From the NCBI RefSeq assembly GCF_030013205.1, contig NZ_CP122648.1: a stretch of 64,000 bases of DNA; one strand, 5' to 3'. The notes below the pieces were generated by a model. The model had not been told where the DNA came from. It ran no database searches and saw only the letters and a program-made list of their open reading frames with translations. Positions 1-64,000 of this stretch are shown in pieces (positions within the stretch are counted from its first letter, which is position 1; each line of letters starts with the position of its first letter). Origin of the DNA: Escherichia coli (lineage in GTDB: Bacteria > Pseudomonadota > Gammaproteobacteria > Enterobacterales > Enterobacteriaceae). The position numbers were made by a program, and so were the translations under genes.

Positions 1-1
1 G

Positions 2-529
2 ATGTTCGGCCCGGACAGCGGTAGCCTGGCAAAGCAAGTTGTGGTCTGGTGTGATGGACGTAAGCCGGAAGCATACCAATGGTTTCTGGAGCAAATTCAG
101 GTCTGGGGCGCTCGGCTGCATCGTATTAGCGCCGTCGAGCACGATCAGAATATGGCGTTTATTCAGGCTCTGCGCCACTTTGCTACTTTTGCTTATGGGC
201 TGCACCTGGCAGAAGAAAATGTTCAGCTTGAGCAACTTCTGGCACTTTCTTCGCCGATTTACCGCCTTGAACTGGCGATGGTTGGGCGACTGTTTGCTCA
301 GGATCCGCAGCTTTATGCCGACATTATTATGTTGTCAGAGCGTAATCTGGCGTTAATCAAACGTTACTATAAGCGTTTCGGCGAGGCGATTGAGTTGCTG
401 GAGCAGGGCGATAAGCAGGCGTTTATTGACAGTTTCCGCAAGGTGGAGCACTGGTTCGGCGATTACGCACAGCGTTTTCAGAGTGAAAGCCGCGTGTTAT
501 TGCGTCAGGCGAATGACAACCGCCACTAA
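2..529 (+). CDS. tyrA: Chorismate mutase/prephenate dehydrogenase TyrA, C-terminal part (5' end lies outside the window)
   Basis: Translation ends ...[31 protein letters not shown], matching the TyrA C-terminus; convergent with pheA as in E. coli. Confidence 0.9.
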
Positions 530-571
530 TAATCCAGTGCCGGGTGATTCACATCATCCGGCACCTTTTCA

Positions 572-1732
572 TCAGGTTGGATCAACAGGCACTACGTTCT
601 CACTTGGGTAACAGCCCAATACCTTCATCGAACGGGTGATGTCCCCTAACTCTTTCAATGCTTTTTGCATTTCCGCTGATTCAAGATTGGCCTGAATATC
701 CAGATAAAACATCTCTTCCCATGGATTACCGTGAATCGGGCGTGACTCCAGACGGGTCATAATCAGATTGTGGTTGCGCAGTACCAGCAACGCTTCAACC
801 AGCGCACCAGCTTGTTGCCCGGTCGCCATTAACAACGTCGTTTTCGCTGGAACCTGGTCAGACACGTTAATGGCTTTACGTGCCAACACCACAAATCGGG
901 TGAAGTTTTGTCGCTGATTCGCTTCAATACGCTCCAGTACCTGCAAACCGTACAAAGTGCCGCCAGCTTCGCTTCCCAACGCAGCAACATGCGGTGATTT
1001 TGCCTGTGCAACCTTTTCCATTGCCGCAGACGTACTTTCGGTATATTCAATCTTCCAGTGCGGATAACGATTAAGGAATTTGCTGCATTGCTGGAATGGC
1101 TGCGGATGGCTGTAGACCGTATTGATGGTGGATAAATCAGTAGTGCCGGAGACCAACAAACAATGGTCGATAGTTAACGTCATCTCGCCAACAATCGACA
1201 AACTGGTATGTTGCAGCAGATCGTAAACGTCATTTATGGCACCGGAGCTGGTATTTTCAATCGGTACGACGGCATAGTCGGCCTGGCCGGTTTCCACCTG
1301 ATTAAAAATATCGGCAAATTTGGCGCAGCCACTTTCAATGAATTGCTCAAAGTGACGGGCAGCGTACTGACGAGCGGCAAGATGTGAATAGGAGCCTTTG
1401 GGGCCGAGAAAAGCAATGCGGGCAGAGTGTGGATTAATTTTATTGAGATGTTGCTGGAGCAAAGCCTGCTGAGTTAATACGGAATCTTCAATGATGAGCT
1501 GGAACAGGCGAGTAATGTAATGGGCGTCCAGATGGTGCGCTTTACCGAGCGTAATTAATCTTTCCAGCAAATCGCGTTCACGATCAATATCACGTACCGG
1601 GCGATGCGAGAGCAGTTTGGCTTTTCCCACCTCGACGGCCAGTTCGCGCCGCTCTGCCAGTAATGCTAATAATTTTTCATCCAGCGCGCTGATTTTCTCT
1701 CGCAGCGCCAGTAACGGGTTTTCCGATGTCAT
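572..1732 (-). CDS. pheA: Bifunctional chorismate mutase/prephenate dehydratase
   Basis: 386-aa [25 protein letters not shown]... is full-length PheA. Confidence 0.95.
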
Positions 1733-1756
1733 AGTGTTGCCTTTTTGTTATCAATA

Positions 1757-1784
1757 AAAAAGGCCCCCCGATTTGGGAGGCCTT
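1757..1784 (-). terminator. pheA attenuator/terminator hairpin between pheL and pheA
   Basis: GC-rich hairpin (aggcctcccaaatcggggggcct on the minus strand) followed by a T-run, directly after the pheL stop. Confidence 0.65.
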
Positions 1785-1830
1785 ATTGTTCGTCTTCGCA
1801 TTCTGTTTCACACGACGAAACGCCTCCCAT

Positions 1831-1878
1831 TCAGGGGAAGGTAAAAAAGAATGCGAAGAAAAACGGTGTGTGTTTCAT
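1831..1878 (-). CDS. pheL: pheA leader peptide
   Basis: Minus-strand mini-ORF MKHTPFFFAFFFTFP (15 aa, Phe-rich) with stop at 1831-1833, just upstream of pheA. Confidence 0.85.
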   Translation of the reverse strand: MKHTPFFFAFFFTFP

Positions 1879-1932
1879 GTTTGTTTCCTTAAGTGACTTT
1901 AGTACAGTACCCGTACTGTTTTCACGCTGTCA

Positions 1933-1959
1933 ACAAAAAACGCGCCCGAAGGTGCGTTG
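1933..1959. repeat. attL copy of 27-bp direct repeat (acaaaaaacgcgcccgaaggTgcgttg)
   Basis: Identical to 36563..36589 apart from one mismatch (T vs C); lies next to the integrase gene and abuts the pheL -35 region. Confidence 0.65.
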
Positions 1960-2045
1960 TAAAACCCACTGAATTCAATGTTTTCCCTTTGTTTTCAGTG
2001 GGTTTTGTTATTGGTGGGGGTTACTGATTACCCTATAAAACCCAC

Positions 2046-3035
2046 TTATGTGGATGAAATGTGGATGCCTCCTTTTAATGGATTAAGTGAAATTGCATCC
2101 TGGAGGAAATCAGGAGCGAGGTGCGCATAGGTCATAGTTTGCTGGATCGTGGCGTGCCCCATAATTCGCTGGAGCGTAAGTATATTTCCTCCATTAATCA
2201 TAAAGTGAGCAGCAAAGGTATGGCGTAGAACATGTACAGCCTGTCCTTTTGGTAGGTCTGGCTTAACACTGCGAAGCACCTTGCGATATTCTTCATAATT
2301 GACGTCAAACAAAAGGCCGGATTTCTTTGTTTTGATCTCACTAACAACTTCATCAGAGACAGGAATAATTCGAACTTTTCCGTTTTTAGTTTTGTTAAAC
2401 GTCACGCGATTATTGATGATGTGTTCCGCGCGCAGATTTTTCGCTTCTCCCCATCTCGCCCCAGTACTGAGACAAAGTAGCGTAATCCGCCGAGCATCAC
2501 CGCTTACTGCATCCAGCAATTTGGCGATTTCTTCCGTAGTGAGGTACGTCATTTCGGGTGATTTTCGTTTCAAAGAGGGGAGGGCGCGGAGTGGATTTTC
2601 TCCGTGAAATTCTCCGGCATTTGCCAGGAGTGTAAACATTCCTCCGAGATCCGACTCATCACGCCGAACAGTAGACTCTTTTACTCCCAAGGATAAACGG
2701 GAGCTTCGATAAGCTGCCATGAAACGAGCATTAATCTGGCTAACCCTTGGATCATTCATTTCTTTGATGATTTTTTTCAATCTGGTTAGAACGCCGTTAG
2801 CATATGGCTTATTGCGTCCACCCAATTCCCACCATAACGGAAGCAGATCTGAGAGATGACGTTGCTCTGTTGGCTTTTCAAGCCATTCCTTATCGTGCAT
2901 GTGGCTGAGAACATAGCGCTCAAAGGCCACTGCATCTGCCTTTTTCTTAAAAATCCGCTGGATCCGACGTCCACTTCGGCCACGCGGTCTAACATCCACT
3001 TTATACCGTCCACCATCGAGTGCTTTAATTGCCAT
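2046..3035 (-). CDS. int: Phage integrase (tyrosine recombinase, P2 Int family)
   Basis: MAIKALDGGRYKVDVRPRGR... and C-terminal ...VLRHTFAAHFMINGGNILTLQRIMGHATIQQTMTYAHLAPDFLQDAISLNPL closely resemble P2 Int; start chosen at the Met with a GGAGGG RBS (the ORF could extend to 3068). Confidence 0.85.
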   Translation of the reverse strand: MAIKALDGGRYKVDVRPRGRSGRRIQRIFKKKADAVAFERYVLSHMHDKEWLEKPTEQRHLSDLLPLWWELGGRNKPYANGVLTRLKKIIKEMNDPRVSQINARFMAAYRSSRLSLGVKESTVRRDESDLGGMFTLLANAGEFHGENPLRALPSLKRKSPEMTYLTTEEIAKLLDAVSGDARRITLLCLSTGARWGEAKNLRAEHIINNRVTFNKTKNGKVRIIPVSDEVVSEIKTKKSGLLFDVNYEEYRKVLRSVKPDLPKGQAVHVLRHTFAAHFMINGGNILTLQRIMGHATIQQTMTYAHLAPDFLQDAISLNPLKGGIHISST

Positions 3036-3101
3036 TGGCAAGCCCTCCGGTGAAACGAGGAAAGACATTTCCAGTTTGTAAAACGTAAGAATAATAAAGG
3101 G

Positions 3102-3404
3102 TTAACCAATTTTCCTTTCGGATGGGGGTAAATCCGTTGGTTCTTGCCCATAGTGTGCGAGAGCCGGAGCTATCTGCCCGGATTCAGGCGCAATTTTTCC
3201 AGTCATAAACCACAACGCATATTTCTCAAATCTGGGGTTGTTTAGTATTTGCTCAATTACTTCAGCATTAGGGATAGTTTTACCGCTTTCATATCTCCAC
3301 AGAGCATCACGGTTTAAACCAAGCATTTTTGCTGTATCCGGGAGGCTAGTAAGTCTCTCGCTTTCACGCATGATTTTTATGCGCTCTCCAATAGTCATAC
3401 GCAT
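3102..3404 (-). CDS. P2 C-type immunity repressor
   Basis: ...YALWFMTGKIAPESGQIAPALAHYGQE matches the recalled P2 C repressor C-terminus; divergent from a cox-like gene; start uncertain (ORF extends to 3419). Confidence 0.7.
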   Translation of the reverse strand: MRMTIGERIKIMRESERLTSLPDTAKMLGLNRDALWRYESGKTIPNAEVIEQILNNPRFEKYALWFMTGKIAPESGQIAPALAHYGQEPTDLPPSERKIG

Positions 3405-3499
3405 GTTGCAATTCTCCAACGTCTGTATTAATGTTTATACAAATGAGTTTGATTTGGGGCATCCGTCGCAAGAAATACCCCAAACAGGGAGATTATCAC

Positions 3500-3826
3500 A
3501 TGAATGAAGAACTATTGAGGGCATTGTTTAAGATCCCGGACCCCATCACCGTCGATGAGTTTTCCCGCCGCACAGGTAAGACCGAATCAGCCGTAAGAAA
3601 GTTGGTAGAGCGTCGACTCATCCCTCTAACTACTGAGCGCGAGGTTTTAGGCGAGGAAGGGAGTTCGCGCCGTCTTCTCATCCTTTGGAATGAGTGGCTC
3701 GAAATGGTCTATGACGCAACGAAACAGCTTCCTCCTGAGCGTAAAGATTGGCGCAATCACTGGCTTAAGAAAGCCAAGAAGCTGGCGGAAGATTTGGGAT
3801 TAGGCTTCCTTAATTTTGCTGCATGA
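3500..3826 (+). CDS. Cox/excisionase-like early regulatory protein (putative)
   Basis: First gene of the rightward early operon, divergent from the repressor; positional call only, with no clear similarity to P2 Cox. Confidence 0.4.
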   Translation: MNEELLRALFKIPDPITVDEFSRRTGKTESAVRKLVERRLIPLTTEREVLGEEGSSRRLLILWNEWLEMVYDATKQLPPERKDWRNHWLKKAKKLAEDLGLGFLNFAA

Positions 3827-3844
3827 GATGCAGGGAGTTTTGAT

Positions 3845-4186
3845 ATGAAACAGCAACGTAATTCACGCTTTCGTAATGGTGCTGAACGCCACGCTAACCG
3901 TTTCGCTACCAGTGCATCACGCAGCAACATCCGCTACAGCCTGAGCGAAACACACGCAACGCCGGATGGCTACCCAGTAAAACAAATCGGCGAGCACGCC
4001 TGGTTGATTGAGAAAGCTGGAATCGTGGTCCACAAATGCCCACACAATCCGTTTACCGGAAACCGCATTTTTGCACTAAGCAGCGGCGACAATCAGTTCG
4101 GACAGGATTTCACATTGTACGAAGCACTTCGTACAGTTGATCGTCTGCTTCGCGGACAAAGTTTTATTAAACAGGCTGATTTATAA
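3845..4186 (+). CDS. Hypothetical early-operon protein
   Basis: 113-aa ORF in the early operon. Confidence 0.4.
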   Translation: MKQQRNSRFRNGAERHANRFATSASRSNIRYSLSETHATPDGYPVKQIGEHAWLIEKAGIVVHKCPHNPFTGNRIFALSSGDNQFGQDFTLYEALRTVDRLLRGQSFIKQADL

Positions 4187-4196
4187 CAGGTGCTTT

Positions 4197-4475
4197 ATGA
4201 CCAAAGAGCATGCACAAGGTGTATTTATCCGTTTTATTGATTTTCGCGGTGAACTGTTATTACGCGCATCGGCTATTGATGCTGTAGTTCCGGCAGAAAA
4301 AGATGTGGCCACTTACCTTTATCTGAACGGCACGCGATTGTTTGTGGAACTTCCGTACCAGACCGTACGCGAAATCATTAACGAAGCTGAAAAGGCACGT
4401 CAGGTTAATGGCGATGAACCATATATCGAAATTATCTGCATGGATTCAGAAACTGAAATTCAGAAAGCAGATTAA
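4197..4475 (+). CDS. Hypothetical early-operon protein
   Basis: ATG at 4197 within ORF 4137..4475; 92 aa. Confidence 0.4.
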   Translation: MTKEHAQGVFIRFIDFRGELLLRASAIDAVVPAEKDVATYLYLNGTRLFVELPYQTVREIINEAEKARQVNGDEPYIEIICMDSETEIQKAD

Positions 4476-4486
4476 AGGGCGTTGCG

Positions 4487-4729
4487 ATGGGCAAAGAATA
4501 TAAAACTCTCATTAACAAAGCACTTGAGCGTTTTTATTTTCGCTTAAGTGCATCAGGCGCTCATGCTGAACGTGCAGCCCGCGACTCATTGACCAGGGCA
4601 ATTCGGAGTCTGTATGACGTGGCTTTTTACGCTGATGATCTGGATGCACTTAACGAACTTTCCGAGCTGATCTGTGCCGCAGAATGCGGGGAACATATTG
4701 AACCGTATAAGCTGGGGAATATTGCATGA
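4487..4729 (+). CDS. Hypothetical early-operon protein
   Basis: 80-aa ORF, tightly spaced in the operon. Confidence 0.4.
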   Translation: MGKEYKTLINKALERFYFRLSASGAHAERAARDSLTRAIRSLYDVAFYADDLDALNELSELICAAECGEHIEPYKLGNIA

Positions 4730-4839
4730 GTATATTTATCTCATGGCTTGTTCTGATTATTTCGGTGGCCTGCGCCATTGGGATTATGCGAATTATTAAT
4801 TCAGTAAAAAAGATTGAACGCTTTTTCACTGGTGAATAA
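4726..4839 (+). CDS. Small hydrophobic protein (37 aa, putative)
   Basis: ATGA start/stop overlap with the upstream gene; MSIFISWLVLIISVACAIGIMRIINSVKKIERFFTGE looks like a single transmembrane helix; below the ORF-track cutoff. Confidence 0.3.
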   Translation: MSIFISWLVLIISVACAIGIMRIINSVKKIERFFTGE

Positions 4840-4925
4840 CAGCGCAAATAAAACCACAGGTTAAATAAGAAAATGTAAAAACAATCCGCATTCGCGGAGG
4901 TATTCGCACACGCCAAGGAGGCGCA

Positions 4926-5129
4926 ATGGCAATTAAGCATTTTCCCGTCGTTCGTTTCACTTCCAGAGGACGTGAATACGAGGTCGACGAACGCCTGATT
5001 ACCACAATCGACAAACACCGTTCAGAACAGGATGCACATCACATCTATCTCACTGACGGCACTTACTTCTGCGCCACGAATGTGGTGCGGGTGAACCTTA
5101 TCCGACAGGTACAGGAGTCACGCAGATGA
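4926..5129 (+). CDS. Hypothetical early-operon protein
   Basis: 67-aa ORF. Confidence 0.35.
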   Translation: MAIKHFPVVRFTSRGREYEVDERLITTIDKHRSEQDAHHIYLTDGTYFCATNVVRVNLIRQVQESRR

Positions 5130-5371
5130 CCATTCTGGACTACATCGCCGCCAATCCGGGTTGTAGCGGTGGAGAAATCGCCGCAGCACTGAATACCCCA
5201 ACCACAGCCATTAATGCGGAGTTACGCCGACTCTGGCGCAGCGGTTCAGTCATAAGAAAAGAGCGCAAAACAGGCGGTCGCTTTTCTTACCAGATAAACC
5301 CGATGCCGTTCGGGTGCGGCAATCCACTTACCAACATGTTTAACCAGCTACTGAAGGAAGCCAGAGCATGA
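5126..5371 (+). CDS. Small putative DNA-binding (winged-helix-like) protein
   Basis: 81-aa ORF overlapping the stop of the previous gene; basic, HTH-like segment. Confidence 0.4.
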   Translation: MTILDYIAANPGCSGGEIAAALNTPTTAINAELRRLWRSGSVIRKERKTGGRFSYQINPMPFGCGNPLTNMFNQLLKEARA

Positions 5372-5667
5372 GCGCCATCAACCACCAGGAATTACGCGAA
5401 CTGGCGACTGACCTGCAACGAATGGCAACGCCTCAAAAATTACTGGCGTTTCGCGCAATGCTCTCGCCGTCTGCTGTGCTGGCGCTGCTGGATGAGCTGG
5501 AGCACGCCAGAACCACACCTCTCGCCATTCGCCTGACGCTCCATCATGAAATCGCTGATTTCTGCGCGACATTGGAGGCGCCAGGCGAACCGGAAACGCC
5601 GGAAGCAATACAGCAAGAGCTGCTGCAACGCATTGACAAGGTTTTTGATTTTTTTCTGAACCACTAA
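5368..5667 (+). CDS. Hypothetical early-operon protein
   Basis: 99-aa ORF with overlapping stop/start. Confidence 0.4.
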   Translation: MSAINHQELRELATDLQRMATPQKLLAFRAMLSPSAVLALLDELEHARTTPLAIRLTLHHEIADFCATLEAPGEPETPEAIQQELLQRIDKVFDFFLNH

Positions 5668-5790
5668 GAAACCAGAACATGCACACACAAAAAAACCGCT
5701 TGCCATGCCGTAATCAGTCAGGTTACATTTCCGCTGCACCTCATAAAACGGGTGCCGGGATTCTCAACCCGATACAGAGCAAAGCGCATA

Positions 5791-5810
5791 ACCGCGCCAG
5801 CGGTTTTTTT
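5791..5810 (+). terminator. Putative intrinsic terminator inside the noncoding gap
   Basis: accgc-gcca-gcggt hairpin followed by a run of seven T. Confidence 0.35.
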
Positions 5811-5989
5811 GTGCGTACTGTATTGCCACGTCTTTTTCGCGTCAGAATTATGGCGGGGCGTACGGGGCCGACTTCGGTCGGGCCGGATTCTTTGCTCTCC
5901 GGTGTTGAGAACCCTGTACGTCTCGCCACCCCGAGATTCTCAACTCTGGATGGTGAGTTATTTCTATCACCGAGCAAAGAGGCCACACC

Positions 5990-6220
5990 ATGGCAAACCG
6001 CAAACAGCACCGCGCATACGCTGCGCGTCGTCACATCCAGACTGAAATCAACCGCAGACTTTCCCGCGCATTCCGCGTCGCTAAAATCATGCACATCAAT
6101 ATGCTGCATGAGCGTAGCTGCGAACTTTCAAACCTCTATTCATCCGCTGTTTTCAGCTATCTGGCGGATGATCTGCGCGAGCTTCAGCAGCTCTTCCAGC
6201 AGCAAAACAAACCCCATTAA
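5990..6220 (+). CDS. Hypothetical protein
   Basis: 76-aa ORF preceded by an AAGAGG RBS. Confidence 0.4.
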   Translation: MANRKQHRAYAARRHIQTEINRRLSRAFRVAKIMHINMLHERSCELSNLYSSAVFSYLADDLRELQQLFQQQNKPH

Positions 6221-6292
6221 TTCCTGTTCCGGGCCTTTCCTGCACCTTGCGGCGGGAGGCCTTCGCACATCTGTAGTAAAGAGAATTGCAGC

Positions 6293-6682
6293 ATGATTGA
6301 CGCTCATGACTTCACAAGATGGGTGCGCACACAGGACACCCGTCTGGCTCCCGTTCTTCAGGGATTATTTGATCTCTACATCCGTGGTCGTGACAACAGA
6401 GCACGCACCACAAAACCGGAGAATGCAGACACCCTTTATTTCACAGTAGACGACTGCTACCGCGTGGACTTCACACCACACGGGCTGGCGTTGCACTGCC
6501 TGACACCACACGGCGAATCACTACTGGCGTATTACGACTCCCCGGCCTCCGTATTTGCGGCAATGCTGGCGCATCGCACTGCTGGCGGGTGTGCCTCGCT
6601 GAGTGAATACACCGCTGAATTTGACCGCCTTTCCGCCATCTTCTCGCAGGAGTGGCAGCGCGTGACGGGATACCAGCCATGA
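6293..6682 (+). CDS. Hypothetical protein immediately upstream of gpA
   Basis: 129-aa ORF overlapping the gpA start. Confidence 0.4.
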   Translation: MIDAHDFTRWVRTQDTRLAPVLQGLFDLYIRGRDNRARTTKPENADTLYFTVDDCYRVDFTPHGLALHCLTPHGESLLAYYDSPASVFAAMLAHRTAGGCASLSEYTAEFDRLSAIFSQEWQRVTGYQP

Positions 6683-9504
6683 GTGAGTTTGCATGGAGCT
6701 GGAATGAACCACGACCAGCCATTGATCCGGCCAGATTTACGGAGCGCAGGCAGGAAACTGAAACCGACTTGCAACGCGCCATCCGTTACTACCTTGAGGC
6801 GGACAAAAAGGCCCGGGAAGAACAGGAAGCGAAGGAGGAAGCCTTTTTCGCACAATCCGCCATGGGTAAAAAACTCATGGCATCCCTTGAGGAAGCCGGA
6901 CAGCGTGAAAAGCTGGCACAGAGCATCATCAGTAAGCGCCGGGCAACAGAACAAGACCCAGTAGCCCGTGCCTTTGCCACACTAAAGGCACTACCTGTTT
7001 ATCTGCGTGAACCACTGAGCCGCCACCTCTCTTTCCTGCGCAAAAAACAGGAAGCCGATCGCCAGAAAGGCAAAAAGAGCTGGCAGGCGGAACGCTATGC
7101 ACGCGGAACCCTGCGCAAAATATTCGAACGTCTAGATCGCACTGACGGACGCTGGCTGACACCGGGTTATCGCTCCCTTGCCGGGCGCGAACGCCTGGAC
7201 GATTTGCTTTACCTGCCGCAGCTCAACAAGCACCAGATACAGACGCTGGCCACCATGACCGCGGCGATGTTCAGCAGCACCTTCGAAACACTCTGCGATG
7301 GCTTTGGTGCCAGAGATGGCGAGCTGACCATGGATGTAATGTTGAAGGCTTACCGGATGCTGGCTCGTATCGCATTACGCCTGCACATCATGCCGCCACA
7401 TTACGAAGCCCTGAACAAGAGCGAACCGGATACGGAACTGCTGCCGGGCGCAATCCTTCGCCTGACCTGTGCGGACTGGTGGAAACGCAAACTGTGGCTG
7501 TTACGTTGCGAGTGGAGAGAAGAACAACTCCGCGCCGCCTGTCTGGTTTCCAGAAAAACATCACCCTATCTGAGCCAGGACGCGTTAAGCGAGTTTCGCG
7601 CACAGCGCGAGAAAACACGCGATTTCCTGAAAAGTTTCATGCTGGAAAATGAAGACGGGTTCACGATTGATCTCGAGACGGTGTATTACGCGGGAGTAAG
7701 TAACCCGGTTCACCGTAAGGCAGAAATGATGGCCACCATGAAGGGACTGGAACTTCTGGCCGAAGCCCGTGGCGACAGAGCGGTGTTTCTGACTGTCACC
7801 TGCCCGTCAAAATACCACGCAACAACGGAGAACGGTCATCCGAATCCCAAATGGAACGGGGCCACCATGCGCGACTCCAGCGATTACCTGGTTAACACGT
7901 TTTTTGCGGCGGTCCGCAAGAAACTGAACCGCGACGGCCTGCGCTGGTATGGCATCCGCACGGTGGAGCCTCACCATGACGGCACCGTGCACTGGCATAT
8001 GATGGTCTTTGCCCATCCGGAAGAAATCGACACCATTGTGTCCCACACCCGCGATATTGCCATTCAGGAAGATCGTCACGAGCTGGGCGATGATATTACT
8101 CCGCGCTTTAAGGCGGAGTATGTAGACGGCTCAAAAGGCACGCCAACCAGCTACATCGCCACCTACATCGGAAAGAACCTGGACAGCCGCGCCGTGGATG
8201 GCATCGACCCGAAAACAGGCAAACCACGCGTTGACCACGAAACCGGAAAATCAATGGCCGAGAGCGTGGAGCGCGCCATCGGCTGGGCGCGCCTTCACCG
8301 GGTCCGCCAGTTCCAGTTCTTTGGCATCCCATCCCGTCAGGTGTGGCGTGAACTGCGCCGCCTTGCCAGCCAGATGGCACGCAACCCGGAAGGCCCGCAA
8401 CGGCTGAAGGATGACGCAATGGACGCGGTTCTTGCTGCCGCTGATGCCGGATGTTTTGCCACCTACATTGAGAAACAGGGCGGCGTACTTGTTCCACGCA
8501 AAGACTACCTGATTCGCACCGCCTACGACCTCGCAGATGAGCTGAACGATTACGGCGAACAGAGCGTACAGATTTACGGGATCTGGTCACCACTCATCGG
8601 GGAATCCTCCCGTGTGTGCACGCACCCGGATAACTGGAAGCTGGTAAGACGTAAACCGGAAGCGGAAGACAGCACCCGCGAAAATGGTTTTGACCTTCAG
8701 GGCGGCCCTGCCGCCCCTTGGACTCGTGGCAATAACTGTCCCCGTGTACAGGAAGCAGGCAACAGCGGGACAGAACTGTCGGAAGAGCAACCAACACCGT
8801 GGCCGCAGATCCCTGACGGCGTTGATGTGGATGAATGGATGCGCTCACTGAAACGGCACGAACGCCGGGCGCTGATGCGTTCGCTGCGTGACAAACAGGC
8901 AAAAAACAGCAGTGATGAAATGCAGAGCTGGACACAGAGCCGCAAACAGCAGCGGCCTTTGCCTGATAACCACGAATTACTCGCTAAAGAATGGCGGGAG
9001 TCTGCCGAATCTCTCGGCCTGCATATCGGTGAACAGCAGATGCAGCACCTGTTACGGGGCGGCAGCCTGTACGTTGACGGCAGCATCATTGCACCGCAGG
9101 GATTTGAAATTGTACGCAAACCGGATACCCGCCCGGACAGCCGAATCACGCAGCTCTGGCAGCGCCTGAGCCGTAATCATGGCGTAAGCAGCACGGAGAT
9201 CCGCCATAACCCGGTCGCCAGCTATCTGACACAGCTGGGGGCATCAGACCCTGAAGCCGCCGCACGCCTGGCATCCACACTTCAGCAGGACCAGAACACC
9301 ATGAAAACCCCCGTTACCGTGCTTTCTGACATGCTGCGCGCCATCCGTGACGCAGAGCACGCACAGAGAATCAGTGAAACAACTGAACGCGCCCGCCGCA
9401 AAGCAGACCTGCTGCGGGGTGGCCTGATCAGTGGAAACAAAAAACAGACAGAAACGGGATTCACAAATCCCGTAAATGAGCAAAAAACGTGCCGCGATGT
9501 ATGA
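6679..9504 (+). CDS. Replication initiation protein gpA (rolling-circle HUH endonuclease, P2 A family)
   Basis: 941-aa ORF starting MSEFAWSWNEP...; contains ...DGTVHWHMMVFAHPEE (HUH-type motif); position after the early operon as in P2. Confidence 0.8.
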   Translation: MSEFAWSWNEPRPAIDPARFTERRQETETDLQRAIRYYLEADKKAREEQEAKEEAFFAQSAMGKKLMASLEEAGQREKLAQSIISKRRATEQDPVARAFATLKALPVYLREPLSRHLSFLRKKQEADRQKGKKSWQAERYARGTLRKIFERLDRTDGRWLTPGYRSLAGRERLDDLLYLPQLNKHQIQTLATMTAAMFSSTFETLCDGFGARDGELTMDVMLKAYRMLARIALRLHIMPPHYEALNKSEPDTELLPGAILRLTCADWWKRKLWLLRCEWREEQLRAACLVSRKTSPYLSQDALSEFRAQREKTRDFLKSFMLENEDGFTIDLETVYYAGVSNPVHRKAEMMATMKGLELLAEARGDRAVFLTVTCPSKYHATTENGHPNPKWNGATMRDSSDYLVNTFFAAVRKKLNRDGLRWYGIRTVEPHHDGTVHWHMMVFAHPEEIDTIVSHTRDIAIQEDRHELGDDITPRFKAEYVDGSKGTPTSYIATYIGKNLDSRAVDGIDPKTGKPRVDHETGKSMAESVERAIGWARLHRVRQFQFFGIPSRQVWRELRRLASQMARNPEGPQRLKDDAMDAVLAAADAGCFATYIEKQGGVLVPRKDYLIRTAYDLADELNDYGEQSVQIYGIWSPLIGESSRVCTHPDNWKLVRRKPEAEDSTRENGFDLQGGPAAPWTRGNNCPRVQEAGNSGTELSEEQPTPWPQIPDGVDVDEWMRSLKRHERRALMRSLRDKQAKNSSDEMQSWTQSRKQQRPLPDNHELLAKEWRESAESLGLHIGEQQMQHLLRGGSLYVDGSIIAPQGFEIVRKPDTRPDSRITQLWQRLSRNHGVSSTEIRHNPVASYLTQLGASDPEAAARLASTLQQDQNTMKTPVTVLSDMLRAIRDAEHAQRISETTERARRKADLLRGGLISGNKKQTETGFTNPVNEQKTCRDV

Positions 9505-9552
9505 AGCGCGCACAAAACAGGCAAAAGCGGGATTCCAGAATCCCGTAAACGG
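9452..9552. repeat. Two ~25-bp palindromic repeats (cgggattcNNNNaatcccgtaaa) 73 bp apart, spanning the gpA 3' end and the parM upstream region
   Basis: aaacgggattcacaaatcccgtaaa at 9452-9476 and aaagcgggattccagaatcccgtaaacgg at 9524-9552. Confidence 0.5.
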
Positions 9553-9580
9553 TTAATTAATCAACATAAGGAAAATCGAC

Positions 9581-10540
9581 ATGAAAATTTGTATCGACGA
9601 CGGCTCCACCAACATCAAGCTGGCATGGACTGAGAACGGCGAACGCCGCAACGCCATCAGCCCGAACAGCTTCAAGTCGGAATGGTCTGCGCCGTTCGGT
9701 GGCTCGCAGCCTGCGAACTACATGCTTGATGGCGTGCGCTATGGTTTTGATCCGGTCAGCGATCGCTTTGTCCAGACGACCGACACGCAATACCAGTACA
9801 GCGATGTGAATGTCATTGCCATTCATCACGCGCTGGTCAAATCAGGCATCACGCCTCAGGAGGTGGATGTGGTTGTCACCCTGCCACTGAGCGAGTATTT
9901 CGACACAAACGCACAGCCAGACATGGCCAACATCAACCGCAAAAAAGCGAACGTTATGCGCCCGGTGGAGTACCAGAACGGCGAAGCATTCACTATCCGT
10001 AACGTGCGGGTTATGCCTGAATCCATTCCGGCTGGTTTTAAGGCACTGGCTGACATGAGTCCGTTTGAATCCCTGCTGATTGTGGATTTGGGCGGAACCA
10101 CGCTGGATGTGGCAAAGGTTCAGGGGCAACTGGCAGGTATCAGCCAGGTGTTTTGCGATCCACACGTAGGCGTTTCTCTGATGGCTGATGCCGTGCTGTC
10201 GGTGATGGCCACTAACGGTATGCGTACCAGTCACCACATCGCCAATACCATTATTGAGCACCGTCACGATGAAGCCTGGCTACGCCAGCACATTCACAAT
10301 GACGCGCATTACAACAGCCTGATGGCGGTTATTCGTGAAAAGGAGGAAACACTGAAACAACGCGTGATCCGCGCGCTGGCGGGTTTTTCGGGTTACGGGC
10401 GGGTGATGGTTGTAGGTGGAGGAGCGGAGATTGTGGCACCCGCTATCCGCGAAGCCTGCGGAGTTAATGCGACTTTCATCGCGGACGGGGTGCCACAGTT
10501 TGCTCTGGTTAATGGGCTGTACGCAATGGACAAGGAGTAA
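9581..10540 (+). CDS. parM: ParM/StbA-like actin-family segregation ATPase
   Basis: MKICIDDGSTNIKLAW...ISPNSF...YSDVNVIAIHHAL...VMPESIPAG...IVDLGGTTLD...VGGGAEI...ALVNGLYAM tracks plasmid R1 ParM along its whole length (recalled alignment). Confidence 0.8.
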   Translation: MKICIDDGSTNIKLAWTENGERRNAISPNSFKSEWSAPFGGSQPANYMLDGVRYGFDPVSDRFVQTTDTQYQYSDVNVIAIHHALVKSGITPQEVDVVVTLPLSEYFDTNAQPDMANINRKKANVMRPVEYQNGEAFTIRNVRVMPESIPAGFKALADMSPFESLLIVDLGGTTLDVAKVQGQLAGISQVFCDPHVGVSLMADAVLSVMATNGMRTSHHIANTIIEHRHDEAWLRQHIHNDAHYNSLMAVIREKEETLKQRVIRALAGFSGYGRVMVVGGGAEIVAPAIREACGVNATFIADGVPQFALVNGLYAMDKE

Positions 10541-10544
10541 ATCA

Positions 10545-10859
10545 ATGACGACACCAACCAGACGGATAAGTTTCTATCTGAAGCCCGCCGTCGTCAAGAG
10601 CGAACGGGAGGCGTGCAGTTACCTCGACAGCCTGCCAGCCTCCGAACGCAGCCGCGCACAACGCGCGGCTTTTCTGGCCGGACTGGCTCTTATAAAACGC
10701 ATCCCCGCGTTGGCGTATTCGCTGGCAGAATGGTCAGAAGACGAAATAAGGATGCCACCGCTACCAGTACAGCCTGAAAAACCGGCGAAACCAGCAGCAG
10801 ACAGCGCCCCCCATATGCAGCAGGTGAAGAAGAATATTCAGGCGTTTTTTCCGAAGTGA
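10545..10859 (+). CDS. parR: ParR-like centromere-binding adaptor (putative)
   Basis: RRISFYLKPAVVKSEREACSYLDSLPASERSRAQRAAFLAGLALIKR resembles the R1 ParR N-terminal DNA-binding region; immediately downstream of parM. Confidence 0.6.
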   Translation: MTTPTRRISFYLKPAVVKSEREACSYLDSLPASERSRAQRAAFLAGLALIKRIPALAYSLAEWSEDEIRMPPLPVQPEKPAKPAADSAPHMQQVKKNIQAFFPK

Positions 10860-10873
10860 AAACAGGAGTAACT

Positions 10874-11161
10874 ATGTCCACCATTACCAAAGAATGGTTA
10901 CAACGTAAAATCACAGAGTTTAAATCGTGGCGCGAAGACATCCCGTTCGGTCTTGATGAAGACGATCACAATATGTTAATCGCACTGGAAATCGCACTTG
11001 CATCACTGGAAGCAGAGCCAGTGGCATGGATGCACGCAAATAATCCTATTGGAATACCGGCGATAACAAGAAGTAAAGATGTTGCAGACAGCTGGCGCTC
11101 TAAGGGATGGAATGTATTGCCTCTTTATTCACTGACCCGCTCCATCAATTTATGCCATTAA
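10874..11161 (+). CDS. Hypothetical protein (AT-rich moron gene)
   Basis: ATG at 10874 with an AGGAG RBS; 95 aa; lower GC than flanking phage genes. Confidence 0.4.
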   Translation: MSTITKEWLQRKITEFKSWREDIPFGLDEDDHNMLIALEIALASLEAEPVAWMHANNPIGIPAITRSKDVADSWRSKGWNVLPLYSLTRSINLCH

Positions 11162-11172
11162 TGGAAGTAATC

Positions 11173-11532
11173 ATGATGAAAGATAATTCCGGAAGCCAGC
11201 GTGCATCAGTTGCAGTTATGGTAATGATTAAATTTGTGAAACAGTACACCGGAAAGCCAATCTCGCTCCGGCAATTAAGCAAAGAAACCGTTTCACTGTC
11301 ATATCTGGAGCAAATATTCAGATATTTACGGGAAAGTAGCCTGGTAAAAGCCACACGCGGCCCGGGTGGTGGATATATCCCAACAAAAGAAAATTACAGT
11401 GTTGGTGATATTGTCCGGGCAATGAAATGTTCCGGATTATATACACAGCACGTTATTCTGGCTGCACTGGATAATATTTCTTTAACCAGCCTGCAGGAAG
11501 ACACAAATTATCAGTTGTCTGCCATTGAATAA
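11173..11532 (+). CDS. Rrf2-family (IscR/NsrR-like) transcriptional regulator
   Basis: ...SLSYLEQIFRYLRESSLVKATRGPGGGY... is the Rrf2 HTH signature; AT-rich; start uncertain (11161 or 11173). Confidence 0.6.
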   Translation: MMKDNSGSQRASVAVMVMIKFVKQYTGKPISLRQLSKETVSLSYLEQIFRYLRESSLVKATRGPGGGYIPTKENYSVGDIVRAMKCSGLYTQHVILAALDNISLTSLQEDTNYQLSAIE

Positions 11533-11535
11533 GAA

Positions 11536-11580
11536 AACCCGGAACGGGTGCGCAAATTCTTTGTGCGCCCGTTCCGGGTT
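11536..11580. terminator. Strong bidirectional hairpin terminator (21-bp stem)
   Basis: aacccggaacgggtgcgcaaa-ttc-tttgtgcgcccgttccgggtt between the convergent Rrf2 gene and the zinc-finger gene. Confidence 0.6.
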
Positions 11581-11600
11581 GGACAAGCGAAGCGCGTCAG

Positions 11601-11858
11601 CTATCCGGCCTGCAACAACTCCAGAGCCATTTGTTTTTCTTCCGGACGCATCCGCTCAATCAACAGCTTTAACACACCATTCTCCAGCCCGCTGGGCACC
11701 AGTGTGTGCGAGTAGGTCAGATTCATCACCCAGGTATGTCCGCACTCGAGACGGGTGCAACGGTAATACACATCAGCAAACTGATCGGTTTTCCAGGCTG
11801 TTTTCTCAATCACTGCATGTGCACCGCAGCAATGACATCGCGCTTTCTGTCTGCGCAT
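11601..11858 (-). CDS. Ogr/Delta-family zinc-finger late transcription activator (putative)
   Basis: C-x-CC ... C-x4-C spacing (RCHCCG...YYRCTRLECGHTW) parallels P2 Ogr; start at the Met with a GGGAGGTGG RBS. Confidence 0.5.
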   Translation of the reverse strand: MRRQKARCHCCGAHAVIEKTAWKTDQFADVYYRCTRLECGHTWVMNLTYSHTLVPSGLENGVLKLLIERMRPEEKQMALELLQAG

Positions 11859-11923
11859 TTTCCACCTCCCGGAACAGCGTTTTACTGCCACCGATTTTAC
11901 CCGCTCTTTCCCCATACCGCACA

Positions 11924-12958
11924 TCACTCCGTGGATTCGTTAAATTCAAGAATAAATTCCACCTGCCCCAGCCGTCTGATATCCGGATCGCTGTTGATCC
12001 CCTCCATAATCAGACGGCGCATCGGAATAACCTCATCTCTGTAATATGCCTCGCGGGATTTCAGTGGGTCACCAAGCCCGGCCGTATTTGCGGGAATGAT
12101 GCCGGCAAGTCCGGGTGGAAAACGGTGCGCAACGAGCTGATCCTGGGCACTGATGGTTTTTATATTCAGGAACTCATCTTTTGTGCCTGAATCCCCGATA
12201 GGGATCACCTTAACGCCTTCTTTGTCTCCGCCCGGTATATTGATAAACATGGATTTAAAATTGCCCGCCCCTTTTGACGCCTCTATCTTTTTACGGAATT
12301 CCGCCTCGAGCTCGGGATCCATGTCCGGGTCAGTGGAATACAGGATATAACCAAGATGTGCGCCGTTCTTGTAATACTTGCGGCGAAAGCGGGTGGCATC
12401 CACATTCAGCATGGCGGATTCCATCCCGTGAATATAATCCGGGACACCGTAAACCTGCTGTTGCGGGTCATAAATGGCCACGAACACCACTTCGCCTGGC
12501 GGGTAAACGAGATCTTCCAGTGCTGCCTGCACAATCACCGTGCCACCCTCGTTGTTACGCCGCAGGTACAGAGAAGGTAACGTATGCAGGCGCACCACGC
12601 GACCGAAGCCATTGCGCACTTTAAGCAACCCCATATCCCCGAATATCAGCAGATTGGTTACTGCTGCCGCCATGGCGGCGTGTGTCATACCACCACCACC
12701 CCGAAAACCCTGCATGATCATATTGACGCGCGCACGCAATACCGCGCCGTGATACGGTGCGATATTGGACAACATGGCGAGATCCATGCGCTCAATTGGC
12801 GGCGTGTACCAGCCGTTATAGCCATCCCAGAGCGAGCCGTAATAACAGCCCCATGCAGCGACCGGTTCCGGGTCACCAAATTCAATAAACGTCATTTTGC
12901 TGGCTGTTTTTTTTGCCACGCCATCGTGTAACACGGGGTATTTTTTCTTTTTACTCAT
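11924..12958 (-). CDS. Portal (capsid vertex) protein gpQ
   Basis: 344-aa ORF directly downstream of and co-oriented with the terminase ATPase, as for P2 Q. Confidence 0.8.
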   Translation of the reverse strand: MSKKKKYPVLHDGVAKKTASKMTFIEFGDPEPVAAWGCYYGSLWDGYNGWYTPPIERMDLAMLSNIAPYHGAVLRARVNMIMQGFRGGGGMTHAAMAAAVTNLLIFGDMGLLKVRNGFGRVVRLHTLPSLYLRRNNEGGTVIVQAALEDLVYPPGEVVFVAIYDPQQQVYGVPDYIHGMESAMLNVDATRFRRKYYKNGAHLGYILYSTDPDMDPELEAEFRKKIEASKGAGNFKSMFINIPGGDKEGVKVIPIGDSGTKDEFLNIKTISAQDQLVAHRFPPGLAGIIPANTAGLGDPLKSREAYYRDEVIPMRRLIMEGINSDPDIRRLGQVEFILEFNESTE

Positions 12959-14738
12959 CTGACAGGATCCATGTTGATTTGCGCTTGTGCTTATAGTTCA
13001 GGGGTTCATTACTTGCGGCATGAGCTATGGCAAAGAAGATGTCAGCGTGCCCGGTTTCTTCGCTACGTTCGGCGGTGAAAGTGACTTTATTGCCGCTGTT
13101 GGTGGATTCCTGACGAATGGCCAGGAACGATGCCGGAATATCCGTGGCTTCTTCATCCCACTCAATACGGTTGGCGTAAATCAGATCCAGCATCTTCATC
13201 ACCAGGCGGTTTTTGGATTCCACGCTGTAATGAATGGCCACTGTTTCACGGCGGGCAAATCCCTGAACCAGCTCAAAGACACCGTAGCCAAGACCGGTGA
13301 CGTCAATGCCGATAAATGTCATGTTATAGCGCGCCTTAATGCTGCGGATACGCTCTGCCATAAACTGGAATGACATGCTGCGCCAGTGGTGTTTTTCCAG
13401 CACGCGGAATCGTTCTGCCGCAACCAGCGGCGGTGCCAGCACAACAAATGTGGCGTTATCGCCGGAGCGCGCAGGGTCAAAGCCGCCCCACACTTCACGG
13501 TTACCAAATGGCATGGGCTCTTCCGGGTGAAAATCCTCCCACGTACTGACATCAACACCACAACGCACAAGATCATCGAATTTAAAGACGCTCTCTTTGT
13601 CATCCACAAACACACACATAAACAGCATATTGAACGCTGTTTCGTTGTATCGCTCGCGCAGCTCGTTGATGTCAGCAAGGTTAAAGCCGCCGGCAATGGC
13701 ATCTTCCAGCGTAACCACATAGCGCCACTGACCATCCGGACATTCACGCCCACCATCGCGCAGCTCATCAAAGGACGGAAACTCAACCCCTTTTCGTTTC
13801 GGATCGCCTTTGCGCCATTCATCGCCAGACCAGAACGGGTAACCCTGGTGTGTTTTGGATGACGGCGTGGAGAAATAGGTAATGCGCCAGTGTTTATGGG
13901 TGGCCATCCCTGATGCCACTTCATTGAGACGGCGAAAACCGGGGATCCACAGGTATTCATCAATATACAGGTGGCCGCTGTTTGACTGCGCTGTGTTACT
14001 GTTGGTCGCCAGAAAATACAGTTCAGCCAGATTACTTAACTTAACCGGATTGCCTTTAATGGGAATGCCAAACTCTGTTTGTGCAATTTTTACAATATAA
14101 GTACGGAACACTTCGGCCTGACGTTTTGATGCCGATAAAAATATCTGTGTGTCGCCGGTTAATACTGCATCTTCAAATGCCTCAAACGCGAAGTAATACG
14201 TCGCCCCAATCTGGCGGGATTTAAGCAGGTTGCGTACACGGCGGAATTTGTTTTCACGCAGATGCAACTGATAAGCAAACAACTTTTTCGTAAACGGCTC
14301 AAAACTTTCAGCAGTCAGTCCGGAAACGTCATTAGTTTTGCGGGGACGCTCTTTCTTACCTGCACCTTTTTCTCCGCGTTCTTCTTTTCCATAACGGCCA
14401 GGCTGGGGGATGTCCACTCCCATTCGCGCAATCTCAGCCATTCGTTCTGTATGCTTGTTTCTGACCGACATCAGTTTGACGTGATGACCAATCAGGCGAT
14501 CAAGCTCATCGTGTTCTTCCTGGGTCTTATGGTCACGTTCCGCCAGTACAGCGAGACGCCGGGCGATAACATCCTCCACGCCTTCCGTATTGAGCTGCGT
14601 GTACCACTCAAACTTTGTCGCCCAGTAATAAACAATTCGCGGACTGTTCAGTCCGAGTTTCTTTTGTATTTCTTTTGGTGTGTGCCTTTTCAGATAGAGT
14701 GATTTTGCTGCGGCAATCACCTCATCAGAATACGCCAT
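12951..14738 (-). CDS. Terminase large (ATPase) subunit gpP
   Basis: 595-aa ORF; size, position and divergence from the O-N-M-L operon as in P2. Confidence 0.85.
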   Translation of the reverse strand: MAYSDEVIAAAKSLYLKRHTPKEIQKKLGLNSPRIVYYWATKFEWYTQLNTEGVEDVIARRLAVLAERDHKTQEEHDELDRLIGHHVKLMSVRNKHTERMAEIARMGVDIPQPGRYGKEERGEKGAGKKERPRKTNDVSGLTAESFEPFTKKLFAYQLHLRENKFRRVRNLLKSRQIGATYYFAFEAFEDAVLTGDTQIFLSASKRQAEVFRTYIVKIAQTEFGIPIKGNPVKLSNLAELYFLATNSNTAQSNSGHLYIDEYLWIPGFRRLNEVASGMATHKHWRITYFSTPSSKTHQGYPFWSGDEWRKGDPKRKGVEFPSFDELRDGGRECPDGQWRYVVTLEDAIAGGFNLADINELRERYNETAFNMLFMCVFVDDKESVFKFDDLVRCGVDVSTWEDFHPEEPMPFGNREVWGGFDPARSGDNATFVVLAPPLVAAERFRVLEKHHWRSMSFQFMAERIRSIKARYNMTFIGIDVTGLGYGVFELVQGFARRETVAIHYSVESKNRLVMKMLDLIYANRIEWDEEATDIPASFLAIRQESTNSGNKVTFTAERSEETGHADIFFAIAHAASNEPLNYKHKRKSTWILSDE

Positions 14739-14824
14739 AAATAAACCTCACCTGCTGATGCAATTTTAATTTATGCATTTTCAGCAAAGGCTTTTTTAAA
14801 AACGAATATCGCTTTTCGGTATTT

Positions 14825-14848
14825 TTCGGATATATGCGCATATCCGAA
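14825..14848. promoter_or_regulatory. Perfect 9-bp inverted repeat (TTCGGATAT-N6-ATATCCGAA) in the divergent late promoter region between gpP and gpO
   Basis: Read directly in the 194-bp P/O intergenic region; no P2-type TGT-N12-ACA Ogr site seen there. Confidence 0.35.
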
Positions 14849-14932
14849 AGTACCGGAAATTAATCAGATGACGACGTTTTCATTTCTCCGTTAAATAACG
14901 CCAGTTTAATTTTTATCAGCGGATTAATTCAG

Positions 14933-15829
14933 ATGACGAAGCAGAAAACAGACTGGGTTGTGGTTGCCACATCAGGCCCCACCATCGACGGTCGGGAAAT
15001 TGATCCGAAGTGGCTGACGGATGCCGCCGAGGTTTACAACCCGGACGAGCGAGCCGCCATGCTCTGGCCATATCACGCCGATTCCGGATGGCGTGCCTTC
15101 ACCAATAACTACGGCATTGTTGATGCCCTGAAAGTCGAAAAATTTGGTGAAAAGGTGCAGCTTAAAGCACGCCTGATCCCAAATCGCTTCCTGATTGAAG
15201 CCAATAAGGCCGGGCAGAAACTTTTTACCTCCATTGAAGTGCGGGAAAACTATCTGGGCACGGGCAAATTCTTTGTGTCCGGTATCGCCGTGACGGATAC
15301 CCCAGCCAGCATTAACACTACACGCCTGCAGTTTTCCATGGGGGAAGCCATCCATATGGGCAACGCAGAGGCGCTGAATTTTACGCTGCAGCCTGATGAT
15401 GAGCAGGCCAAGCGCAACTTCTTCTCCCGCTTCTTCTCATCTGACAATCACCAACAGGGAATTTACCAAGCCATGAACGAAGAACAGTTCAGCCAGTTAA
15501 TGGGTGCCATTAATAAAACCAGTGAACGCCTGGACGAGCTGGAAAAAAACGTCGCGCAGTTCAGCGCGAAGGATGCCCCGAAAGATACCGGTGATAACAA
15601 GCCGGAAGGCAGCACCGGCGATCAGGGGCAGGACAACGCAGAACAGAACAACAAGGACGACAAAACCTTCACGCTGACCACCGAGCAGGGCGAAAAGCTG
15701 TTCTCCACAGTGAACGCCATCGCGGAGAAGGTTACCAGTATGGAAACCGCATTTGCTGAACTCAGCAAGGACGCCACGAAGCTGCCGGGCAACAATCCGG
15801 CCGGTGGCGAAACTTTTAACCTGGTGTAA
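14933..15829 (+). CDS. Capsid scaffolding protein gpO
   Basis: ...FFVSGIAVTDTPASINTTRLQF... resembles the P2 gpO core; first gene of the O-N-M-L operon. Confidence 0.8.
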   Translation: MTKQKTDWVVVATSGPTIDGREIDPKWLTDAAEVYNPDERAAMLWPYHADSGWRAFTNNYGIVDALKVEKFGEKVQLKARLIPNRFLIEANKAGQKLFTSIEVRENYLGTGKFFVSGIAVTDTPASINTTRLQFSMGEAIHMGNAEALNFTLQPDDEQAKRNFFSRFFSSDNHQQGIYQAMNEEQFSQLMGAINKTSERLDELEKNVAQFSAKDAPKDTGDNKPEGSTGDQGQDNAEQNNKDDKTFTLTTEQGEKLFSTVNAIAEKVTSMETAFAELSKDATKLPGNNPAGGETFNLV

Positions 15830-15843
15830 CCGGAGAGAACACA

Positions 15844-16857
15844 ATGAACATGACACCAGAAGCACAAAAGCTGGTTAATCAGTACATCAGCGAACTGCAA
15901 AAAACATTCAGCGACTGCGGAAAATCAAGCGATCGTTTCTTTTCGCTGACCGAACCACGCAGTATTGCTCTGCGTAAAGCCCTGCTGGAAAGCACGGAGT
16001 TTCTGAGTTTCATCACCTGCATGGACGTTCCGCACCCGCAGGGGCAGGTCGTCACCGTGGGCGAATCCACGCTGCGCACCGGTCGCGTGAAAAGCGGTCG
16101 TTTCGCTAAAGGTTCGGGCATCAAAGGCAACGAATTTAAACTCGTTGAAACTGATTCCTGCTGCGTGATCACCTGGGAACAACTCGCCATCTGGGCGAAT
16201 GCCGGTAGCCCGCAGGAATTTTTCAACCTGATGAACTCCGCCGCCGTCACCAACTTTGCGCTGGATATGCTGCGCATTGGCTTTAACGGTAAAACAGCAG
16301 CGGAAAACTCTGACCCGGAAAGTCACCCGAACGGCGAAGACGTCAACATCGGCTGGCATGAAATCGCCAAAAAGTGGGGAGAACAGCCCGGCAATACCTC
16401 CCGTATTCTGACGGACGCCGTTACCCTGGGCGAAGGCGGTGATTATGTCAGCCTTGATGCCATGGCCTCAGACCTGATCCGCACTTATATCCCGGCGCAA
16501 TATCACAACGATCCTCGCCTTACTGTACTGGTTGGCGCAGACCTTGTGGCTGCTGAAGAACTACGCCTCTACAACAAAGAGGACAAGCCCACCGAAAAAG
16601 TGGCCGCACAGTTGCTGACGAAGAACATCGCAGGCCGCAAGGCCATCATTCCGCCGTTTATGCCGGGTAAGCGTATGGTGGTGACCATGCTGCCAAACCT
16701 GCAGATCCTGACGCTGAAGGGTTCCCGCCGTCGTAAAGCGGAAGATGTGGGCGATCGCAAACAGTTCGAAAACTCATACTGGCGTTACGAGGGGTACGCC
16801 CTGGGCGATCCGGATTTATATGCTGCCGTGGATGAGTCTGCGGTCACCATCGCCTGA
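15844..16857 (+). CDS. Major capsid protein gpN
   Basis: ...LGEGGDYVSLDAMASD... matches the P2 gpN GKGGDYASLDAL region; 337 aa. Confidence 0.85.
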   Translation: MNMTPEAQKLVNQYISELQKTFSDCGKSSDRFFSLTEPRSIALRKALLESTEFLSFITCMDVPHPQGQVVTVGESTLRTGRVKSGRFAKGSGIKGNEFKLVETDSCCVITWEQLAIWANAGSPQEFFNLMNSAAVTNFALDMLRIGFNGKTAAENSDPESHPNGEDVNIGWHEIAKKWGEQPGNTSRILTDAVTLGEGGDYVSLDAMASDLIRTYIPAQYHNDPRLTVLVGADLVAAEELRLYNKEDKPTEKVAAQLLTKNIAGRKAIIPPFMPGKRMVVTMLPNLQILTLKGSRRRKAEDVGDRKQFENSYWRYEGYALGDPDLYAAVDESAVTIA

Positions 16858-16874
16858 TAAACGGAGCGCACGGT

Positions 16875-17585
16875 ATGCCAACGCCAATGCAGCGACAACG
16901 TGCCCGACAGATGGATGAGCGCCGTGCGGCGCTCATGACCAGAACGGACGGGCGCGCCGTCAGCACAGAGAGTCAGCACATTAAGCTGCTGGCACTGGAT
17001 AACGATGTCAGACAACTGCACAACATGGAGCTGCTGTCTGACAAGCTGGAATTCAAACGGAACACGCTGCTGCCCCGCTGGCTGCCACACGCACAGGCTT
17101 ATCTGGAGGGGGAACGCGTCTATCAGAATCCCATTCTGGTGTACTGCATCATCTGGCTGTTCGATACCGGGCAGTTTGAGATGGCGCTGCGGTGGGCTGA
17201 CATTGCCATTGAGCAGGGACAAAAGACGCCGGAGAACTTCAAAAGCGAGCTGCCAACGTTTGTGGCCCATTTCATTCTTGAATGGGCAGAAACCGAAGCT
17301 GAACGCGGGAACAGTATCGCGCCATATTTTCAGCAGGTGTTTGAAAAAATCCGCGACAAATGGCGCGTGAATGAACGCCTTGCTGCCCGCTACTGGCGCT
17401 TTGCAGGCATCCTGCTGCTGCGCGGCGATGACGGCAAGCCACAGGCCAGCGCAATTAACGATCCGGAGAGACTGCAACAGGCCGACCAGTGCCTGGAACG
17501 GGCTGCCTGGCTGCATCCCAAAATTCAGGTGAAAACCCTGCGCCAGCGCATTGCCGCAAGACTGCGCGCGTTGCAGGGCACGTAA
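16875..17585 (+). CDS. Terminase small (endonuclease) subunit gpM
   Basis: Position and recalled similarity to P2 gpM. Confidence 0.75.
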   Translation: MPTPMQRQRARQMDERRAALMTRTDGRAVSTESQHIKLLALDNDVRQLHNMELLSDKLEFKRNTLLPRWLPHAQAYLEGERVYQNPILVYCIIWLFDTGQFEMALRWADIAIEQGQKTPENFKSELPTFVAHFILEWAETEAERGNSIAPYFQQVFEKIRDKWRVNERLAARYWRFAGILLLRGDDGKPQASAINDPERLQQADQCLERAAWLHPKIQVKTLRQRIAARLRALQGT

Positions 17586-17683
17586 ACGACTCCCAACAAC
17601 CGGGCGGGCGCGGTGGAGGTGTGCCGGCAAAAGCCATCAGCACACTGCGGAAACCGGTCAGCCCGCCTTTCCCCGGAGTGAGC

Positions 17684-18178
17684 ATGTTTGACGGGAAAAG
17701 CATTCACTATCAGCAGGCCATTATTCAGAACGATGGATTCTGGCCGGATATTGATGCCGGCGATTTTGAAAAGAGCCGCAGTATCCCCGCCGTCACGTCA
17801 CACGAAACGGTGCTGACGGCTCTGCTTTGCGCAGTAACAGAGATTAACACTGAACTGGCTGCACGCCGTGAATACTGGCAGGAACAGGGCCACACCCGAG
17901 CCGCAGATATTCCGGGTTACACCGTGTTGCAACCAGAGCCACGCAATACGGATGCACAACCTGAACGGATGCAGAACCACATTACAGCACTGTACACCAA
18001 GGCTGTGTATGCACGCGCAAAGGCCGATCTTTTGCCGGAATCTGCCAGCGTGGGGCGGCGCGAGGCGCAGCCATCATCAGAAGCCAGCGAGAGCCGCCGG
18101 TCGTTGCTGGCTGAAGCGGCCATGGCGGTGCGGGCGCTGCTGGGCCGACCGCGTGCATCCATCGCACTGATTGATTAA
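17684..18178 (+). CDS. Head completion/stabilisation protein gpL
   Basis: MFDGKSIHYQQAIIQNDGFWPDIDAGDFEK... resembles P2 gpL (FFFPDIDPKRV...); internal ATG chosen within ORF 17489..18178. Confidence 0.7.
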   Translation: MFDGKSIHYQQAIIQNDGFWPDIDAGDFEKSRSIPAVTSHETVLTALLCAVTEINTELAARREYWQEQGHTRAADIPGYTVLQPEPRNTDAQPERMQNHITALYTKAVYARAKADLLPESASVGRREAQPSSEASESRRSLLAEAAMAVRALLGRPRASIALID

Positions 18179-18187
18179 GGAAATGGT

Positions 18188-18661
18188 ATGACGCAACTCG
18201 CCAGCCTGACGGCATTCATTGAAAACAATCTGCCGGCACGCGCACGCATTCCGTTCACCAGTGACATGGATGACATCACACTCGTTCCGTTTACGAAGTC
18301 GCTGGGGCACGGGCAGTTATGCACGCAGGTCCGAAAATATACGGCTTTTCTGCGATGGGACGCATGGCCCTATCGTCAGCTCAATCCGGATTTGGTGTTT
18401 TCTCTGGTTGAGGCCTGGCTGGCAGACAACGGCGGCGACCTGCGCCAGCGCCTGGCACCGGATGCGCCAGCCGTTGACGTCGAAGTGGATGATGAAAATG
18501 AAGTGGCATGGCTGGAAATCAGTCTGCCGCTGGTTGATCCCATCACCCTGGTTGAGGACGAAAACGGCCCCATCCCCAGAGGCGGGAAACGTTACCAGCT
18601 GGAAAAGCCTGAAATCTGGGTGGCCCAGACGCATCAGCTCCATTGCCAGGTAACGTCATGA
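18188..18661 (+). CDS. Tail completion protein (gpR-like, putative)
   Basis: 157 aa, position between head completion and tail genes. Confidence 0.4.
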   Translation: MTQLASLTAFIENNLPARARIPFTSDMDDITLVPFTKSLGHGQLCTQVRKYTAFLRWDAWPYRQLNPDLVFSLVEAWLADNGGDLRQRLAPDAPAVDVEVDDENEVAWLEISLPLVDPITLVEDENGPIPRGGKRYQLEKPEIWVAQTHQLHCQVTS

Positions 18662-19380
18662 TTCATTTTAACCTTAATCAGCCACATCTCAGGGATGTGC
18701 TGCGTGCCATTAACGAGGCGGAGTTATCACCGGCAAAGGCCAGGAAACTACTGGTTCGTATTGCGAAATACGGTTTGATCCCCGCAGCAAAGCGTAATGT
18801 GAAGAACCAGCGGACACCGGAGGGCGTCGCCTGGGCACCACGAAAAAGGCCGGATAAAGCCAGCGGCAAATATAAAAACAAAATGCTGCTGGGACTGCCG
18901 AAATTGATGGCCATCAGGGCTGACAATGACGGAAAAACGGTTCGCATCTATTTCAAAAAAGGGGATTACGCAACCCGCGTGCACGCAGGGGCAATTGCTC
19001 AGATACAGCAGAACGGAACCCGTATCACCCACAGAGGAAGCAGAAAGTGGAGTGCCGGCGTAATGGAAACCATGCGCGAACAACCGGCCACACGACGGCA
19101 GGCTCACCGCTTACTCTCGCTGGGATTTCTCGCCCCAACAGGAGCGGTCAACAAAAAAACCGGCCGCAGAAATTCTCGGAAACCATCCCTGAAATGGATT
19201 ATGGAAAACATGAGCAGACTACAGGCAGGTACGGTGATCAACATTCTTAAAGCTGAAGAAGCAAGGAATACCTGGGAAATCACCATTCCGGCCAGGACAT
19301 TCCTCGGAGCCAGCGGCGAAGAGTTTACCCGCATGCTGGAGGCGCAGCTGCGCAGCCTGCATCACGGCGGCACGAGATAA
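18658..19380 (+). CDS. Virion morphogenesis/tail completion protein (gpS-like, putative)
   Basis: ATGA overlap with the upstream gene; position. Confidence 0.45.
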   Translation: MIHFNLNQPHLRDVLRAINEAELSPAKARKLLVRIAKYGLIPAAKRNVKNQRTPEGVAWAPRKRPDKASGKYKNKMLLGLPKLMAIRADNDGKTVRIYFKKGDYATRVHAGAIAQIQQNGTRITHRGSRKWSAGVMETMREQPATRRQAHRLLSLGFLAPTGAVNKKTGRRNSRKPSLKWIMENMSRLQAGTVINILKAEEARNTWEITIPARTFLGASGEEFTRMLEAQLRSLHHGGTR

Positions 19381-19398
19381 CAAAATCAGGAGACAACC

Positions 19399-20547
19399 AT
19401 GACTTGGCCATCTGTCACGATTGAACAGTACAACACATTCAGCAGTTCACCGGACGGCGTGGAAAATACACTGCTGTTTGTGGGCAACGCACAAAACAAC
19501 AAAGGTAAGGTTCTGCCGGTTAACGCTAACAGCGATCTGGATGAACTGCTGGGAACAAACGCCAGCCCACTGAAGAATTTCCTTCAGTCCGCACTGACCA
19601 ATGCCGGACAAAATGCCTTTTTCTATGTTGCCATTCTGCCGGAAGCAGGCAAAGGCAAAGAAGCGACGCCAGCCTGCCAGGCATGGCAGAACGCCATACT
19701 GGCCGCTCAGGAAACTGTTTCAGTGGAAGGCGTGGTGATCACCGAACCGGTCAGCACGAAGGATGACATCAACGCCATACAGGCGTTACGTCAGACCATC
19801 ATCAATAAATATCAGCGCCGCATCTGGTTCATCCTGACCATCGCCGCCAACGACGGCAGTAAAACCTGGGCGGACTACGTTGCCGAACTGACCACGCTAC
19901 AGAAAGGTATTGCAGCCCCGCAAATCATGCTGGTTCCGGAAATTTTTGGCTTTGAACCGGGCGTTCTCGCCGGCCGTCTGTGTAACAGCGCCGTCACCAT
20001 TGCTGACAGTCCGGCGCGTGTGGCAACCGGGGCGCTGTCCGCACTGAAAACCACAGAGCGCCCGAAGGACAGCGCAGGGCAGGCAATTGATCTCGCCACC
20101 CTGCAGGCGCTGGCAACCGCCCGCTACAGCGTGCCCATGTGGTATGCCGACTATGACGGCCTTTACTGGGCCGATGGTGTGACACTTGAGGTGGAAGGCG
20201 GGGACTACAACGTCATTGAGCATGTCCGCATTGCTGACAAGGTGGCACGCCGCGTGCGGCTGATGGCCATCCCCAAAATTGCCGACCGCTCGCTGAACAG
20301 CACGCCGGGTAGCATTGCCGCACATGAAACGCTGTTTGCCCGCCCACTGCGTGCCATGGCGAAATCCACGCAAATTAACGGCATCACGTTTCCGGGCGAA
20401 GTGAAATCCCCCCAGAAAGGCGACGTGGTTATCACCTGGCAGGACGAAAAGACGGTCAGCATCAGCATTGTCGTCCGCCCTTACGCCTGCCCCAAAACCA
20501 TTAAGGTGGGCATTCAGCTGGATAAATCTCTGGAGGAGAACGCATGA
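19399..20547 (+). CDS. Tail sheath protein (putative)
   Basis: 382 aa, immediately upstream of a small tube-like protein, chaperone and tape measure. Confidence 0.5.
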   Translation: MTWPSVTIEQYNTFSSSPDGVENTLLFVGNAQNNKGKVLPVNANSDLDELLGTNASPLKNFLQSALTNAGQNAFFYVAILPEAGKGKEATPACQAWQNAILAAQETVSVEGVVITEPVSTKDDINAIQALRQTIINKYQRRIWFILTIAANDGSKTWADYVAELTTLQKGIAAPQIMLVPEIFGFEPGVLAGRLCNSAVTIADSPARVATGALSALKTTERPKDSAGQAIDLATLQALATARYSVPMWYADYDGLYWADGVTLEVEGGDYNVIEHVRIADKVARRVRLMAIPKIADRSLNSTPGSIAAHETLFARPLRAMAKSTQINGITFPGEVKSPQKGDVVITWQDEKTVSISIVVRPYACPKTIKVGIQLDKSLEENA

Positions 20548-20999
20548 CGACCCGCATTAACGGCATGGCCTTTGACGTTTATATCGGCGGAACGGATATC
20601 CACGTGAAAAACATTTCACTGGACATCAGCGATGAAAGCGCCGTTGCCAAAACCCGTGGCATCCCTGACGGCAAACTGCGCGGCCCTGTCAGTGCCGAAG
20701 GTGAAATTGAAATGAGTACCCGCAGCTTTAACCAACTCGGGGAAGTGGCTGCTCAGGCGGGATCGTGGCGCGATCTGCCGCCCATGGATTTTGTGTTTTA
20801 CGCCAATACGGGCACCGAAGAAATCCGCGTTGAAGCCTTCGGTTGCGAGCTGATGCTTTCCGGCCTGTTAAGCATTGACACCGAGAGCACAGATCTGACC
20901 ACGCACAAAATCAAGTACGTGGTGGCAAGCCCTGACTTTGTGCGTATCAACGGCGTGCCCGTTCTCTCAGAGAACGACGTGCGCGGACTGATGGGGTGA
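20544..20999 (+). CDS. Tail tube protein (putative)
   Basis: 151 aa, overlapping the sheath stop. Confidence 0.5.
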   Translation: MTTRINGMAFDVYIGGTDIHVKNISLDISDESAVAKTRGIPDGKLRGPVSAEGEIEMSTRSFNQLGEVAAQAGSWRDLPPMDFVFYANTGTEEIRVEAFGCELMLSGLLSIDTESTDLTTHKIKYVVASPDFVRINGVPVLSENDVRGLMG

Positions 21000-21002
21000 A
21001 CC

Positions 21003-21299
21003 ATGCAGGAGCATGAGCGCACCATTATCACCCTGGGCATTCTGGGCGGAATCGCTGCCGCAAGTCGGGTGCTGGCTGGCGCAGAGCCGATTACGTTGCG
21101 GTTGTTTGTGGGGCGAACCCTGCTGGGGAGCGCGCTGGGTGTTTCTGCCGCTGCCCTGCTGGTTCGTTACCCGAACCTTGACCCACTGGCCATTGCCGGC
21201 GCAGGCACTGCAATGGGCGTTGCCGGTTACCAGATTGTTGAAATCTTCCTGCGTCATATGCGCCGGAAGCTGAGCGAGAAAGAGAACAAAGAGGAGTAA
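21003..21299 (+). CDS. Holin-like membrane protein (putative)
   Basis: 98 aa with Gly/Ala-rich hydrophobic helices and a charged C-terminus; directly upstream of the endolysin. Confidence 0.5.
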   Translation: MQEHERTIITLGILGGIAAASRVLAGAEPITLRLFVGRTLLGSALGVSAAALLVRYPNLDPLAIAGAGTAMGVAGYQIVEIFLRHMRRKLSEKENKEE

Positions 21300-21304
21300 C
21301 AGCA

Positions 21305-21412
21305 ATGCTGTCCCGCAGGGAACAAAAAGCTGCTGCCATTGCCTGGAAAATTATCCGGGCACTGTGGTACTGGCTGCGCAAACCTCAGCAACCTCATAAG
21401 GAGCAAAAATGA
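21305..21412 (+). CDS. Small lysis-associated protein (35 aa, putative)
   Basis: MLSRREQKAAAIAWKIIRALWYWLRKPQQPHKEQK; ATGA overlap with the endolysin start; below the ORF-track cutoff. Confidence 0.3.
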   Translation: MLSRREQKAAAIAWKIIRALWYWLRKPQQPHKEQK

Positions 21413-21750
21413 AACTCTCCGATAAGCAACAACAATTTACCGTCATGATCGGAAAACTCATCCAGTTTGCCCATCAGCGCGGTTATGGCCTGACGTTCGG
21501 TGAGGCGTACCGCACGCCAGAACAGGCAAAACTCAACGCACAAAAGGGATCCGGCATTGCCAACAGCCTGCACTGCCAGCGGCTGGCCGTGGATTTTAAT
21601 CTGTTTATTAACGGTGAATATCAGACCCGCACAGAGGCCTACCGCGAGCTGGGCGAGTACTGGGAATCCCTTGGTGGCGCATGGGGCGGTCGTTTTAAAA
21701 ACCGCCCGGATGGCAATCATTTCAGCCTTGAGCACGACGGCGTGCGCTGA
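21409..21750 (+). CDS. Endolysin, peptidase M15 family (L-alanyl-D-glutamate peptidase type)
   Basis: SLHCQRLAVDFNLF ... GGRFKNRPDGNHFSLEH zinc-ligand motifs typical of M15 phage endolysins. Confidence 0.7.
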   Translation: MKLSDKQQQFTVMIGKLIQFAHQRGYGLTFGEAYRTPEQAKLNAQKGSGIANSLHCQRLAVDFNLFINGEYQTRTEAYRELGEYWESLGGAWGGRFKNRPDGNHFSLEHDGVR

Positions 21751-21814
21751 TTTTACGCTTAATAAGCCTTCCTGCAGGCTTATTAAGCCCTCTTATTCTT
21801 GACTTTAAAAGGAA

Positions 21815-22108
21815 ATGATGATGAACGATAAAAACACCCAGACTACCGCAGAGAACACCATCACTTTACAGGTCGGCGAGCATGAACTGACGTTTATCCC
21901 GACCGTAAAAGCCTACAACGACCTGCAGAACGACTTCATGCCGGATAACAAAATCGCGCCGCTGAAAAACTACCTGCGCCGTATCGTGATTAAAGAGCAC
22001 CGCGATCTGCTTAACCAGTTGCTGGAAAAACCAGGAATGCCGGCCAGCCTGGCAACAGCCGTGAATAACGAGTTTGTGCCGGAAGTGGAAATCACCGTAA
22101 AAAAATAA
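21815..22108 (+). CDS. Tail assembly chaperone (short product; a -1 frameshift would extend it to 22296)
   Basis: Immediately upstream of the tape measure gene; ends in the slippery A_AAA_AAA plus stop. Confidence 0.5.
   Translation: MMMNDKNTQTTAENTITLQVGEHELTFIPTVKAYNDLQNDFMPDNKIAPLKNYLRRIVIKEHRDLLNQLLEKPGMPASLATAVNNEFVPEVEITVKK
22099..22105 (+). other. A_AAA_AAA slippery heptamer for programmed -1 ribosomal frameshift
   Basis: Seven A in X_XXY_YYZ register followed by the 0-frame stop; the -1 frame stays open to the TAA at 22294-22296, abutting the tape measure ATG. Confidence 0.5.
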
Positions 22109-22295
22109 AAAGCCATCTGGGGGCCATTGATCGCAATGACCTTACCCGGATGCTGATTCTGCGCCGCCACTGGCTGCCCGGCGAGGATGACTCGCCGCAG
22201 TCACTGGCTGCCGCCGTCTGGCTGGATAACCACTACTGGGAAAATATGAGCATCGCCGTCAATAACGGCATTATCCGTGCTTTTAAGGGATCGTA

Positions 22296-24470
22296 ATGTC
22301 ACAACAGCGCCTTGAATTACTTCTTGAACTGACAGACCGCCTGACAAGGCCGTTGCGTGCAGCCGGGCGACAGGTTCAGGGATTTGCTGCAACAAGTCGG
22401 GGAGCCTTTCGGGACATTGCTACCGGAGGCGCTGCACTCTGGGGAGTGGGTGCAGCCATTCAGGGTGCACTGATGCCAGCCATTGAAATGGACAGGGCGC
22501 TCGGTGAGGTAAAATCACTGGGCGTCGCAGAGTCCGGACTGCGAAAACTCAGCCGCGCCGCCGTTGATTTCACTATGGAATACGGCGGGGCTGCGCAGGA
22601 TTTTGTGCGTGCTTCTTACGACATCCAGTCAGCCATTGCCGGCTTAACTGACGATGAGCTGTCCCGCTTCACCACCGCATCAGCAACGGTGGCAGCAGCA
22701 ACCAAATCCAGCAGCCAGACCATTACCGCCTACATGGGCACCATGTACGGCATCTTTAAAGACCAGGCTGATGCCATGGGAAAAAGCAAATGGGTGGAGC
22801 AGGTCGCCGGGCAAACCGCCACCGCCGTGCAAATGTTTAAAACCACCGGCGATAACATGTCAGCAGCGTTCACCACGCTGGGTGCCAGCGCAAAAGCGGC
22901 AGGTATTGATGCGGCTGAACAGTTCGCCGTGCTGGGACAACTGCAGGCCACCATGAGTGGCAGCGAGGCCGGGACAAAGTACAAGGCATTTCTTGCCGCA
23001 GTAGGCAGCGCCCAGAAAAAGCTGGGGCTTAATTTCGTGAATAAAGACGGCACCATGAAAAGTGTTGTCGAGATCATGAAACTTATCAGGGGCAAATTTG
23101 GTGATCTGTCAAAAGTAGCTGATTCCGATTTGTTGAAAAGCGCCTTTGGCTCCGATGAAGCTGTGGCCATGATTAAATTACTCAATGCGAATATTGACGG
23201 ACTTGAAAAGAACATCAACACGCTGGGCAATATCAAAGGTATGGATAAGGCTGTCGAAATGGCGCAGGCCATGGCTGATCCATGGGAACAGGCCGCCGCA
23301 ATTATTAACGGCATTCGCATTGAAATTGGCACACAGTTGTTGCCCGTTCTGTACCCGTTCATCCAGAAAAGCAACGAAGGCGGCAAATCCTTTGTTGCCT
23401 GGTTACGTCTGTATCCAAACATCACGCGCGCAATTGGTTTACTGGCGGGGACTTTTCTTAGCCTCGCAACCGTTGGCGCTCTCAGCAATATCATCATGGG
23501 ACTGTTCAGCTTTGTAACAAAAGGGCTGATTGCCCCCGTAACAGGCTTAATAAAGCTTCTCAGGTTAAGCGCATTGCGAAATACACTGGCCGCTGCTGCA
23601 ACAGGGGCTTATGCCGCTGCACAACAATATCTGAACAGGGTCATGCTGGTTTCAATGCTGACAGGACGCGGCTTTCTTACCACCATGCTGATGATGAGCG
23701 GGCCCATTCTGCTTATTGGTGCAGCCATTGCAGCAGTTGTTGCTCTTGTCTGGAAATTCTGGGAACCCATCAAAGCGTTTTTCAGCGGATTCATTCAGGG
23801 GTTCAGCGATGCATGGAAGACTATTTCACTTGGCTCTCCCATTCTGGCCGATATCGGCGCTGTTTTTGGTTTTGTATGGGATGCCATCAAAACAGCATTT
23901 AACTGGCTGATGAATTTACTCACACCGGTAGAACTGACGGGCGAAGCGTTCGGACGCGCCAGCGATGCCGGTGCGTCTTTTGGCCGTATCGTTGCCACAG
24001 CAATCAACTGGATCCTGACGCCAACTGAAATCATGCTCGGACTGTTATCAAAAGTGTGGCAGGCCCTGCTCATTATTCTGCAGGGGTATAAGGATATCTG
24101 GAACAGCCTGGATATTACTCACCCTCTGGATTCACTGAAAAATCTGGCTTCCGGGATCCTGGCTATTTTCAGCAACCTCTGGGAACTGGTGAAACAGTCC
24201 TTCAGTGATTCATGGGGCTGGATTGTGGACAAACTCAACATGATCCCCGGCGTTAACATCGGCACATCAGAAAGCACAGGAAGTGGCGAAGGTTCCGTAT
24301 TAACCGGCGGTAAAGCTATCAGCGCAGGGCCGGGTGGCATTGCGGCAGAGATGCAGAGCAACAGCGAAAACCAGACCACAATCGACAACTCCCGTCGTGT
24401 GGTCAACGTTAACGTACAGGATCCCTCCCCAGCCCGTCTTAACGAGTGGATGGAGCTACATGCATACTGA
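22296..24470 (+). CDS. Tail tape measure protein
   Basis: 724 aa, Ala/Gly-rich with hydrophobic central segments, directly after the frameshifted chaperone. Confidence 0.8.
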   Translation: MSQQRLELLLELTDRLTRPLRAAGRQVQGFAATSRGAFRDIATGGAALWGVGAAIQGALMPAIEMDRALGEVKSLGVAESGLRKLSRAAVDFTMEYGGAAQDFVRASYDIQSAIAGLTDDELSRFTTASATVAAATKSSSQTITAYMGTMYGIFKDQADAMGKSKWVEQVAGQTATAVQMFKTTGDNMSAAFTTLGASAKAAGIDAAEQFAVLGQLQATMSGSEAGTKYKAFLAAVGSAQKKLGLNFVNKDGTMKSVVEIMKLIRGKFGDLSKVADSDLLKSAFGSDEAVAMIKLLNANIDGLEKNINTLGNIKGMDKAVEMAQAMADPWEQAAAIINGIRIEIGTQLLPVLYPFIQKSNEGGKSFVAWLRLYPNITRAIGLLAGTFLSLATVGALSNIIMGLFSFVTKGLIAPVTGLIKLLRLSALRNTLAAAATGAYAAAQQYLNRVMLVSMLTGRGFLTTMLMMSGPILLIGAAIAAVVALVWKFWEPIKAFFSGFIQGFSDAWKTISLGSPILADIGAVFGFVWDAIKTAFNWLMNLLTPVELTGEAFGRASDAGASFGRIVATAINWILTPTEIMLGLLSKVWQALLIILQGYKDIWNSLDITHPLDSLKNLASGILAIFSNLWELVKQSFSDSWGWIVDKLNMIPGVNIGTSESTGSGEGSVLTGGKAISAGPGGIAAEMQSNSENQTTIDNSRRVVNVNVQDPSPARLNEWMELHAY

Positions 24471-24810
24471 TAAACCGCTTTACATTGATTTGCTCATCAC
24501 CGGTCGCAATCTCACGCTGAACAGCGCCAGTGAGCCGGTGTTATGCAACAACAGAGAAAGTATTGCCCAGGACTGCCAGCACGCCATCATTGAGAGCGGA
24601 CTGGCAACGCGCCTGCTGGCTGAAAAAAGTCCGACGCTTCGTGCCGACATCATGATGCAGATGACGCTGCTGATTGAAGATGATGAGCGCATCACACCCG
24701 GCACGGTCAGTGTGACAGAAGAAACCCCGCTTTCTGGTCGCCTGCTGATTAGCGCCCACACCGAAGATTTTTTTGATCCCCTGACTTTTACGGTATCTCT
24801 TGATGATTAA
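24460..24810 (+). CDS. Baseplate protein (gpW-like position, putative)
   Basis: 116 aa, upstream of the baseplate J-like gene. Confidence 0.4.
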   Translation: MHTDKPLYIDLLITGRNLTLNSASEPVLCNNRESIAQDCQHAIIESGLATRLLAEKSPTLRADIMMQMTLLIEDDERITPGTVSVTEETPLSGRLLISAHTEDFFDPLTFTVSLDD

Positions 24811-25987
24811 CGGCAAACCCACCGCAGATTACGAGCGCATTCTGGCTGATAACGGCATGCCGGTAACAGAAGAACAGGCGCGCGCTGAATTTGAAGCCAT
24901 TGTCAAAGACGAAGGGCTTATCACCAACACATCCCACATGTCGCCGTTCTGGCGACTGATTACAGCTATCGCCACAAAACCCGTGATGTGGCTGAAAGAT
25001 GCGCTGGTTAATGTGGTGATGAAAAACCTGTTTCTGGCCGATGCCAGCGGTGTATTCGTTGATGTTTTTGCCTGGGCGGTAAACCTGCAACGCAAGGCCG
25101 CCACGCACGCAGCCGGCGTGATTCGTTTCACCAAGAACGACATTGATCGCGCAGTTACCGTGCCGGCCGGTACGCAGATTCAGACAGAACGCATTAACGG
25201 CGTGATTTATACGCTGACCGTTGTCAGGGATACCGTTATTCCGGCAGGAACACTCAGCATGAACATCGATGTTTCTGCGGAACAGGCCGGAGCCGGCTTT
25301 AACCTTGCGCCGGGATATTACCGCATCCTTCCGGTGGCGATTGATGGTATTGCCGGTGTTGAGAACGATGAAAACTGGCTGACCACACCGGGTGCCAACG
25401 AAGAAAGCGATGACGAGCTGCGTGATCGTGTTCGCAATCAGTTTAATCTTGCCGGCGCTTATCACACCGATGCAGTTTACCGGGGGTTAATTGCCGGCGT
25501 TGCCGGCATCAGTGCCGACCGCATCTATTTTCTGCATGACGCACCACGCGGCCCCGGCACAGCAAATGCTTACATTCTGCTGGATACCGGCATCGCATCC
25601 GAACCGTTCGTTGATGCAGTAAACGCATTCATTAACGATGAAGGTCATCACGGGCACGGTGATGATCTGCGCTGTTTTTCCATGCCTGAAACGCGCCACA
25701 CCCTGACCGTGACTCTCTGGCTGTATGCAACACTGAACCTCAGCGATGAGGAAATTCAGATGTTATTGCGCAATGTGGAAAACCTGGTTCGCTGCGCATT
25801 TCGCGAAAACAGCGATTATGACGTTCAGAAAACATGGCCGTACAGCCGTTTCAGCATGTCCAGACTGGGCGAAGAGATCCACCAGGTATTTCCACAGGTG
25901 GAGTCGGTTACGTTTTCTCTTCCGGATATTCTCAGTGATCTGGCCGTTCCTCGTCTGGAATCCCTTACTGTGGAGGTGAGCGCGTGA
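24800..25987 (+). CDS. Baseplate J-like protein (putative)
   Basis: 395 aa; position upstream of a tail-protein-I-like gene and the fibre genes. Confidence 0.55.
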   Translation: MMINGKPTADYERILADNGMPVTEEQARAEFEAIVKDEGLITNTSHMSPFWRLITAIATKPVMWLKDALVNVVMKNLFLADASGVFVDVFAWAVNLQRKAATHAAGVIRFTKNDIDRAVTVPAGTQIQTERINGVIYTLTVVRDTVIPAGTLSMNIDVSAEQAGAGFNLAPGYYRILPVAIDGIAGVENDENWLTTPGANEESDDELRDRVRNQFNLAGAYHTDAVYRGLIAGVAGISADRIYFLHDAPRGPGTANAYILLDTGIASEPFVDAVNAFINDEGHHGHGDDLRCFSMPETRHTLTVTLWLYATLNLSDEEIQMLLRNVENLVRCAFRENSDYDVQKTWPYSRFSMSRLGEEIHQVFPQVESVTFSLPDILSDLAVPRLESLTVEVSA

Positions 25988-26619
25988 AACTTCCGGAGAT
26001 CCCTGAATTTCCGCTCCCCACCTGGATGAATAAAGGCGAGCCGTTAACGCTGGCACATTCATCGCATCGCTACTGGGAAAAGGTATACAGCTGGCTGACG
26101 TGGCCACTACAGCAGATTGATGTCGACACCTGCGCAGAGCCTTTACTTAACCTGCTGGCTTATCAGCGCAATATCACCCGATTTAAAGGTGAGCCGGTTT
26201 CGTTATTTCGCTTAAGAGTGAAACACGCGTTTATTAACGCTCAGGACTCTGGCGAACGCGCCGGCTTCGAACGCATCTTTAAGCGTCTTGGCGTGGGAGA
26301 CGTTAAAACACTGGAACGGCAACTGCAGCATGACTGGGACGTTATTTTACTGCGCATTAATGACACCCAGTTAAGTGAAAACAACGCGCTGATGATGCAG
26401 CTCGTGCGCCAGTATGGTCGTACCTGCAGGCGCTATTTCTTTCAGGTAATCAATACAACCACTGCCCGGCTGACAGCCGGCACATTTGATGGCCATTACA
26501 GGTATCACACAGCAGAAGCAACGGTGAGAAAGGACACCATCTGGTTAACCGCTTCGCTACAGGCAGGACATTACGGCCTGTCCGTGGAACATTACACATT
26601 ACAGGCAGATGAAGCATGA
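25984..26619 (+). CDS. Tail protein I-like (putative)
   Basis: 211 aa; position between the J-like gene and the fibre. Confidence 0.45.
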   Translation: MKLPEIPEFPLPTWMNKGEPLTLAHSSHRYWEKVYSWLTWPLQQIDVDTCAEPLLNLLAYQRNITRFKGEPVSLFRLRVKHAFINAQDSGERAGFERIFKRLGVGDVKTLERQLQHDWDVILLRINDTQLSENNALMMQLVRQYGRTCRRYFFQVINTTTARLTAGTFDGHYRYHTAEATVRKDTIWLTASLQAGHYGLSVEHYTLQADEA

Positions 26620-28544
26620 GCACGATTATTACTGAACAGTACGAACACTGGTGCGCAAATCAAATCATCAGTGGAAAACCTGCGCGCCCGGATACATTTG
26701 TTTTTGCATATATTCCGGGACAGGATGAATCCGCAGAGATCCCCTGCGATGAGATACTCCCTGATGAATCCATGATTCAGTATCGTGCGCCGGTCACCCA
26801 GTACGGCCTCCTGTCGCCGAACGCGACCGCGTTTTCCATCATTCTGGACACGACAGTCGGCGACTTCGAATACAACTGGATCGGTCTGCTGAACGAAGAA
26901 AGTGGCGTGCTCTGCATGATTGCACACACACCTCGTCAGCAAAAAATTAAAACAGCGAACGGCGTGCAGGGAAACAACCTGATCCGCACATTTTCCATGG
27001 AGTTTGACGGCGCAGCCGCAGCAATGCATATCGATGTCAGCGCCGATGTCTGGCAGATTGATTTCACTGCACGCCTGGCCGGAATGGATGAAGCCCGCCG
27101 ACTGCTGGCATTTGATCACTATGGTGAAGCCGCTTTTCTGGGGGATGGTTTTCAGGTCAGCTATCAGGATGGTACCGCCACTGTTGCCGCCGGCATCGGG
27201 TATGTGGGAGGTCTGCGCGTCAGCCTGCGCGAACCTTACAGCCTGCCGGCTGCTGTCGGGGATACCCTCTGGATTGATGCAAGCTGGCAGGGATTTGTTA
27301 CCGGCGAATGGAGCACCGTTTTTACGTTCTGCGCTCGCAAGGAACACGCGCCCTATACAGACGGGAACGGTTTCCAACACTTTGTCGCGCCACTTGCAAA
27401 ACTGACAGCAGGTGGCCCACAGGATTTACGCCCACAGACGCCCGACGAAGAGCAAAGCAACGCGCTGGCAGAACACGAAAAATCCCGCAGACACCCGGAT
27501 GCCACGCTGACCGAAAAAGGCTTTGCGCAGTACAGCAACGCCACCGACAGCGATGCAGAAGACCGCGCCGCCACGTCAAAAGCGGTAAAAATCGCAATGG
27601 ATAACGCCAACGCACGTCTTGCGAAAAATCGCAACGGCAGCGACATTCCCAATAAACCGCTGTTTATTGAAAACGTCGGACTGAAACCCACCGTTGATAA
27701 AGCTGAAAGCGCCGTTCAACGCGCTGGCGACACCATGACCGGGGAACTGAAAATCCGTGGTGTTAATGCACTGAGGATTTTCAACGAAGCCTTTGGTCTG
27801 ATTTTTCGTCGCTCGGAAGAGTGCCTGCACCTTATCCCTACCAGTGAAGGTCAGGGCGAGAATGGCGATATTGGCCCACTGCGGCCCATTTCCATTAACC
27901 TGCGCCAGGGCGATGTGGTTATTGGTGACAGGATTGGCATCGGTAATGAGAACAATCTGGGTGAAAAATCACTCACGCTCTGTGATAGCAATACCGGTTT
28001 TAAGTGGGGCGGACGCGGTGTTATTAATGTGTTTGCAGAGGGACACAACGCCTTTCGTTTTACAAAAAACGGTGTGCTGGCATTAGAAAATCTCTCGACC
28101 GGCAATTTAAGAAAGTTCACGCTGTCGTGTGACAGTTCTTCCACGAAGAGTGCAAGATTTAATCTATGGGGAAATTCCTCAAGGCCTGTTGTTGCAGAGC
28201 TTGGTGATGATTCTGGCTGGCATTTTTACAGTCAGAGGAATACGGATAACAGCATAACGTTTGCCGTAAACGGGCAGATGGTTCCATCAAACTACGGAAA
28301 CTTTGATGCCCGCTATCAGCAGCGAAATGGCGGCGTGCAGGATGTGCGTTATGGTTCCGAAATGTATTACAACCCGGGAGGTAACCAGGTATCCTGGACA
28401 TTTCGCTCACCTTCAGGCCACGGGTTATCCGGTATTAATGTGCAGGAAACCGGAAGTAATTCGGCAGATAACATCGGCGGCGTGTATTACCGTCCGCTTC
28501 AGAAACTGATTAACGGCACCTGGTATAACGTGGCGAGTGTTTAA
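26616..28544 (+). CDS. Tail fibre protein 1 (P2 gpH-like C-terminal region)
   Basis: ...AEHEKSRRHPDATLTEKGF... and ...FNLWGNSSRPVVAELGDDSGWHFYSQRNTDNSITFAVNGQMVPSNYGNFDARY... match the recalled P2 H. Confidence 0.8.
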   Translation: MSTIITEQYEHWCANQIISGKPARPDTFVFAYIPGQDESAEIPCDEILPDESMIQYRAPVTQYGLLSPNATAFSIILDTTVGDFEYNWIGLLNEESGVLCMIAHTPRQQKIKTANGVQGNNLIRTFSMEFDGAAAAMHIDVSADVWQIDFTARLAGMDEARRLLAFDHYGEAAFLGDGFQVSYQDGTATVAAGIGYVGGLRVSLREPYSLPAAVGDTLWIDASWQGFVTGEWSTVFTFCARKEHAPYTDGNGFQHFVAPLAKLTAGGPQDLRPQTPDEEQSNALAEHEKSRRHPDATLTEKGFAQYSNATDSDAEDRAATSKAVKIAMDNANARLAKNRNGSDIPNKPLFIENVGLKPTVDKAESAVQRAGDTMTGELKIRGVNALRIFNEAFGLIFRRSEECLHLIPTSEGQGENGDIGPLRPISINLRQGDVVIGDRIGIGNENNLGEKSLTLCDSNTGFKWGGRGVINVFAEGHNAFRFTKNGVLALENLSTGNLRKFTLSCDSSSTKSARFNLWGNSSRPVVAELGDDSGWHFYSQRNTDNSITFAVNGQMVPSNYGNFDARYQQRNGGVQDVRYGSEMYYNPGGNQVSWTFRSPSGHGLSGINVQETGSNSADNIGGVYYRPLQKLINGTWYNVASV

Positions 28545-28546
28545 CA

Positions 28547-29098
28547 ATGTTGCATTTAAAAAATATTACTGCAGGCCATCCGAAAACCGCAGAACAATAT
28601 CAGATGACAAAACAACATGGTATCACCTGGCTTTTTTCGGAAGATGACAAAAACTGGTATGAAGAGCTGAAAAATTTTGCCAGTGACACCATAAAAATGG
28701 TTTACACCGGAGACGGGCGCGTGGTGTGGGTCGGTAAGGATGTGACAGGCATTGAACCCCGTAACGCCAGTGTTATTGAAGTTCCTGATATTACCGCTAA
28801 CCGCCGTATTACCGTGCCTGGTTACTGGTTTTACCGCGACGATAAATTTGTCTTCGACTACAAACTTAAAGCGGAAGATGAGCGTGATGCCCTGTTACAA
28901 CAGGCCAGCATCATGACCAGCGAATGGGAAAAAGACCTGCTGCTGGGATTAATCAGTGACGAAGACAGGGAAAAACTGAAAGCATGCCGTATTTATGCAA
29001 AAGCACTACAGCAGATGACTTTCAGCCAGGTTACAGATAAAGCATCGTATGCCGCGATTGTATGGCCAGAATTACCGCAGAACATTAGCGAGAATTAA
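28547..29098 (+). CDS. Tail fibre assembly chaperone (P2 gpG-like)
   Basis: MLHLKNITAGHPKTAEQYQMTK...WYEELKNFASDTIKMVY... parallels the recalled P2 G N-terminus. Confidence 0.75.
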   Translation: MLHLKNITAGHPKTAEQYQMTKQHGITWLFSEDDKNWYEELKNFASDTIKMVYTGDGRVVWVGKDVTGIEPRNASVIEVPDITANRRITVPGYWFYRDDKFVFDYKLKAEDERDALLQQASIMTSEWEKDLLLGLISDEDREKLKACRIYAKALQQMTFSQVTDKASYAAIVWPELPQNISEN

Positions 29099-29104
29099 GA
29101 AGTA

Positions 29105-30397
29105 ATGAGCGCACTGTTGACGAAAGCATTTGAAAAGTGGGTTGCTGAATGCGCAGCCAGTAATTTACCTGCACGCCCTGACGCTATTATTTTTGCTCTG
29201 ATGGAGCGGGAACCAACGCGCGAAGATAATACCGTTCCGGAAGAAAAAATCACATATGCTGTGAATGAACTGACCTATGGCCAGTTAAACCCGAACAATA
29301 TTGTGTGTAGCGCGGTTGTTCCTGATGACTGTGCATTCAGCTATGACTGGATTTGCCTCATCCATCAGGCCAGTGGAACACTATGCGGCGTAATAAAAAC
29401 GTCTGTTCAACAAAAAGTAACAGGCGAGTCACTTATTCGTAATTTCACGATTATATACAGCGGCATTGCTCAGGCTGCGCAAATTACCGTTCCTCCACAG
29501 AGCTGGCAGGTGGATATTACCCCCGAGCTGAAATCAATGCTGAAAGCTCCTAACCGACTGTCAGAAATTGCAGCAGAGGGGGAAGAGGCGCAACAGGAAT
29601 CCCGAGACAATCTGGGGTTGAAAGGTGCTGCTTTGCTTGATGTTCAGAGCGATATCTACGACCGCACCGCAGGCCGTCTGGCGTTACCCGGTGCATTCGG
29701 ATACGGGCATTTATTCTCTTCGTCGGAAGTCGTGTATTTCAGCGCGCAAAATGGCCCCGCCGAATTTCTTAAATGGGTATTTGAGGTCACACCAGGGCGT
29801 TATGCGGTAACGCAGTACGGTGGTTCTGGTAATTGGTATAACCCCATCATTGCTTATGATGGGGGGAATGTATATTTCAGGGGGCTTGTAGATATAGAAA
29901 TACGAAGTGGAATGGCCACTAATGGCACCGAAAGCAATGGTCGGTGGGTAACCTTTCATGGCGATGCCGAATACACTGGCCAGTATGGTGAGGGGCCGGC
30001 TAAGTATCAGGTATTGGTTACAAAATCAATGTCTTCGGCGACACTTCCCGGGGCATGGTCGCGGCTATTCTGGTCACGCGACCGACTGAGACAACTGTTA
30101 TGTGCAGGAGATACTACATCACAGCGTGCTCCGCAACCGGGTAGCCTGGTTCTTGCCGCATACCTGCCAGATAGCGGCAGCAGTGATGTTGCGTTACTTC
30201 GTGTACAAGCTGTGCCGGGCTCAAGGCTCCGGCAGGTGGTCTTCGAAGCGGAGTACCGCAGCTCGGGATTTAGTGCCGCTGCCAGGTCGTTTGTCTATGG
30301 GAGTACCCTGCCTGGCACATACTTCGCTTTATCAGGAGGCCCGGATGTCACGTTTTATAATCGGGGACTGGTTTCTTTGTTTGTGAGGGCTACATGA
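29105..30397 (+). CDS. Tail fibre protein 2 (paralogous N-terminal domain, different C-terminus)
   Basis: N-terminal ~150 aa align with fibre 1 (PARPDAIIFAL vs PARPDTFVFAY; SLIRNFTIIY vs NLIRTFSMEF; WQVDITPEL vs WQIDFTARL). Confidence 0.6.
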   Translation: MSALLTKAFEKWVAECAASNLPARPDAIIFALMEREPTREDNTVPEEKITYAVNELTYGQLNPNNIVCSAVVPDDCAFSYDWICLIHQASGTLCGVIKTSVQQKVTGESLIRNFTIIYSGIAQAAQITVPPQSWQVDITPELKSMLKAPNRLSEIAAEGEEAQQESRDNLGLKGAALLDVQSDIYDRTAGRLALPGAFGYGHLFSSSEVVYFSAQNGPAEFLKWVFEVTPGRYAVTQYGGSGNWYNPIIAYDGGNVYFRGLVDIEIRSGMATNGTESNGRWVTFHGDAEYTGQYGEGPAKYQVLVTKSMSSATLPGAWSRLFWSRDRLRQLLCAGDTTSQRAPQPGSLVLAAYLPDSGSSDVALLRVQAVPGSRLRQVVFEAEYRSSGFSAAARSFVYGSTLPGTYFALSGGPDVTFYNRGLVSLFVRAT

Positions 30398-30969
30398 TGC
30401 AGATTAAAGATATTAAAAACCCTCGTTACCTGGAATCTGGCGCGATTGACTGCGAGGTGCTTTTGGAAGGGATGGATGAAGCCGTTCCCTACACAGCCAC
30501 GCCAGAAGACACAGCAACAACAGGCCAGAAAATTTGGCAGGAGCTGCAAAGCGGCAAATGGGGCGAAATCGCCCCGTTCACCGTCACGCCGGAACTTATC
30601 GCTGCGGCAAAAGATGCCAAAAAGCGGGAAATCGAGGCGTGGCGTACAGAACAGGAAGCACTGCCGTTCACGTTCGAATGGAACGGTCGCACCTGGAACG
30701 CTGGCCCCGACTCAATGGCCCGTCTTTATCCGGTAGTAATGGCGGCGAAATCTGACACGGCGCGGGACGTTATGGCGTGGGGTGACGTCGATAATCAACA
30801 GGTGAGACTGTCAATGCCGGAACTGGAAGAACTGGCGACAGCAATGGCGCAGGCACAGGTCGATCGCAATGACGAGATTTATCGCCGTCAGCGACAGATG
30901 AAGGACGTGCTGGATAGCCTTAATAATCTTGCCGACATCCGCGCTTTTCAGGCTGGAGAGTCAGAATGA
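30394..30969 (+). CDS. Second tail fibre assembly chaperone (putative)
   Basis: 191 aa directly downstream of fibre 2, overlapping its stop. Confidence 0.45.
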   Translation: MMQIKDIKNPRYLESGAIDCEVLLEGMDEAVPYTATPEDTATTGQKIWQELQSGKWGEIAPFTVTPELIAAAKDAKKREIEAWRTEQEALPFTFEWNGRTWNAGPDSMARLYPVVMAAKSDTARDVMAWGDVDNQQVRLSMPELEELATAMAQAQVDRNDEIYRRQRQMKDVLDSLNNLADIRAFQAGESE

Positions 30970-31679
30970 AATGGGAAAAGGCAATTCTGCGCCCGTCAGC
31001 CATGAACATTAAATGCTCTGTGGTTTGCCTTCATCCATGGTCAGAAAATACCGGAAACATCAAACCATCGGGGCGTTATCTCAGCCCCGAAAATGCTGTA
31101 TCTGCACTTTTACCCTATCTGAAAGAAAGCACAGAAAAAGACATTGTGGCGCTGTTGTTTTGCGCTCCTTCTGCTGGCGAGTTTTTATCACTCACCAGAC
31201 AATTTTCATGTGCATTTCCGTTGCCAGAGGTGGGACGAATGTCCCGCATGATATCCAGTCAGCTTTCGCTGGCCATCAGCAAAATGCAAATCCCCGCCAG
31301 ACCGGTAACAGCACTTCCGGAACCAATAACGCTGTCGACACAGACCACTCGCAGCATGTCACTGGCGGCAACCATTGCGCAGGCAGCCACTCCTGCCGCC
31401 ATATCACCGGAAACACTGTCATCATCACTGCGCCAGTTCATGAATGCGAGAGATAAAGCACTACAGGAAATCGCCGATCAGCAGGCCGCGCTCCGGCAGA
31501 AATTTTGCCCGGTGTGGCGTTTTTGCTGCAAAGGAGCCCTGAGCCAGGCCGCCGCGCTGATACAAAAAAACATTCCACACCCGGAGTGGGTTTTTACAGC
31601 TGTGATGCTGTTCGTCGGCGATGATCTCTCATCACTAAGGGAAGCACTACATGACCCAGATGATTGTCCTTGCGCTTGA
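30966..31679 (+). CDS. Hypothetical cysteine-rich protein
   Basis: 237-aa ORF with no recognisable structural-protein motif. Confidence 0.4.
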   Translation: MKWEKAILRPSAMNIKCSVVCLHPWSENTGNIKPSGRYLSPENAVSALLPYLKESTEKDIVALLFCAPSAGEFLSLTRQFSCAFPLPEVGRMSRMISSQLSLAISKMQIPARPVTALPEPITLSTQTTRSMSLAATIAQAATPAAISPETLSSSLRQFMNARDKALQEIADQQAALRQKFCPVWRFCCKGALSQAAALIQKNIPHPEWVFTAVMLFVGDDLSSLREALHDPDDCPCA

Positions 31680-32226
31680 CGGGGAAGCCATTCTGCTGCG
31701 CAACATCACCGTCAGCGCCACCATGCAACTACCGGACAAAGATATGTCCGGACAGTCAACCAGCACCACGAGCGCCCAGCAGGGAAACAAGGCTAAAGAG
31801 CTGCGCGTTTCGGGGGTTATTGATTTTAACGATGAAGCCATTCTGACCCGTATTTTTCAGCTTGCGGAAGCAACAGAAAGCAACGGCGCTAAAAAAACAT
31901 ATCGCATTGCTAACGCTACCGCGAAGGCAATCAATATGCGACAGGGGATATTTTCTGGTGGCATTGATGCCACGGAACAACAGGGAAAAATGCACTGGCA
32001 GGTCACCTTTACTCTCAGGGAAAAATTAAGCGTGCCAGAGAAAGCATCAGCACGTAGCGGTTCACAAAAAACCATCGCCAGACAGCAGACCCAGAATGGC
32101 AGCGAACAGGCACCAGACAAAGGCATGAATACGCAAAGTTCGTTCTGGAAAAAAATCAATGATGCCGTTGGCTCTGGTCTGGATGCTGTTGGCATCGGGA
32201 GCGTGAAAGAGGAAGGGAAAACATGA
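31651..32226 (+). CDS. Hypothetical protein
   Basis: 191-aa ORF between the fibre module and the spike gene. Confidence 0.4.
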   Translation: MTQMIVLALDGEAILLRNITVSATMQLPDKDMSGQSTSTTSAQQGNKAKELRVSGVIDFNDEAILTRIFQLAEATESNGAKKTYRIANATAKAINMRQGIFSGGIDATEQQGKMHWQVTFTLREKLSVPEKASARSGSQKTIARQQTQNGSEQAPDKGMNTQSSFWKKINDAVGSGLDAVGIGSVKEEGKT

Positions 32227-33920
32227 AATTGATACAACGCTGCATGATTAATGGCGAACGGGTGGAAATTGCCGATATAAGCCTTGTTCTTACCCTGAAT
32301 GCTGCCGGTCGTGGCTTCATTTCTGTTAACAATCTGTCATCCGAACACAGCCTTGCCGGCGCAATGGTACAAATTGATCTCGGTCGTGACGGTGAAGCAT
32401 GGCGCTATTTCTCCGGCTATATTGAGCGCGATCAACCTGCTGAAAATGGCTCACGTCGCCTTTTTATTCGTGAAGCGGCTGCTGTGCTGGATTTTGATTT
32501 CCCCTGCTCCATGCAACACCCGACGTTGCGGGAGGTACTCGATAATCTGGGGCGACAAAGCGGTATCGTTTTTATCACTCCGGATGCGGATTATGCCAGT
32601 ATACCAACTCCCTACATCACCCACAGCGGCAGCGGAGCACAACTGCTCAGCCAGCTGGGGCGAGCATTCAGTATCAACGATTACGTCTGGCACCCTATGC
32701 CGGACGGTTCTGTATTTGTGGGAAGTGCAGCTGATTCACGATTTGCCAGCATTACAATGCCGGATATTCCGCAACAGTACACACTCGGGCAAAGCGGCGG
32801 AAACAGCATCGACATCATGTTTATGGAAACTGTGCGACCGGGCGTGAACCTTCCGGCCGGGCGCATTACCCGTGTAGCCCTCAACAACGAGAAAATGACC
32901 CTGACATGGGAGCGCCTTACCGCCACGGGCAGCCCTGTCTCCAAATCACCATTACGCAGACAGATGGAAACACAGTTCCCGGAACTGGCCAGCGGCACAC
33001 TACACACCAGGCTGGCGCGCGTCATTGCACCAACGGAATCCGCCACCCTGGGCGATGTGGCCGACAGCTTCCGTCCACGCTACGCCGTGGACGTGCAACT
33101 GCTCGATGAGGACGGCAACGATAAAAGCGATACGCCTGTTTACCCGGCAGTCCCACTCCCCGTCCCGATGGCTGGTAGCGAGGCGGGATGTTTTGCCTAC
33201 CCGCCGGCAGGCACCATCGTGGAAATATCTAACATTGAAGGGCGCCCGGATAAACCTGTTATCAGGCAAATCTTACCTGCTGGCCATAACCTGCCTGATG
33301 TAAAGCCCGGCGAACAACTGCAGCAACAGCGCGCAGAAGTGTTTCAGCGCGTCACGACTGACGGAAGCTGGCACAGAGAAACAGACCAGCAAATCAGGGA
33401 GCAGTCAGCCACCCGCACAATTAACAGTGATGCAGAAGAGCGCACCACAACAACCAGAACAACCACAGTACGGGCAAACGACATAACCAGTGTTCTGGGA
33501 ACCAGCAAGCTGGCGGCAGGACAAATAGAGCACCTTACTACCGGCCATTACGCGATCGCAGCCAGCGAGCATATCCAGATGGTAGCGCAGGATTTGCTGA
33601 CTAAACTCAAAGGGGCAATATCCACAATTGAGCAGGACCTGACTGAAAACGTGGGAGGCCGCAGAACATGCCGGGCGGACGGCGGTCTGAAGTTTACAGC
33701 CCCGACAGTATTTATTGGTCGCGGTGGCTCACGGGAAAAATCCGAACTTAATCTGCTGACGTTGTTGATTGATATTCTGGATCTGATTCAATTGCTGGCC
33801 ACGCACACAGCAAACCACACCCACAGCAACACTGGCGCACCAATGAACAGCGGCGAACTTGCCGCAGATGCCCTGCAGGCTACGAGCCTGCGCGAAAAAT
33901 ACGGCGACCTTATCGCCTGA
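32223..33920 (+). CDS. Baseplate hub/central spike protein (putative)
   Basis: 565 aa; C-terminal ...LIDILDLIQLLATHTANHTHSNTG... carries HxH repeats like the metal-binding apex of phage central spikes. Confidence 0.45.
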   Translation: MKLIQRCMINGERVEIADISLVLTLNAAGRGFISVNNLSSEHSLAGAMVQIDLGRDGEAWRYFSGYIERDQPAENGSRRLFIREAAAVLDFDFPCSMQHPTLREVLDNLGRQSGIVFITPDADYASIPTPYITHSGSGAQLLSQLGRAFSINDYVWHPMPDGSVFVGSAADSRFASITMPDIPQQYTLGQSGGNSIDIMFMETVRPGVNLPAGRITRVALNNEKMTLTWERLTATGSPVSKSPLRRQMETQFPELASGTLHTRLARVIAPTESATLGDVADSFRPRYAVDVQLLDEDGNDKSDTPVYPAVPLPVPMAGSEAGCFAYPPAGTIVEISNIEGRPDKPVIRQILPAGHNLPDVKPGEQLQQQRAEVFQRVTTDGSWHRETDQQIREQSATRTINSDAEERTTTTRTTTVRANDITSVLGTSKLAAGQIEHLTTGHYAIAASEHIQMVAQDLLTKLKGAISTIEQDLTENVGGRRTCRADGGLKFTAPTVFIGRGGSREKSELNLLTLLIDILDLIQLLATHTANHTHSNTGAPMNSGELAADALQATSLREKYGDLIA

Positions 33921-33958
33921 GCTCCCGACATAAAACCCACATAAACGCCCCATCAAAC

Positions 33959-33985
33959 AACGCACGGTTCCGACCGTGCGTTTTT
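33959..33985 (+). terminator. Intrinsic terminator after the tail operon
   Basis: aacgcacggttccgaccgtgcgtttttc hairpin plus T-run. Confidence 0.6.
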
Positions 33986-34749
33986 CATATCCACCACCTG
34001 ATTAATGCGTTCTGCGTGCCATTCCGGCGCTGTATGCACACACCGCGTAAACGGTGTGACGTAAAGTGTGAGGTGACGTAAACCGCGCTACCCCCTCCAA
34101 CCCGCGGGTTTTGTGTCGAAACAGTTTTTCAGTTTTCTGCCGTGCAAAACTGACCGCCAGCCCGCGCAGCAACTGAGGAAAAAGCGAAGATCTGAAATTT
34201 CACGCTTTGAAATTTTTTGCAGTTTTCAGAGGGATTTTTACGATCTCATGAATGGCAGGAGAAAGAAAACAGGCTGATATTAAAAGAGTTTTCATACTTT
34301 ACGTGGGACAAGACGCGATCGCGAAAGGATCGCATCAAAAAATCTTCAAACAACGAAGCCAGACGCGGCGCGGCCTGCGTAAGATTGAGAGTCAAAATTA
34401 AACTGAAAAAAGGATCAATACCGCGCCTCGATCGCACATGACGATCTACGCAGCAACAGGACAAAAAAACCGGCGCGAACGCCGGCGGAAGCATGTATCA
34501 AATGCGTGACTGAATAATGTCTACGGTCGGGAATTTTATATCAAAAGGCTGACAGGCCTCAACGGATTGAAACAAGGGAAAAAACCAGGCTAGAATTCGC
34601 GCGGGTGCCTTTCGGCTGATGGTCGGAGGGAATACCCGAAGGCCGGATGTGGAAAGGCCCCGGAAAACATTTCTGTTTAACCGAGGCCCTAACATATCTA
34701 CCTTAAGCAAGTGATAGGTTAGCGCCTCTCCAACAAAGGAGCAAGCGCT

Positions 34750-34890
34750 ATGTCGCAAAAATCGCTTACGGCCATCACGTTCTGCGTGACGGTAATCCTC
34801 ATCATCTGGATGCTGCACGGCTCGCTGTGTGAAATACGGATGAGCTTCTGGGGAGCGGAGTTTGCGGCGTTCTTACAGTGTAAACAGTAA
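34750..34890 (+). CDS. Hok/Gef-family type I toxin (46 aa)
   Basis: MSQKSLTAITFCVTVILIIWMLHGSLCEIRMSFWGAEFAAFLQCKQ carries the Hok/Gef SLCEIR...AAF signature; long structured leader upstream; below the ORF-track cutoff. Confidence 0.65.
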   Translation: MSQKSLTAITFCVTVILIIWMLHGSLCEIRMSFWGAEFAAFLQCKQ

Positions 34891-35025
34891 GGAAACCGCG
34901 ACGGGGGAGCAATCCCCCGTCAATCGGTTGCCAGGGTATGGTCGAAGTGGCACCCAAATTTAAATTGAGGCCCACCAGTAAGAGTGGTGGGCTTAACGCT
35001 TATTTAAATTTGAAAGGAACTCTTT

Positions 35026-35322
35026 ATGAGTGAAATGGTATTTTGTCGCGGATGCGGCAAGGAAATACATAAAGATGCCACATCCTGCCCCAATTGTGGA
35101 GCACCTCAAAGAACAGCAAGTTCAAAAAGCAGAATGACAGCCGCACTACTGGCTTTCTTTTTAGGTGGTCTTGGAGCACACAAATTTTATTTAGGTAAAG
35201 TGGGGCAAGGATTCCTTTACCTTATTTTTTGCTGGACATTCATTCCGGCAATCGTGGCATTTATTGAGTTTTTTATCTATCTATGCACCTCTGATGAAGA
35301 CTTTGCCCGCAAATATGGCTAA
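35026..35322 (+). CDS. Zinc-ribbon plus TM2-domain membrane protein
   Basis: CRGCGKEIHKDATSCPNCGAP zinc ribbon followed by LLAFFLGGLGAHKFYLGKVGQGFLYL; AT-rich. Confidence 0.6.
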   Translation: MSEMVFCRGCGKEIHKDATSCPNCGAPQRTASSKSRMTAALLAFFLGGLGAHKFYLGKVGQGFLYLIFCWTFIPAIVAFIEFFIYLCTSDEDFARKYG

Positions 35323-35347
35323 TGCCTAGTGGGCGAATCAGAATGAC

Positions 35348-35382
35348 AAACCCGCAGCGTAAAAACTGCGGGTTTTCTTTTT
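35348..35382 (+). terminator. Intrinsic terminator after the TM2-domain gene
   Basis: aaacccgcagcgtaaaaactgcgggttttcttttt. Confidence 0.6.
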
Positions 35383-35429
35383 GCTACCCTCACAAATGAG
35401 GACACCATACATAAGCAATAGGCATAACA

Positions 35430-35464
35430 GATCGATGCAATAAATCCGATCGATAAAAACGATC
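35430..35464. promoter_or_regulatory. Cluster of three GATCGAT (Dam GATC) sites upstream of the com-like gene
   Basis: GATC at 35430-35433, 35448-35451 and 35461-35464, about 50-80 bp upstream of the com-like start. Confidence 0.4.
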
Positions 35465-35511
35465 GATTTGTTATCATATCGGCAGCAGTAACCACACAAG
35501 AGGTGCCGCAA

Positions 35512-35709
35512 ATGACGCAAAATGTACGATGCAAAAATTGCAACAAACTACTTGCCCGCGCCTCATTTCACTACATTGAAATAAAATGTCCGCGCTGCAA
35601 AACACTTAACCAGATAACGAGAGCCATCGAGCACCCCACACACATGAGGAGTTATGACCGTGGGGATCGCAATCCAGCACCAACCAGCACATATACCGGA
35701 ACACACTAA
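35512..35709 (+). CDS. com: Com-like zinc-finger translational regulator (phage Mu Com family, putative)
   Basis: MTQNVRCKNCNKLLARASFHYIEIKCPRCKTLNQITRAIEHPT vs recalled Mu Com MKSIRCKNCNKLLFKADSFDHIEIRCPRCK...CEHPT; AAGAGGTG RBS; overlaps the 5' end of the methyltransferase ORF. Confidence 0.6.
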   Translation: MTQNVRCKNCNKLLARASFHYIEIKCPRCKTLNQITRAIEHPTHMRSYDRGDRNPAPTSTYTGTH

Positions 35710-36460
35710 GGTTTATCAGACTGACAATGCCACGCTCTGTCGTGGGAATGCGCTGGAAATATTGCCGCTGATTGAGCCAGAAAGCATTGATGCCTTAATC
35801 ACTGACCCGCCTTACAGTTCGGGTGCGACACACAAGGCCGGACGCACCAACCAGGGCAGCCATGCAAAATATCTGAACGGCGAGAACCTTCACCGCTTTG
35901 ATGGGTTCGCTGGTGAAAACATGGACGCCCGTTCGTGGGCTTACTGGACACAATTATGGATGGCACAGGCACACCGTGCAGTCAGGCCGGGCGGTTATGC
36001 CCTGGTATTTACTGACTGGCGACAACTACCAGCTTTAACCGATGCGTTTCAGGCCAGTGGCTTTACATGGCGCGGCATCATTGCGTGGAACAAGGGGAGG
36101 GGGTCACGAACACCCCATACGGGGTATTTCAGGCATCAGTGCGAATACATCGTCTGGGGCAGCAAAGGCCATTTAGATAAATCGCCTTCGGGGCCGTTCG
36201 ACGGTTGCATGACGTACCCGGTTATCCCGTCAAAGAAAATGCACCCGACCGGAAAACCAGAAGAACTAATGGCGGAACTGGTCAGGACTGTGAATAGTGG
36301 CGGAACAGTCCTTGATCCTTTTATGGGGTCAGGGACAACGGGTGTGGCTGCACTGAAAGCAGGGCGAAAATTTATTGGTATAGAAACCAGTGATCATTAT
36401 TTTGAGGTAGCAGCGCAGCGGCTTCGAGAGACTATTACCACAACCATTTCGGCTACATAA
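35654..36460 (+). CDS. DNA amino-methyltransferase (N6-adenine or N4-cytosine; DPPY motif before the AdoMet motif)
   Basis: ...IDALITDPPYSSG... and ...VLDPFMGSGTTGVAALKAGRKFIGIE...; start lies inside the com-like ORF (ATG 35654, or GTG 35660). Confidence 0.8.
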   Translation: MTVGIAIQHQPAHIPEHTKVYQTDNATLCRGNALEILPLIEPESIDALITDPPYSSGATHKAGRTNQGSHAKYLNGENLHRFDGFAGENMDARSWAYWTQLWMAQAHRAVRPGGYALVFTDWRQLPALTDAFQASGFTWRGIIAWNKGRGSRTPHTGYFRHQCEYIVWGSKGHLDKSPSGPFDGCMTYPVIPSKKMHPTGKPEELMAELVRTVNSGGTVLDPFMGSGTTGVAALKAGRKFIGIETSDHYFEVAAQRLRETITTTISAT

Positions 36461-36562
36461 GACAAAGCCCACATTTTTTTGCGGGCTTGTATATCATTAC
36501 TGATGTGGACAGTTTGTGGATGTTTATAAGAAATAAGCTAATAGAAACAATTCGTTAGCTTT

Positions 36563-36589
36563 ACAAAAAACGCGCCCGAAGGCGCGTTG
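36563..36589. repeat. attR copy of the 27-bp direct repeat; doubles as the raiA intrinsic terminator
   Basis: acaaaaaacgcgcccgaaggcgcgttg; hairpin aacgcgcc-cgaa-ggcgcgtt plus T-run on the raiA strand. Confidence 0.65.
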
Positions 36590-36611
36590 GCGATACACTC
36601 AATATAAAGGA

Positions 36612-37007
<396 letters not shown>

Positions 37008-37223
37008 TCAAAATGTGTGATGGAAATCTCATAATTTTGTCACTTTTTGTCAACGAATCTTTTTTGTGAGAAATCGCAGGAAGAGGTGTTTTTTTACTTG
37101 AGGAATATCTCAAAGCGAGCCATATTTGATGAGATCGATAGTGACTAAATCGCTTCAGTTTCACAACTGACAGAATAAAAAAACGGCAGCTCAAGGGCTG
37201 CCGTTTTGTGTTTCAGGTTTCTG

Positions 37224-51535: not shown

Positions 51536-54196
51536 TCATGATTCCTCGCGCTGGGCAAGATTTAGCGTAAGCCCAACGATCCCCTCTTCGAGCTGGATAT
51601 CAACGTTAAACCCGAGCTTGCGGGCCAGCGCCACCATGCCACGATTGTTTGGCATCGTAATACCATTCAGACGTTGCAGTCCGTGATCTCGCGTATAGGT
51701 AATCAACTTTTCCATTAAGCGTCGACCTAAGCCTAACCCTTTGAGATCCGAGCGAACCAGCACGGCAAATTCGGCATCGATGTTATCAGGGTCGGAGATC
51801 GCACGCGTGACGCCGAGGATCTCTTCCGTTTGTTCAATACGTCGTACTGCTACAAACGCCATTTCCCGATCGTAGTCGATCTGCGTCATGTTGGCTAAAT
51901 CTTCATGGGTAAATTCGTTGATCTCGCTAAAGTAGCGGTAATAAAGATCTTCTTTGGTGACTCGCGAAATGAACTGCTGAAGTTGTGGCTCATCTTCTGG
52001 CAAAATCGGGCGGAACAAGCAGCGTTCACCGTTTTTCAATTCTACCCATTCTTCCAGCTGATGCGGATAAGGGCGCACTGCCAGCCGGCTCTCGTTATCG
52101 CCTTCAAACGGCGCGATATCCAGCGTGACATCCAGCGCGGTAAATTCACTGCCAGAAGCCAGCAAAGGATGAATGTCCAGACGTTGAATTTCCGGGCAAT
52201 CGACAATCAAGTTGGAAACCTGCACCAGAAGCTGGCTCAAGCCTGCAACATCCAATGGGCGTAGCGCACTGCGCGCACGAATCTTTTTACTTTTGATCCC
52301 CTGAATAACCAGATAGCGGGCCAGGTTCATGTTTAGCGGCGGTAGTGCGACGACGGCTTGATCTTCAGGACGCCACTCCACACCGCCTTCGCCCAGCATG
52401 ATCAACGGCCCGAAAACCGGATCGTGCTCAACCACAACCCGCAACTCCTGAGCGCCAGCACGGTTAGCCATACTTTGCACCAACAGGCCGTGGATCCGCG
52501 CCTGCGGCCAGGCCATTTTTACGCGATCGAAAATAGCGTTTGCCGCTTGCTGGACTTCATTAGCTGTACGCAGGTAGAGCATTACGCCCTGAACTTCCGA
52601 TTTATGTGGAATATCCGGCGAACGCAATTTCAGCGCCACCGGATAACCAATCTGTTCGGCAATATGCACCGCTTCGGTGCTATCGCTGGCAATCCAGGTG
52701 GGGAGCGTGTTCATGCCATACGCTTGCAGGATGGGCTGAACTTCATGGGTATCGAGCGACGTAGCCCCTTCGGCAATCGCCTGTTGCAACAGAAGATGTG
52801 CTTCTGCGGTATTGGAGGTCAGATTGCTGGGCAACGCCGGCGTTTCGCGTAGTTGCTTCTGATTACGTCGGTACTCCACCATATGCATAAAAGCAGTGAT
52901 GGTTCCTTCCGGCGTGCGATAGGTCGGCAGCCCGGCTTCACTGAATAATCGTCGTGCCTCTTGAGAGGAGTGCTCGCCGCACCAGTTCGTCAGCAGAGAA
53001 ACATACTTGCTGCGGGGATGATGCTTTACCGCTTCAATTAATACTTGCGCGCTTTCTGTTGCGGGAGCAGCGGCGCTGGGCGAATGAATAACCATCAGCG
53101 CATCAAAATCCTGGCTGTGGAGCAGAATGTCCAGCGTTTTGACATAATGCTCGCTGCTGGCGTCATCGCGTAGATCGAGCGGGTTAGAGATTGCCACATG
53201 TCCTGGCAGTGCATCGCGCAGTTTCTGGCAGGTTTCTTCGCTTAGCGTTGCCAGCTTGCCATTGCGTGACCATAAGGCATCCAGCGCCAGCGCGGCAGGC
53301 GCAGCACCGTTGCTGATAATCATCAACCGGTCGCCACGCAGCGGGCGCATATGGCTAAGGGTTTCCACCGCCGAAAACAGCTCGTGGGTGTCCTGTACCC
53401 GCAACAAACCGGCACGCTGAATAGCCGCATCCCACGCCGGATCCATTCCTGCCGTGGTGTTCAACAGACGTTGAGCCGCCGGGCTACGTCCGCTTTTAAT
53501 CACCAGAATCGGTTTATTGCGCGAGGCACTACGGGCCGCCGAAACAAAGCGTCGCGCGTCGCTTAACTGTTCGAGATAGAGCAGGATGGCGCTGGTTTTA
53601 CTGTCGCGCGCCAGATAGTCGAGCAATTCATCAACGTCGATATCCAGGCTGTCGCCGAGCGCAATAAAGTAGGAAAAGCCCATCTCACGCTGTTGCGCCC
53701 AGTCGAGGATGGTGTTGGAGACAGCAGCCGATTGCGAAATAAACGCCAGCTTGCCGCGTTTAATCGGCACAGGCGAAAAGCTGGCATTCAGACCTTGCCA
53801 GGGAGCCAGTAAGCCCAGACTGTTTGGTCCTAGCAGGCGCATGTTATGGCGCAGGGCGCAGGCGCGGAGATCTTCGTGTTGCGATGCCGGGGCGGAAAGA
53901 ATAATGCAGGTTTTACAGCCTTTCTCGCCGAGCTCTTCCAGAAGAGCAAGATTACGGCTGGCATTGGTACATAAAACCGCAAGGTCGGGTGTAAAGGGCA
54001 AGCTGGCAATATCCGGCCAGGCCAACACACCCAACACCGCTTTCCAGGCTGGCGTCACCGGGAGTACCGGTCCGTTAAAGCCTCCCGCCAGCAGGTTACG
54101 CATCATCAGGTAACCTGCTCGATTGGGTTTCATCGATGCGCCAATTACCGCAATCGATTTTGGTCGCAATAGTGCTTCCAGTCCTCGCTGACTCAT
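51536..54196 (-). CDS. patZ: Protein lysine acetyltransferase PatZ/Pka (YfiQ; acyl-CoA synthetase-like plus GNAT domains)
   Basis: 886-aa ORF MSQRGLEALLRPKSIAVIGASMKPNRAGYLMMRNLLAGGF... with C-terminal GNAT region. Confidence 0.95.
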   Translation of the reverse strand: MSQRGLEALLRPKSIAVIGASMKPNRAGYLMMRNLLAGGFNGPVLPVTPAWKAVLGVLAWPDIASLPFTPDLAVLCTNASRNLALLEELGEKGCKTCIILSAPASQHEDLRACALRHNMRLLGPNSLGLLAPWQGLNASFSPVPIKRGKLAFISQSAAVSNTILDWAQQREMGFSYFIALGDSLDIDVDELLDYLARDSKTSAILLYLEQLSDARRFVSAARSASRNKPILVIKSGRSPAAQRLLNTTAGMDPAWDAAIQRAGLLRVQDTHELFSAVETLSHMRPLRGDRLMIISNGAAPAALALDALWSRNGKLATLSEETCQKLRDALPGHVAISNPLDLRDDASSEHYVKTLDILLHSQDFDALMVIHSPSAAAPATESAQVLIEAVKHHPRSKYVSLLTNWCGEHSSQEARRLFSEAGLPTYRTPEGTITAFMHMVEYRRNQKQLRETPALPSNLTSNTAEAHLLLQQAIAEGATSLDTHEVQPILQAYGMNTLPTWIASDSTEAVHIAEQIGYPVALKLRSPDIPHKSEVQGVMLYLRTANEVQQAANAIFDRVKMAWPQARIHGLLVQSMANRAGAQELRVVVEHDPVFGPLIMLGEGGVEWRPEDQAVVALPPLNMNLARYLVIQGIKSKKIRARSALRPLDVAGLSQLLVQVSNLIVDCPEIQRLDIHPLLASGSEFTALDVTLDIAPFEGDNESRLAVRPYPHQLEEWVELKNGERCLFRPILPEDEPQLQQFISRVTKEDLYYRYFSEINEFTHEDLANMTQIDYDREMAFVAVRRIEQTEEILGVTRAISDPDNIDAEFAVLVRSDLKGLGLGRRLMEKLITYTRDHGLQRLNGITMPNNRGMVALARKLGFNVDIQLEEGIVGLTLNLAQREES

Positions 54197-54227
54197 ACCG
54201 GTCTCCCGCAGAAGTGACCGAATGATT

Positions 54228-54926
54228 TTAAACGCTTTCTAACTGTTCTGCTGTGATGCTACCCAGATGTTGCGTTTTTCCTGCCAGATAGCGTGTTTTA
54301 AAGCGGGTAAAATGCTCGCCTAACCCTGCCGCCGCCCCGGTATCGCCGGCCATATCTAACAGTGCGATGGCTACCTCGGCAGTACAATATTGACCTTCAG
54401 CCTGGGCTTCACGCAGGCGATAGGCAGAAAGCCGGGAAAGATCGACGGAAATGACGGGAAGATTATCCAGATACGGACTTTTACGAAACATCTTGCGAGC
54501 TTCAGGCCAGGTACCATCGAGCATGATAAATAGCGGAGGCTTACCGGCAGGTGGTGTGAAGATCACTTCCCGTTGCTCATCAGCATACGAGGCGGGAAAG
54601 ACCACCATTGGCTGATAGTCCGGGCTTTGTACCAGATCCAGCAAATCTAGCGAGGGTTCGGTACGCGACCATTGAAACGCAACGGTATCAGGCAAAATAT
54701 CAGCAATCAGACGCCCGGTATTACTGGGCTTCATTGGCTCGGTGTCGAACATCAGCAAACAGAAGCGACTTTTTGCTTGCGCTGGGGTAATTGTCGAACA
54801 GAGACATAATTTCTCTGGCAAAAGACAGCGTTGGCAGCGACGAACGCGATTTCCGCGGGCAAGAAAAGGACGTGTTGCGCGCGCAATACGCTCGGCGCGT
54901 AACTGGAGAACAGCGTTTTCGGTCAT
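54228..54926 (-). CDS. yfiP: tRNA-uridine aminocarboxypropyltransferase YfiP (TapT)
   Basis: MTENAVLQLRAERIARATRPFLARGNRVRRCQRCLLPEKLCLC...; start at internal Met of ORF 54228..54977. Confidence 0.85.
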   Translation of the reverse strand: MTENAVLQLRAERIARATRPFLARGNRVRRCQRCLLPEKLCLCSTITPAQAKSRFCLLMFDTEPMKPSNTGRLIADILPDTVAFQWSRTEPSLDLLDLVQSPDYQPMVVFPASYADEQREVIFTPPAGKPPLFIMLDGTWPEARKMFRKSPYLDNLPVISVDLSRLSAYRLREAQAEGQYCTAEVAIALLDMAGDTGAAAGLGEHFTRFKTRYLAGKTQHLGSITAEQLESV

Positions 54927-54994
54927 AAGAGAGCGTCGAAAAAACGCCATTGTCGCAGAGGAGAAAACGGGGCACAAGATGCGCCCCGGTAAGA

Positions 54995-55414
54995 TTAAAG
55001 AGATTCGTTCAGCCAGCTATCAAACGGCGCTTTCGGTACTGCGCCATTAAGCATGTCGACAACCTGACCGTTTTTGAAAATCATGATCGTCGGTATACTA
55101 CGAATTCCAAAGCGACTGCTCAATTCACGTTCAGCTTCGGTATTCACTTTCACAAAGCGCACTTTACCGCTACGCTCTTGCGCGACATCTTCAAAAATTG
55201 GTGCGAAATTACGGCAGGGGCCGCACCACGGTGCCCAGAAGTCGATCACCACAGGTAGATCATCTTTCAGCAATTTGTCGAGCGTTTCACCGGTCGCATT
55301 AATCACCTCTCCGTCAAACAAGTCGTGACCGCAGCGTCCGCATTTTGCCGCATCTTCGATCCGATCGTCGGGAATGCGATTGATGGCCTGACAATGGGTA
55401 CAAACGGTATTCAT
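54995..55414 (-). CDS. trxC: Thioredoxin 2
   Basis: N-terminal zinc-finger (CTHCQ...CGRCG) plus WAPWCGPC active site. Confidence 0.95.
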
Positions 55415-55620
55415 AACTAACCTCGGGATGAGTAAGGAGACTTATCGGCAACGACGCCGGTATGTTTCTAATATGTTACATATTATCGGGGACATTGTTC
55501 CAGACAACAATCTGTTTTATTCAATAGGTATGATAGTCGCAGGCTTTGGTACGAAATCATGGCGAACCGCGCGGACTTCGGGTAATCTGCGCGCTTCGCG
55601 CAGCGCTGGTGGAGAAAAGC

Positions 55621-56658
55621 ATGAACGATGAAATGAAAGGTAAAAGCGGCAAGGTCAAAGTGATGTATGTCCGCAGTGATGATGATTCTGATAAACGTAC
55701 CCACAACCCGCGTACCGGGAAAGGGGGCGGGCGTCCAGGAAAATCTCGTGCTGACGGTGGCCGTCGCCCCGCCCGCGATGACAAACAGAGTCAGCCCCGT
55801 GACCGCAAGTGGGAAGAGTCGCCGTGGCGCACAGTTTCCCGCGCGCCGGGTGATGAGACGCCGGAAAAGGCCGATCACGGTGGCATCAGTGGTAAAAGTT
55901 TTATTGATCCGGAAGTTTTGCGTCGTCAGCGTGCGGAAGAAACCCGCGTCTACGGCGAAAATGCCTGTCAGGCACTGTTCCAGAGCCGTCCTGAAGCGAT
56001 TGTTCGCGCCTGGTTTATCCAGAGTGTAACGCCGCGTTTTAAAGAAGCCTTGCGCTGGATGGCAGCAAACCGCAAAGCGTACCATGTTGTGGATGAAGCG
56101 GAACTGACAAAAGCGTCAGGCACGGAACATCACGGCGGCGTTTGCTTCCTGATCAAAAAGCGTAATGGTACAACCGTGCAGCAGTGGGTAAGCCAGGCAG
56201 GCGCGCAGGATTGTGTACTGGCGCTGGAAAACGAATCTAACCCGCATAACCTGGGCGGCATGATGCGTAGCTGTGCGCACTTCGGCGTGAAAGGTGTTGT
56301 GGTGCAGGATGCAGCACTGCTGGAGTCTGGGGCGGCTATCCGTACCGCAGAAGGCGGCGCAGAGCACGTTCAGCCGATTACTGGCGACAACATTGTTAAC
56401 GTGCTGGATGATTTCCGTCAGGCGGGTTACACCGTAGTGACAATTTCCAGCGAGCAGGGTAAACCGCTGTTCAAAACCAGTCTGCCAGCGAAAATGGTGC
56501 TGGTGTTGGGTCAGGAATATGAAGGGTTACCGGATGCCGCACGCGATCCGAACGATTTGCGCGTGAAGATTGACGGTACTGGCAACGTTGCCGGGCTAAA
56601 TATCTCTGTCGCAACCGGCGTTTTACTTGGTGAATGGTGGCGTCAGAATAAAGCCTGA
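55621..56658 (+). CDS. yfiF: SpoU-family RNA 2'-O-methyltransferase YfiF
   Basis: [37 protein letters not shown]... with C-terminal SpoU/TrmH domain; start at internal Met of ORF 55546..56658. Confidence 0.85.
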
Positions 56659-56705
56659 TAAATCAGCCGGGTGGCAACGCTGCCATCCGGCGTTTTCCCG
56701 CAAAT

Positions 56706-57395
56706 TTACTCACTCTCTGCCGGTAATACTGGCATCCAGTCAATCGGCGTCTCGCCATGTTGTTCCAGCCACTGATTTGCCAGCACAAAATGGTTACAGC
56801 CAAAGAATCCACGATGCGCCGAAAGCGGTGACGGATGCGGTGCTTTCAGTACATGATGGCGTTGCTTATCTATAATCGCCCCTTTCTTTTGCGCATGTGA
56901 TCCCCACAACAAAAACACCACGCCTTCGCGGTGCTGGTTAATCAGGCTGATGACTTTATCAGTAAACGTCTCCCAACCGAGGCTGGCATGGGAATGCGCC
57001 TGACCTGCGCGAACCGTCAACACAGTATTGAGTAGCAGAACGCCCTGACGCGCCCAGCTTTCAAGATAACCATGATTAGGGCGGGTGAAACCGGGAATAG
57101 TATTTTCCAGCTCTTTATACATATTCAGCAGTGACGGCGGTGTCGCAATGCCGGGGCGAACGGAAAATGCCAGACCATGCGCCTGTCCCGGTCCGTGATA
57201 AGGATCCTGGCCGAGAATCACCACTTTAACGTCACCCAACTCGGTAAAGCGGAACGCGTTAAAGACATCTTTTTGTGGTGGATAGATAGTGACGCCGGAC
57301 TGCCGCTCGCTGGCGACGGTCTGTAGGGTATTAAGAAAATAGGGTTGTTGCTTCTCTTCAGCCAGCACGTCATGCCAGGTTAATTCGTTTGCCAT
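56706..57395 (-). CDS. ung: Uracil-DNA glycosylase
   Basis: [79 protein letters not shown]... Confidence 0.95.
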
Positions 57396-57699
57396 CTCGC
57401 TCTCCCGCGAATCTTCAATCCGCCTAGCTTAACTGCTTCTTTCTACAGAACAAAATCATGCTCATTTTTTAGACTTAAACGAGTGCAAAAAAATGTAAAT
57501 TGGTAAAATTTCACACCTGCATAAGTTGATGTAAAACAATAAAATCCATTTGCGACCATACTTGATGTGTGGTTTTTATTGATTTAAATCAAAGATTCAA
57601 GGGTGTTTGAGGAGTATATATACACTCAAGCAACAATGGTTTTACCAATTGGCCGCGACAGGCTGAACAAATCAAATAATTTTGCCGGGGAGGCATCAC

Positions 57700-58083
57700 A
57701 TGATTACAGGTATCCAGATTACTAAAGCCGCTAACGACGATCTGCTGAACTCTTTCTGGCTGCTGGACAGCGAAAAAGGCGAAGCGCGTTGCATCGTTGC
57801 GAAAGCAGGTTTTGCAGAAGACGAAGTGGTTGCAGTAAGCAAACTGGGTGACATTGAGTACCGTGAAGTTCCAGTAGAAGTGAAACCAGAAGTTCGCGTT
57901 GAAGGTGGTCAACACCTGAACGTAAACGTTCTGCGTCGTGAAACTCTGGAAGATGCAGTTAAGCATCCGGAAAAATATCCGCAGCTGACCATCCGTGTAT
58001 CCGGTTATGCAGTTCGCTTTAACTCTCTGACTCCGGAACAGCAGCGCGACGTTATCGCTCGTACCTTTACTGAAAGCCTGTAA
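57700..58083 (+). CDS. grcA: Autonomous glycyl radical cofactor GrcA (YfiD)
   Basis: [38 protein letters not shown]...[29 protein letters not shown]. Confidence 0.95.
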
Positions 58084-58137
58084 GGCTTAAGTAGCAAGTT
58101 ACTAAGCGGAAGAGGGCGACCTCTTCCGCTTTTTTCA

Positions 58138-58725
58138 TTAATAGAAAATGCGTACCGCGCAATAGACCAGCAGCAGCGCGAGCACTATATTTAACTGGCG
58201 ACCATACTGGCGAAACAATCGCTGAAACAGGTGCCCCGCCAGCGCCCAGCACACATTGCCAAACGTCCCAATCATCGCCAGCAAAACGCTGACGCCAATT
58301 ATCCAGCTTAGCGCCTGCGTTTGCGGCAGGACAAACGTCGACAGTGCTGTAATGCCATACAAAATGATTTTGACGTTCACAAACTGCAAAGCAAAGCTGG
58401 CCCAAAAACTGATTGGTTTTGTCTGAAGCCCATCTTCCTTTGTTGGACTGGTAGCGATTTTCCACGCCAGCCAGACAATATATGCCGCCCCCGCCCAACT
58501 CAACAGATGCACTGCTGCCGGGTCGATAACAGCCAGTGAAAACGAAATTCCCGCGCATAGCAACATGACGATTAAAAATCCCAGACTCATCCCTGCCAGC
58601 ACGCGAGTACTCTGACGAAATCCGTGCGTTGTAGCTGAGCTAAGGGCGAGAATATTGTTCGGTCCTGGCGTCATGGCGGTAATCAGGGTGTAAGTCCAAA
58701 AAGCACTTAAAAGGGTCGGTGTCAC
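58138..58725 (-). CDS. eamB: Cysteine/O-acetylserine exporter EamB (YfiK; RhtB/LysE family)
   Basis: 195-aa polytopic membrane protein MTPTLLSAFWTYTLITAMTPGPNNILALSSATTHGF... Confidence 0.9.
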   Translation of the reverse strand: MTPTLLSAFWTYTLITAMTPGPNNILALSSATTHGFRQSTRVLAGMSLGFLIVMLLCAGISFSLAVIDPAAVHLLSWAGAAYIVWLAWKIATSPTKEDGLQTKPISFWASFALQFVNVKIILYGITALSTFVLPQTQALSWIIGVSVLLAMIGTFGNVCWALAGHLFQRLFRQYGRQLNIVLALLLVYCAVRIFY

Positions 58726-58827
58726 TTGTTATCTCCTCTGTTTTGGTAGACAGTACCCGACACGGAACATTTAAAAAAATGAATGTTTTTACATTCTAAA
58801 TTCGATATTTTCGATAGGTTTGGGGTT

Positions 58828-59709
58828 ATGGATCTGCGCCGTTTTATTACGCTTAAAACCGTGGTGGAAGAGGGTTCCTTTTTGCGAGCTTCGCAAAAAT
58901 TGTGCTGCACACAATCGACGGTGACTTTTCATATTCAGCAGCTTGAGCAGGAGTTCTCAGTCCAGTTATTTGAGAAAATTGGTCGACGAATGTGCCTTAC
59001 CCGCGAAGGAAAAAAGCTGCTGCCGCACATTTATGAACTCACCAGAGTGATGGATACCCTTCGTGAGGCTGCCAAAAAAGAGTCGGATCCGGACGGGGAA
59101 CTACGCGTTGTTTCAGGCGAAACGTTGCTTTCTTACCGAATGCCGCAGGTGTTGCAGCGTTTTCGGCAACGCGCACCAAAAGTGCGTTTATCGTTGCAGT
59201 CTCTGAACTGTTACGTGATCCGTGATGCGCTACTGAATGATGAGGCTGATGTCGGCGTCTTTTACCGCGTAGGGAATGATGATGCTCTAAACCGACGAGA
59301 ATTGGGTGAGCAATCGCTGGTGCTGGTAGCTTCACCGCAAATTGCAGATGTCGATTTTACTGAGCCGGGAAGACATAACGCCTGTAGCTTTATTATCAAC
59401 GAACCGCAATGTGTATTCCGGCAGATATTTGAGAGCACGCTGCGCCAGCGGCGGATCACGGTGGAAAACACCATTGAGCTGTTAAGCATTGAAAGTATCA
59501 AACGTTGTGTCGCGGCGAATATCGGGGTCAGCTACCTGCCGCGCTTTGCGGTAGCAAAAGAATTGGCGAGCGGCGAGTTAATCGAATTGCCTTTTGGCGA
59601 ACAGTCGCAGACGATTACAGCAATGTGCGCACACCATGCTGGAAAAGCGGTTAGCCCGGCGATGCACACTTTTATTCAGTGTGTTGAAGAGTGTTTTTTG
59701 CCGGGATAA
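58828..59709 (+). CDS. yfiE: LysR-family transcriptional regulator YfiE
   Basis: MDLRRFITLKTVVEEGSFLRASQKLCCTQSTVTFHIQQLEQEF... HTH; start at internal Met of ORF 58783..59709. Confidence 0.85.
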   Translation: MDLRRFITLKTVVEEGSFLRASQKLCCTQSTVTFHIQQLEQEFSVQLFEKIGRRMCLTREGKKLLPHIYELTRVMDTLREAAKKESDPDGELRVVSGETLLSYRMPQVLQRFRQRAPKVRLSLQSLNCYVIRDALLNDEADVGVFYRVGNDDALNRRELGEQSLVLVASPQIADVDFTEPGRHNACSFIINEPQCVFRQIFESTLRQRRITVENTIELLSIESIKRCVAANIGVSYLPRFAVAKELASGELIELPFGEQSQTITAMCAHHAGKAVSPAMHTFIQCVEECFLPG

Positions 59710-59741
59710 AAATAATGCCGGGCTTAAACCCGGCATTGAAA

Positions 59742-61076
59742 TTACTCTTCTGTCGTTTGCGGAGGCACGCCCGTTCCGCTTGGTTTACGGCGCTTACCAA
59801 TATTTTTGGTGTCGCGATGGCGTTTTTTCACCCGCGGCTTCTCTTTCTCTTTAGCTTTTTTCTTCTCGGCACGTTTAGCCAGTACTTTCTTCGATGGCTT
59901 GCCGGTCTGCTTCTCGCTTGGTGCACGCGTTTTCGGGCGTAACTCATCAATTACGCGAGCTTTAATTGGCTCTTCAATATAACGGCCAACTTTGCCCAGC
60001 AGCAGATGGTCATGGGCTTCCACCAGCGAAATTGCGGTGCCTTTACGACCGGCGCGCGCGGTACGTCCGATACGGTGCAAATAAGTATCACCACTGCGCG
60101 GCATATCGAAGTTAAAGACGTGGCTGACATCAGGAATGTCGATACCGCGTGCAGCAACATCGGTGGCAACCAGTACGTTTACGCGGCCTTCGGTCAAACG
60201 CTTGATCGCTTCGTTACGCTTGCCTTGTACCATCTCACCTTCGAGATAGCAGTTGTTGATGCCCGCTTCGCGCAGCCAGTTTGCCAGCTCATGCACACGC
60301 TCACGCTTACGCACAAACACAATTGAGCGGGTCGCTTCCGGCTGTTTTAACAGATGCACCAGCAATGCGGTTTTATGTTCCAGGTCATCGGCGCGGTAAT
60401 ACCACTGATGAATTTTTTTGCGCTCACGGGTGGACGGATTGGCAGAAACCTCCACCGGATCTTCCAGCAGACGCTCGGCAAAGTCCTGAATCGCATCGCC
60501 TTCCAGAGTTGCCGAAAAGAGCAGGGTCTGTTTACGCCAGCGCGTTTCGCCAGCAATATGTTCGATATCCTGAGCGAAGCCCATATCCAGCATACGGTCT
60601 GCTTCGTCGAGGATCAGCGTTTCAACCGCGCGGCAATCGAAGTTCTCTTCTTTTATGTATTGCAGCAGACGTCCGGTCGTGGCGACCACGATGTCCTGAT
60701 TTTCGCTGAACACTTCTGCGTGGTTCATATAGGCTACGCCGCCGGTGATGGTGGCAATATCCAGATGCGTATGTTTCGCCAGTTCGCGGGCATGATCGGC
60801 TACCTGCATCGCCAGCTCGCGAGTTGGGGTGAGGATCAAAATACGCGGCGGACCGGATTTCTTACGTGGGAAATCGAGCAGGTGCTGCAACGCTGGCAGC
60901 AGATACGCCGCCGTTTTACCGGTGCCTGTCGGCGCAGAACCGAGTACATCACGGCCATCGAGCGCAGGCGGAATGGCGGCAGCCTGAATGGCGGTCGGGC
61001 GAGTGAAACCTTTATCCTGGAGGGCTTCCAGCAGGCTTTCGTCGAGTTCAAGTTCGGAAAAAGTCGTTACAGTCAT
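59742..61076 (-). CDS. srmB: ATP-dependent DEAD-box RNA helicase SrmB
   Basis: 444 aa with [14 protein letters not shown] and SAT motifs. Confidence 0.95.
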
Positions 61077-61207
61077 GTTCTACCTCTGTGTGGGGCGCTG
61101 ATTATAGACGTTACGGCTGCAATCTTCATCTGTTTGTATGGATATCGCTTCTCGGGTATTGTTCTCACCCGGTGCTATCGCCGTTTTTCCTGCAAGGTTT
61201 TATTTTC

Positions 61208-63561
<2,354 letters not shown>

Positions 63562-63959
63562 TTAATTTACTAAACACGGTTTGGTCAGCATAGCATCATG
63601 TTGTGCGATTAAACACCTGCTATTTTAATATTTGTTACAGTGGCTAAACACGCTGACGCAGGGCGGCGAGAAAAAGAGAAGTTACTGGCTGGTGGAGGAT
63701 TAGGTGGTGAAATAAAAAGGCCGTTGGGTTACTCTTCAGGCAGTTAAATGGGCATTTCTACACAGATAATGCGATGTTCAGATTCTGTAGACTTATAATG
63801 ATAGATAATGATCCGTCTACAGCATGACAAACAAAAACAGATGCGTTACGGAACTTTACAAAAACGAGACACTCTAACCCTTTGCTTGCTCAAATTGCAG
63901 CTAATGGAGTGGCGTTTCGATAGCGCGTGGAAATTTGGTTTGGGGAGACTTTACCTCGG

Positions 63960-64000
63960 ATGAGCGAGCAGTTAACGGACCAGGTCCTGGTTGAACGGGT
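63960..64000 (+). CDS. rpoE: RNA polymerase sigma-E factor, first 13 codons only (runs off the window)
   Basis: atgagcgagcagttaacggaccaggtcctggttgaacgg encodes MSEQLTDQVLVER, the RpoE N-terminus; conserved divergent position next to nadB. Confidence 0.6.
   Translation, partial: MSEQLTDQVLVER

What the first reader, a model, noticed from the sequence alone, without database searches (positions are those of the whole stretch)
1933..36589. Mosaic P2-like prophage inserted in the raiA terminator, with a 27-bp duplicated core
A 27-bp sequence (acaaaaaacgcgcccgaaggYgcgttg) occurs at both ends of the island; the right copy is the raiA terminator hairpin itself. In K-12 the raiA terminator runs straight into the pheL promoter (recalled), so about 34.6 kb is inserted here. 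The left copy differs by one base (T for C), consistent with being the phage-derived arm. The insertion puts phage DNA directly upstream of the pheL -35 hexamer and renews the raiA terminator.
Basis: partly seen in the sequence, partly recalled or inferred. Interest (0 to 1): 0.45.

Follow-up and report, generated by a model that had tools for sequence, protein, structure and literature searches.

The report
P2-family prophage in raiA terminator
A complete 34.6-kb P2-family prophage sits between the E. coli genes pheL and raiA, inserted by its own integrase into the raiA terminator hairpin so that both host genes stay intact; this is ordinary temperate-phage biology, correctly read by the first stage.

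Summary
The 27-mer occurs exactly twice, at 1933-1959 (T at position 21) and 36563-36589 (C). Joining the two host flanks through one 27-mer gives a sequence found uninterrupted in 5273 of 5426 complete E. coli genomes.

The 34,630-bp insert is a complete P2-family (Peduoviridae) prophage:
- It has a tyrosine integrase next to attL and two P2-type arm repeats (TGTGGA) on each side of the core.
- It is a true mosaic. Both ends (about 9 kb on the left, about 2 kb on the right) match P88-like prophages at the same site at 96-98% nucleotide identity.
- The central 23.9 kb (ogr, head, lysis, tail) is an HP1/ESSI-2-type module, under 60% amino-acid identity to any deposited phage.

The T is phage-derived. 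All 8 chromosomal attL copies inspected carry T, all 4 attR copies carry C, and empty sites carry C. A relative inserted at a secondary site in a P1-like plasmid places the crossover within GAAGG, core positions 16-20, around the terminator loop.

The same site with the same C/T difference was already reported in passing in Salmonella Reading, and it is occupied in two Citrobacter genomes. Verdict: correct but ordinary, a new member of a known kind. No excised attP junction was found in any collection searched.

The parts
1933..1959 (.). attL core (27 bp, T at position 21). Its left part is host-derived and its right part, from position 21, is phage-derived.
36563..36589 (-). attR core, which is also the intact raiA intrinsic terminator (8-bp stem, UUCG loop, U6). 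It is identical to the empty-site sequence.
1928..1933 (-). TTGACA, the candidate pheL/pheA -35 hexamer. It overlaps the core by one base. A candidate -10 TACTGT lies at 1904-1909.
   Evidence: read from the sequence; the promoter assignment is from memory and was not tested
1754..1879 (-). Phe leader with pheL (CDS 1831-1878), intact.
1961..2006 (-). 13-bp perfect inverted repeat (AAAACCCACTGAA / TTCAGTGGGTTTT) in the P' arm, downstream of int. Possibly the int terminator.
2048..2066 (+). P' arm-type integrase sites: two direct ATGTGGAT repeats 11 bp apart.
   Evidence: P2-type consensus tgTGGaCa from PMC3448106
36503..36521 (+). P arm-type integrase sites: ATGTGGAC and TTGTGGAT, 11 bp apart, in the same orientation as the P' pair.
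2046..3035 (-). Tyrosine integrase (329 aa).
   Evidence: the nearest deposited phage integrase is 64% identical
3102..3404 (-). C-type immunity repressor (helix-turn-helix).
3500..3826 (+). Cox-like first early gene, divergent from C.
   Evidence: weak, E 2e-4; the allele in RM10740 is annotated as Cox family
3845..10704 (+). P88-like early and replication region. It includes the gpA-type replication endonuclease (6679-9504), ParM (9581-10540) and the start of the ParR-like gene (10545-10859), in which the left mosaic breakpoint lies.
10705..34578 (.). Swapped-in 23.9-kb module. It holds two small genes (10874-11532), ogr (11601-11858, minus), portal (11924-12958, minus), large terminase (12951-14738, minus), scaffold/capsid/small terminase/head completion (14933-18178), tail terminator, neck, sheath and tube (18188-20999), holin and endolysin (21003-21750), chaperones and tape measure (21821-24470), baseplate and two tail-fibre sets (24460-33920), and an 0.66-kb non-coding tail.
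34579..36562 (+). P88-like right end: hok/gef (34750-34890), TM2-domain protein (35026-35322), com (35512-35709), DNA methyltransferase (35654-36460) and the P arm.
36612..36953 (-). raiA, intact (113 aa).

Best explanation
The interval is an integrated, apparently complete temperate phage of the P2 family (Peduoviridae). Its P2-type tyrosine integrase recombined the phage attP with a bacterial attB that is the raiA terminator hairpin.

Inferred: the two stem arms of the hairpin (AACGCGCC and GGCGCGTT) act as the inverted core-type integrase sites.

Shown by a natural secondary-site insertion of a relative: strand exchange takes place around the loop, within GAAGG, core positions 16-20.

Because attP carries nearly the whole 27-bp sequence, integration rebuilds it at both ends. 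As a result raiA keeps its native terminator at attR. pheL keeps its -35 hexamer and 26 of the 27 bases upstream of it at attL.

The one difference, T in attP against C in attB at position 21, lies right of the crossover. It therefore always ends up in attL.

The phage is a recombinant. It has a P88-like integration, immunity, replication and partition region, and a P88-like hok-TM2-com-methylase right end. Its late module is HP1/ESSI-2-type and brought its own ogr activator.
For: **Site and empty junction**
- The 27-mer occurs twice and never in shuffles.
- The empty junction is uninterrupted in 5273 of 5426 genomes, with a single C copy in K-12 and O139.

**Integrase and att architecture**
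- The integrase lies directly inside attL.
- Two TGTGGA direct repeats 11 bp apart lie in each arm. [quoted passage not shown]

**Population data**
- The integrase gene and the adjoining repressor region (window 1960-3420) are in 124 of 5426 genomes, and the core-P' junction is in 123.
- In all 7 other chromosomal cases inspected the integrase sits beside pheL.
- All 8 chromosomal attL copies inspected carry T, all 4 attR copies carry C, and empty sites carry C.

**Crossover position**
- A P88-like relative is inserted in the tail-fibre gene of the P1-like plasmid pCREC455-3.
- Its attL reads ...CTCCA(A)GAAGG-TGCGTTG-P' and its attR reads P-ACAAAAAACGCGCCCGAAGG-AGCATTG...
- The uninterrupted gene (...CTCCAGAAGGAGCATTG...) is present in 18 related plasmids.

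**Completeness**
- Every module is present and none is flagged as a pseudogene.

**Recent mobility**
- Strain RM10740 carries the same prophage, with about 6 differences over 30 kb.
- Its host flanks differ at 4-22 sites per kb.

**Mosaic structure**
-.

**Same site in other genera**
- Salmonella Reading (PMC10830755) and two Citrobacter genomes.
Against: - No excised attP junction was found in IMG/VR, in JGI metagenomes or in complete E. coli genomes. Excision and the attP sequence are therefore inferred, not observed.
- The crossover was mapped from one natural event, in a canonical P88-like relative rather than the hybrid in the window. That record has an extra A exactly at its circular join, which may be an assembly artefact.
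- No P2-type 19-nt cos site and no P2 late-promoter box (TGT-N12-ACA) was found in the late control region. Packaging and late control of the hybrid are unverified.
- The match to Cox is weak (E 2e-4).
- No strict IHF consensus was found in the arms.
Confidence: 0.9

Rival explanations
1. The element is a defective, immobile prophage remnant. It keeps its att repeats but can no longer excise or form particles, and it is inherited only vertically.
For: - No attP junction was found in any collection.
- No recognisable P2-type cos or late-promoter boxes were found.
- No spanin genes are annotated next to the holin and endolysin.
- A hybrid of early and late modules from different lineages could be mismatched.
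Against: - The full gene set is present with no pseudogene flags, and the families are confirmed.
- ogr travelled together with the late module.
- RM10740 has a nearly identical prophage (about 0.02% divergence), while its host flanks diverge by about 1-2%. This points to recent horizontal transfer.
- Between 26 and 38 genomes carry most of this hybrid.
Confidence: 0.08
2. The 27-bp repeat is a target-site duplication, or a product of homologous recombination by another kind of mobile element. It would then not be the core of an integrase-mediated att recombination.
For: Direct repeats at island ends can also arise from transposition. No integration experiment exists for this element.
Against: - 27 bp is far longer than transposon duplications.
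- The two copies differ at one fixed position, and the segregation is the same in every lysogen.
- P2-type arm sites and an adjacent tyrosine integrase are present.
- At the plasmid secondary site only GAAGG is shared and nothing is duplicated, as expected for site-specific exchange.
Confidence: 0.01
3. The element can also live as a plasmid (a phage-plasmid), since it carries ParM and a ParR-like gene. The integrated state would then be only one of two lifestyles.
For: ParM and a ParR-like gene lie next to the replication endonuclease. The pair is conserved in P88-like relatives.
Against: - Nearly all copies in complete genomes are chromosomal (128 of 129 places, 124 of 125).
- The single plasmid-borne copy is itself integrated in a P1-like plasmid and is not free.
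- No circular attP form was found.
Confidence: 0.05

Closest known systems
Coliphage P2 integration system (P2-type Int, 27-nt core, arm-type direct repeats; Nilsson and Haggard-Ljungquist 2011, PMC3448106)
   Same: - A tyrosine integrase lies next to attP.
- It is followed by a C repressor and a divergent cox-like gene.
- Two direct arm repeats matching tgTGGaCa lie on each side of the core.
- Integration is between genes rather than in a tRNA gene.
- The core length is similar to that of P2 (the 27-nt figure for P2 is from memory).
   Different: - The core sequence and the attB differ: here attB is the raiA terminator.
- The integrase is only distantly related to deposited phage integrases. 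The best is 64% (Klebsiella phage 3LV2017) and the P88-type integrases reach about 57%.
- No strict IHF consensus was seen in the arms.
Escherichia phage P88 and relatives (Xuanwuvirus, Peduoviridae), and the canonical P88-like prophages at pheL-raiA in strains D72, 2013C-3181 and 2014EL-1346-6
   Same: - The early and replication region is about 94% identical to P88 over about 6.9 kb.
- Both ends are 96-98% identical to the canonical prophages at the same site.
- The ParM/ParR, hok, TM2, com and methylase accessory genes are the same.
   Different: - The entire late region (23.9 kb) is replaced, with no nucleotide-level homology.
- ogr sits next to the portal gene instead of at the right end.
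- The tail genes run in one direction and are not the P2/P88 V-W-J-I-H-G / FI-FII-E-T-U-D set.
HP1 / phiO18P / Cronobacter phage ESSI-2 group of Peduoviridae
   Same: The late module is of this type. Capsid and sheath (DUF2586) find ESSI-2, Salmonella SW3/SI7 and Yersinia vB_YenM_324 as best hits, followed by phiO18P and HP1/HP2.
   Different: Amino-acid identity is only 56-59% to the nearest deposited phage. The lysogeny and replication region comes from another lineage.
About 28-kb phage-like element with xerC between yfiA (raiA) and pheA in Salmonella Reading (PMC10830755)
   Same: The same intergenic site is used. The flanking imperfect repeat is AAAACGCGCCCGAAGG(C/T)GCG, with a single C copy in isolates that lack the element.
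   Different: The host genus differs and the element is smaller. It was reported only as a gene-content difference. Its integrase and gene content were not compared here.

Membership tests
Peduoviridae (P2-like phages, family sense) | Head gene cluster with portal and large terminase on one strand, divergent from scaffold (GPO), P2-family major capsid (GPN), small terminase (gpM) and head completion (gpL) | tested here: met
   - Gene order and strands.
- NCBIfam major_capsid_P2 scores 277 bits against a cutoff of 220, and the portal scores 230 bits against a cutoff of 166.
- PHROGs identify large terminase, scaffold, small terminase and head-tail adaptor.
Peduoviridae (P2-like phages, family sense) | gpA-type rolling-circle replication endonuclease and Ogr/Delta zinc-finger late activator | tested here: met
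   - phrog_91 'nicking at origin of replication', E 2e-276.
- phrog_603 transcriptional regulator, E 3e-29.
- PGAP names them replication endonuclease and ogr/Delta-like zinc finger.
Peduoviridae (P2-like phages, family sense) | Contractile tail (sheath, tube, tape measure, baseplate J) | tested here: met
   PHROGs identify tail sheath (E 7e-149), tail protein/tube, baseplate wedge and baseplate protein. The type is HP1/ESSI-2, not P2 FI/FII.
P2-type integrase/att system | Tyrosine recombinase adjacent to the attachment site | tested here: met
   phrog_1 integrase, E 4e-70. The C-terminal catalytic region matches Xer and integron tyrosine recombinase models. The gene ends 87 bp from the core.
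P2-type integrase/att system | At least two direct arm repeats of consensus tgTGGaCa on each side of the core | tested here: met
   ATGTGGAT occurs twice at 2048-2066. ATGTGGAC and TTGTGGAT lie at 36503-36521. Spacing is 11 bp and all are in the same orientation. Consensus from PMC3448106.
P2-type integrase/att system | Core shared by attL and attR and present once at the empty attB | tested here: met
   The two copies share 26 of 27 bases. The empty site has a single copy in 5273 genomes.
P2-type integrase/att system | Integrase-dependent integration and Cox-dependent excision | not testable with these tools
   This needs an experiment. Indirect support comes from the natural secondary-site insertion and from recent horizontal spread.
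Genus Xuanwuvirus (P88-like) | Nucleotide similarity across most of the genome to P88 (genus-level criterion of about 70%, from memory) | tested here: not met
   The best phage hits cover only 36-40% of the first 17 kb and 2-8% of the second 17.5 kb.
Intrinsic terminator of raiA (the attB) | G+C-rich hairpin followed by a U tract just downstream of the stop codon | tested here: met
   The terminator scan hit at 36588-36569 has 8 pairs, 6 of them G-C, a loop of 4 and a TTTTTTGT tail. The fold is -14.4 kcal/mol. Termination itself was not measured.

The most novel reading that the evidence does not exclude
The single C-to-T difference in the phage core may be selected rather than neutral. It is kept in elements at this site in E. 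coli, Citrobacter and Salmonella. In E. coli and Citrobacter the integrases are only 58-69% identical and the P' arms differ. The T breaks one G-C pair of the terminator hairpin. It could therefore tune integrase binding at the phage-side core site. Alternatively it could weaken the duplicated terminator at attL, so that transcription leaving int reaches the pheL-pheA promoter region and links lysogeny to phenylalanine biosynthesis.
Probability: 0.1. Interest if true: 0.4.

Novelty: new member of a known kind. Interest (0 to 1): 0.22.

Why it matters
**Practical value**
- The work defines an attachment site: a 27-bp core in the raiA terminator, with the crossover within GAAGG and P2-type arm sites.
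- About 2.3% of complete E. coli genomes use this site, and it is also occupied in Salmonella and Citrobacter.
- It is a clean example of a phage using the dyad symmetry of a terminator as its integrase core site while leaving both neighbouring genes intact.

**Phage diversity**
- The prophage documents a recent exchange of a whole late region between two Peduoviridae lineages.
- The late module, under 60% identical to any deposited phage, appears to be spreading among pig-associated E. coli.

None of this changes current understanding of temperate phages.

Tried and rejected
- **Excised attP junction.** I searched for P arm-core-P' arm in IMG/VR, in JGI metagenomes and, with a 530-bp reconstructed attP, in all complete E. 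coli genomes. None was found, so there is no direct in-silico evidence of excision.
- **P2-type cos.** The 19-nt cos GGCGAGGCGGGGAAAGCAC with up to 3 mismatches was absent.
- **P2 late-promoter box.** TGT-N12-ACA had 19 hits against 14 expected, and none lay in the divergent late control region at 14739-14932. The palindrome found there does not recur elsewhere.
- **IHF consensus.** The strict pattern WATCAANNNNTTR had no match anywhere in the window.
- **Defence systems.** PADLOC on the genes in the usual P2 cargo positions found nothing except the methyltransferase. A Cas6 hit at E 0.003 was treated as noise.
- **Literature.** Searches for raiA/yfiA + pheL + prophage/integrase found nothing relevant. 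Only a search for the core sequence string found the Salmonella Reading paper.
- **C at attL.** I considered that the 33 attL junctions at 98.5% identity might carry C. All four that I inspected carry T, with the mismatch elsewhere in the P' arm.
- **Plasmid copy as misassembly.** I rejected this because both junctions are reciprocal hybrids inside one tail-fibre gene, and that gene is uninterrupted in 18 related plasmids.
Full report
**1. The observation**

The 27-mer ACAAAAAACGCGCCCGAAGGYGCGTTG occurs exactly twice in the 64-kb window, even with two mismatches allowed. The copies are at 1933-1959 (T at position 21) and 36563-36589 (C). None appeared in 100 shuffles.

The window is 100% identical to the chromosome of E. 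coli ETEC4079, a Belgian pig isolate (NZ_CP122643.1). Left of the first copy lie tyrA, pheA and the Phe leader with pheL. Right of the second copy lie raiA, bamD and rluD.

I built the predicted empty junction from the left flank, one 27-mer and the right flank.
- It matches over its full length in 5273 of 5426 complete E. coli genomes.
- K-12 and an O139:H1 strain carry the C version once, between the same flanks.
- The insertion is therefore real, and it is 34,630 bp long.

**2. The right copy is the raiA terminator**

- On the minus strand the right copy starts 22 nt after the raiA stop codon.
- It folds as an 8-bp G+C-rich stem with a UUCG loop followed by UUUUUUGU, at -14.4 kcal/mol.
- The terminator scan also picks it up.
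- It is identical in all 27 positions to the empty site.
- The left copy has an A.C mismatch in that stem. It folds less well (-9.9 kcal/mol) and the terminator scan does not call it.

**3. The pheL promoter side**

- On the minus strand TTGACA occupies 1928-1933, so it overlaps the core by one base.
- A possible -10 (TACTGT) follows after 18 bp. This is read from the sequence.
- Assigning these hexamers to the pheL promoter rests on memory and was not tested.
- Phage-specific DNA begins at 1960, which is 27 bp upstream of the hexamer and not directly against it.
- The 27 bp in between are host-like except for the T.

**4. What the insert is**

The RefSeq annotation and my family searches give a complete temperate myovirus of the P2 family.

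| Module | Coordinates | Notes |
|---|---|---|
| Integrase | 2046-3035, minus | |
| C-type repressor | 3102-3404, minus | |
| Cox-like gene | 3500-3826 | divergent from C |
| gpA-type replication endonuclease | 6679-9504 | |
| ParM and ParR-like gene | 9581-10859 | |
| ogr | 11601-11858, minus | |
| Portal and large terminase | 11924-14738, minus | |
| Scaffold, capsid, small terminase, head completion | 14933-18178 | capsid is P2-family, NCBIfam 277 bits against a cutoff of 220 |
| Tail terminator, neck, sheath, tube | 18188-20999 | |
| Holin and endolysin | 21003-21750 | |
| Chaperones, tape measure | 21821-24470 | |
| Baseplate and two tail-fibre sets | 24460-33920 | |
| hok/gef, TM2 protein, com, DNA methyltransferase | 34750-36460 | |

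No gene is flagged as a pseudogene.

**5. It is a true mosaic**

The same integrase occurs in other genomes at the same site: strains D72, 2013C-3181 and 2014EL-1346-6. There the prophage is a canonical P88-like/P2-like phage, with the V-W-J-I-H-G and FI-FII-E-T-U-D tail genes and ogr at the right end.
- The window is 96-98% identical to these prophages only in the parts of the prophage left of 10704 and right of 34579.
- The 23.9 kb in between shares no nucleotide homology with them.

Against deposited phages the picture is as follows.
- The early region matches P88 and relatives at about 94% over about 6.9 kb.
- The late region has no near match.
- At protein level, capsid and sheath are closest to Cronobacter phage ESSI-2, Salmonella SW3/SI7 and Yersinia vB_YenM_324 at 56-59%, then to phiO18P and HP1/HP2.
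- The integrase is at most 64% identical to any deposited phage integrase.

The late activator gene ogr lies inside the swapped segment, so the activator came in together with the late genes.

**6. The attachment machinery**

- Each arm carries two direct TGTGGA repeats 11 bp apart, all in the same orientation.
- In the P' arm these are ATGTGGAT twice at 2048-2066. In the P arm they are ATGTGGAC and TTGTGGAT at 36503-36521.
- The same paper notes that P2-type integrases usually integrate between genes (PMC3448106).

**7. How common it is, and where the T comes from**

- The integrase gene and the adjoining repressor region (window 1960-3420) are present in 124 of 5426 genomes. The junction of the core's right part with the P' arm is present in 123.
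- This accounts for most of the roughly 150 genomes that lack an uninterrupted junction.
- In all 7 other chromosomal lysogens inspected, the integrase lies beside pheL.
- All 8 chromosomal attL copies inspected, the window's included, carry T.
- All four attR copies inspected carry C. Empty sites carry C.
- 91 records match the 65-nt attL probe perfectly. The four one-mismatch cases I checked differ elsewhere in the arm.

**8. A natural experiment that maps the crossover**

One copy of the element is on a 129-kb plasmid, pCREC455-3, of strain 455. That strain also has a chromosomal copy. On the plasmid a canonical P88-like relative interrupts a tail-fibre gene of a P1-like plasmid.

| Site | Sequence |
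|---|---|
| plasmid attL | ...CAGCTCCA(A)GAAGG TGCGTTG + P' arm |
| plasmid attR | P arm + ACAAAAAACGCGCCC GAAGG AGCATTG ACTCTGG... |
| uninterrupted gene, 18 related plasmids | ...CAGCTCCAGAAGGAGCATTGACTCTGG... |

- Only GAAGG is shared between phage and target around the exchange point.
- Position 15 and position 21 each follow their own side.
- Exchange therefore occurred within core positions 16-20, which span the terminator loop and the first two bases of the right stem arm.
- The attP core must carry T at position 21, because the plasmid has A there.
- The extra A lies exactly at the circular join of the record and may be an assembly artefact.

This explains the constant pattern of T in attL and C in attR. 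The T lies right of the crossover and travels with the P' arm. I infer, without a test, that the two stem arms serve as the inverted core-type integrase sites.

**9. Evidence of recent mobility**

- RM10740, a Californian feral-pig isolate, carries the same hybrid prophage, with about 6 differences over 30 kb.
- Its host flanks differ at 4-22 sites per kb.
- Its C/cox immunity segment is a different allele, with 122 differences in 1 kb.
- This pattern fits recent horizontal transfer followed by further module exchange, not vertical inheritance of a dead remnant.

**10. Other genera and prior knowledge**

- Searching the literature for the core string found one paper. In Salmonella Reading, an element of about 28 kb with xerC lies between yfiA (raiA) and pheA. 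It is flanked by AAAACGCGCCCGAAGG(C/T)GCG, and isolates lacking it have a single C copy (PMC10830755).
- A scan of one genome per species for the T version found two Citrobacter genomes with pheA, pheL, the core with T, and then an integrase 58% and 69% identical to the one here. P2-type arm repeats lie next to that integrase.
- The site and its C/T asymmetry are therefore shared by a family of integrases across enterobacteria, and had already been seen in passing.

**11. What remains unshown**

- No excised attP junction was found in IMG/VR, in metagenomes or in complete E. coli genomes.
- No P2-type cos site or late-promoter box was recognised.
- Excision, packaging and the effect on raiA and pheA expression all need experiments.

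**12. Verdict**

The biology is ordinary for a P2-type temperate phage. The new points are modest:
- a defined att site with a mapped crossover;
- a recombinant prophage whose late module has no close sequenced relative.

I rate it a new member of a known kind, with low interest.

Noticed in passing
window 5736-5933 (+): Rfam finds an isrK Hfq-binding RNA (5736-5810, 62.8 bits) and a C4 antisense RNA (5846-5933, 78.5 bits). Both lie inside the ORF that PGAP calls 'ash family protein' (5679-6296). This suggests a P1/P7-type c4 antisense control module in the early region of this P2-family prophage.
   Followed up: no
window 9581-10859 (+): A ParM actin-like segregation ATPase and a ParR-like partner sit just after the replication endonuclease of an integrated prophage. 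The pair is conserved in the P88-like relatives. Its role in a phage that integrates is unclear. The left mosaic breakpoint falls inside the ParR-like gene.
   Followed up: partly
NZ_CP183151.1 (pCREC455-3), loci L007 and L012; empty site in L013 and L014: A P88-like relative with the same integrase is inserted in a tail-fibre gene of a P1-like phage-plasmid, in a strain that also has the chromosomal copy. It is a phage within a phage-plasmid, at a secondary site that shares only GAAGG and scattered bases with the core.
   Followed up: yes
window 14825-14848: A perfect palindrome, TTCGGATAT-ATGCGC-ATATCCGAA, lies in the divergent control region between large terminase and scaffold. P2 would have Ogr boxes there. 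The palindrome does not recur elsewhere in the prophage.
   Followed up: partly
window 35512-36460 (+): A Com-family zinc-finger gene overlaps the start of a DNA methyltransferase gene. The layout resembles com-mom of phage Mu, and it sits at the right end next to the P arm.
   Followed up: no
window about 3200-3900, compared with L021 (RM10740): The otherwise nearly identical prophage in RM10740 has a different C repressor and cox segment, with 122 differences within 1 kb. This is an immunity swap on top of the late-module swap.
   Followed up: partly
window 33921-34750: About 0.8 kb has no annotated gene between the last baseplate gene and hok. It contains several hairpins (for example 34469-34486) and the right mosaic breakpoint at 34579. 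It is a candidate location for cos or for hok regulatory RNA. No Rfam family matched at the gathering threshold.
   Followed up: no
L004, L005 and L006 (prophages at the same site in other strains): Between the ParR-like gene and the portal gene the canonical relatives carry variable cargo. One has an HTH plus PIN-domain pair. Two have an AAA ATPase plus S8 peptidase pair. The window has instead a small unknown gene and an Rrf2-like regulator, with no PADLOC hit.
   Followed up: partly
window 39815-39953 (+) and 44578-44653 (+): The RyfD sRNA (Rfam 125 bits) and a tRNA-Glu gene lie downstream of clpB. In the collinear RM10740 locus this tRNA-Glu lies in the spacer of an rRNA operon. These are ordinary host features outside the finding.
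   Followed up: no

What the first reader, a model, noticed from the sequence alone, without database searches (positions are those of the whole stretch)
5690..5990. 300-bp noncoding gap in the early operon with GATTCT-containing repeats and a terminator
Between two early genes there is no convincing ORF (the 205-aa frame is low-complexity and overlaps the better 5990..6220 ORF). The gap holds a short-stem terminator (5791..5810) and three related elements built on GGATTCT plus TTCTCAAC/GAGCAAAG (5757-5784, 5885-5911, 5933-5982), one inverted. The first resembles the CGGGATTC...CCCG palindromes upstream of parM. It could be a structured RNA, a protein-binding array or a remnant of cargo exchange.
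Basis: seen in the sequence. Interest (0 to 1): 0.45.

Follow-up and report, generated by a model that had tools for sequence, protein, structure and literature searches.

The report
Phage antisense-RNA immunity switch (IsrK–C4)
The "noncoding gap" is a complete, well-known phage RNA switch: a small antisense RNA (C4/CI type) flanked by two copies of its own target sites, which most likely keeps an anti-repressor gene of this P2-like prophage switched off. It is an ordinary member of a known family in a setting I could not find described.

Summary
Window 5690-5990 holds no real gene.
- targets a1/b1 lie in the IsrK-type RNA;
- the complementary a'/b' segments are exposed in C4 (this is the "inverted" copy);
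- targets a2/b2 lie just downstream, and b2 covers the Shine-Dalgarno sequence of the 76-aa ORF at 5990.

That ORF is a homologue of the P4 epsilon derepression protein. Spacing matches P1 immI to within 5 nt. Across 16 named phages and 80 viral contigs, the loops and both target sets change together (15 allele pairs on one C4 backbone).

Most likely mechanism: C4 pairs with a2/b2, blocks translation of the epsilon-like anti-repressor, and probably lowers expression of the replication gene A downstream. The short IsrK-type RNA acts as a decoy for C4.

The suggested link to the parM-upstream palindromes is not supported. The RefSeq "ash family protein" called here appears to be a translation of this RNA module. 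Verdict: new member of a known kind, low to moderate interest.

The parts
5700..5729 (+). Promoter-like site of the module: -35 TTGCCA at 5700-5705, -10 TACATT at 5724-5729 (or TTACAT with a 17-nt spacer). Predicted start near G5736.
   Evidence: Consensus scan. All 16 compared modules, including P4 and P1, carry a -35/-10 pair at the same position, about 7 nt before the IsrK model start; in P1 the site falls on the promoter annotated P1c4/P51b. Activity was not tested.
5736..5810 (+). IsrK-type / seqA-type short RNA. It has three hairpins and carries target copies a1 and b1.
   Evidence: Rfam RF01394, 62.8 bits (gathering 50), E 4.6e-11, full model 1-77. Fold.
5761..5768 (+). a1 target, UUCUCAAC, in the loop of the second IsrK hairpin.
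   Evidence: 8-nt Watson-Crick complement of the C4 junction GUUGAGAA. Duplex -15.1 kcal/mol.
5776..5784 (+). b1 target, AGAGCAAAG.
   Evidence: 9-nt complement of the C4 hairpin-2 loop. Duplex -12.5 kcal/mol.
5790..5811 (+). Rho-independent terminator ending the short IsrK-type RNA. It must be read through to make C4 and the downstream mRNA from this promoter.
   Evidence: Terminator scan. It is the third hairpin of the Rfam isrK model. An IsrK-family match lies just upstream of C4 in all 16 modules, above gathering in 15 and 35.1 bits in P1.
5846..5933 (+). C4 / CI-type antisense RNA. The Rfam match is 5846-5933. The mature RNA predicted by homology with the annotated 77-nt P1 C4 is 5852-5930 (79 nt).
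   Evidence: Rfam RF01695, 78.5 bits (gathering 45), E 1.1e-13. MFE -47.6 kcal/mol, z -4.94, 0 of 200 shuffles as good. In the 16-sequence consensus fold, 15 of 27 pairs show compensatory changes. P1 mature ends.
5887..5898 (+). b' specificity loop of C4 hairpin 2, AUUCUUUGCUCU.
   Evidence: Unpaired in the fold. Complementary to b1 and b2.
5904..5911 (+). a' single-stranded junction of C4, GUUGAGAA.
   Evidence: Unpaired in the fold. Complementary to a1 and a2.
5937..5944 (+). a2 target, UUCUCAAC, 6 nt after the predicted C4 3' end.
   Evidence: Duplex -11.4 kcal/mol. Same position as P1 a2.
5972..5981 (+). b2 target, GAGCAAAGAG. It overlaps the Shine-Dalgarno AAGAGG (5977-5982), 8 nt before the ATG at 5990.
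   Evidence: 9 Watson-Crick pairs plus one G-U pair with the b' loop (and reading of the sequence). Duplex -17.8 kcal/mol. Same position as P1 b2, which covers the icd ribosome site.
5990..6220 (+). First regulated gene: a 76-aa epsilon-like derepression (anti-repressor) protein.
   Evidence: Pfam Derepression PF25738, E 7.9e-7. 33% identity to P4 epsilon, E 5e-9. P4 epsilon itself hits PF25738 at E 1e-50. Coding signature: synonymous to nonsynonymous 2769:2153. Annotated 'derepression protein' in phage P88.
6293..9504 (+). Downstream genes probably affected by polarity: ORF129 (6293-6682) and replication endonuclease gpA (6679-9504).
   Evidence: Annotation of the identical E. coli locus and PHROG 91. 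No promoter-like site between 5852 and 6400. Co-regulation is inferred, not shown.

Best explanation
Window 5700-5990 is a complete antisense-RNA immunity cassette. It is of the type found in P1/P7 immI (c4), in the P4 immunity region (seqA-CI-seqC) and in Gifsy-1 (IsrK-STnc1160). Here it sits inside the early operon of a P88-like (Xuanwuvirus, P2-family) prophage integrated beside pheA.

Proposed working:
1. A promoter at 5700-5729 starts transcription near 5736.
2. Most transcripts stop at the terminator (5790-5811). This gives a roughly 75-nt IsrK-type RNA that displays target copies a1 and b1.
3. Read-through transcripts, and early-operon transcripts from upstream, contain the C4 precursor. 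By homology with P1 it would be trimmed to a roughly 79-nt RNA (5852-5930).
4. The exposed hairpin loop b' and single-stranded junction a' of C4 pair with b2 and a2 on the mRNA, in trans or in cis.
5. b2 covers the Shine-Dalgarno sequence of the 76-aa epsilon-like derepression gene, so its translation is blocked.
6. By polarity, transcription into ORF129 and replication gene A is probably reduced.
7. The short a1/b1 RNA competes for the same C4 segments. It can therefore act as a decoy that relieves repression, as shown for IsrK in Gifsy-1.
8. The a/b sequences set specificity. They differ between otherwise near-identical phages.

Shown here: family membership, fold, complementarity, geometry, co-variation, and homology of the regulated gene.
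Inferred: promoter activity, processing, translational block, polarity on gene A, and the decoy role.
For: - Rfam hits above gathering for both RNAs.
- C4 fold: z -4.94. Fifteen of 27 pairs are compensatory across 16 phages.
- The loop and junction are complementary to both flanking target pairs by 9, 9, 8 and 8 nt. No shuffle out of 20000 reproduced this.
- Duplex energies range from -11 to -18 kcal/mol for cognate pairs and from -5 to -7.5 for non-cognate pairs.
- Spacing equals annotated P1 immI within 5 nt. In nt, P1 versus window: a1-b1 7/7, b1-C4 66/67, C4-a2 3/6, a2-b2 22/27, b2-ATG 10/8.
- All 16 modules have the IsrK match, C4 and a promoter-like site in the same order. Each C4 matches its own targets best.
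- A viral-contig scan with a fixed C4 backbone found 15 allele pairs (11 loops, 8 junctions); a1 and a2 match the junction in all but one case, and b1/b2 co-vary in 11 of the 15, three being short on both.
- Forty-nine of 80 contigs have the same epsilon-like/gpA context.
- Between the window, P88 and Shae_phiSM, substitutions in the RNA region cluster in a1, b1, a', b', a2 and b2.
- The regulated ORF is epsilon-like. The prophage repressor is 52% identical to P2 C, the repressor that P4 epsilon inactivates according to PMC8628076.
- Mechanism in relatives: c4 blocks ant expression at the ribosome site (PMC12197685; PMC8546580). IsrK activates in trans, and CI RNA pairs with seqA and seqC (PMC4825925).
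Against: - There are no expression data for this locus. Promoter use, terminator read-through and processing are all untested.
- The Rfam c4-a1b1 model scores only 15.9 bits here against a gathering score of 46.7, although the overlapping isrK model passes.
- Unlike P1 and P4, no Icd-like leader ORF lies between b2 and the anti-repressor. The polarity step therefore cannot simply be copied from P1.
- In P4 the homologous RNA acts mainly through transcription termination, and in Gifsy-1 the published model is activation through an upstream ORF. The dominant mode here is therefore uncertain.
- The predicted fold of the full 275-nt read-through RNA breaks the C4 stem and pairs b'/a' with b2/a2 in cis. 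That structure has an ensemble frequency of only 0.0012.
Confidence: 0.8

Rival explanations
1. P4-type mode. C4 acts mainly by provoking premature transcription termination when it pairs with a1/b1 and a2/b2 on the nascent transcript. It is then primarily an immunity factor that keeps replication gene A (and ParM) silent, rather than a translational repressor of the epsilon-like gene. This is not exclusive of the best explanation.
For: The P4 immunity region gives the same two Rfam hits in the same order and with a terminator: C4 74.9 bits and isrK 60.8 bits. In P4, CI RNA causes termination by pairing with seqA and seqC (PMC4825925). Here the cassette lies directly upstream of the replication gene, as in P4. 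No promoter-like site lies between the cassette and ORF129/A.
Against: b2 overlaps the Shine-Dalgarno sequence exactly as in P1, where the primary event is a translational block. No terminator with a U-run was found downstream of a2/b2. The hairpin at 6231-6262 lacks a U-tract.
Confidence: 0.3
2. Gifsy-1-type activation through an upstream reading frame. Ribosomes start at the conserved AUG in the 5' strand of C4 (5850) when the RNA is refolded by the short IsrK-type RNA. They translate the long frame to its stop at 6294-6296, which overlaps the ATG of ORF129 (ATGA), and so couple expression of ORF129/gpA to the switch.
For: In Gifsy-1, orf45 translation and coupling to anrP were shown. Its AUGs at +107 and +120 (PMC4825925) fall where the C4 5' strand AUGs lie in the modules compared here (+106 to +109). 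In 40 of 43 P2-like-context modules the frame from the C4 AUG is open for 147-149 aa and ends in ATGA on the next gene. The chance of a stop-free frame given the epsilon protein is 0.21, 0.09 and 0.008 in three relatives.
Against: The long frame shows no selection on its amino acids: synonymous to nonsynonymous 951:3900, with most variation at its codon position 2. The AUG is buried in the 17-bp C4 stem. The frame is interrupted in P1, GER2, PhiR12_1, PA2 and NAR688. A stop-free chance of 0.2 is not significant for the window itself.
Confidence: 0.12
3. The 205-aa frame 5679-6296 is a real 'Ash family' protein gene, as annotated in RefSeq, and the repeats are features of its coding sequence.
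For: PGAP annotates it as 'ash family protein' in the identical E. coli locus. The frame is open in P88 and Shae_phiSM. There is a weak Pfam Phage_ASH match, E 0.0039.
Against: The Pfam match (aa 16-111, nt 5724-6011) coincides with the RNA module. In P4 the Phage_ASH match (E 8e-16) maps onto the CI/C4 RNA and seqC, not onto epsilon. The frame has no coding signature where it overlaps the epsilon-like ORF. Changes between relatives sit in the antisense loops and targets and are RNA-compensatory. The frame contains an intrinsic terminator. No NCBIfam model matches.
Confidence: 0.04
4. The region is a non-functional remnant left by module exchange, or a protein-binding repeat array related to the parM-upstream palindromes.
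For: The region lies at a mosaic boundary. P88 has extra genes just upstream that the window lacks. CGGGATTC is shared with the parM-upstream palindromes.
Against: All parts are intact and score as full-length family members. Co-variation of the loop and both target sets across 15 alleles requires selection on pairing. The parM-upstream elements are DNA palindromes with a different core and lack both motifs.
Confidence: 0.03

Closest known systems
P1/P7 immI operon (c4 antisense RNA - icd - ant1/ant2)
   Same: Same order and nearly the same spacing: promoter, a1, b1, C4 (a', b'), a2, and b2 over the ribosome-binding site of the first ORF. Same RNA family: P1 C4 scores 68.8 bits and the window 78.5 bits. 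An anti-repressor function lies downstream. The specificity loops differ between heteroimmune relatives (PMC12197685).
   Different: The host phage is P2-like, not P1-like. The first regulated ORF is an epsilon-type derepression protein rather than an Icd-like leader ORF followed by Ant. The a1/b1 element here ends in a clear intrinsic terminator and passes the isrK model, whereas P1 passes the c4-a1b1 model instead. The cassette sits inside the early operon, upstream of the replication gene.
Satellite phage P4 immunity region (PLE - seqA - CI RNA/seqB - seqC - kil/eta - epsilon - alpha)
   Same: Identical Rfam architecture: isrK-type with terminator, then C4-type. A promoter lies at the same position. 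An epsilon-family protein lies downstream, followed by the element's replication gene. P4 epsilon acts on the P2 C repressor (PMC8628076), and the repressor of this prophage is 52% identical to P2 C.
   Different: P4 has about 108 nt between seqA and CI, against 35 nt here. In P4 an Icd-like ORF follows seqC and epsilon comes later. Here b2 sits directly on the epsilon-like gene's ribosome site. ORF129 is unrelated to P4 orf151 and orf106. The replication protein is gpA-type rather than alpha primase. The P4 mechanism is termination, which was not tested here.
Gifsy-1 isrK - orf45/STnc1160 - anrP locus of Salmonella
   Same: A short terminated IsrK RNA plus a read-through transcript from one promoter. 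A processed stable RNA lies downstream of IsrK, followed by an anti-repressor gene. IsrK acts in trans on its own long transcript (PMC4825925). The window element passes the isrK model built on that RNA.
   Different: Gifsy-1 is a lambdoid prophage. Its published model is activation through translation of a 45-codon ORF coupled to anrP. Here the equivalent frame runs 148 codons through the epsilon-like gene and shows no coding signature.
N15 secondary immunity (gene 32, annotated cA 'secondary immunity repressor', upstream of an anti-repressor gene)
   Same: IsrK-type (62.4 bits) and C4-type (78.8 bits) in tandem, upstream of small ORFs and an anti-repressor. The a-specificity is the same as in the window (UUCUCAAC with GUUGAGAA).
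   Different: The b-specificity differs. The phage type differs (linear plasmid prophage), and so do the downstream genes.

Membership tests
C4 antisense RNA (Rfam RF01695; P1/P7 c4, P4 CI) | Covariance-model score at or above the curated gathering threshold over the full model. | tested here: met
   78.5 bits against 45, model positions 1-87 of 87, E 1.1e-13.
C4 antisense RNA (Rfam RF01695; P1/P7 c4, P4 CI) | Fold: a long closing stem enclosing two hairpins, with a single-stranded 3' junction. | tested here: met
   The MFE structure equals the family consensus, z -4.94. The consensus fold of 16 members has 15 of 27 pairs with compensatory changes.
C4 antisense RNA (Rfam RF01695; P1/P7 c4, P4 CI) | Two exposed segments (b' loop, a' junction) complementary to two same-strand target pairs, one upstream (a1 b1) and one downstream (a2 b2). 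| tested here: met
   Runs of 9, 9, 8 and 8 nt. None of 20000 shuffles reproduced them. Co-variation in 16 phages and across 15 alleles.
C4 antisense RNA (Rfam RF01695; P1/P7 c4, P4 CI) | b2 overlaps the ribosome-binding site of the first downstream ORF. | tested here: met
   b2 at 5972-5981 overlaps AAGAGG at 5977-5982, 8 nt before the ATG at 5990. P1 has 10 nt.
C4 antisense RNA (Rfam RF01695; P1/P7 c4, P4 CI) | The mature RNA is cut out of a longer precursor. From my own knowledge of the P1 and P4 literature: RNase P at the 5' end, then 3' trimming. | not testable with these tools
   Only homology is available. The P1 mature ends project onto 5852-5930.
C4 antisense RNA (Rfam RF01695; P1/P7 c4, P4 CI) | Represses expression of a downstream anti-repressor or lytic function in trans. 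| not testable with these tools
   The downstream gene is epsilon-like. Repression itself is inferred.
IsrK / seqA-type RNA (Rfam RF01394) | Covariance-model score at or above gathering. Three hairpins, the last being a Rho-independent terminator. | tested here: met
   62.8 bits against 50, model positions 1-77 of 77. Terminator; fold.
IsrK / seqA-type RNA (Rfam RF01394) | Lies immediately upstream of, and on the same strand as, a C4-type RNA whose loops it matches. | tested here: met
   A 35-nt gap here. The same tandem occurs in all 15 other modules.
c4-a1b1 motif (Rfam RF03163) | Covariance-model score at or above gathering. | tested here: not met
   15.9 bits against 46.7. Of the compared loci, only P1 and NAR688 pass this model. 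The same element is captured by the isrK model, so I file it under IsrK rather than c4-a1b1.
P1-type immI operon (c4-icd-ant) | An Icd-like leader ORF directly after b2, translationally coupled to ant. | tested here: not met
   The 76-aa ORF has no NCBIfam Icd-like match, whereas the P4 ORF after seqC does (NF033153, E 7.8e-21). The cassette works like immI but is not an icd-ant operon.
P4 epsilon / Pfam Derepression (PF25738) | Profile match and pairwise similarity to P4 epsilon. | tested here: met
   E 7.9e-7, aa 11-67. BLASTP 33% identity over 51 aa, E 5e-9. The match is partial: 76 aa against 95 aa.
P4 epsilon / Pfam Derepression (PF25738) | Binds and inactivates a P2-type C repressor. | not testable with these tools
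   A P2 C homologue (52% identity) is encoded at 3102-3404 on the minus strand. The interaction was not tested.
Ash protein family (Pfam PF10554), as annotated by PGAP | A translated protein with conserved amino-acid sequence. | tested here: not met
   The match is weak (E 0.0039) and coextensive with the RNA module. The frame has no coding signature. It is interrupted in 5 of 16 modules. In P4 the profile maps onto the CI RNA region.

The most novel reading that the evidence does not exclude
P88-like P2-family phages carry a complete P4/P1-type RNA immunity cassette in front of an epsilon-type anti-repressor and their replication gene A (with ParM just beyond). This would give a P2-like phage a second, RNA-based and highly polymorphic immunity layer: at least 13 specificity alleles occur in this gene context. 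That layer would gate both derepression of the P2-type C repressor and replication. The same cassette may be the evolutionary source, or a sibling, of the immunity/derepression region of P4 satellites. As a corollary, the Pfam/PGAP 'Ash family protein', which has been used as an 'epsilon' marker for P4-like satellites, would be a translated RNA module rather than a protein.
Probability: 0.35. Interest if true: 0.5.

Novelty: new member of a known kind. Interest (0 to 1): 0.27.

Why it matters
The biology is textbook for P1, P7, P4 and N15, so the element itself will not surprise a specialist. Three points still have practical value.

1. **Annotation.** RefSeq annotation of the identical E. coli locus shows neither RNA. 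It calls a 205-aa "ash family protein" across them and omits the real 76-aa epsilon-like gene. Similar sequence occurs in 1398 of 5426 complete E. coli genomes.
2. **Satellite detection.** Pfam PF10554 maps onto the CI/C4 RNA region of P4 rather than onto epsilon. That profile has nevertheless been used as the epsilon marker when searching for P4-like satellites (PMC8628076). P2-like prophages with this cassette could therefore be miscounted.
3. **Biology of the P2 family.** A P2-family phage with an RNA-gated epsilon-like anti-repressor suggests a two-layer immunity and induction circuit that P2 itself lacks. The many loop/target alleles form a ready-made natural series for testing how antisense specificity sets heteroimmunity.

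Tried and rejected
- **NCBIfam** gave nothing for the 205-aa frame, the 76-aa ORF, ORF129 or gpA.
- **PHROGs** placed the small ORFs only in families of unknown function.
- **Rfam c4-a1b1** is below threshold here. I therefore use the isrK model for the upstream element.
- **CRISPR-DR33 and STnc410** gave weak Rfam hits at E 0.055 and 0.23, far below gathering. I dismissed both as chance.
- **Second promoter-like site at 5823-5851**. It would start transcription inside the C4 stem, and its -35 is not conserved in the lambdoid modules, where the gap is only 24 nt. I judge it not functional. AATTAT is the conserved 5' flank of C4.
- **ORF129 against P4 orf151 and orf106:** no similarity. Synteny with P4 stops at epsilon.
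- **P2 itself:** no C4 or isrK in its early region.
- **Kinship with the parM-upstream repeats:** rejected.
- **Literature.** Searches for P88 / Xuanwuvirus / derepression protein together with antisense RNA, and for P2-like together with C4, found no paper describing this cassette in P2-like phages. This is absence within the held library only. The P1 genome paper (PMC523184) was not available.
- **Technical failures.** A first attempt to parse loci failed on file layout, and one regular expression failed. Both were repeated correctly.
Full report
**Setting.** The window is enterobacterial chromosome: the pheA leader at 1754-1879, RyfD, and an rrn operon. From about 2000 onward it holds a prophage. 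An identical E. coli locus (ETEC4079) is annotated in this order: integrase, a helix-turn-helix repressor, an early operon, replication endonuclease, ParM. The closest isolated phages are P88 and other Xuanwuvirus (Peduoviridae, P2 family), at 86% identity over the finding. The repressor at 3102-3404 (minus strand) is 52% identical to P2 C.

**The observation.**
- The terminator has its stem at 5790-5805 and a T-run after it.
- TTCTCAAC occurs at 5761 and 5937 and, reverse-complemented, at 5904.
- GAGCAAAG occurs at 5777 and 5972 and, reverse-complemented, at 5890.

**What it is.** Rfam places two curated families in the gap, both over their full models and above gathering:
- isrK (RF01394) at 5736-5810, 62.8 bits against 50. 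Its third hairpin is the terminator.
- C4 antisense RNA (RF01695) at 5846-5933, 78.5 bits against 45.

C4 folds into the family structure: a 17-bp closing stem, two hairpins and a single-stranded junction. The energy is -47.6 kcal/mol, z -4.94. In an alignment with 15 other phage C4 RNAs, 15 of 27 pairs show compensatory changes.

**The repeats explained.** I use the nomenclature of the annotated P1 genome.
- The unpaired junction of C4 (a', GUUGAGAA, 5904-5911) is complementary to a1 (5761-5768, in the loop of the second IsrK hairpin) and to a2 (5937-5944).
- The loop of C4 hairpin 2 (b', 5887-5898) is complementary to b1 (5776-5784) and to b2 (5972-5981).
- b2 overlaps the Shine-Dalgarno AAGAGG, 8 nt before the ATG at 5990.

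The spacings equal those of P1 immI to within 5 nt. None of 20000 dinucleotide-preserving shuffles of the flanks reproduced the four matches.

**Comparative evidence.** I fetched P88, Shae_phiSM, P4, P1, N15, ST64B, mEp460, 1720a-02, GER2, PhiR12_1, PhiR46_1, PA2, P13374, an Stx2c phage and Klebsiella phage NAR688.
- Every one has an IsrK-family match followed by C4 on the same strand, above gathering for both in all but P1, whose upstream element passes the c4-a1b1 model instead (isrK 35.1 bits).
- Every one has a -35/-10-like pair ending about 7 nt before the IsrK start, including P4 and P1; in P1 it falls on the annotated promoter P1c4/P51b.
- In each, the C4 loop and junction match that phage's own a1/b1 and a2/b2. 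In a cross matrix each C4 scores best on its own targets.
- The window and P88 are 86% identical, and nearly all differences in the RNA region fall in a1, b1, a', b', a2 and b2.
- A scan of viral contigs with the C4 backbone fixed and the two specificity segments free returned 80 loci. They carry 15 allele pairs (11 loops, 8 junctions). The a targets match in all but one case and the b targets co-vary in 11 of 15; three alleles match poorly on both b sites, possibly through G-U pairs that I did not score.
- Forty-nine of the 80 have the same epsilon-like/gpA context as the window. Thirty-one are lambdoid anti-repressor contexts.
- The window's allele recurs in 22 contigs. Its a-type equals that of N15, while its b-type differs.

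This is the signature of selection on RNA-RNA pairing with diversifying specificity.

**The regulated gene.** The ORF at 5990-6220 (76 aa) matches Pfam Derepression (E 7.9e-7) and P4 epsilon (33% identity, E 5e-9). P4 epsilon is the archetype of that Pfam family (E 1e-50). P88's orthologue is annotated "derepression protein". Across 25 unique sequences, its frame has 50 of 107 variable sites at third positions and a synonymous to nonsynonymous ratio of 2769:2153. No promoter-like site lies between the cassette and ORF129/gpA. Transcription of the replication gene therefore has to cross the cassette.

**The "ash family protein".** RefSeq annotates the 205-aa frame 5679-6296 and omits the 76-aa ORF.
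- Its weak Pfam Phage_ASH match (E 0.0039, aa 16-111) covers nt 5724-6011, that is, the RNA module.
- In P4, Phage_ASH (E 8e-16) matches aa 22-85 of the historic "cI ORF". That is nt 8521-8330, the CI/C4 RNA (8507-8420) plus seqC. The C-terminus of that ORF is Icd-like.
- Where the long frame overlaps the epsilon-like ORF, it has a synonymous to nonsynonymous ratio of 951:3900, with most variation at its codon position 2.
- The frame from the conserved C4 AUG is interrupted in P1, GER2, PhiR12_1, PA2 and NAR688.

I conclude that the family is a conceptual translation of the RNA module.

One oddity remains. In 40 of 43 P2-like-context modules this frame stays open for 147-149 codons and stops in an ATGA on the next gene's start. 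The chance of a stop-free frame given the epsilon protein is 0.21, 0.09 and 0.008 in three relatives. In Gifsy-1 a 45-codon ORF starting at about the same position (A107) was shown to be translated and coupled to the anti-repressor (PMC4825925). I keep translational coupling as a minor rival.

**Mechanism.** In P1 and P7, c4 RNA binds the ant mRNA around the ribosome-binding site and blocks anti-repressor synthesis. Loop differences account for heteroimmunity (PMC12197685; PMC8546580). In P4, CI RNA is processed from the leader transcript and pairs with seqA and seqC to stop transcription before the replication genes (PMC4825925). In Gifsy-1, part of the transcripts read through the IsrK terminator. 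The long RNA is translationally silent, and short IsrK in trans activates it.

The window has all the parts in the same geometry, so the most likely working is as follows.
1. C4, made from read-through or early-operon transcripts, pairs with a2/b2 and closes the epsilon-like gene's ribosome site.
2. Polar effects follow on ORF129 and gene A.
3. The short a1/b1 RNA titrates C4.

Cognate duplex energies are -11 to -18 kcal/mol, against -5 to -7.5 for non-cognate combinations. The predicted fold of the 275-nt read-through RNA pairs b'/a' with b2/a2 in cis. This is consistent with a silent long form, but it is a low-frequency prediction. Promoter activity, processing, repression, polarity and the decoy role are all inferred.

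**Differences from known systems.**
- No Icd-like leader ORF follows b2.
- The host phage is P2-like, and P2 itself has no such RNAs.
- The cassette sits inside the early operon, just upstream of gpA and ParM.
- ORF129 is unrelated to the P4 genes at the same position.

My literature searches found no description of this cassette in P2-like phages.

**The parM comparison.** The elements upstream of parM are two 39-nt direct repeats. Each holds a 19-nt palindrome, ACGGGATTC-N-GAATCCCGT. They share only CGGGATTC with the IsrK hairpin and lack both antisense motifs. They are a separate feature, plausibly the partition site.

**Verdict.** The feature is a canonical IsrK-C4 antisense immunity cassette and a new member of a known kind. 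Interest is low to moderate, with useful consequences for annotation.

Noticed in passing
window 5679-6296; L003 (P4) 8168-8584 minus strand: Pfam Phage_ASH (PF10554) and the PGAP name 'ash family protein' map onto the IsrK-C4-a2b2 RNA module, not onto a protein with a coding signature. In P4 the profile covers the CI RNA and seqC, while epsilon belongs to PF25738. RefSeq therefore calls a 205-aa ORF here and omits the real 76-aa epsilon-like gene. PMC8628076 used PF10554 as the 'epsilon' marker for P4-like satellites.
   Followed up: yes
window 5850-6296: The reading frame starting at the conserved AUG in the 5' strand of C4 stays open for 147-149 codons. It ends in ATGA on the start codon of the next gene in 40 of 43 related P2-like-context modules, although it shows no amino-acid-level selection. 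The chance of a stop-free frame is 0.21 to 0.008, depending on the relative. Translational coupling as with Gifsy-1 orf45 is possible. Unexplained.
   Followed up: partly
window 6221-6275: The 55 nt between the epsilon-like ORF and ORF129 are almost invariant between the window, P88 and Shae_phiSM (one variable column). That is more conserved than the flanking genes. They fold into a GC-rich hairpin (about 6231-6262) without a U-tract. It could be a processing, termination or anti-termination site.
   Followed up: partly
window 9438-9549: Two 39-nt direct repeats lie upstream of parM, spaced 73 nt start to start. Each contains a 19-nt palindrome ACGGGATTC-N-GAATCCCGT. This is plausibly the centromere or operator of the ParM partition system carried by this P2-like prophage. 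It is unrelated to the antisense motifs.
   Followed up: partly
window 9581-10540 and following: A P2-family prophage encodes ParM and a partitioning/stability protein directly after replication gene A (annotation of the identical E. coli locus and of P88). A plasmid-type segregation system in an integrated P2-like phage is unusual. Together with the P4-like RNA cassette, it hints at a plasmid-like phase.
   Followed up: no
L017-L096 (viral contigs) and L010 (N15): The a and b specificities assort independently: 11 loops and 8 junctions give 15 combinations on one C4 backbone. The window's a-type (UUCUCAAC with GUUGAGAA) is identical to that of N15, while its b-type is different. The same C4 backbone serves both P2-like (49) and lambdoid (31) contexts, so the cassette moves between phage families.
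   Followed up: partly
L006 (phage GER2) 1298-1381: A strong Rfam hit to sRNA-Xcc1 (RF02221, 75.7 bits against gathering 53) lies about 500 nt downstream of that phage's IsrK-C4 cassette, just upstream of an antitermination gene.
   Followed up: no
window 1754-3035: The prophage integrase (2046-3035, minus strand) lies directly beside the pheA leader and pheL (1754-1879), so this P88-like prophage is integrated next to the pheA operon.
   Followed up: no
NZ_CP122643.1 (E. coli ETEC4079): The genome that contains a sequence identical to the window has three separate places matching 5300-6700. It therefore probably carries several P88-like prophages or cassettes. Whether they carry different a/b alleles, as heteroimmune co-residents, was not checked.
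   Followed up: no

What the first reader, a model, noticed from the sequence alone, without database searches (positions are those of the whole stretch)
9452..11600. Plasmid-type ParM/ParR partition cassette plus AT-rich moron in the gpA-to-Q variable interval of an integrated P2-like prophage
Between replication gene A and the portal gene, where P2 carries its accessory genes (orf91, tin, old), this prophage carries a ParM actin-like ATPase that tracks plasmid R1 ParM along its length (DDGSTNIK, ISPNSF, YSDVNV, VMPESIPAG, IDLGGTTLD, GGGAE, LVNG) and a ParR-like adaptor, preceded by paired palindromic repeats. It then carries a lower-GC pair consisting of an unknown 95-aa protein and an Rrf2-family regulator. 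A type II plasmid segrosome inside a chromosomally integrating P2-type phage is unexpected. It suggests an extrachromosomal (phage-plasmid-like) phase, active positioning of replicating or packaging DNA, or a repurposed system such as defence or superinfection exclusion. I do not know of a described P2-like phage with parMR.
Basis: partly seen in the sequence, partly recalled or inferred. Interest (0 to 1): 0.8.

Follow-up and report, generated by a model that had tools for sequence, protein, structure and literature searches.

The report
ParMR partition module in P2-like prophage
An integrated P2-like prophage really does carry a plasmid-type actin-like DNA-segregation pair (ParM/ParR), but about a quarter of E. 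coli genomes carry the same pair, earlier papers have noted it, and its role has never been tested.

Summary
Window 9581-10540 encodes a full-length ParM, 47% identical to plasmid R1 ParM with intact ATP-binding motifs. Window 10545-10859 encodes a ParR-type adaptor. Two perfect 18-bp palindromes lie 73 bp apart just upstream. A low-GC pair follows (an Eaa-like 95-aa protein and a short Rrf2 regulator). All of this lies between gpA and the portal gene of a prophage integrated between pheA and raiA.

The novelty claim fails. The same parMR region is 94% identical in phage P88 and its relatives, where it is annotated as ParM or a partition protein. It occurs in 1302 of 5426 complete E. coli genomes. 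Rousset et al. 2022 and Pfeifer et al. 2020 both remark on it, and Rousset's Table S5A lists this exact five-gene arrangement.

My additions:
- parMR is not hotspot cargo. It is a conserved module directly after gpA in P2-like prophages of five further genera, and these ParMs form one clade in an unbootstrapped tree.
- ParM is under strong purifying selection.
- The putative centromere is two dyads, not an iteron array.

The most likely role, which is inferred, is positioning or segregating excised, replicating phage circles. Only the Rrf2 pair is variable cargo.

The parts
1933..1952 (.). attL core. It is a 20-bp direct repeat shared with 36563-36582, next to the integrase gene (2046-3068, minus strand).
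   Evidence: The exact 20-mer ACAAAAAACGCGCCCGAAGG is found at both prophage ends. Integrase matches PHROG 1. The flanking host genes are pheA and raiA.
6652..9504 (+). gpA-type replication initiator (nicking endonuclease), 950 aa from the first GTG. PGAP starts it at 6682. Its last ~50 nt contain palindrome 1.
   Evidence: PHROG 91 'nicking at origin of replication', E=5e-277. Annotated as 'replication endonuclease' in identical genomes. 86% identical to P88 gpA.
9438..9476 (.). Repeat copy 1, containing the dyad CGGGATTCACAAATCCCG (9455-9472). Putative ParR binding site, centromere or operator half 1.
   Evidence: The arms are conserved and the 4-nt centre varies in 74 related loci; spacing is 73 bp in 72 of those 74. 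Equivalent paired dyads 72-74 bp apart occur in the Plesiomonas prophage and the Hafnia prophage (located by eye).
9511..9549 (.). Repeat copy 2, containing the dyad CGGGATTCCAGAATCCCG (9528-9545). Putative ParR site 2. It overlaps the -35 region of a possible parM promoter.
   Evidence: The position relative to the conserved ATTAATCAA box was read from the sequences.
9556..9564 (+). ATTAATCAA box, 17 nt before the parM ATG. It is conserved in the E. coli, Plesiomonas and Hafnia lineages and is a possible -10 element.
   Evidence: Read directly. The consensus promoter scan did not call it, so this assignment is an inference.
9581..10540 (+). parM, an actin-like segregation ATPase of 319 aa.
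   Evidence: PDB R1 ParM, E=7e-93. 47% identity. Pfam StbA_N plus the ParM C-terminal domain. PHROG 691. dN/dS is 0.03-0.065 against P88-type alleles.
10545..10859 (+). parR, a ribbon-helix-helix (RHH) adaptor of 104 aa with a conserved C-terminal tail (...VKKNIQAFFPK).
   Evidence: Pfam PF10784, E=1e-23. pB171 ParR 2jd3, E=0.01. PHROG 2515. The tail motif is shared with plasmid ParRs. Nucleotide homology to P88-type phages ends inside parR, at about 10704-10742.
10874..11161 (+). orf95, hotspot cargo. Small protein homologous to the N-terminal module of Eaa and DUF551 prophage proteins; function unknown.
   Evidence: No Pfam match. PHROG 660 and 60, both of unknown function. Homologues are named Eaa or DUF551. 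No PADLOC match.
11173..11532 (+). Short Rrf2-family winged-HTH regulator (119 aa) without the Cys cluster. Hotspot cargo.
   Evidence: Pfam Rrf2, 6e-13. IscR and CymR structures match residues 12-85 only. NCBIfam rrf2 score is below its cut-off. PHROG 24072.
11536..11580 (.). Hairpin with a 21-bp perfect stem between the convergent rrf2 and ogr genes. It is a likely terminator, with a U-tract only on the minus strand.
   Evidence: RNA fold: -39.7 kcal/mol, z = -6.7 on the plus strand; -32.2 kcal/mol on the minus strand.
11601..11858 (-). Ogr/Delta-type zinc-finger late-gene activator. The start was placed at the internal ATG.
   Evidence: PHROG 603, E=4e-31. PGAP names it 'ogr/Delta-like zinc finger'. 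The gene occupies the same position in the Plesiomonas and Hafnia prophages.
11924..12958 (-). Portal protein gpQ, which marks the right border of the gpA-Q interval.
   Evidence: ORF. tblastn matches phage portal genes. 75% identical to the Plesiomonas prophage portal and 30% to the P88 portal.
36563..36582 (.). attR core, the second copy of the 20-bp repeat, just downstream of raiA.

Best explanation
This is a genuine type II (ParM/ParR, actin-like) DNA-segregation module. It is a long-standing, conserved part of the early/replication region of one branch of P2-like phages, the branch that includes P88 and its relatives. It is not a recently captured moron.

Proposed mechanism, all inferred rather than shown:
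1. ParR dimers bind the two dyads CGGGATT-N4-AATCCCG, which lie 73 bp apart across the end of gpA and the parM leader. This probably also represses a weak parM promoter.
2. The conserved C-terminal tail of ParR captures the ends of ATP-ParM filaments.
3. Filament growth pushes apart, or positions, copies of the phage genome.

No terminator was detected between parMR and gpA, so parMR is probably made when the early operon is on. The substrate would then be the excised or infecting circular phage DNA while it replicates. The closest precedent is the AlpAC actin system of the Corynebacterium prophage CGP3, which is needed for efficient phage replication after induction. The same machinery could also keep not-yet-integrated circles in both daughter cells.

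The two genes downstream, orf95 and the Rrf2-like regulator, are ordinary rare cargo of the P2 gpA-Q hotspot and are unrelated to partition.
For: Identity of the proteins:
- ParM matches R1 ParM at E=7e-93 and 47% identity over its full length. The phosphate-1 (DDGSTN), MPES (R1 E148 equivalent), phosphate-2 (DLGGTT, R1 D170 equivalent) and GGGAE motifs are all intact.
- ParR belongs to PF10784 and has an RHH N-terminus.
- The ParR C-terminal motif (K/R)xN[AI]xxLFP is conserved with an IncL/M plasmid ParR and with R1 ParR. The R1 ParR sequence was recalled from memory.

Functional constraint:
- parM dN/dS is 0.03-0.065 against P88-type alleles.
- The parM ORF is intact in at least 72 of 80 IMG/VR loci, and only one has a premature stop.

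Conserved module rather than cargo:
- The order gpA, parM, parR, variable genes, portal is kept in P2-like prophages of Plesiomonas, Hafnia, Serratia and Enterobacter. ParM identity there is 63, 62, 58 and 54%.
- Across these lineages ParM is more conserved than gpA (32-56%) and, in three of the four, than the portal (34-53%; 75% in Plesiomonas).
- All phage ParMs form one clade, apart from plasmid and ICE ParMs, in a neighbour-joining tree. The nearest plasmid ParMs are only about 52% identical.

Binding sites:
- The two perfect dyads are unique in the window.
- The arms are invariant, the centres vary, and the spacing is fixed at 73 bp in 72 of 74 loci.
- Analogous paired sites with lineage-specific sequence occur in the other genera.

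Timing:
- No plus-strand terminator was found between gpA and parM, and there is no strong independent promoter.

Precedent:
- AlpAC of prophage CGP3 (PMC4446434).
Against: - Nothing here shows expression timing, DNA binding or filament formation. All mechanistic steps rest on homology and position.
- The upstream region lacks the tandem iteron array typical of type II centromeres. No repeat periodicity was found (z<2.3), whereas an IncL/M plasmid gave z=4.5 and phage-plasmid D6 gave z=4.2. Two sites may act only as an operator.
- A segregation machine has no obvious use within a single short lytic cycle.
- Whether parMR is silent in lysogens is unknown.
- One complete P88-like genome is deposited as a 34.5-kb circular 'plasmid'. 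That fits the rival episome idea equally well.
Confidence: 0.55

Rival explanations
1. Facultative plasmid prophage. ParMR lets these phages persist as low-copy episomes, so that they behave as phage-plasmids. This could apply before integration, after excision, or in hosts lacking attB. This is the published speculation.
For: - Partition systems are a hallmark of low-copy plasmids.
- Rousset et al. and Pfeifer et al. propose exactly this.
- One complete P88-like genome is deposited as a 34,461-bp circular plasmid joined at attP (NZ_CP148288.1).
- Phage-plasmid D6 uses a ParM that is 48% identical.
- A P2-like phage, KS14, is a proven plasmid prophage (PMC3091744).
Against: - 1439 of 1441 occurrences in complete E. 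coli genomes are chromosomal.
- The copy in the window is integrated, with att repeats and an intact integrase ORF.
- Of the six 98-99% ParM matches in the plasmid collection, five are replicons of 228 kb to 1.4 Mb and only one is a phage-sized (34.5-kb) circle.
- That circle is 99.96% identical to a chromosomally integrated twin. Its differences look like long-read sequencing errors, so it may simply be an induced circle.
- KS14 achieves its plasmid state with RepB and ParA and has no integrase, whereas these phages keep Int and the rolling-circle initiator gpA.
Confidence: 0.2
2. Function in the lysogen. ParR, with or without ParM, is expressed from its own autoregulated promoter in the repressed prophage. 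It would act against related incoming phages or plasmids, through centromere or operator incompatibility or exclusion. Alternatively it would act on the host chromosome locus carrying the dyads.
For: - The cassette lies next to the P2 anti-phage hotspot.
- Many genomes carry 2-3 related prophages.
- ParR occurs as several divergent alleles (52-98% identity) beside a 99% conserved ParM.
- A conserved -10-like box follows dyad 2.
Against: - There is no PADLOC match.
- The divergent part of ParR is the linker and C-terminal half, not the DNA-reading N-terminus, and the dyad arms do not co-vary with ParR alleles within E. coli.
- Strong conservation of a complete, catalytically intact ParM is not needed for an operator-based exclusion mechanism.
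Confidence: 0.12
3. ParR is mainly a transcriptional regulator of the early operon's distal end and the cargo genes. ParM would be a decaying or moonlighting passenger, so the cassette has no segregation role.
For: - There are only two binding sites rather than an iteron array.
- The cargo genes are tightly coupled downstream and probably co-transcribed, with a 14-nt gap between parR and orf95.
Against: - parM dN/dS is 0.03-0.065, and full-length ParM is kept in prophage lineages from several genera for what appears to be a long time.
- The ATPase motifs are intact.
- The ParM-binding tail of ParR is conserved.
Confidence: 0.06

Closest known systems
ParMRC (type II) partition system of plasmid R1, and the related pB171 and IncL/M systems
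   Same: - The gene order is sites, then parM, then parR.
- ParM is 47% identical to R1 ParM over its full length with all nucleotide-binding motifs.
- ParR is an RHH protein of Pfam PF10784 with the conserved C-terminal tail.
- The binding sites lie upstream and overlap a likely promoter. They form two blocks about 73 bp apart, the same block spacing seen in the IncL/M plasmid.
   Different: - It sits on a chromosomally integrating phage, directly downstream of the rolling-circle initiator gpA, and not on a theta-replicating low-copy plasmid.
- The putative centromere is two 18-bp dyads without tandem iterons.
- The phage ParMs form a separate clade that is at most about 52% identical to plasmid ParMs.
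The parM/parR genes of Escherichia phage P88 and other Xuanwuvirus members (520873, P88_4B11, Citrobacter phiSM, 569R5, Chuche)
   Same: - gpA is 86% identical, ParM 98-99% identical, and the dyads and gene order match.
- The genes are annotated as ParM or partition protein in those records.
   Different: - ParR is a different allele, only 53-57% identical to P88 ParR.
- The cargo differs.
- The late gene module is not P88-like: the portal is 30% identical, and no isolated phage matches 11600-24000 at the nucleotide level.
AlpC/AlpA actin-like system of Corynebacterium glutamicum prophage CGP3 (Donovan et al. 2015, PMC4446434)
   Same: An integrated prophage encodes an actin-like protein and a co-transcribed DNA-binding adaptor whose site lies in the operon's own upstream region. 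In CGP3 the system was shown to link circular phage DNA to filaments and to be needed for efficient phage replication after induction.
   Different: - Homology between AlpC/AlpA and this ParM/ParR was not tested here, and the host phylum and phage type differ.
- The functions were demonstrated experimentally for CGP3 but not for any P2-like phage.
Phage-plasmids with partition systems: D6 and P1-like phages (ParM or ParAB), and Burkholderia P2-like phage KS14
   Same: - D6 carries a ParM (48% identical) plus ParR, and its record notes similarity to the 'P88 StbA protein'.
- KS14 shows that a P2-like virion module can belong to a plasmid prophage.
   Different: - Those elements are found as autonomous replicons.
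- KS14 lacks an integrase and has a plasmid RepB initiator; these features were not examined for D6.
- The present element has an integrase and att sites, and it is chromosomal in 1439 of 1441 cases.
P2 gpA-gpQ hotspot of accessory and anti-phage genes (old and tin in P2; Rousset et al. 2022)
   Same: - The location is the same.
- The orf95 + Rrf2 pair behaves as hotspot cargo: it has low GC and occurs in only 36 of 5426 genomes. The interval from the end of parM to the portal varies from 1.3 to 4.6 kb across relatives.
   Different: - parMR itself is not variable cargo.
- The cargo pair matches no known defence family.

Membership tests
Type II (ParMRC) partition system | An actin-fold ParM ATPase with intact nucleotide-binding motifs | tested here: met
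   R1 ParM (PDB 1mwk) matches at E=7e-93 over residues 2-316 with 47% identity. The DDGSTN, MPES, DLGGTT and GGGAE motifs are conserved. Pfam finds StbA_N and the ParM C-terminal domain.
Type II (ParMRC) partition system | A small ribbon-helix-helix ParR adaptor encoded immediately downstream of parM | tested here: met
   There is a 4-nt gap after parM. Pfam PF10784 matches at E=1e-23. The N-terminus aligns to pB171 ParR (2jd3) at E=0.01.
Type II (ParMRC) partition system | A ParR C-terminal tail that docks onto ParM | tested here: inconclusive
   The tail motif (K/R)xN[AI]xxLFP, with an invariant Asn, is conserved with an IncL/M plasmid ParR, D6 ParR and R1 ParR (the R1 sequence was recalled from memory). 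Binding itself cannot be tested with these tools.
Type II (ParMRC) partition system | A parC centromere, meaning an array of tandem iterons upstream of parM that includes the promoter | tested here: not met
   Only two 18-bp dyads 73 bp apart are present. No iteron periodicity was found (best z=2.2), whereas the plasmid controls gave z=4.5 (IncL/M) and z=4.2 (D6). The sites are nonetheless upstream, paired and conserved.
Type II (ParMRC) partition system | It stabilises the inheritance of a low-copy autonomous replicon | not testable with these tools
   A plasmid-loss assay is needed. In sequence data the host element is integrated in 1439 of 1441 places.
P2-like phage (Peduoviridae) prophage | The P2-type gene set: Int, C/Cox switch, gpA, Ogr, Q-P divergent from O-N-M-L, and a contractile tail | tested here: met
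   PHROG matches cover integrase, gpA, Ogr, terminase, scaffold, capsid and sheath. Cox and the repressor are annotated in the identical region of K_EC180. att repeats are present.
Genus Xuanwuvirus (P88-like) | Genome-wide nucleotide similarity to P88. The ICTV genus criterion of about 70% over the full length is from my own knowledge. | tested here: not met
   The end of gpA, parM and the 5' part of parR are 94% identical at the nucleotide level (gpA protein 86%). However, 11600-24000 has no megablast match in any P88-like phage, and the portal is only 30% identical. The prophage is therefore a mosaic.
Phage-plasmid | The prophage is maintained as an autonomous replicon | tested here: not met
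   The copy in the window is integrated between pheA and raiA with 20-bp att repeats. 1439 of 1441 places in complete genomes are chromosomal. The one circular record is ambiguous.
Phage-plasmid | A plasmid-type replication initiator or copy-number control | not tested
   Only gpA was examined, and it is a rolling-circle nicking initiator (PHROG 91). The rest of the early region was not screened systematically.
P2 hotspot anti-phage cargo | It is variable between otherwise related phages and matches a known or candidate defence family | tested here: not met
   parMR is conserved, not variable. The orf95 + Rrf2 pair is variable (36 of 5426 genomes), but none of the four proteins matches PADLOC.

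The most novel reading that the evidence does not exclude
The ParMR-bearing branch of P2-like phages, found in about a quarter of E. coli genomes and in several other Enterobacterales, uses an actin-like spindle with a minimal two-dyad centromere on its own excised genome. This would either give these integrating phages a heritable episomal (phage-plasmid-like) phase or organise their replicating and packaging circles in space. It would be the first demonstrated cytoskeletal function in the P2 family, and a centromere architecture unlike the iteron arrays of plasmid ParMRC systems.
Probability: 0.3. Interest if true: 0.6.

Novelty: already known. Interest (0 to 1): 0.33.

Why it matters
About 24% of complete E. 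coli genomes carry this cassette inside an integrating prophage. It is under strong purifying selection, and across the prophage lineages compared it is better conserved than the phage's own replication initiator. Even so, no experiment has addressed what it does.

If it segregates or positions phage circles, it would extend actin-like DNA transport from plasmids and one actinobacterial prophage to a major family of enterobacterial phages. It would also clarify whether P88-like phages have a hidden episomal phase. That bears on prophage stability, transduction and the classification of phage-plasmids.

As a scan result, however, it is a rediscovery. The presence of the cassette, its frequency and the plasmid-maintenance idea are all in the literature, and this exact five-gene arrangement is already tabulated.

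Tried and rejected
- NCBIfam gave only sub-threshold ParM hits: PRK13917 scored 20.5 bits against a cut-off of 417, and PRTRC_D scored 22.6. That model evidently represents another ParM family. The PDB, Pfam and PHROG searches settled the identity.
- PADLOC found nothing for any of the four proteins, so there is no support for a known defence system.
- Rfam, run at E<=1 on 9000-12200, found only a chance PYLIS_2 hit.
- The sigma-70 and terminator scan found no consensus promoter upstream of parM and no plus-strand terminator after gpA. It did flag the two dyads as terminator-like on the minus strand. I rejected that reading because the hairpin is not conserved in Plesiomonas or Hafnia, where the stem is only 3-4 bp, while the outer CGGG/CCCG arms are conserved. 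That pattern fits a protein-binding site.
- The search for an iteron array by autocorrelation was negative.
- A search for further dyad copies elsewhere in the window found none beyond chance.
- I tried to test whether the strain with the 34.5-kb circular 'plasmid' copy also has an integrated copy. Its chromosome is not in the collections. The apparent repressor truncation in that record coincides with indels at GATC sites and homopolymers, so I did not trust it.
- Seven full-text literature searches found no functional study of ParMR in any P2-like phage.
- Within E. coli the upstream alignment is too similar (95%) to be informative on its own, so I used diverged prophages from other genera instead.

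Full report
**What is in the sequence**

The interval 9452-11600 lies in a prophage of about 34.6 kb.
- The prophage is bounded by a 20-bp direct repeat, ACAAAAAACGCGCCCGAAGG, at 1933 and 36563.
- It lies between pheA and raiA, as shown by the annotation of an identical region in strain K_EC180 and the ORF map.
- It encodes a tyrosine integrase, a gpA-type replication endonuclease, an Ogr/Delta zinc-finger protein, portal, large terminase, scaffold, P2-type capsid and tail sheath.

**The two partition proteins**

ORF 9581-10540 (319 aa) is a full-length homologue of plasmid R1 ParM.
- phmmer against PDB sequences gives E=7.4e-93 over residues 2-316.
- BLASTP identity is 47%, with two gaps.
- Pfam finds StbA_N and the ParM C-terminal domain.
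- The residues aligned with R1 E148 (in MPES) and D170 (in DLGGTT) are conserved, as are the DDGSTN and GGGAE motifs. That these R1 residues are the catalytic ones is from my own knowledge.

ORF 10545-10859 (104 aa) belongs to Pfam Plasmid_stab_B, E=1e-23. Its N-terminus aligns with pB171 ParR. Its C-terminus ends in ...VKKNIQAFFPK. This shares the motif (K/R)xN[AI]xxLFP with ParRs of related prophages, an IncL/M plasmid, phage D6 and R1.

**The upstream repeats**

Two copies of a 39-nt repeat lie 73 bp apart, and each holds a perfect dyad.
- The dyads are CGGGATTcacaAATCCCG (9455-9472) and CGGGATTccagAATCCCG (9528-9545).
- They are the only perfect matches in the 64 kb window, against none in 100 shuffles.
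- The first dyad lies inside the last codons of gpA.
- In 74 related IMG/VR loci the arms GGGA...TCCC are constant and the 4-nt centre varies. The spacing is 73 bp in 72 of the 74.

**The downstream pair**

orf95 (10874-11161) and a 119-aa Rrf2-type winged-HTH protein (11173-11532) have GC of 0.44 and 0.42, against 0.55-0.56 for parMR.
- orf95 has no Pfam match. It is homologous to the N-terminal module of Eaa and DUF551 prophage proteins.
- The Rrf2-like protein matches IscR and CymR only over the DNA-binding domain and lacks the Cys cluster.
- Neither protein matches PADLOC.
- A hairpin with a 21-bp stem (11536-11580, -39.7 kcal/mol) separates the pair from the convergent ogr gene.

**The cassette is common and already described**

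- Megablast finds the gpA end, parM and the 5' part of parR at 93-95% identity in 14 phage records, including P88, 520873, P88_4B11, Citrobacter phiSM, 569R5 and Chuche. Many of these records annotate the genes as ParM or a partition protein.
- The region occurs in 1302 of 5426 complete E. coli genomes. Of 1441 places, 1439 are chromosomal.
- Rousset et al. [quoted passage not shown] Four of these are the accessions PGAP gives for the identical region in K_EC180; the ogr accession differs there.
- Pfeifer et al. flagged P88 as possibly having episomal and integrative states.
- Magaziner et al. listed the phiSM gene as a 'fitness' factor.
- The D6 genome record refers to the 'P88 StbA protein'.
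- Seven full-text searches found no functional study.

**What I can add: parMR is a core module, not cargo**

In all P88-like phages the order is gpA, parM, parR, variable genes, portal.
- Nucleotide homology to the window ends inside parR, at about 10704-10742.
- The distance from the end of parM to the portal ranges from 1.3 to 4.6 kb in 53 loci.
- The orf95 + Rrf2 cargo is in only 36 of 5426 genomes.

The same gpA-parM-parR-cargo-portal synteny exists in P2-like prophages of four more genera. ParM identity is 63% in Plesiomonas, 62% in Hafnia, 58% in Serratia and 54% in Enterobacter.
- Across these lineages gpA is only 32-56% identical and the portal 34-75%.
- So ParM is better conserved than gpA in all four lineages, and than the portal in all but Plesiomonas.

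In a neighbour-joining tree all these phage ParMs form one clade, separate from plasmid ParMs.
- The tree has no bootstrap support.
- The two chromosomal ParMs at about 50% identity that I checked are in an ICE (Dickeya) and an integrated plasmid (Mangrovibacter).
- The nearest plasmid ParMs are about 52% identical.

parM dN/dS against P88-type alleles is 0.03-0.065. This points to one old acquisition followed by long retention under selection.

**An atypical centromere**

Plasmid relatives show iteron periodicity upstream of parM: the IncL/M plasmid at lag 10 (z=4.5) and D6 at lag 11 (z=4.2). The phage regions show none (z<=2.3). Instead they carry paired sites.
- Plesiomonas has CGGGACAAC...CCCG twice, 72 bp apart.
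- Hafnia has GGGATT...AACCC and CGGGTT...AATCCC, 74 bp apart. I located these by eye.
- Serratia and Enterobacter have an inverted pair of GGGAAC..ATAGAAAAAT arms.
- A conserved ATTAATCAA box follows the second dyad, shortly before the ribosome-binding site, in three lineages. It may be a -10 element. If so, the second dyad sits over the -35 region, as in the autoregulated R1 promoter. Both the promoter assignment and the R1 comparison are inference or my own knowledge.

**Mechanism**

No plus-strand terminator was detected between gpA and parM, and no strong independent promoter either. parMR is therefore most simply part of the early operon, expressed when the phage genome is excised or newly injected and replicating.

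From my own knowledge, P2 replicates by gpA-initiated rolling circle to monomeric circles, and these circles are the packaging substrate.

My preferred reading is that ParR bound to the two dyads couples phage circles to ParM filaments, which separate or position them. The experimentally shown precedent is AlpAC of prophage CGP3. There an actin-like protein and an adaptor that binds the operon's upstream region are needed for efficient phage replication.

Identity and conservation are shown here. Binding, filament formation, timing and benefit are all inferred.

**The plasmid-state rival**

- One 34,461-bp circular 'plasmid' record, NZ_CP148288.1, is a complete P88-like genome joined at attP.
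- It is 99.96% identical to a prophage integrated next to pdxB in another strain from the same study.
- Its seven indels sit at GATC sites, homopolymers and a CT repeat. They look like long-read sequencing errors, and they include a 2-bp deletion that truncates the repressor.
- The chromosome of that strain is not available in the collections, so I cannot say whether this is a true episome or an induced circle.
- Against a regular plasmid lifestyle: the cassette is overwhelmingly chromosomal, Int and att are retained, and the P2-like phage that really is a plasmid prophage (KS14) has RepB and ParA and no integrase.

**Other points**

- The window prophage is a mosaic. Its early region is P88-like, but its late module is not. 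The portal is 30% identical to P88, 75% to the Plesiomonas prophage, and 53% to the best isolated phage. There is no nucleotide match to any isolated phage over 11600-24000.
- ParR occurs as several alleles (52-98% identity) next to an almost invariant ParM.

**Verdict**

The identification is correct. The novelty claim is refuted by databases and literature. The function is still untested. The new details here (conserved core module, single clade in an unbootstrapped tree, two-dyad site architecture) refine a known feature but do not make it a new kind of system.

Noticed in passing
window 11601-~34000: The prophage is a mosaic. The region from the gpA 3' end through parM into the 5' part of parR is 94% identical at the nucleotide level to P88-type phages. 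The late (virion) module is not P88-like. The portal is 30% identical to the P88 portal, 75% to a Plesiomonas prophage portal, and 53% to the best isolated phage (Yersinia vB_YenM_324; HP1 is similar). No isolated phage matches 11600-24000 at the nucleotide level.
   Followed up: partly
L003 (NZ_CP148288.1, whole record) and L099 (NZ_CP148378.1): A complete P88-like phage genome is deposited as a 34,461-bp circular 'plasmid' joined at attP. It is 99.96% identical to a prophage integrated near pdxB in another strain. Its indels lie at GATC sites, homopolymers and a CT repeat, which suggests sequencing errors. One of them truncates the C repressor by 23 aa. It is unclear whether this is a true episome.
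   Followed up: partly
window 10545-10859 (parR); loci L010-L089: ParR exists as several divergent alleles (52-57%, 63-66%, 83-84% and 97-98% identity to the window's) next to a ParM that is 98-100% conserved. Nucleotide homology to P88-type phages breaks inside parR at about 10704-10742, so the 3' half of parR is exchanged together with the cargo.
   Followed up: partly
window 9581-10540 versus 6652-9504 and 11924-12958, compared with L090, L091, L093 and L096: Across the diverged P2-like prophages, ParM (54-63% identity) is better conserved than the replication initiator gpA (32-56%) and, except in Plesiomonas, than the portal (34-75%).
   Followed up: yes
window 11536-11580: A hairpin with a perfect 21-bp stem (-39.7 kcal/mol, z=-6.7) lies between the convergent rrf2-like and ogr genes. 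Only the minus-strand version is followed by a U-tract. P2-type cos sites lie in this general area (my own knowledge), and cos was not located.
   Followed up: partly
L001 (NZ_CP062203.1 1228585-1249488): In strain K_EC180 the same prophage, at the same pheA-raiA site, has a frameshifted integrase and has lost everything from ogr to the tail-fibre genes. It still keeps 100% identical gpA, parMR and cargo.
   Followed up: no
window ~34750-36460 (positions transferred from the L001 annotation): The right end of the prophage carries a Hok/Gef-family toxin gene, a TM2-domain protein, and a Com regulator plus DNA methyltransferase pair (Mu mom-like regulation). This comes from the PGAP annotation of the identical region. 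Only the methyltransferase was confirmed here by PHROG.
   Followed up: no
L093 9450-10084 and L096 7411-8757: In other genera the cargo slot after parR holds recognisable toxin-antitoxin or defence-type genes: HicA/HicB in the Serratia prophage and a KAP-family NTPase in the Enterobacter prophage. This fits the hotspot starting after parMR.
   Followed up: no
window 9581-10540: The NCBIfam ParM equivalog PRK13917 scores only 20.5 bits against a cut-off of 417 for this protein, even though it is 47% identical to R1 ParM. That model evidently covers a different ParM family.
   Followed up: no

What the first reader, a model, noticed from the sequence alone, without database searches (positions are those of the whole stretch)
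9452..9552. Paired 25-bp palindromes (cgggattc-N-aatcccgtaaa) straddling the gpA stop and the parM promoter: candidate centromere/operator or origin
Two near-identical dyad-symmetric elements 73 bp apart bracket the region where the parM promoter must lie, analogous in position to parC of plasmid R1, although R1 parC consists of direct iterons rather than palindromes. One copy lies inside the 3' end of gene A, where P2-family origins have been mapped, so an origin role is also possible. The CGTAAA(C) core recurs in a triple repeat at 34040..34090.
Basis: seen in the sequence. Interest (0 to 1): 0.5.

Follow-up and report, generated by a model that had tools for sequence, protein, structure and literature searches.

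The report
Centromere-like site of a phage parMR cassette
Two short mirror-symmetric DNA repeats just upstream of an actin-type partition gene pair in a P2-family E. coli prophage are most likely the docking site (centromere) for the partition adaptor protein ParR rather than the phage replication origin, which makes them a modest variant of a well-known plasmid system.

Summary
CGGGATT-N-AATCCCG occurs only twice in 64 kb (9455-9472 and 9528-9545; about 0.01 expected), 73 bp apart, inside a 39-nt direct repeat, on either side of the gene A stop codon.

The window is a mosaic P88-like (P2-family) E. coli prophage. Downstream lie a plasmid R1-type ParM and a ribbon-helix-helix ParR (Pfam PF10784).

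The best reading is a parC-type ParR-binding centromere. Hafnia and Plesiomonas phages (ParM 62-63% identical) keep two GGG-N10-CCC units at the same distance from parM, with a 56-57-nt gap whose sequence is randomised. The units travel with parMR, not with gene A: three unrelated upstream ORFs read into unit 1, and one recombination junction lies exactly at its left edge. Plasmid homologs also carry two repeat blocks upstream of parM, and each ParR β-strand type has its own repeat.

The origin reading is rejected. The P2 nick-site homolog, with an invariant CAATAACTGT, lies at 8713-8739. RNA hairpin and terminator readings are weak, because the 8-bp stem is specific to the E. coli lineage and shows no strand-consistent compensation. 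No σ70 promoter lies between the units, unlike in plasmids. The CGTAAA link to 34040-34090 is not supported.

ParR binding is inferred, not shown. This is a new variant of a known kind, of modest interest.

The parts
9438..9476 (.). Unit 1: a 39-nt repeat copy holding dyad 9454-9473 (conserved core GGG-N10-CCC at 9456-9471). It lies inside the last codons of the gene A ORF.
   Evidence: The core is conserved at -125 to -131 from the parM ATG in three lineages. The left edge coincides with a recombination junction in L054.
9477..9510 (.). Inter-unit spacer, containing the gene A stop codon at 9502-9504. Its length is conserved and its sequence is not. No σ70 promoter was detected.
   Evidence: The gap from CCC to GGG is 57, 57 and 56 nt in three lineages, with sequence identity at shuffled background. 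Promoter scans were negative.
9511..9549 (.). Unit 2: a 39-nt repeat copy holding dyad 9528-9545 (core GGG-N10-CCC at 9529-9544). It is intergenic. A weak promoter-like match, AAAACA-16-CAGAAT (9514-9541), overlaps it.
9556..9573 (+). Conserved ATTAATCAA motif plus the Shine-Dalgarno sequence (TAAGGAA) of parM.
   Evidence: TTAATCAA followed by TAAGG is shared by the window, the Hafnia locus L088 and the Plesiomonas locus L090. R1 has ATAAGGAG at the same place.
9581..10540 (+). parM, the actin-like partition ATPase.
   Evidence: PDB 1mwk (R1 ParM) at E=7e-93; PHROG 691 'partition protein'; 46-52% identical to plasmid ParMs.
10545..10859 (+). parR, the ribbon-helix-helix adaptor (104 aa) and presumed reader of the units.
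   Evidence: Pfam PF10784 Plasmid_stab_B at E=1e-23. Weak match to pB171 ParR (PDB 2JD3) over the N-terminal domain. Aligns with R1-type ParR, including the C-terminal KN..LFP tail.
6652..9504 (+). Gene A (replication endonuclease). The mechanical ORF starts at GTG 6652, and the true start is probably near 6682 by analogy with the 940-aa P88 annotation. Its last ~21 codons are par-module DNA.
   Evidence: PHROG 91; 30% identical to P2 gpA; P88 annotation; tail shared with an unrelated ORF in L054.
8713..8739 (+). Homolog of the P2 ori nick site (GCCCCTTGGACTCGTGGCAATAACTGT) and the probable phage origin. It is not part of the dyad element and is listed because it displaces the origin hypothesis.
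   Evidence: The P2 record annotates the nick at 29892. The homologous 27-mer is found in gene A of the window, P88, L088, L090, L091, L092 and L097, with CAATAACTGT invariant.

Best explanation
The two units are the cis-acting centromere (a parC-type site) of a phage-borne type II partition cassette, parMR.

Inferred mechanism: ParR is a ribbon-helix-helix protein. It binds each 18-bp YGGG-N10-CCCR dyad, probably as a dimer of dimers with one dimer per GGG/CCC half-site. The two units lie 73 bp apart, about seven helical turns, so they sit on the same face of the DNA and can form one cooperative ParR-DNA complex. The C-terminal tails of ParR (KKNIQAFFPK) then capture the ends of ParM filaments, which push or position circular phage genomes.

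No σ70 promoter lies between the units and no plus-strand terminator separates gene A from parM. The cassette is therefore probably transcribed by read-through from the phage early operon, that is, after derepression. ParR bound at unit 2 could additionally damp any weak local promoter.

The overlap of unit 1 with the end of gene A is incidental: whichever ORF lies upstream simply reads into the par module until the first in-frame stop.

Shown: the sequence anatomy, the homology of ParM and ParR, the conservation of the units, and their linkage to parMR. Inferred: ParR binding, stoichiometry, looping, and the timing of expression.
For: 1. The dyad pair is far beyond chance: 2 found against 0.01 expected.

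2. The genes immediately downstream are an R1-type ParM (E=7e-93) and a PF10784 ParR (E=1e-23). The ParR has an RHH β-strand, TRRISFYL, and a conserved C-terminal tail.

3. In the Hafnia (L088) and Plesiomonas (L090) P2-like prophages, ParM is 62-63% identical. Two GGG-N10-CCC units sit at -128/-55 and -131/-59 from the ATG, against -125/-52 here. The gap between units is 57, 57 and 56 nt. Its sequence, and that of the left flank, are at shuffled-background identity, while the units keep 62-75% identity against about 45% for shuffles.

4. The units go with parMR, not with gene A. In L088 unit 1 lies in an unrelated 167-aa ORF. In L054 homology starts abruptly at ~9440, the left edge of unit 1, and an unrelated 155-aa ORF reads through it, sharing only its last 21 residues with this gpA.

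5. All plasmid parMR homologs examined have two repeat blocks upstream of parM. The repeat type follows the ParR β-strand type. GGG-N10-CCC occurs only with TRR(I/V)SFYL, and Serratia and Enterobacter phages with NRKISFYL carry different 14-20-nt inverted arms. Some plasmid versions also use palindromes.

6. The right half-site AAATCCC resembles the R1 iteron AAAACCC, and the RBS context ATAAGGA is shared.

7. Published definitions fit. Type II parC is tandem repeats upstream of the operon, either continuous or split in two (PMC5016525). The SXT/R391 srpC site has direct and inverted 13-bp repeats bound by SrpR on an integrating element (PMC4489591).
Against: - No binding data exist. ParR recognition is inferred from position and co-occurrence.
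- There are only two units, whereas R1 has ten iterons, so it is unclear whether a full ParR ring could form.
- No σ70 promoter lies between the units, unlike in plasmids, so the classical autoregulatory loop is not evident.
- Within the P88-like lineage the dyads are no more conserved than their flanks, and a common allele changes CCC to CCT in unit 2.
- Site alleles do not co-vary with the two ParR allele classes. The β-strand is invariant, however, so this test is uninformative.
- Only three lineages support GGG-N10-CCC conservation.
- A 10.5-bp AA periodicity like that of R1 is seen here (P≈0.01) but not in Hafnia or Plesiomonas.
- A centromere on a phage that normally integrates has no obvious need.
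Confidence: 0.7

Rival explanations
1. Plus-strand RNA hairpins in a polycistronic A-parM-parR early transcript. They would act as processing, stability or translational-coupling elements and not as protein-binding DNA.
For: Both units fold into 8-bp hairpins of about -11 kcal/mol on the plus strand, with z-scores of -4.1 and -2.6. Read-through from gene A is plausible because no plus-strand terminator intervenes. Some unit 2 variants keep pairing (UUU·AA·AAA versus UUC·CA·GAA, and C→U opposite G).
Against: The stem is specific to the E. coli lineage. The Hafnia and Plesiomonas units keep only GGG/CCC with a 10-nt 'loop' and fold weakly, at -4.6 to -6.5 kcal/mol with z-scores of -0.5 to -1.4. 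The commonest unit 1 variants (T→C, 31 of 80 loci) break plus-strand pairing. In the formal count the inner pairs 6-8 break rather than compensate, and overall pairing is 88.8% against 87.3% in shuffles. There is no Rfam match.
Confidence: 0.1
2. ParR operator only. The units would serve transcriptional autoregulation of parMR, for example by repressing a weak promoter overlapping unit 2, without centromere activity. The cassette would then be a degenerate or repurposed remnant.
For: Weak promoter-like matches overlap unit 2: AAAACA-16-CAGAAT here and TTCATT-18-TATATT in Hafnia. Only two units are present. The host element integrates into the chromosome (P88 carries an integrase).
Against: ParM is kept at ≥98% identity across hundreds of loci, and the ParM-binding tail of ParR is conserved, which argues for a working motor-adaptor pair. 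In characterised type II systems the operator and the centromere are the same DNA (PMC5016525). The promoter matches are only 7-8 of 12 positions and do not share a position across lineages.
Confidence: 0.12
3. Tandem minus-strand intrinsic terminators that stop leftward transcription from entering gene A.
For: On the minus strand each hairpin is followed by a T-rich tail (TTCTGTCTGTTTTTTG and CTTTTGCCTGTTTTGTG), and both are flagged by the consensus scan.
Against: Two hits were found against 1.2 expected in shuffles, so the scan is permissive. No leftward promoter or gene lies between here and the portal gene about 2.4 kb away. Minus-strand fold z-scores are weak, at -2.7 and -0.8. The frequent CCC→CCT allele in unit 2 destroys minus-strand pairing. 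Neither hairpin nor T-tail is conserved in Hafnia or Plesiomonas.
Confidence: 0.03
4. Replication origin or other gpA recognition site, as suggested by the first reader.
For: P2-family origins lie inside gene A (P2 record), and unit 1 is inside the gene A ORF.
Against: The P2 nick-site homolog is at 8713-8739 (22 of 27 identical to the P2 27-mer; 15 of the 20-nt core GCGCCTCGGAGTCCTGTCAA). Its CAATAACTGT is invariant in gene A of seven phages whose gpA is only about 30% identical to P2's. The units occur downstream of ORFs other than gene A in L054 and L088. Serratia and Enterobacter phages have the ori homolog but different par repeats.
Confidence: 0.03

Closest known systems
parC of plasmid R1 (the type II ParMRC centromere; Dam & Gerdes 1994, as summarised in PMC5016525)
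   Same: It lies directly upstream of parM and is followed by parR. It is split into two blocks ending just before the same ATAAGGA ribosome-binding context. ParM is homologous (46-52% identity) and ParR is homologous (PF10784). The half-site AAATCCC resembles the R1 iteron AAAACCC.
   Different: R1 has 5 + 5 direct 11-bp iterons flanking a clear σ70 promoter (TTGATT-16-TAAACT in the R1-like locus L082). Here there is one 18-20-bp dyad per block and no recognisable promoter between the blocks. The left block is overlapped by an upstream coding sequence.
srpC of SXT/R391 integrative conjugative elements (SrpMRC, PMC4489591)
   Same: It is a type II partition cassette on an element that normally integrates in the chromosome. 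The cis site upstream of the ParM-like gene consists of a few (four) short direct and inverted repeats bound by the adaptor, and half-sites alone do not bind stably.
   Different: SrpR has no detectable similarity to ParR, whereas the protein here is a clear PF10784 ParR. The carrier is a conjugative element, not a phage. The repeat sequence and layout are unrelated.
alpS / AlpAC of the Corynebacterium glutamicum prophage CGP3 (PMC5539076)
   Same: It is a prophage-encoded actin-like motor plus DNA-binding adaptor with repeated adaptor sites upstream of the operon. It is induced early and is proposed to move replicating phage DNA.
   Different: The actin-like family and the adaptor are unrelated. 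alpS is a short TTAAnnG motif repeated about seven times in a promoter region. The host is Gram-positive.
P2 ori (the nick site inside gene A, NC_001895 position 29892)
   Same: Both lie within the 3' part of the gene A reading frame of a P2-family phage.
   Different: There is no sequence similarity to the dyads. The true homolog lies at 8713-8739. The dyads are linked to parMR, not to gene A.

Membership tests
Type II (ParMRC) partition locus | Actin-like ParM ATPase | tested here: met
   PDB 1mwk R1 ParM at E=7e-93 over residues 2-316; PHROG 691; homologs carry Pfam StbA_N/ParM_N.
Type II (ParMRC) partition locus | Small ribbon-helix-helix adaptor ParR encoded immediately downstream of parM, with a C-terminal ParM-binding tail | tested here: met
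   Pfam PF10784 at E=1e-23; weak match to pB171 ParR 2JD3 over the N-terminal domain; alignment with R1-type ParR shows the conserved β-strand R6/F10/P14 and the C-terminal N97/F102 tail. The RHH fold itself was not modelled.
Type II (ParMRC) partition locus | Repeated cis site (parC) directly upstream of parM | tested here: met
   Two units at -125 and -52, conserved in position and spacing in three lineages.
Type II (ParMRC) partition locus | ParR binds the repeats specifically | not testable with these tools
   This requires EMSA, footprinting or ChIP. The only indirect support is the one-to-one association of ParR β-strand type with repeat type.
Type II (ParMRC) partition locus | The par promoter lies within or next to parC and is autoregulated by ParR | tested here: inconclusive
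   No σ70 match at standard stringency. Only 7-8 of 12 matches overlap unit 2, whereas plasmid homologs score 8-10 of 12 in the core between blocks.
Type II (ParMRC) partition locus | Stabilises a replicon and exerts incompatibility | not testable with these tools
   This requires plasmid-loss and incompatibility assays.
R1-type parC architecture (two sets of five 11-bp direct iterons) | Multiple tandem 11-bp direct iterons in each block | tested here: not met
   Each block has one 18-20-bp dyad within a 39-nt repeat, and no tandem 11-bp family was detected. A 10.5-bp AA periodicity is present here (P≈0.012) but not in the Hafnia or Plesiomonas orthologs.
P2-family replication origin | Sequence homologous to the gpA nick site (GCGCC^TCGGAGTCCTGTCAA) inside gene A | tested here: not met
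   The dyads show no similarity to it. The homolog is at 8713-8739 and is conserved in all related gene A sequences.
Rho-independent terminator | GC-rich hairpin followed immediately by a U-tract, at the end of a transcription unit | tested here: not met
   On the plus strand there is no U-tract. On the minus strand there is a T-rich tail but no upstream transcription unit, the fold z-scores are weak, and the feature is not conserved in orthologs.

The most novel reading that the evidence does not exclude
The cassette is a promoter-less, minimal two-dyad centromere system wired into the P2-type early operon. ParMR would then be made only after derepression, and actin-like filaments would actively separate or position excised and replicating phage genomes in E. 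coli. This would be an enterobacterial, R1-derived counterpart of CGP3 AlpAC or SXT SrpMRC, and would show that two dyads suffice as a type II centromere.
Probability: 0.3. Interest if true: 0.55.

Novelty: new variant of a known kind. Interest (0 to 1): 0.3.

Why it matters
Type II partition systems are textbook plasmid machinery, and their role on an integrating temperate phage is not understood. This cassette is very common: the ParM clusters P0001 and P0002 have 1,308 and 4,287 member sequences. It sits in the variable slot between gene A and the portal gene, the slot occupied by tin and old in P2, in phages of at least five genera.

Defining its cis site gives a concrete handle for testing three things: whether ParMR moves phage DNA, whether two dyad units are enough for a centromere, and when the system is expressed. 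These can be addressed by mutating GGG/CCC, by EMSA, and by replicon-stabilisation assays.

The analysis also corrects where the origin should be sought, at 8713-8739. It shows that the last 21 residues of this gpA are an accidental read-through into par-module DNA.

Tried and rejected
1. Origin hypothesis: rejected after mapping the P2 nick-site homolog.

2. RNA structure: folding of both strands in three lineages, enumeration of natural variants, a formal pair count and an Rfam scan gave no conserved or compensated helix beyond GGG/CCC.

3. Minus-strand terminators: no leftward transcription unit exists, and terminator-like hits occur at chance rate.

4. Co-variation of ParR alleles with site alleles among 80 P88-like loci: none found. 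The β-strand is invariant, so the test is uninformative.

5. Within-lineage conservation profile: the dyads are not more conserved than their flanks at this shallow depth.

6. A-tract phasing like that of R1: present here but not in the Hafnia or Plesiomonas orthologs, so it is not used as evidence.

7. Defence-system reading of the cassette and its neighbours: no PADLOC match.

8. Link to the 34040-34090 repeat: rejected.

9. Wider sampling. The single-protein viral scan returned only near-identical loci. The species-representative genome scan returned 25 loci with no new GGG-N10-CCC lineage. The ParR protein search returned almost only Escherichia variants.

10. The Salmonella plasmid copy is just an integrated prophage and gives no independent support.

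11. Literature: in the held library I found no description of the cis site. The two P88/φSM papers I opened contain no ParM description, and one lists a partition protein only as an annotation.
Full report
**1. The observation**

The sequence at 9438-9560 contains two near-identical dyads. Unit 1 is ACGGGATTCACAAATCCCGT (9454-9473) and unit 2 is CGGGATTCCAGAATCCCG (9528-9545). Each is followed by TAAA and embedded in a 39-nt direct repeat (9438-9476 and 9511-9549; 82% identity; 73 bp start to start). The pattern CGGGATT-N2-6-AATCCCG occurs twice in the 64-kb window and nowhere else, against 0.01 expected. The long ORF ending at 9504 is the P2-type replication endonuclease gpA (PHROG 91; 30% identical to P2 gpA). 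The next gene (9581-10540) is a close structural homolog of plasmid R1 ParM (PDB 1mwk, E=7e-93). The following 104-aa protein (10545-10859) is a PF10784 'plasmid stability' ParR (E=1e-23). It has a ribbon-helix-helix-type N-terminus and aligns weakly to pB171 ParR. The symmetric part is 18-20 bp, not 25 bp.

**2. Context**

The window is E. coli DNA, 100% identical to strains RM10740 and ETEC4079 over a test stretch. It carries a P2-family prophage whose early, replication and par module (about 3866-10704) is 88-95% identical to phage P88 (Xuanwuvirus). The structural module is not P88-like at the DNA level. The gpA-parM-parR arrangement is annotated in all 14 related phage records, with no cis site annotated in the P88 record.

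**3. Is it the origin?**

No. The P2 record annotates the ori nick at 29892, inside gene A and 434 nt before its stop. The gpA alignment places that stretch at window 8713-8739. There the DNA reads GCCCCTTGGACTCGTGGCAATAACTGT, against P2's GCGCCTCGGAGTCCTGTCAATAACTGT. The same 27-mer is found in gene A of P88 and of the Hafnia, Plesiomonas, Serratia and Enterobacter phages examined. CAATAACTGT is invariant in all of them, and the site lies 329-791 nt from the stop. Nucleotide conservation of this kind, between proteins only about 30% identical to P2 gpA, marks the functional ori. It lies about 740 bp from the dyads.

**4. Do the units belong to gene A or to parMR?**

They belong to parMR. ParM relatives of intermediate divergence were traced to their contigs. 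P2-like prophages of Hafnia (ParM 62%), Plesiomonas (63%), Serratia (58%) and Enterobacter (54%) all carry parMR in the same slot, after gene A and before the portal gene. In Hafnia a 167-aa ORF lies between A and parM, and unit 1 lies in that ORF. In Enterobacter two other genes intervene.

Among the P88-like loci, L054 is decisive. Its homology to the window begins abruptly at ~9440, the left edge of the 39-nt unit 1. Upstream, gene A has already ended, and an unrelated 155-aa ORF reads through unit 1 to the same TGA. That ORF and this window's gpA share only their last 21 residues. The Hafnia ORF is unrelated to both. The coding overlap is therefore an accident of whichever ORF abuts the par module.

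**5. Conservation**

In the window, Hafnia and Plesiomonas, a GGG-N10-CCC unit occurs at -125/-52, -128/-55 and -131/-59 from the parM ATG. The gap between units is 57, 57 and 56 nt. Its sequence, and that of the left flank, are at shuffled-background identity. The 16-nt units retain 62-75% identity against about 45% for shuffles.

What is conserved is YGGG, a 10-nt centre with an A-rich right half (AAATCCC, AAAACCC, GAAACCC), CCCR, and usually RNAAAYG on the 3' side. It is not the 8-bp stem. Within each genome the two units resemble each other, for example GGGACAACAAAAACCC and GGGACAACACTAACCC in Plesiomonas. This is expected if one protein reads both.

**6. Comparison with plasmid systems**

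Upstream regions of plasmid parMR homologs (ParM 40-52% identical) all show two blocks of repeats around a clear σ70 promoter. In the R1-like locus L082 these are 5 + 5 units of (A/C)AAAC(A/C)ACCC around TTGATT-16-TAAACT.

Repeat type follows the ParR β-strand type:

| ParR β-strand | Repeat upstream of parM |
|---|---|
| RRTIAFKL (R1) | AAAACCC-type iterons |
| RRKI(T/M/Q/L)FY | TTCTC-type iterons |
| NRKCSFYI | TATTTTTCT-type iterons |
| SRRCSFEL | TACATTGCATGTA palindromes |
| NRKISFYL (Serratia and Enterobacter phages) | 14-20-nt inverted arms, 26-28 nt apart |
| TRR(I/V)SFYL | GGG-N10-CCC units, and only with this type |

This one-to-one association is the best available indirect evidence that ParR reads the units. 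It matches the published definition of type II centromeres: tandem repeats upstream of the operon, continuous or split, with each ParR dimer binding one repeat (PMC5016525). It also matches the integrating SXT/R391 elements, whose srpC has four direct and inverted 13-bp repeats (PMC4489591).

**7. Differences from the plasmid paradigm**

The phage site has one dyad per block rather than five direct iterons. No σ70 promoter lies between the blocks at standard stringency. Relaxed scoring gives only 7-8 of 12 matches, overlapping unit 2, and these are not positionally shared across lineages. No plus-strand terminator separates gene A from parM. I infer that parMR is mainly expressed by read-through of the early operon, that is, after derepression. 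This would fit an integrating phage and resemble CGP3 alpAC, which is induced early (PMC5539076). This step is an inference.

**8. RNA and terminator rivals**

In E. coli both units can form hairpins of -10 to -11 kcal/mol on either strand, and the minus-strand versions are followed by T-rich tails. The evidence against these readings is as follows.

- The Hafnia and Plesiomonas units fold weakly, with z-scores of -0.5 to -1.4.
- Among 80 P88-like loci the frequent stem variants are single transitions. They would preserve pairing only on the minus strand in unit 1 (T→C, 31 of 80) and only on the plus strand in unit 2 (C→T, 19 of 80). This is what unconstrained transitions give.
- In a formal count over 28 distinct units only G4-C17 and G5-C16 are invariant, the inner pairs break rather than compensate, and pairing is 88.8% against 87.3% in shuffles.
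- No leftward promoter or gene could feed a minus-strand terminator.
- There is no Rfam match.

**9. The 34040-34090 repeat**

This repeat consists of GTGACGTAAA twice, 17 bp apart, plus CGCGTAAAC. It lies between a terminator downstream of a tail or baseplate gene and a hok/gef locus. It has no GGG-N10-CCC unit. CGTAAA occurs 49 times in the window. The orthologous Hafnia and Plesiomonas units do not even keep CGTAAA. P88, which has the dyads, has no counterpart of this region. The link is not supported.

**10. Limits**

ParR binding, stoichiometry and any centromere activity are untested. Only three lineages carry the GGG-N10-CCC type. Within the P88-like lineage the dyads are not more conserved than their flanks. 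Site alleles do not track ParR alleles, though the β-strand is invariant. The 10.5-bp AA phasing seen here (P≈0.012) and in R1-like parC (P≈0.010) is absent in Hafnia and Plesiomonas.

The literature held here mentions the partition genes of P88 and φSM only as annotations. I found no description of the site, but the library is incomplete.

**11. Verdict**

The finding is a real, non-random element. It is most likely (about 0.7) the parC-type ParR-binding centromere of a phage-borne R1-family parMR cassette, in a two-dyad, apparently promoter-less variant. It is not the P2-type origin. The novelty is a new variant of a known kind, and the interest is modest (0.3).

Noticed in passing
window 8713-8739: This is the homolog of the P2 ori nick site (GCCCCTTGGACTCGTGGCAATAACTGT). 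CAATAACTGT is invariant in gene A of seven P2-like phages whose gpA is only about 30% identical to P2's. It is the probable origin of this prophage.
   Followed up: yes
window ~9440-9504; L054 2957-3424: The last ~21 codons of this gpA are par-module DNA. In L054 an unrelated 155-aa ORF carries the same 21-residue tail, and the mosaic junction sits at the left edge of unit 1.
   Followed up: yes
window 10545-10859 (DNA homology to P88 ends near 10704): ParR is hypervariable among Escherichia P88-like prophages: 45-91% identity, with two allele classes already differing in helices 1 and 2 and an unalignable linker. ParM stays ≥98% identical and the β-strand TRRISFYLKP is nearly invariant. A recombination boundary lies in mid-parR.
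   Followed up: partly
window 34040-34090: GTGACGTAAA occurs twice, 17 bp apart, plus CGCGTAAAC, in a non-coding gap between an intrinsic terminator (33956-33990) and a hok/gef locus (~34579-34955). Its function is unknown, and it has no megablast match in the phage collection.
   Followed up: partly
window ~3866-10704 versus the rest of the prophage: The prophage is mosaic. Only the early, replication and par module is P88-like at the DNA level. The structural genes (portal 11924-12958, terminase 12951-14738, and the tail genes) show little or no blastn similarity to P88.
   Followed up: partly
L091 3887-3940; L092 3883-3950; L097: Serratia and Enterobacter P2-like phages have a different presumed parC: 14-20-nt inverted arms (GGGAACGAAATAGAAAAAT) separated by 26-28 nt. 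They are paired with a ParR whose β-strand is NRKISFYL.
   Followed up: partly
window 9556-9564; L088 and L090 equivalents: ATTAATCAA, immediately upstream of the parM Shine-Dalgarno sequence, is conserved in three lineages whose neighbouring DNA has diverged. It could be a -10-like element, a leader element or part of the ParR site.
   Followed up: no
window 10856-12190: Three ORFs of unknown function (101, 141 and 221 aa) fill the rest of the variable slot between parR and the portal gene, the slot occupied by tin and old in P2. They have no PADLOC match and only 'unknown function' PHROGs.
   Followed up: partly
L120 (NZ_CP110658.1, Salmonella pS2122_1, IncHI2): A complete P88-like prophage (C repressor-like and Cox regulators through capsid genes, including gpA-parM-parR) is integrated in a 272-kb plasmid.
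   Followed up: partly
L094, L100, L106 (a MAG labelled Collinsella sp.) and L109 (labelled Lachnospiraceae): Contigs with enterobacterial P88-like or plasmid parMR loci are binned into Gram-positive MAGs. This is most likely mis-binning or contamination.
   Followed up: no

Follow-up and report, generated by a model that had tools for sequence, protein, structure and literature searches.

Introduction

The gpA–gpQ hotspot of P2-like phages was defined by Rousset et al. (2022; PMC9122126), and the P2 slot at the position considered here holds the lysogen-expressed genes old and tin. Table S5 of the same study enters WP_000104418 and WP_000974052 as 'hypothetical + Rrf2'; the arrangement of the two genes described below, ORF1 and ORF2, was thus catalogued by those authors, outside the systems that they tested. 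Among regulators of the Rrf2 family, the roles of the base-contacting residues Ser40, Glu43, Gln44, and Arg59 have been described for IscR (PMC5411485; PMC9338935), and CymR works with a CysK-type partner (PMC9338935). A pro-lysogenic role has been shown for lambda Ea22 (PMC7093339). Our literature search for WP_000974052, or for any Rrf2/IscR encoded by a phage, turned up no account of such a protein.

In the present study, we analysed a 64-kb stretch of DNA, hereafter the window, in which positions 10860–11535 now fill the variable gpA–gpQ slot in a prophage of P88-like (Xuanwuvirus, P2-family) type. As cargo of this hotspot, the locus is ordinary and has been catalogued before. We propose, with about an even chance of being right, that this cargo came from a lambdoid phage, that ORF1 is filler or an adaptor-like module, and that ORF2 encodes an IscR-like regulator of an early operon that would bind DNA constitutively.

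Results

Location and composition of the segment

The segment lies between parR and ogr, with the following features.

10545..10859, + strand: parR, 104 aa, a backbone gene (PHROG 2515 partition protein, E 8.5e-44)
10864..10868, + strand: AGGAG, ribosome-binding site of ORF1, read from the sequence
10874..11161, + strand: ORF1, 95 aa, a modular EaA/Ea22/DUF551-associated phage protein (PHROG 660/60)
10988..11025, + strand: 38-bp linker, the recombination joint inside ORF1, from alignments to locus L014
11163..11167, + strand: GGAAG, ribosome-binding site of ORF2, read from the sequence
11173..11532, + strand: ORF2, 119 aa, a mini-Rrf2 protein (Pfam Rrf2, PHROG 24072, AlphaFold2/Foldseek)
11536..11580, no strand assigned: 21-bp hairpin, flanked by the convergent ORF2 and ogr, folding on both strands
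11601..11858, − strand: ogr/Delta-like zinc-finger late activator (PHROG 603, E 1.7e-28; RefSeq annotation)

The two same-strand genes of the original prediction, ORF1 and ORF2, are both in the RefSeq annotation. The parR stop is separated from the ORF1 start by 14 nt and ORF1 from ORF2 by 11 nt; ORF2 has alternative starts at 11161 and 11176, the first of which, an ATG, overlaps the TAA stop of ORF1 at 11159–11161 (TAATG, 11159–11163).

The segment stands between the replication endonuclease gene gpA and the portal gene gpQ, and the content of this slot varies among relatives, which carry unrelated genes in it. Backbone homology with P88 and vB_EcoM-569R5 ends within the 3′ end of parR, at approximately 10704–10742, and picks up at ogr/Q. 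The BLAST breakpoints, 10704 and 10742, fall in the 3′ third of parR; similarity to P88-type relatives goes no further, and the variable slot has its left edge here. The right edge is ogr, a backbone gene of this sub-lineage that also accompanies other cargo, in variant locus L021. The proposal that the segment is independently acquired cargo is thus borne out by the homology break from parR to ogr/Q, the unrelated slot content of relatives, and the published hotspot.

The G+C content of 10860–11535 is 0.425, below that of every 676-nt prophage window sampled (mean 0.524, sd 0.039; windows over 2000–35000, step 25 nt), and just 0.4% of windows in the entire 64 kb are as low. Codon usage, which the original prediction had suggested comparing with flanking phage genes, agrees with the sharp AT-rich shift after parR that it described: GC3 is 0.43 in ORF1 and 0.39 in ORF2 vs 0.53–0.64 in gpA, parM, parR, ogr, Q, and P. 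The base composition of the segment is therefore atypical relative to its neighbours, as that of a moron would be.

ORF1

ORF1 had been described as belonging to no recognisable family, a view that did not hold. Residues 1–86 match PHROG 660 (E 3.3e-18) and PHROG 60 (E 9.2e-17), both of unknown function, and tblastn with ORF1 led to Ea22/EaA/DUF551/DUF550 genes. We found 274 homologues, and lambdoid prophages of >600 Escherichia coli genomes carry EaA/Ea22/DUF551 genes that ORF1 matches in both DNA and protein. The relatives mostly stand alone or are fused to DUF551 or DUF550; ORF1 resembles the N-terminal modules of proteins that elsewhere bear Ead_Ea22/DUF551 domains. It matches neither the Ead_Ea22 (PF13935) nor the DUF551 (PF04448) model, no Pfam family or PDB sequence even at E ≤ 10, and no NCBIfam model. 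Its layout comprises a helical hairpin (residues 6–46), a linker IALASLEAEPVAW, and a beta-beta-alpha-beta 'PVAW...PLY' module (residues 49–85), and the AlphaFold2 model has a pLDDT of 85.

Alignments to variant loci point to the origin of this gene. Window 9500–11025 aligns to L014 1421–2946 and window 10988–13000 to L014 3594–5606; the 38-bp linker is common to two paralogous genes of L014–L017, the 5′ part of ORF1 corresponding to a 137-aa gene and the 3′ part to an 88-aa gene. ORF1 is thus a deletion chimera of two paralogous EaA/Ea22-type genes, joined at the shared linker. In a further variant, L018, an Ead_Ea22 gene lies upstream of the ORF1 and ORF2 pair. Between E. coli and Salmonella, the pN/pS of ORF1 is 0.73, indicating weak constraint, and the gene is probably either filler that can be dispensed with or a module of adaptor type. 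The pro-lysogenic role of lambda Ea22 (PMC7093339) cannot be transferred to it.

ORF2 and the mini-Rrf2 clade

The Rrf2/IscR helix–turn–helix signature that the original prediction saw in the second gene is confirmed by Pfam PF02082 (Rrf2; E 6.8e-13), which matches over model positions 2–85 of 132, i.e., the winged helix–turn–helix alone. ORF2 carries the Rrf2 wing motif L-x3-G-x6-G-x2-GG-x2-L, including RGPGGGY, and matches PHROG 24072 (E 1e-47). It lacks the full length with a C-terminal dimerisation region that marks the Rrf2 superfamily, scoring 53.4 bits against TIGR00738 (cut-off 73.3), and scores 59.2 bits against the IscR equivalog TIGR02010 (cut-off 207.55). Among PDB entries, IscR 4HF0 is the closest in sequence. 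The AlphaFold2 model (pLDDT 89.5) has the overall Rrf2 fold: all of the 36 top PDB matches in Foldseek are Rrf2 proteins, led by apo-IscR 4HF0 with a TM score of 0.72 over approximately 115 residues.

The absence of a cysteine triad, also pointed out originally, reflects a larger loss, as ORF2 has a single Cys and the alignment shows the entire cluster loop deleted. The ligand loop of the [2Fe–2S] cluster (approximately 25 residues, with IscR Cys92/Cys98/Cys104/His107) is absent from ORF2 and from all 22 aligned mini-Rrf2 relatives. Because of this deletion, ORF2 is predicted to be unable to sense clusters. The DNA-reading part, on the other hand, is kept. S43, E46, Q47, and R62 of ORF2 correspond to the base-contact residues Ser40, Glu43, Gln44, and Arg59 of IscR, and the recognition helix SLSYLEQ.F and wing RGPGGGY are identical between the two proteins. 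The KGRYA arm at the N-terminus of IscR has no conserved counterpart in ORF2, and the first (proximal) half of the IscR dimerisation helix is missing from ORF2 and throughout the clade; the specificity or oligomeric state of ORF2 may thus differ from that of IscR.

These features also bear on whether ORF2 might act at the protein level, heterodimerising with host IscR as a dominant negative or sequestering a partner, rather than through operators of its own. IscR proteins are its closest cellular relatives, and in the alignment its C-terminal 'LAALDNISL' falls on the distal half of the dimerisation helix of IscR. The clade-wide deletion of the proximal half argues against such interference, as does the strict conservation of reading head and wing, which is expected of direct DNA binding, and we consider it very unlikely.

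The word-indexed protein search missed distant mini-Rrf2 relatives, which were recovered by a profile search of representatives. The latter yielded approximately 28 representative clusters of 95–135 aa, all without the cluster loop, and S41, S43, Y44, E46, G63, G66, G67, and Y68 are invariant in 21 of 21 clade members. ORF2 belongs to a small, phage-only 'mini-Rrf2' clade, conserved across many phages. Between E. coli and Salmonella, the pN/pS of ORF2 is 0.07 (8 synonymous vs 2 non-synonymous differences), and the gene is intact with at least 97% DNA identity in three cassette variants. ORF2 is therefore the conserved, selected gene of the cassette, under purifying selection. The near-neutral substitution of the chimeric ORF1 and the rapid turnover of the hotspot would suit functionless passenger DNA left by recombination; the integrity of ORF2 across variants, its excess of synonymous differences, and the conservation of its clade make such an explanation of the segment very doubtful.

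Relatives of ORF2 were found only in lambdoid early regions, within early operons and with partners other than ORF1. They lie between a cI-type repressor and xis/int in nine loci and after replication genes in six others, and the closest (44–51% identity) directly follow, and often overlap, a DUF1627-type winged helix–turn–helix gene. Because the relatives are always in lambdoid early operons with other partners, ORF1 and ORF2 are not a conserved pair outside this lineage. Together with the matches of ORF1 to lambdoid EaA/Ea22/DUF551 genes, this makes it most likely that the segment came from a lambdoid phage, out of its accessory early region. Ordinary conserved P2 late genes were rejected as an identity for the two genes, both being on the early strand and having lambdoid early accessory genes as relatives.

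The same contexts weigh on the idea of a two-component toxin/regulator or defence pair. A toxic ORF1, with the helix–turn–helix protein ORF2 as antitoxin and autoregulator, would account for two small adjacent genes, possibly coupled in translation at the TAATG. However, conservation of the pairing is lacking, as the partners are different wherever else the genes occur, ORF2 relatives following DUF1627 or unrelated small ORFs and ORF1 relatives mostly standing alone or fused to DUF551/DUF550. Furthermore, ORF1 is a deletion chimera under little constraint and matches no toxin family in PHROG, NCBIfam, PADLOC, Pfam, or PDB. A toxin–antitoxin system is thus extremely improbable.

Anti-phage or superinfection-exclusion cargo, in which ORF2 alone (repressor-like, binding incoming phage DNA) or ORF1 and ORF2 together protect the lysogen, gains prior support from position, since defence systems are over-represented at the gpA–gpQ hotspot. 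When eight further systems from the P2 hotspot were cloned, three conferred resistance (Rousset et al., 2022; PMC9122126), and 15–32% of unknown P2 hotspot proteins are predicted to be antiviral. Nevertheless, PADLOC-DB 2.0 had no match for ORF1, ORF2, parM, or parR (E ≤ 0.1) and no real match for six variant-cassette genes (E ≤ 0.01), neither protein carries a domain of enzymatic or effector type, ORF1 is chimeric and under relaxed constraint, and homologues lie in phage early operons rather than defence islands. We regard a protective function as quite unlikely. Toxin–antitoxin and defence-pair readings were both rejected because the pairing is not conserved and no effector domain is present. 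One PADLOC hit, PDC-S02 (E 0.0046), was set aside as that of an unrelated cargo gene in L021.

Transcription and the terminal hairpin

The C repressor is encoded at 3102–3419 on the − strand, and the Cox-like gene at 3431–3826 and each gene through ORF2 are on the + strand. A crude consensus scan of 10400–12000 showed no promoter-like site between parR and ORF1, and a scan of 9300–9700 gave nothing convincing. One 9/12 promoter-like site lies at 10884–10911, inside ORF1, vs 2.0 such sites expected by chance, and consensus scans between parR and the hairpin gave no convincing promoter or terminator match. With the 14-nt gap after parR and no sigma-70-like site upstream of ORF1 in this crude scan, the segment shows no promoter of its own; it may still contain a weak one, or be served by a parMR promoter that works in the lysogen. 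Rfam returned only a chance match (E 0.52) over 9300–12100.

The hairpin at 11536–11580 forms 21 pairs on the + strand (19 Watson–Crick and 2 G–U) with a free energy of −43.3 kcal/mol (z = −7.1), and none of 200 shuffles folds as well. Its T-run is on the minus strand only (GGGUUUUCUUAUU), leaving no U-tract on the cassette strand, and the hairpin is thus a canonical intrinsic terminator just for the convergent ogr. In L021, an identical hairpin stands behind another cargo gene; the hairpin occurs in 41 E. coli genomes, at least five of them with this other cargo. It is therefore a conserved element of the hotspot edge and not part of the acquired unit. The strong 21-bp stem that was proposed to terminate the unit is real, whereas its role as terminator is canonical for ogr only and it recurs after other cargo. 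A 'moron' in the strict sense is not supported either, given that no promoter was found, the gap to parR is 14 nt, and the terminator is common to other cargo.

This bears on a lysogenic-conversion regulator, i.e., a classic moron expressed from the repressed prophage and altering the host, for example through IscR-controlled Fe–S, fimbrial, or biofilm genes. The atypical base composition favours it, as do the position, where P2 has the lysogen-expressed old and tin, and the IscR-like reading head of ORF2; in addition, the upstream ParMR genes may be autoregulated and active in the prophage, with parC-like repeats at 9438–9549. Conversely, no promoter was detected, the unit seems to have no terminator of its own, and all ORF2 relatives are in early (lytic-phase) operons, co-directional with replication or recombination genes. 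Lysogenic conversion is thus possible, though fairly unlikely.

Discussion

Considering the location, ancestry, domain content, loop deletion, selection, and gene context established above, we propose the following scenario for the preferred reading of ORF2 as an early, IscR-like regulator. ORF2 would be the functional gene of the cassette, an IscR-derived winged helix–turn–helix that has lost the ligand loop together with the first half of the helix after it. Since the equivalents of Ser40, Glu43, Gln44, and Arg59 and the GGG wing are kept, we infer that ORF2 binds DNA constitutively, probably as a dimer, in the manner of apo-IscR and at type-2-like sites. It would be expressed either at the end of a rightward early operon (Cox-like gene ... 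gpA-parM-parR-ORF1-ORF2) or under a parMR promoter, and transcripts would end at the hairpin that it shares with ogr. The protein may act as an early or induction-phase regulator of host genes, with the IscR regulon as the leading candidate target, or of phage genes; a function as toxin, in a defence pair, or as a late gene is unlikely. Sites matching the IscR type-2 consensus numbered 9 in the window vs 9.2 expected, with none near the cassette.

A broader and more speculative idea, which we hold to be unlikely, is that the temperate phages of enterobacteria have a dedicated clade of sensor-less IscR mimics that, expressed early in infection or after induction, occupy apo-IscR (type-2-like) operators whatever the Fe–S status of the cell. 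If this were true, such mimics would switch a host Fe–S, oxidative-stress, or anaerobic regulon to the benefit of the phage, or blind an Fe–S-dependent host response, and would represent the first viral hijack of the IscR circuit. ORF2 defines a compact, phage-only branch of Rrf2/IscR in which the sensing loop has been cleanly lost while the DNA-reading residues of IscR are kept under purifying selection. Binding to IscR-type operators would show a virus locking a host circuit that senses metal clusters in one state, and would offer a natural minimal Rrf2 scaffold to study how the cluster loop tunes DNA specificity. For the mining of hotspots, the locus suggests caution: not all genes in the P2 gpA–gpQ slot look defensive, and one of these two is a by-product of recombination.

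The segment shares with known gpA–gpQ cargo (old, tin, retrons, and others; PMC9122126) the slot by cos/Q and a content that varies among close relatives, from which it differs in having no defence-associated domain, PADLOC match, or detected separate promoter. Like the lambdoid exo-xis or 'ea' genes (lambda Ea22, P22 EaA, DUF551, and DUF550), ORF1 has a helical module at its N-terminus, followed by the IALASLEAEPVAW linker and the PVAW...PLY module; unlike them, it consists of this head alone and has no C-terminal domain. The DUF1627 and mini-Rrf2 pair of lambdoid early-right operons, downstream of replication genes, includes the closest relatives of ORF2, whereas the window has no DUF1627 gene and ORF1 is unrelated to DUF1627. 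CymR of Bacillus subtilis and Staphylococcus aureus (2Y75 and 3T8R), next among the structural matches of ORF2, is likewise a regulator of Rrf2 fold that works without an Fe–S cluster; CymR, however, retains the full-length dimerisation region (129–143 aa), and ORF2 scores 49 bits against the CymR NCBIfam model (cut-off 195). The apo form of E. coli IscR (4HF0, 4HF1, and 4CHU) is the best match of ORF2 by both sequence and fold. The two proteins differ in length (162 aa in IscR vs 119 aa in ORF2) and in the cluster loop, which ORF2 lacks, and ORF2 is encoded by a phage in a prophage hotspot, unlinked to the isc genes.

Results

Positions ~2000-35000 of the window make up a P88-type prophage (Xuanwuvirus) of the P2 family. 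Its rightward early operon is tightly packed, begins after the Cox-like gene, and continues through gpA, parM, and parR; the cassette, comprising ORF1 and ORF2, lies directly 3' of parR.

Features of the prophage around the cassette
2046-3068, minus strand, integrase
3102-3419, minus strand, C-type repressor (PHROG 147)
3431-3826, plus strand, Cox-like gene
6652-9504, plus strand, gpA, early operon
9581-10540, plus strand, parM, early operon
10545-10859, plus strand, parR, early operon
10874-11161, plus strand, ORF1, 95 aa, AGGAG 5 nt 5' of the start codon
11173-11532, plus strand, ORF2, 119 aa, GGAAG 5' of the start
11536-11580, hairpin, 3' of ORF2
11601-11858, minus strand, ogr, beyond the hairpin
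11924-12958, minus strand, portal Q
12951-14738, minus strand, terminase P

ORF2 could also start at an ATG at position 11161, which shares a base with the ORF1 stop codon (TAATG). The integrase lies ~300 bp from a 386-aa ORF (572-1732) adjoining the prophage, which we take to be a putative pheA (chorismate mutase/prephenate dehydratase), and the attachment site is thus placed in that intergenic region. A 39-nt direct repeat is present twice (9438-9476 and 9511-9549; 82% identical), on either side of the gpA stop codon and close 5' of parM. Each copy contains the palindrome CGGGATTC..GAATCCCG, and together they probably constitute parC, the centromere/operator of ParMR. An inverted repeat of 24 nt (83% complementary) between the 5' part of parR (10586-10609) and the middle of ORF1 (10941-10964), 331 nt apart, is probably due to chance. 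The sole tRNA gene found in the window by ARAGORN, tRNA-Glu (UUC) at 44578-44653, sits in a 5.8-kb stretch (42507-48303) without any ORF of at least 150 aa, a gap that would be consistent with an rRNA operon located beyond the prophage.

The original prediction of an AT-rich shift after parR and of independently acquired cargo was borne out. The G+C content of 10860-11535 was 0.425, the prophage minimum, with none of the sampled 676-nt prophage windows lower (mean 0.524, sd 0.039), and GC3 was 0.39-0.43 in ORF1 and ORF2 versus 0.53-0.64 in the genes on either side. P88 and vB_EcoM-569R5 are homologous to the prophage through parM, and the homology breaks off within the 3' third of parR (10704-10742), and the parR-to-portal interval of both phages holds unrelated genes; in a further relative, strain 89-3156, the slot is filled by genes of 143 aa and 87 aa and an XF1762-family pseudogene. 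An earlier study described the gpA-gpQ region as a hotspot, recorded 1,650 gene arrangements in it, and noted a partition system there in about a quarter of P2-like phages; the ORF1 and ORF2 arrangement is absent from the table of evaluated systems in that study (Rousset et al., 2022; PMC9122126). The cassette is cargo of this hotspot. Of 5,426 complete E. coli genomes, 44 contained it with 95-100% identity, 36 of these over the full length, and prophages of Salmonella and Escherichia sp. had it too; the locus is catalogued already, yet uncharacterised. In E. coli K_EC180 (locus L001, 6742-9103), identity to the window stops at 11793, within ogr, and tail-fibre genes follow in place of portal and terminase, so this prophage copy is apparently rearranged or partly deleted.

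The strong 21-bp stem attributed to the end of the cassette was recovered, with a correction to its reading as a terminator. On the plus strand, the hairpin has 21 consecutive pairs (free energy -43.3 kcal/mol, z = -7.1; 0 of 200 shuffles folded equally well), and on the minus strand two A-C mismatches interrupt the stem (-36 kcal/mol). The T-run, with the tail UUUUCUUAUU, occurs on the minus strand only, and the hairpin is thus predicted to be a textbook terminator for ogr; read on the cassette strand, it is a strong stem without a U-tract. In the Salmonella-prophage version of the cassette (L010-L013, 4229-5101), a further gene of 209 aa (minus strand; PHROG 12870, function unknown) is inserted between hairpin and ogr.

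ORF1, previously assigned to no recognisable family, does have relatives. It matched two families without an assigned function, PHROG 660 and PHROG 60, and in tblastn the N-terminal parts of genes annotated as Ea22, EaA, DUF551, or DUF550 in lambdoid and P22-like phages, and its DNA has short mosaic stretches in common with prophage genes of more than 600 E. coli genomes. Alignment of 44 homologues gave a three-part architecture: a variable N-terminal helical module, the nearly invariant linker IALASLEAEPVAW, and a 'PVAW...PLY' module, after which many relatives add further domains. ORF1 of the window is best read as a chimera of two genes, because BLAST against variant loci matched two separate genes. 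The 5' portion (10874-11025) corresponds to the start of a 137-aa gene and the 3' portion (10988-11161) to the last part of an 88-aa gene, and these genes lie ~650 bp apart in cassette variants L014-L017 (2946-3594). The matches overlap in a 38-bp linker (10988-11025) encoding EIALASLEAEPVA, which is the putative recombination joint; this linker is common to paralogous EaA-type genes. Compared with L014-L017, the window lacks the end of the 137-aa gene, a 95-aa PHROG 2821 gene, and the start of the 88-aa gene. In the third variant, L018, an Ead_Ea22 gene and a 65-aa gene precede the same chimera. A 99-aa early-operon gene at 5368-5667 (PHROG 4144, function unknown) contains LALLDELE, presumably a motif characteristic of Ead/Ea22-like proteins, in which case this P2-like phage would carry EaA/Ea22-type modules in its backbone too.

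Between E. coli and Salmonella, ORF1 showed 3 synonymous and 8 non-synonymous changes (pN/pS 0.73), and ORF2 showed 8 and 2, respectively (pN/pS 0.07). ORF2 is under purifying selection, and this constraint contradicts a reading of the cassette as pure junk DNA. Its DNA is at least 97% identical in all three cassette variants, in each of which it is the gene immediately 5' of the hairpin.

A profile search of 1.8 billion representatives yielded ~28 clusters of 95-135 aa matching ORF2 end to end, the mini-Rrf2 clade, below which rank thousands of ordinary Rrf2 proteins whose match is confined to the DNA-binding domain. Every clade member lacks ~25 residues of IscR, comprising Cys92, Cys98, Cys104, His107, and the first half of the next helix, and S41, S43, Y44, E46, G63, G66, G67, and Y68 are invariant in 21 members. 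Neighbourhoods were compared at 15 representative independent loci and ten further IMG/VR loci with the window's own cassette. In one group (L004, L005, L022, L026, L027, L028, L051, L060, L093), mini-Rrf2 lies between a cI-type repressor and xis/int, co-oriented with the leftward early genes. In another (L007, L023, L029, L041, L044, L047), it follows replication genes and a DUF1627-type winged-helix gene, which is directly 5' and often overlaps it by 1-14 nt; the closest relatives of ORF2 (44-51% identity) belong mostly here. The DUF1627-type protein of lambdoid phages carries the N-terminal winged-helix motif METVLD...G.W, and it and mini-Rrf2, both DNA-binding proteins, may be a genuine conserved pair. 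Other immediate neighbours are unrelated to one another and to ORF1; EaA-like linker proteins occur near mini-Rrf2 in L022. All ORF2 relatives have an early-operon context, and the cassette fits an origin in the lambdoid accessory early region. A DndB-family gene one gene 3' of mini-Rrf2 in L022 (4697-5806) and a faint PAPS-reductase-like gene five genes 3' in L026 (1523-2401) hint at an association with sulfur or DNA-modification modules, although their positions may be due to chance.

Discussion

The cargo status and mosaic origin of the cassette are clear. The neighbourhoods of the clade indicate that ORF1 and ORF2 are not a conserved two-gene system, and the suggested two-gene toxin/regulator or defence pair was not upheld; the toxin-antitoxin reading is unlikely. 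Only the location in a hotspot speaks for a defence function; however, the cassette had no PADLOC match, no effector domain, and no defence-island context.

We propose that ORF2 may be the last gene of the early-operon transcript, or else be transcribed from a parMR promoter, since it has the orientation of the early genes, the gaps before ORF1 and ORF2 are 14 nt and 11 nt, and no promoter or terminator match was found from parR to the hairpin. ORF2 is possibly a conversion regulator expressed in the lysogen, provided that the prophage transcribes parMR. ORF2 would dimerise and bind DNA constitutively like apo-IscR, and its targets may be host IscR-type operators or phage sites. However, the IscR type-2 consensus was not enriched in the window, which counts against these targets. 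A literature search found no published description of a phage-encoded, loop-less IscR-like protein.

IscR of E. coli is the closest characterised relative of ORF2. The Pfam Rrf2 match (E 6.8e-13), limited to the winged helix-turn-helix, confirmed the Rrf2 signature originally recognised, and the single cysteine of ORF2 agrees with the reported lack of a Cys triad. Against the IscR family model TIGR02010 (NCBIfam), ORF2 scored 59 bits, far under the cut-off of 207. The best PDB sequence match was IscR 4HF0 (residues 8-84), with identical recognition helix SLSYLEQ.F and wing RGPGGGY. The AlphaFold2 model (pLDDT 89.5) matched apo-IscR with a TM of 0.72, and its top structural matches were all Rrf2 proteins; the predicted fold of ORF2 is that of Rrf2. 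IscR reads the major groove of its type-2 sites through Ser40, Glu43, and Gln44, and contacts the minor groove through Arg59 and the wing glycines (PMC5411485, PMC9338935); all of these residues are kept in ORF2. ORF2 differs from IscR in its N-terminal arm and in one half of its dimerisation helix, which also counts against the proposed targets. As judged from the alignment, ORF2 has lost the sensor loop and kept the reading head of IscR.
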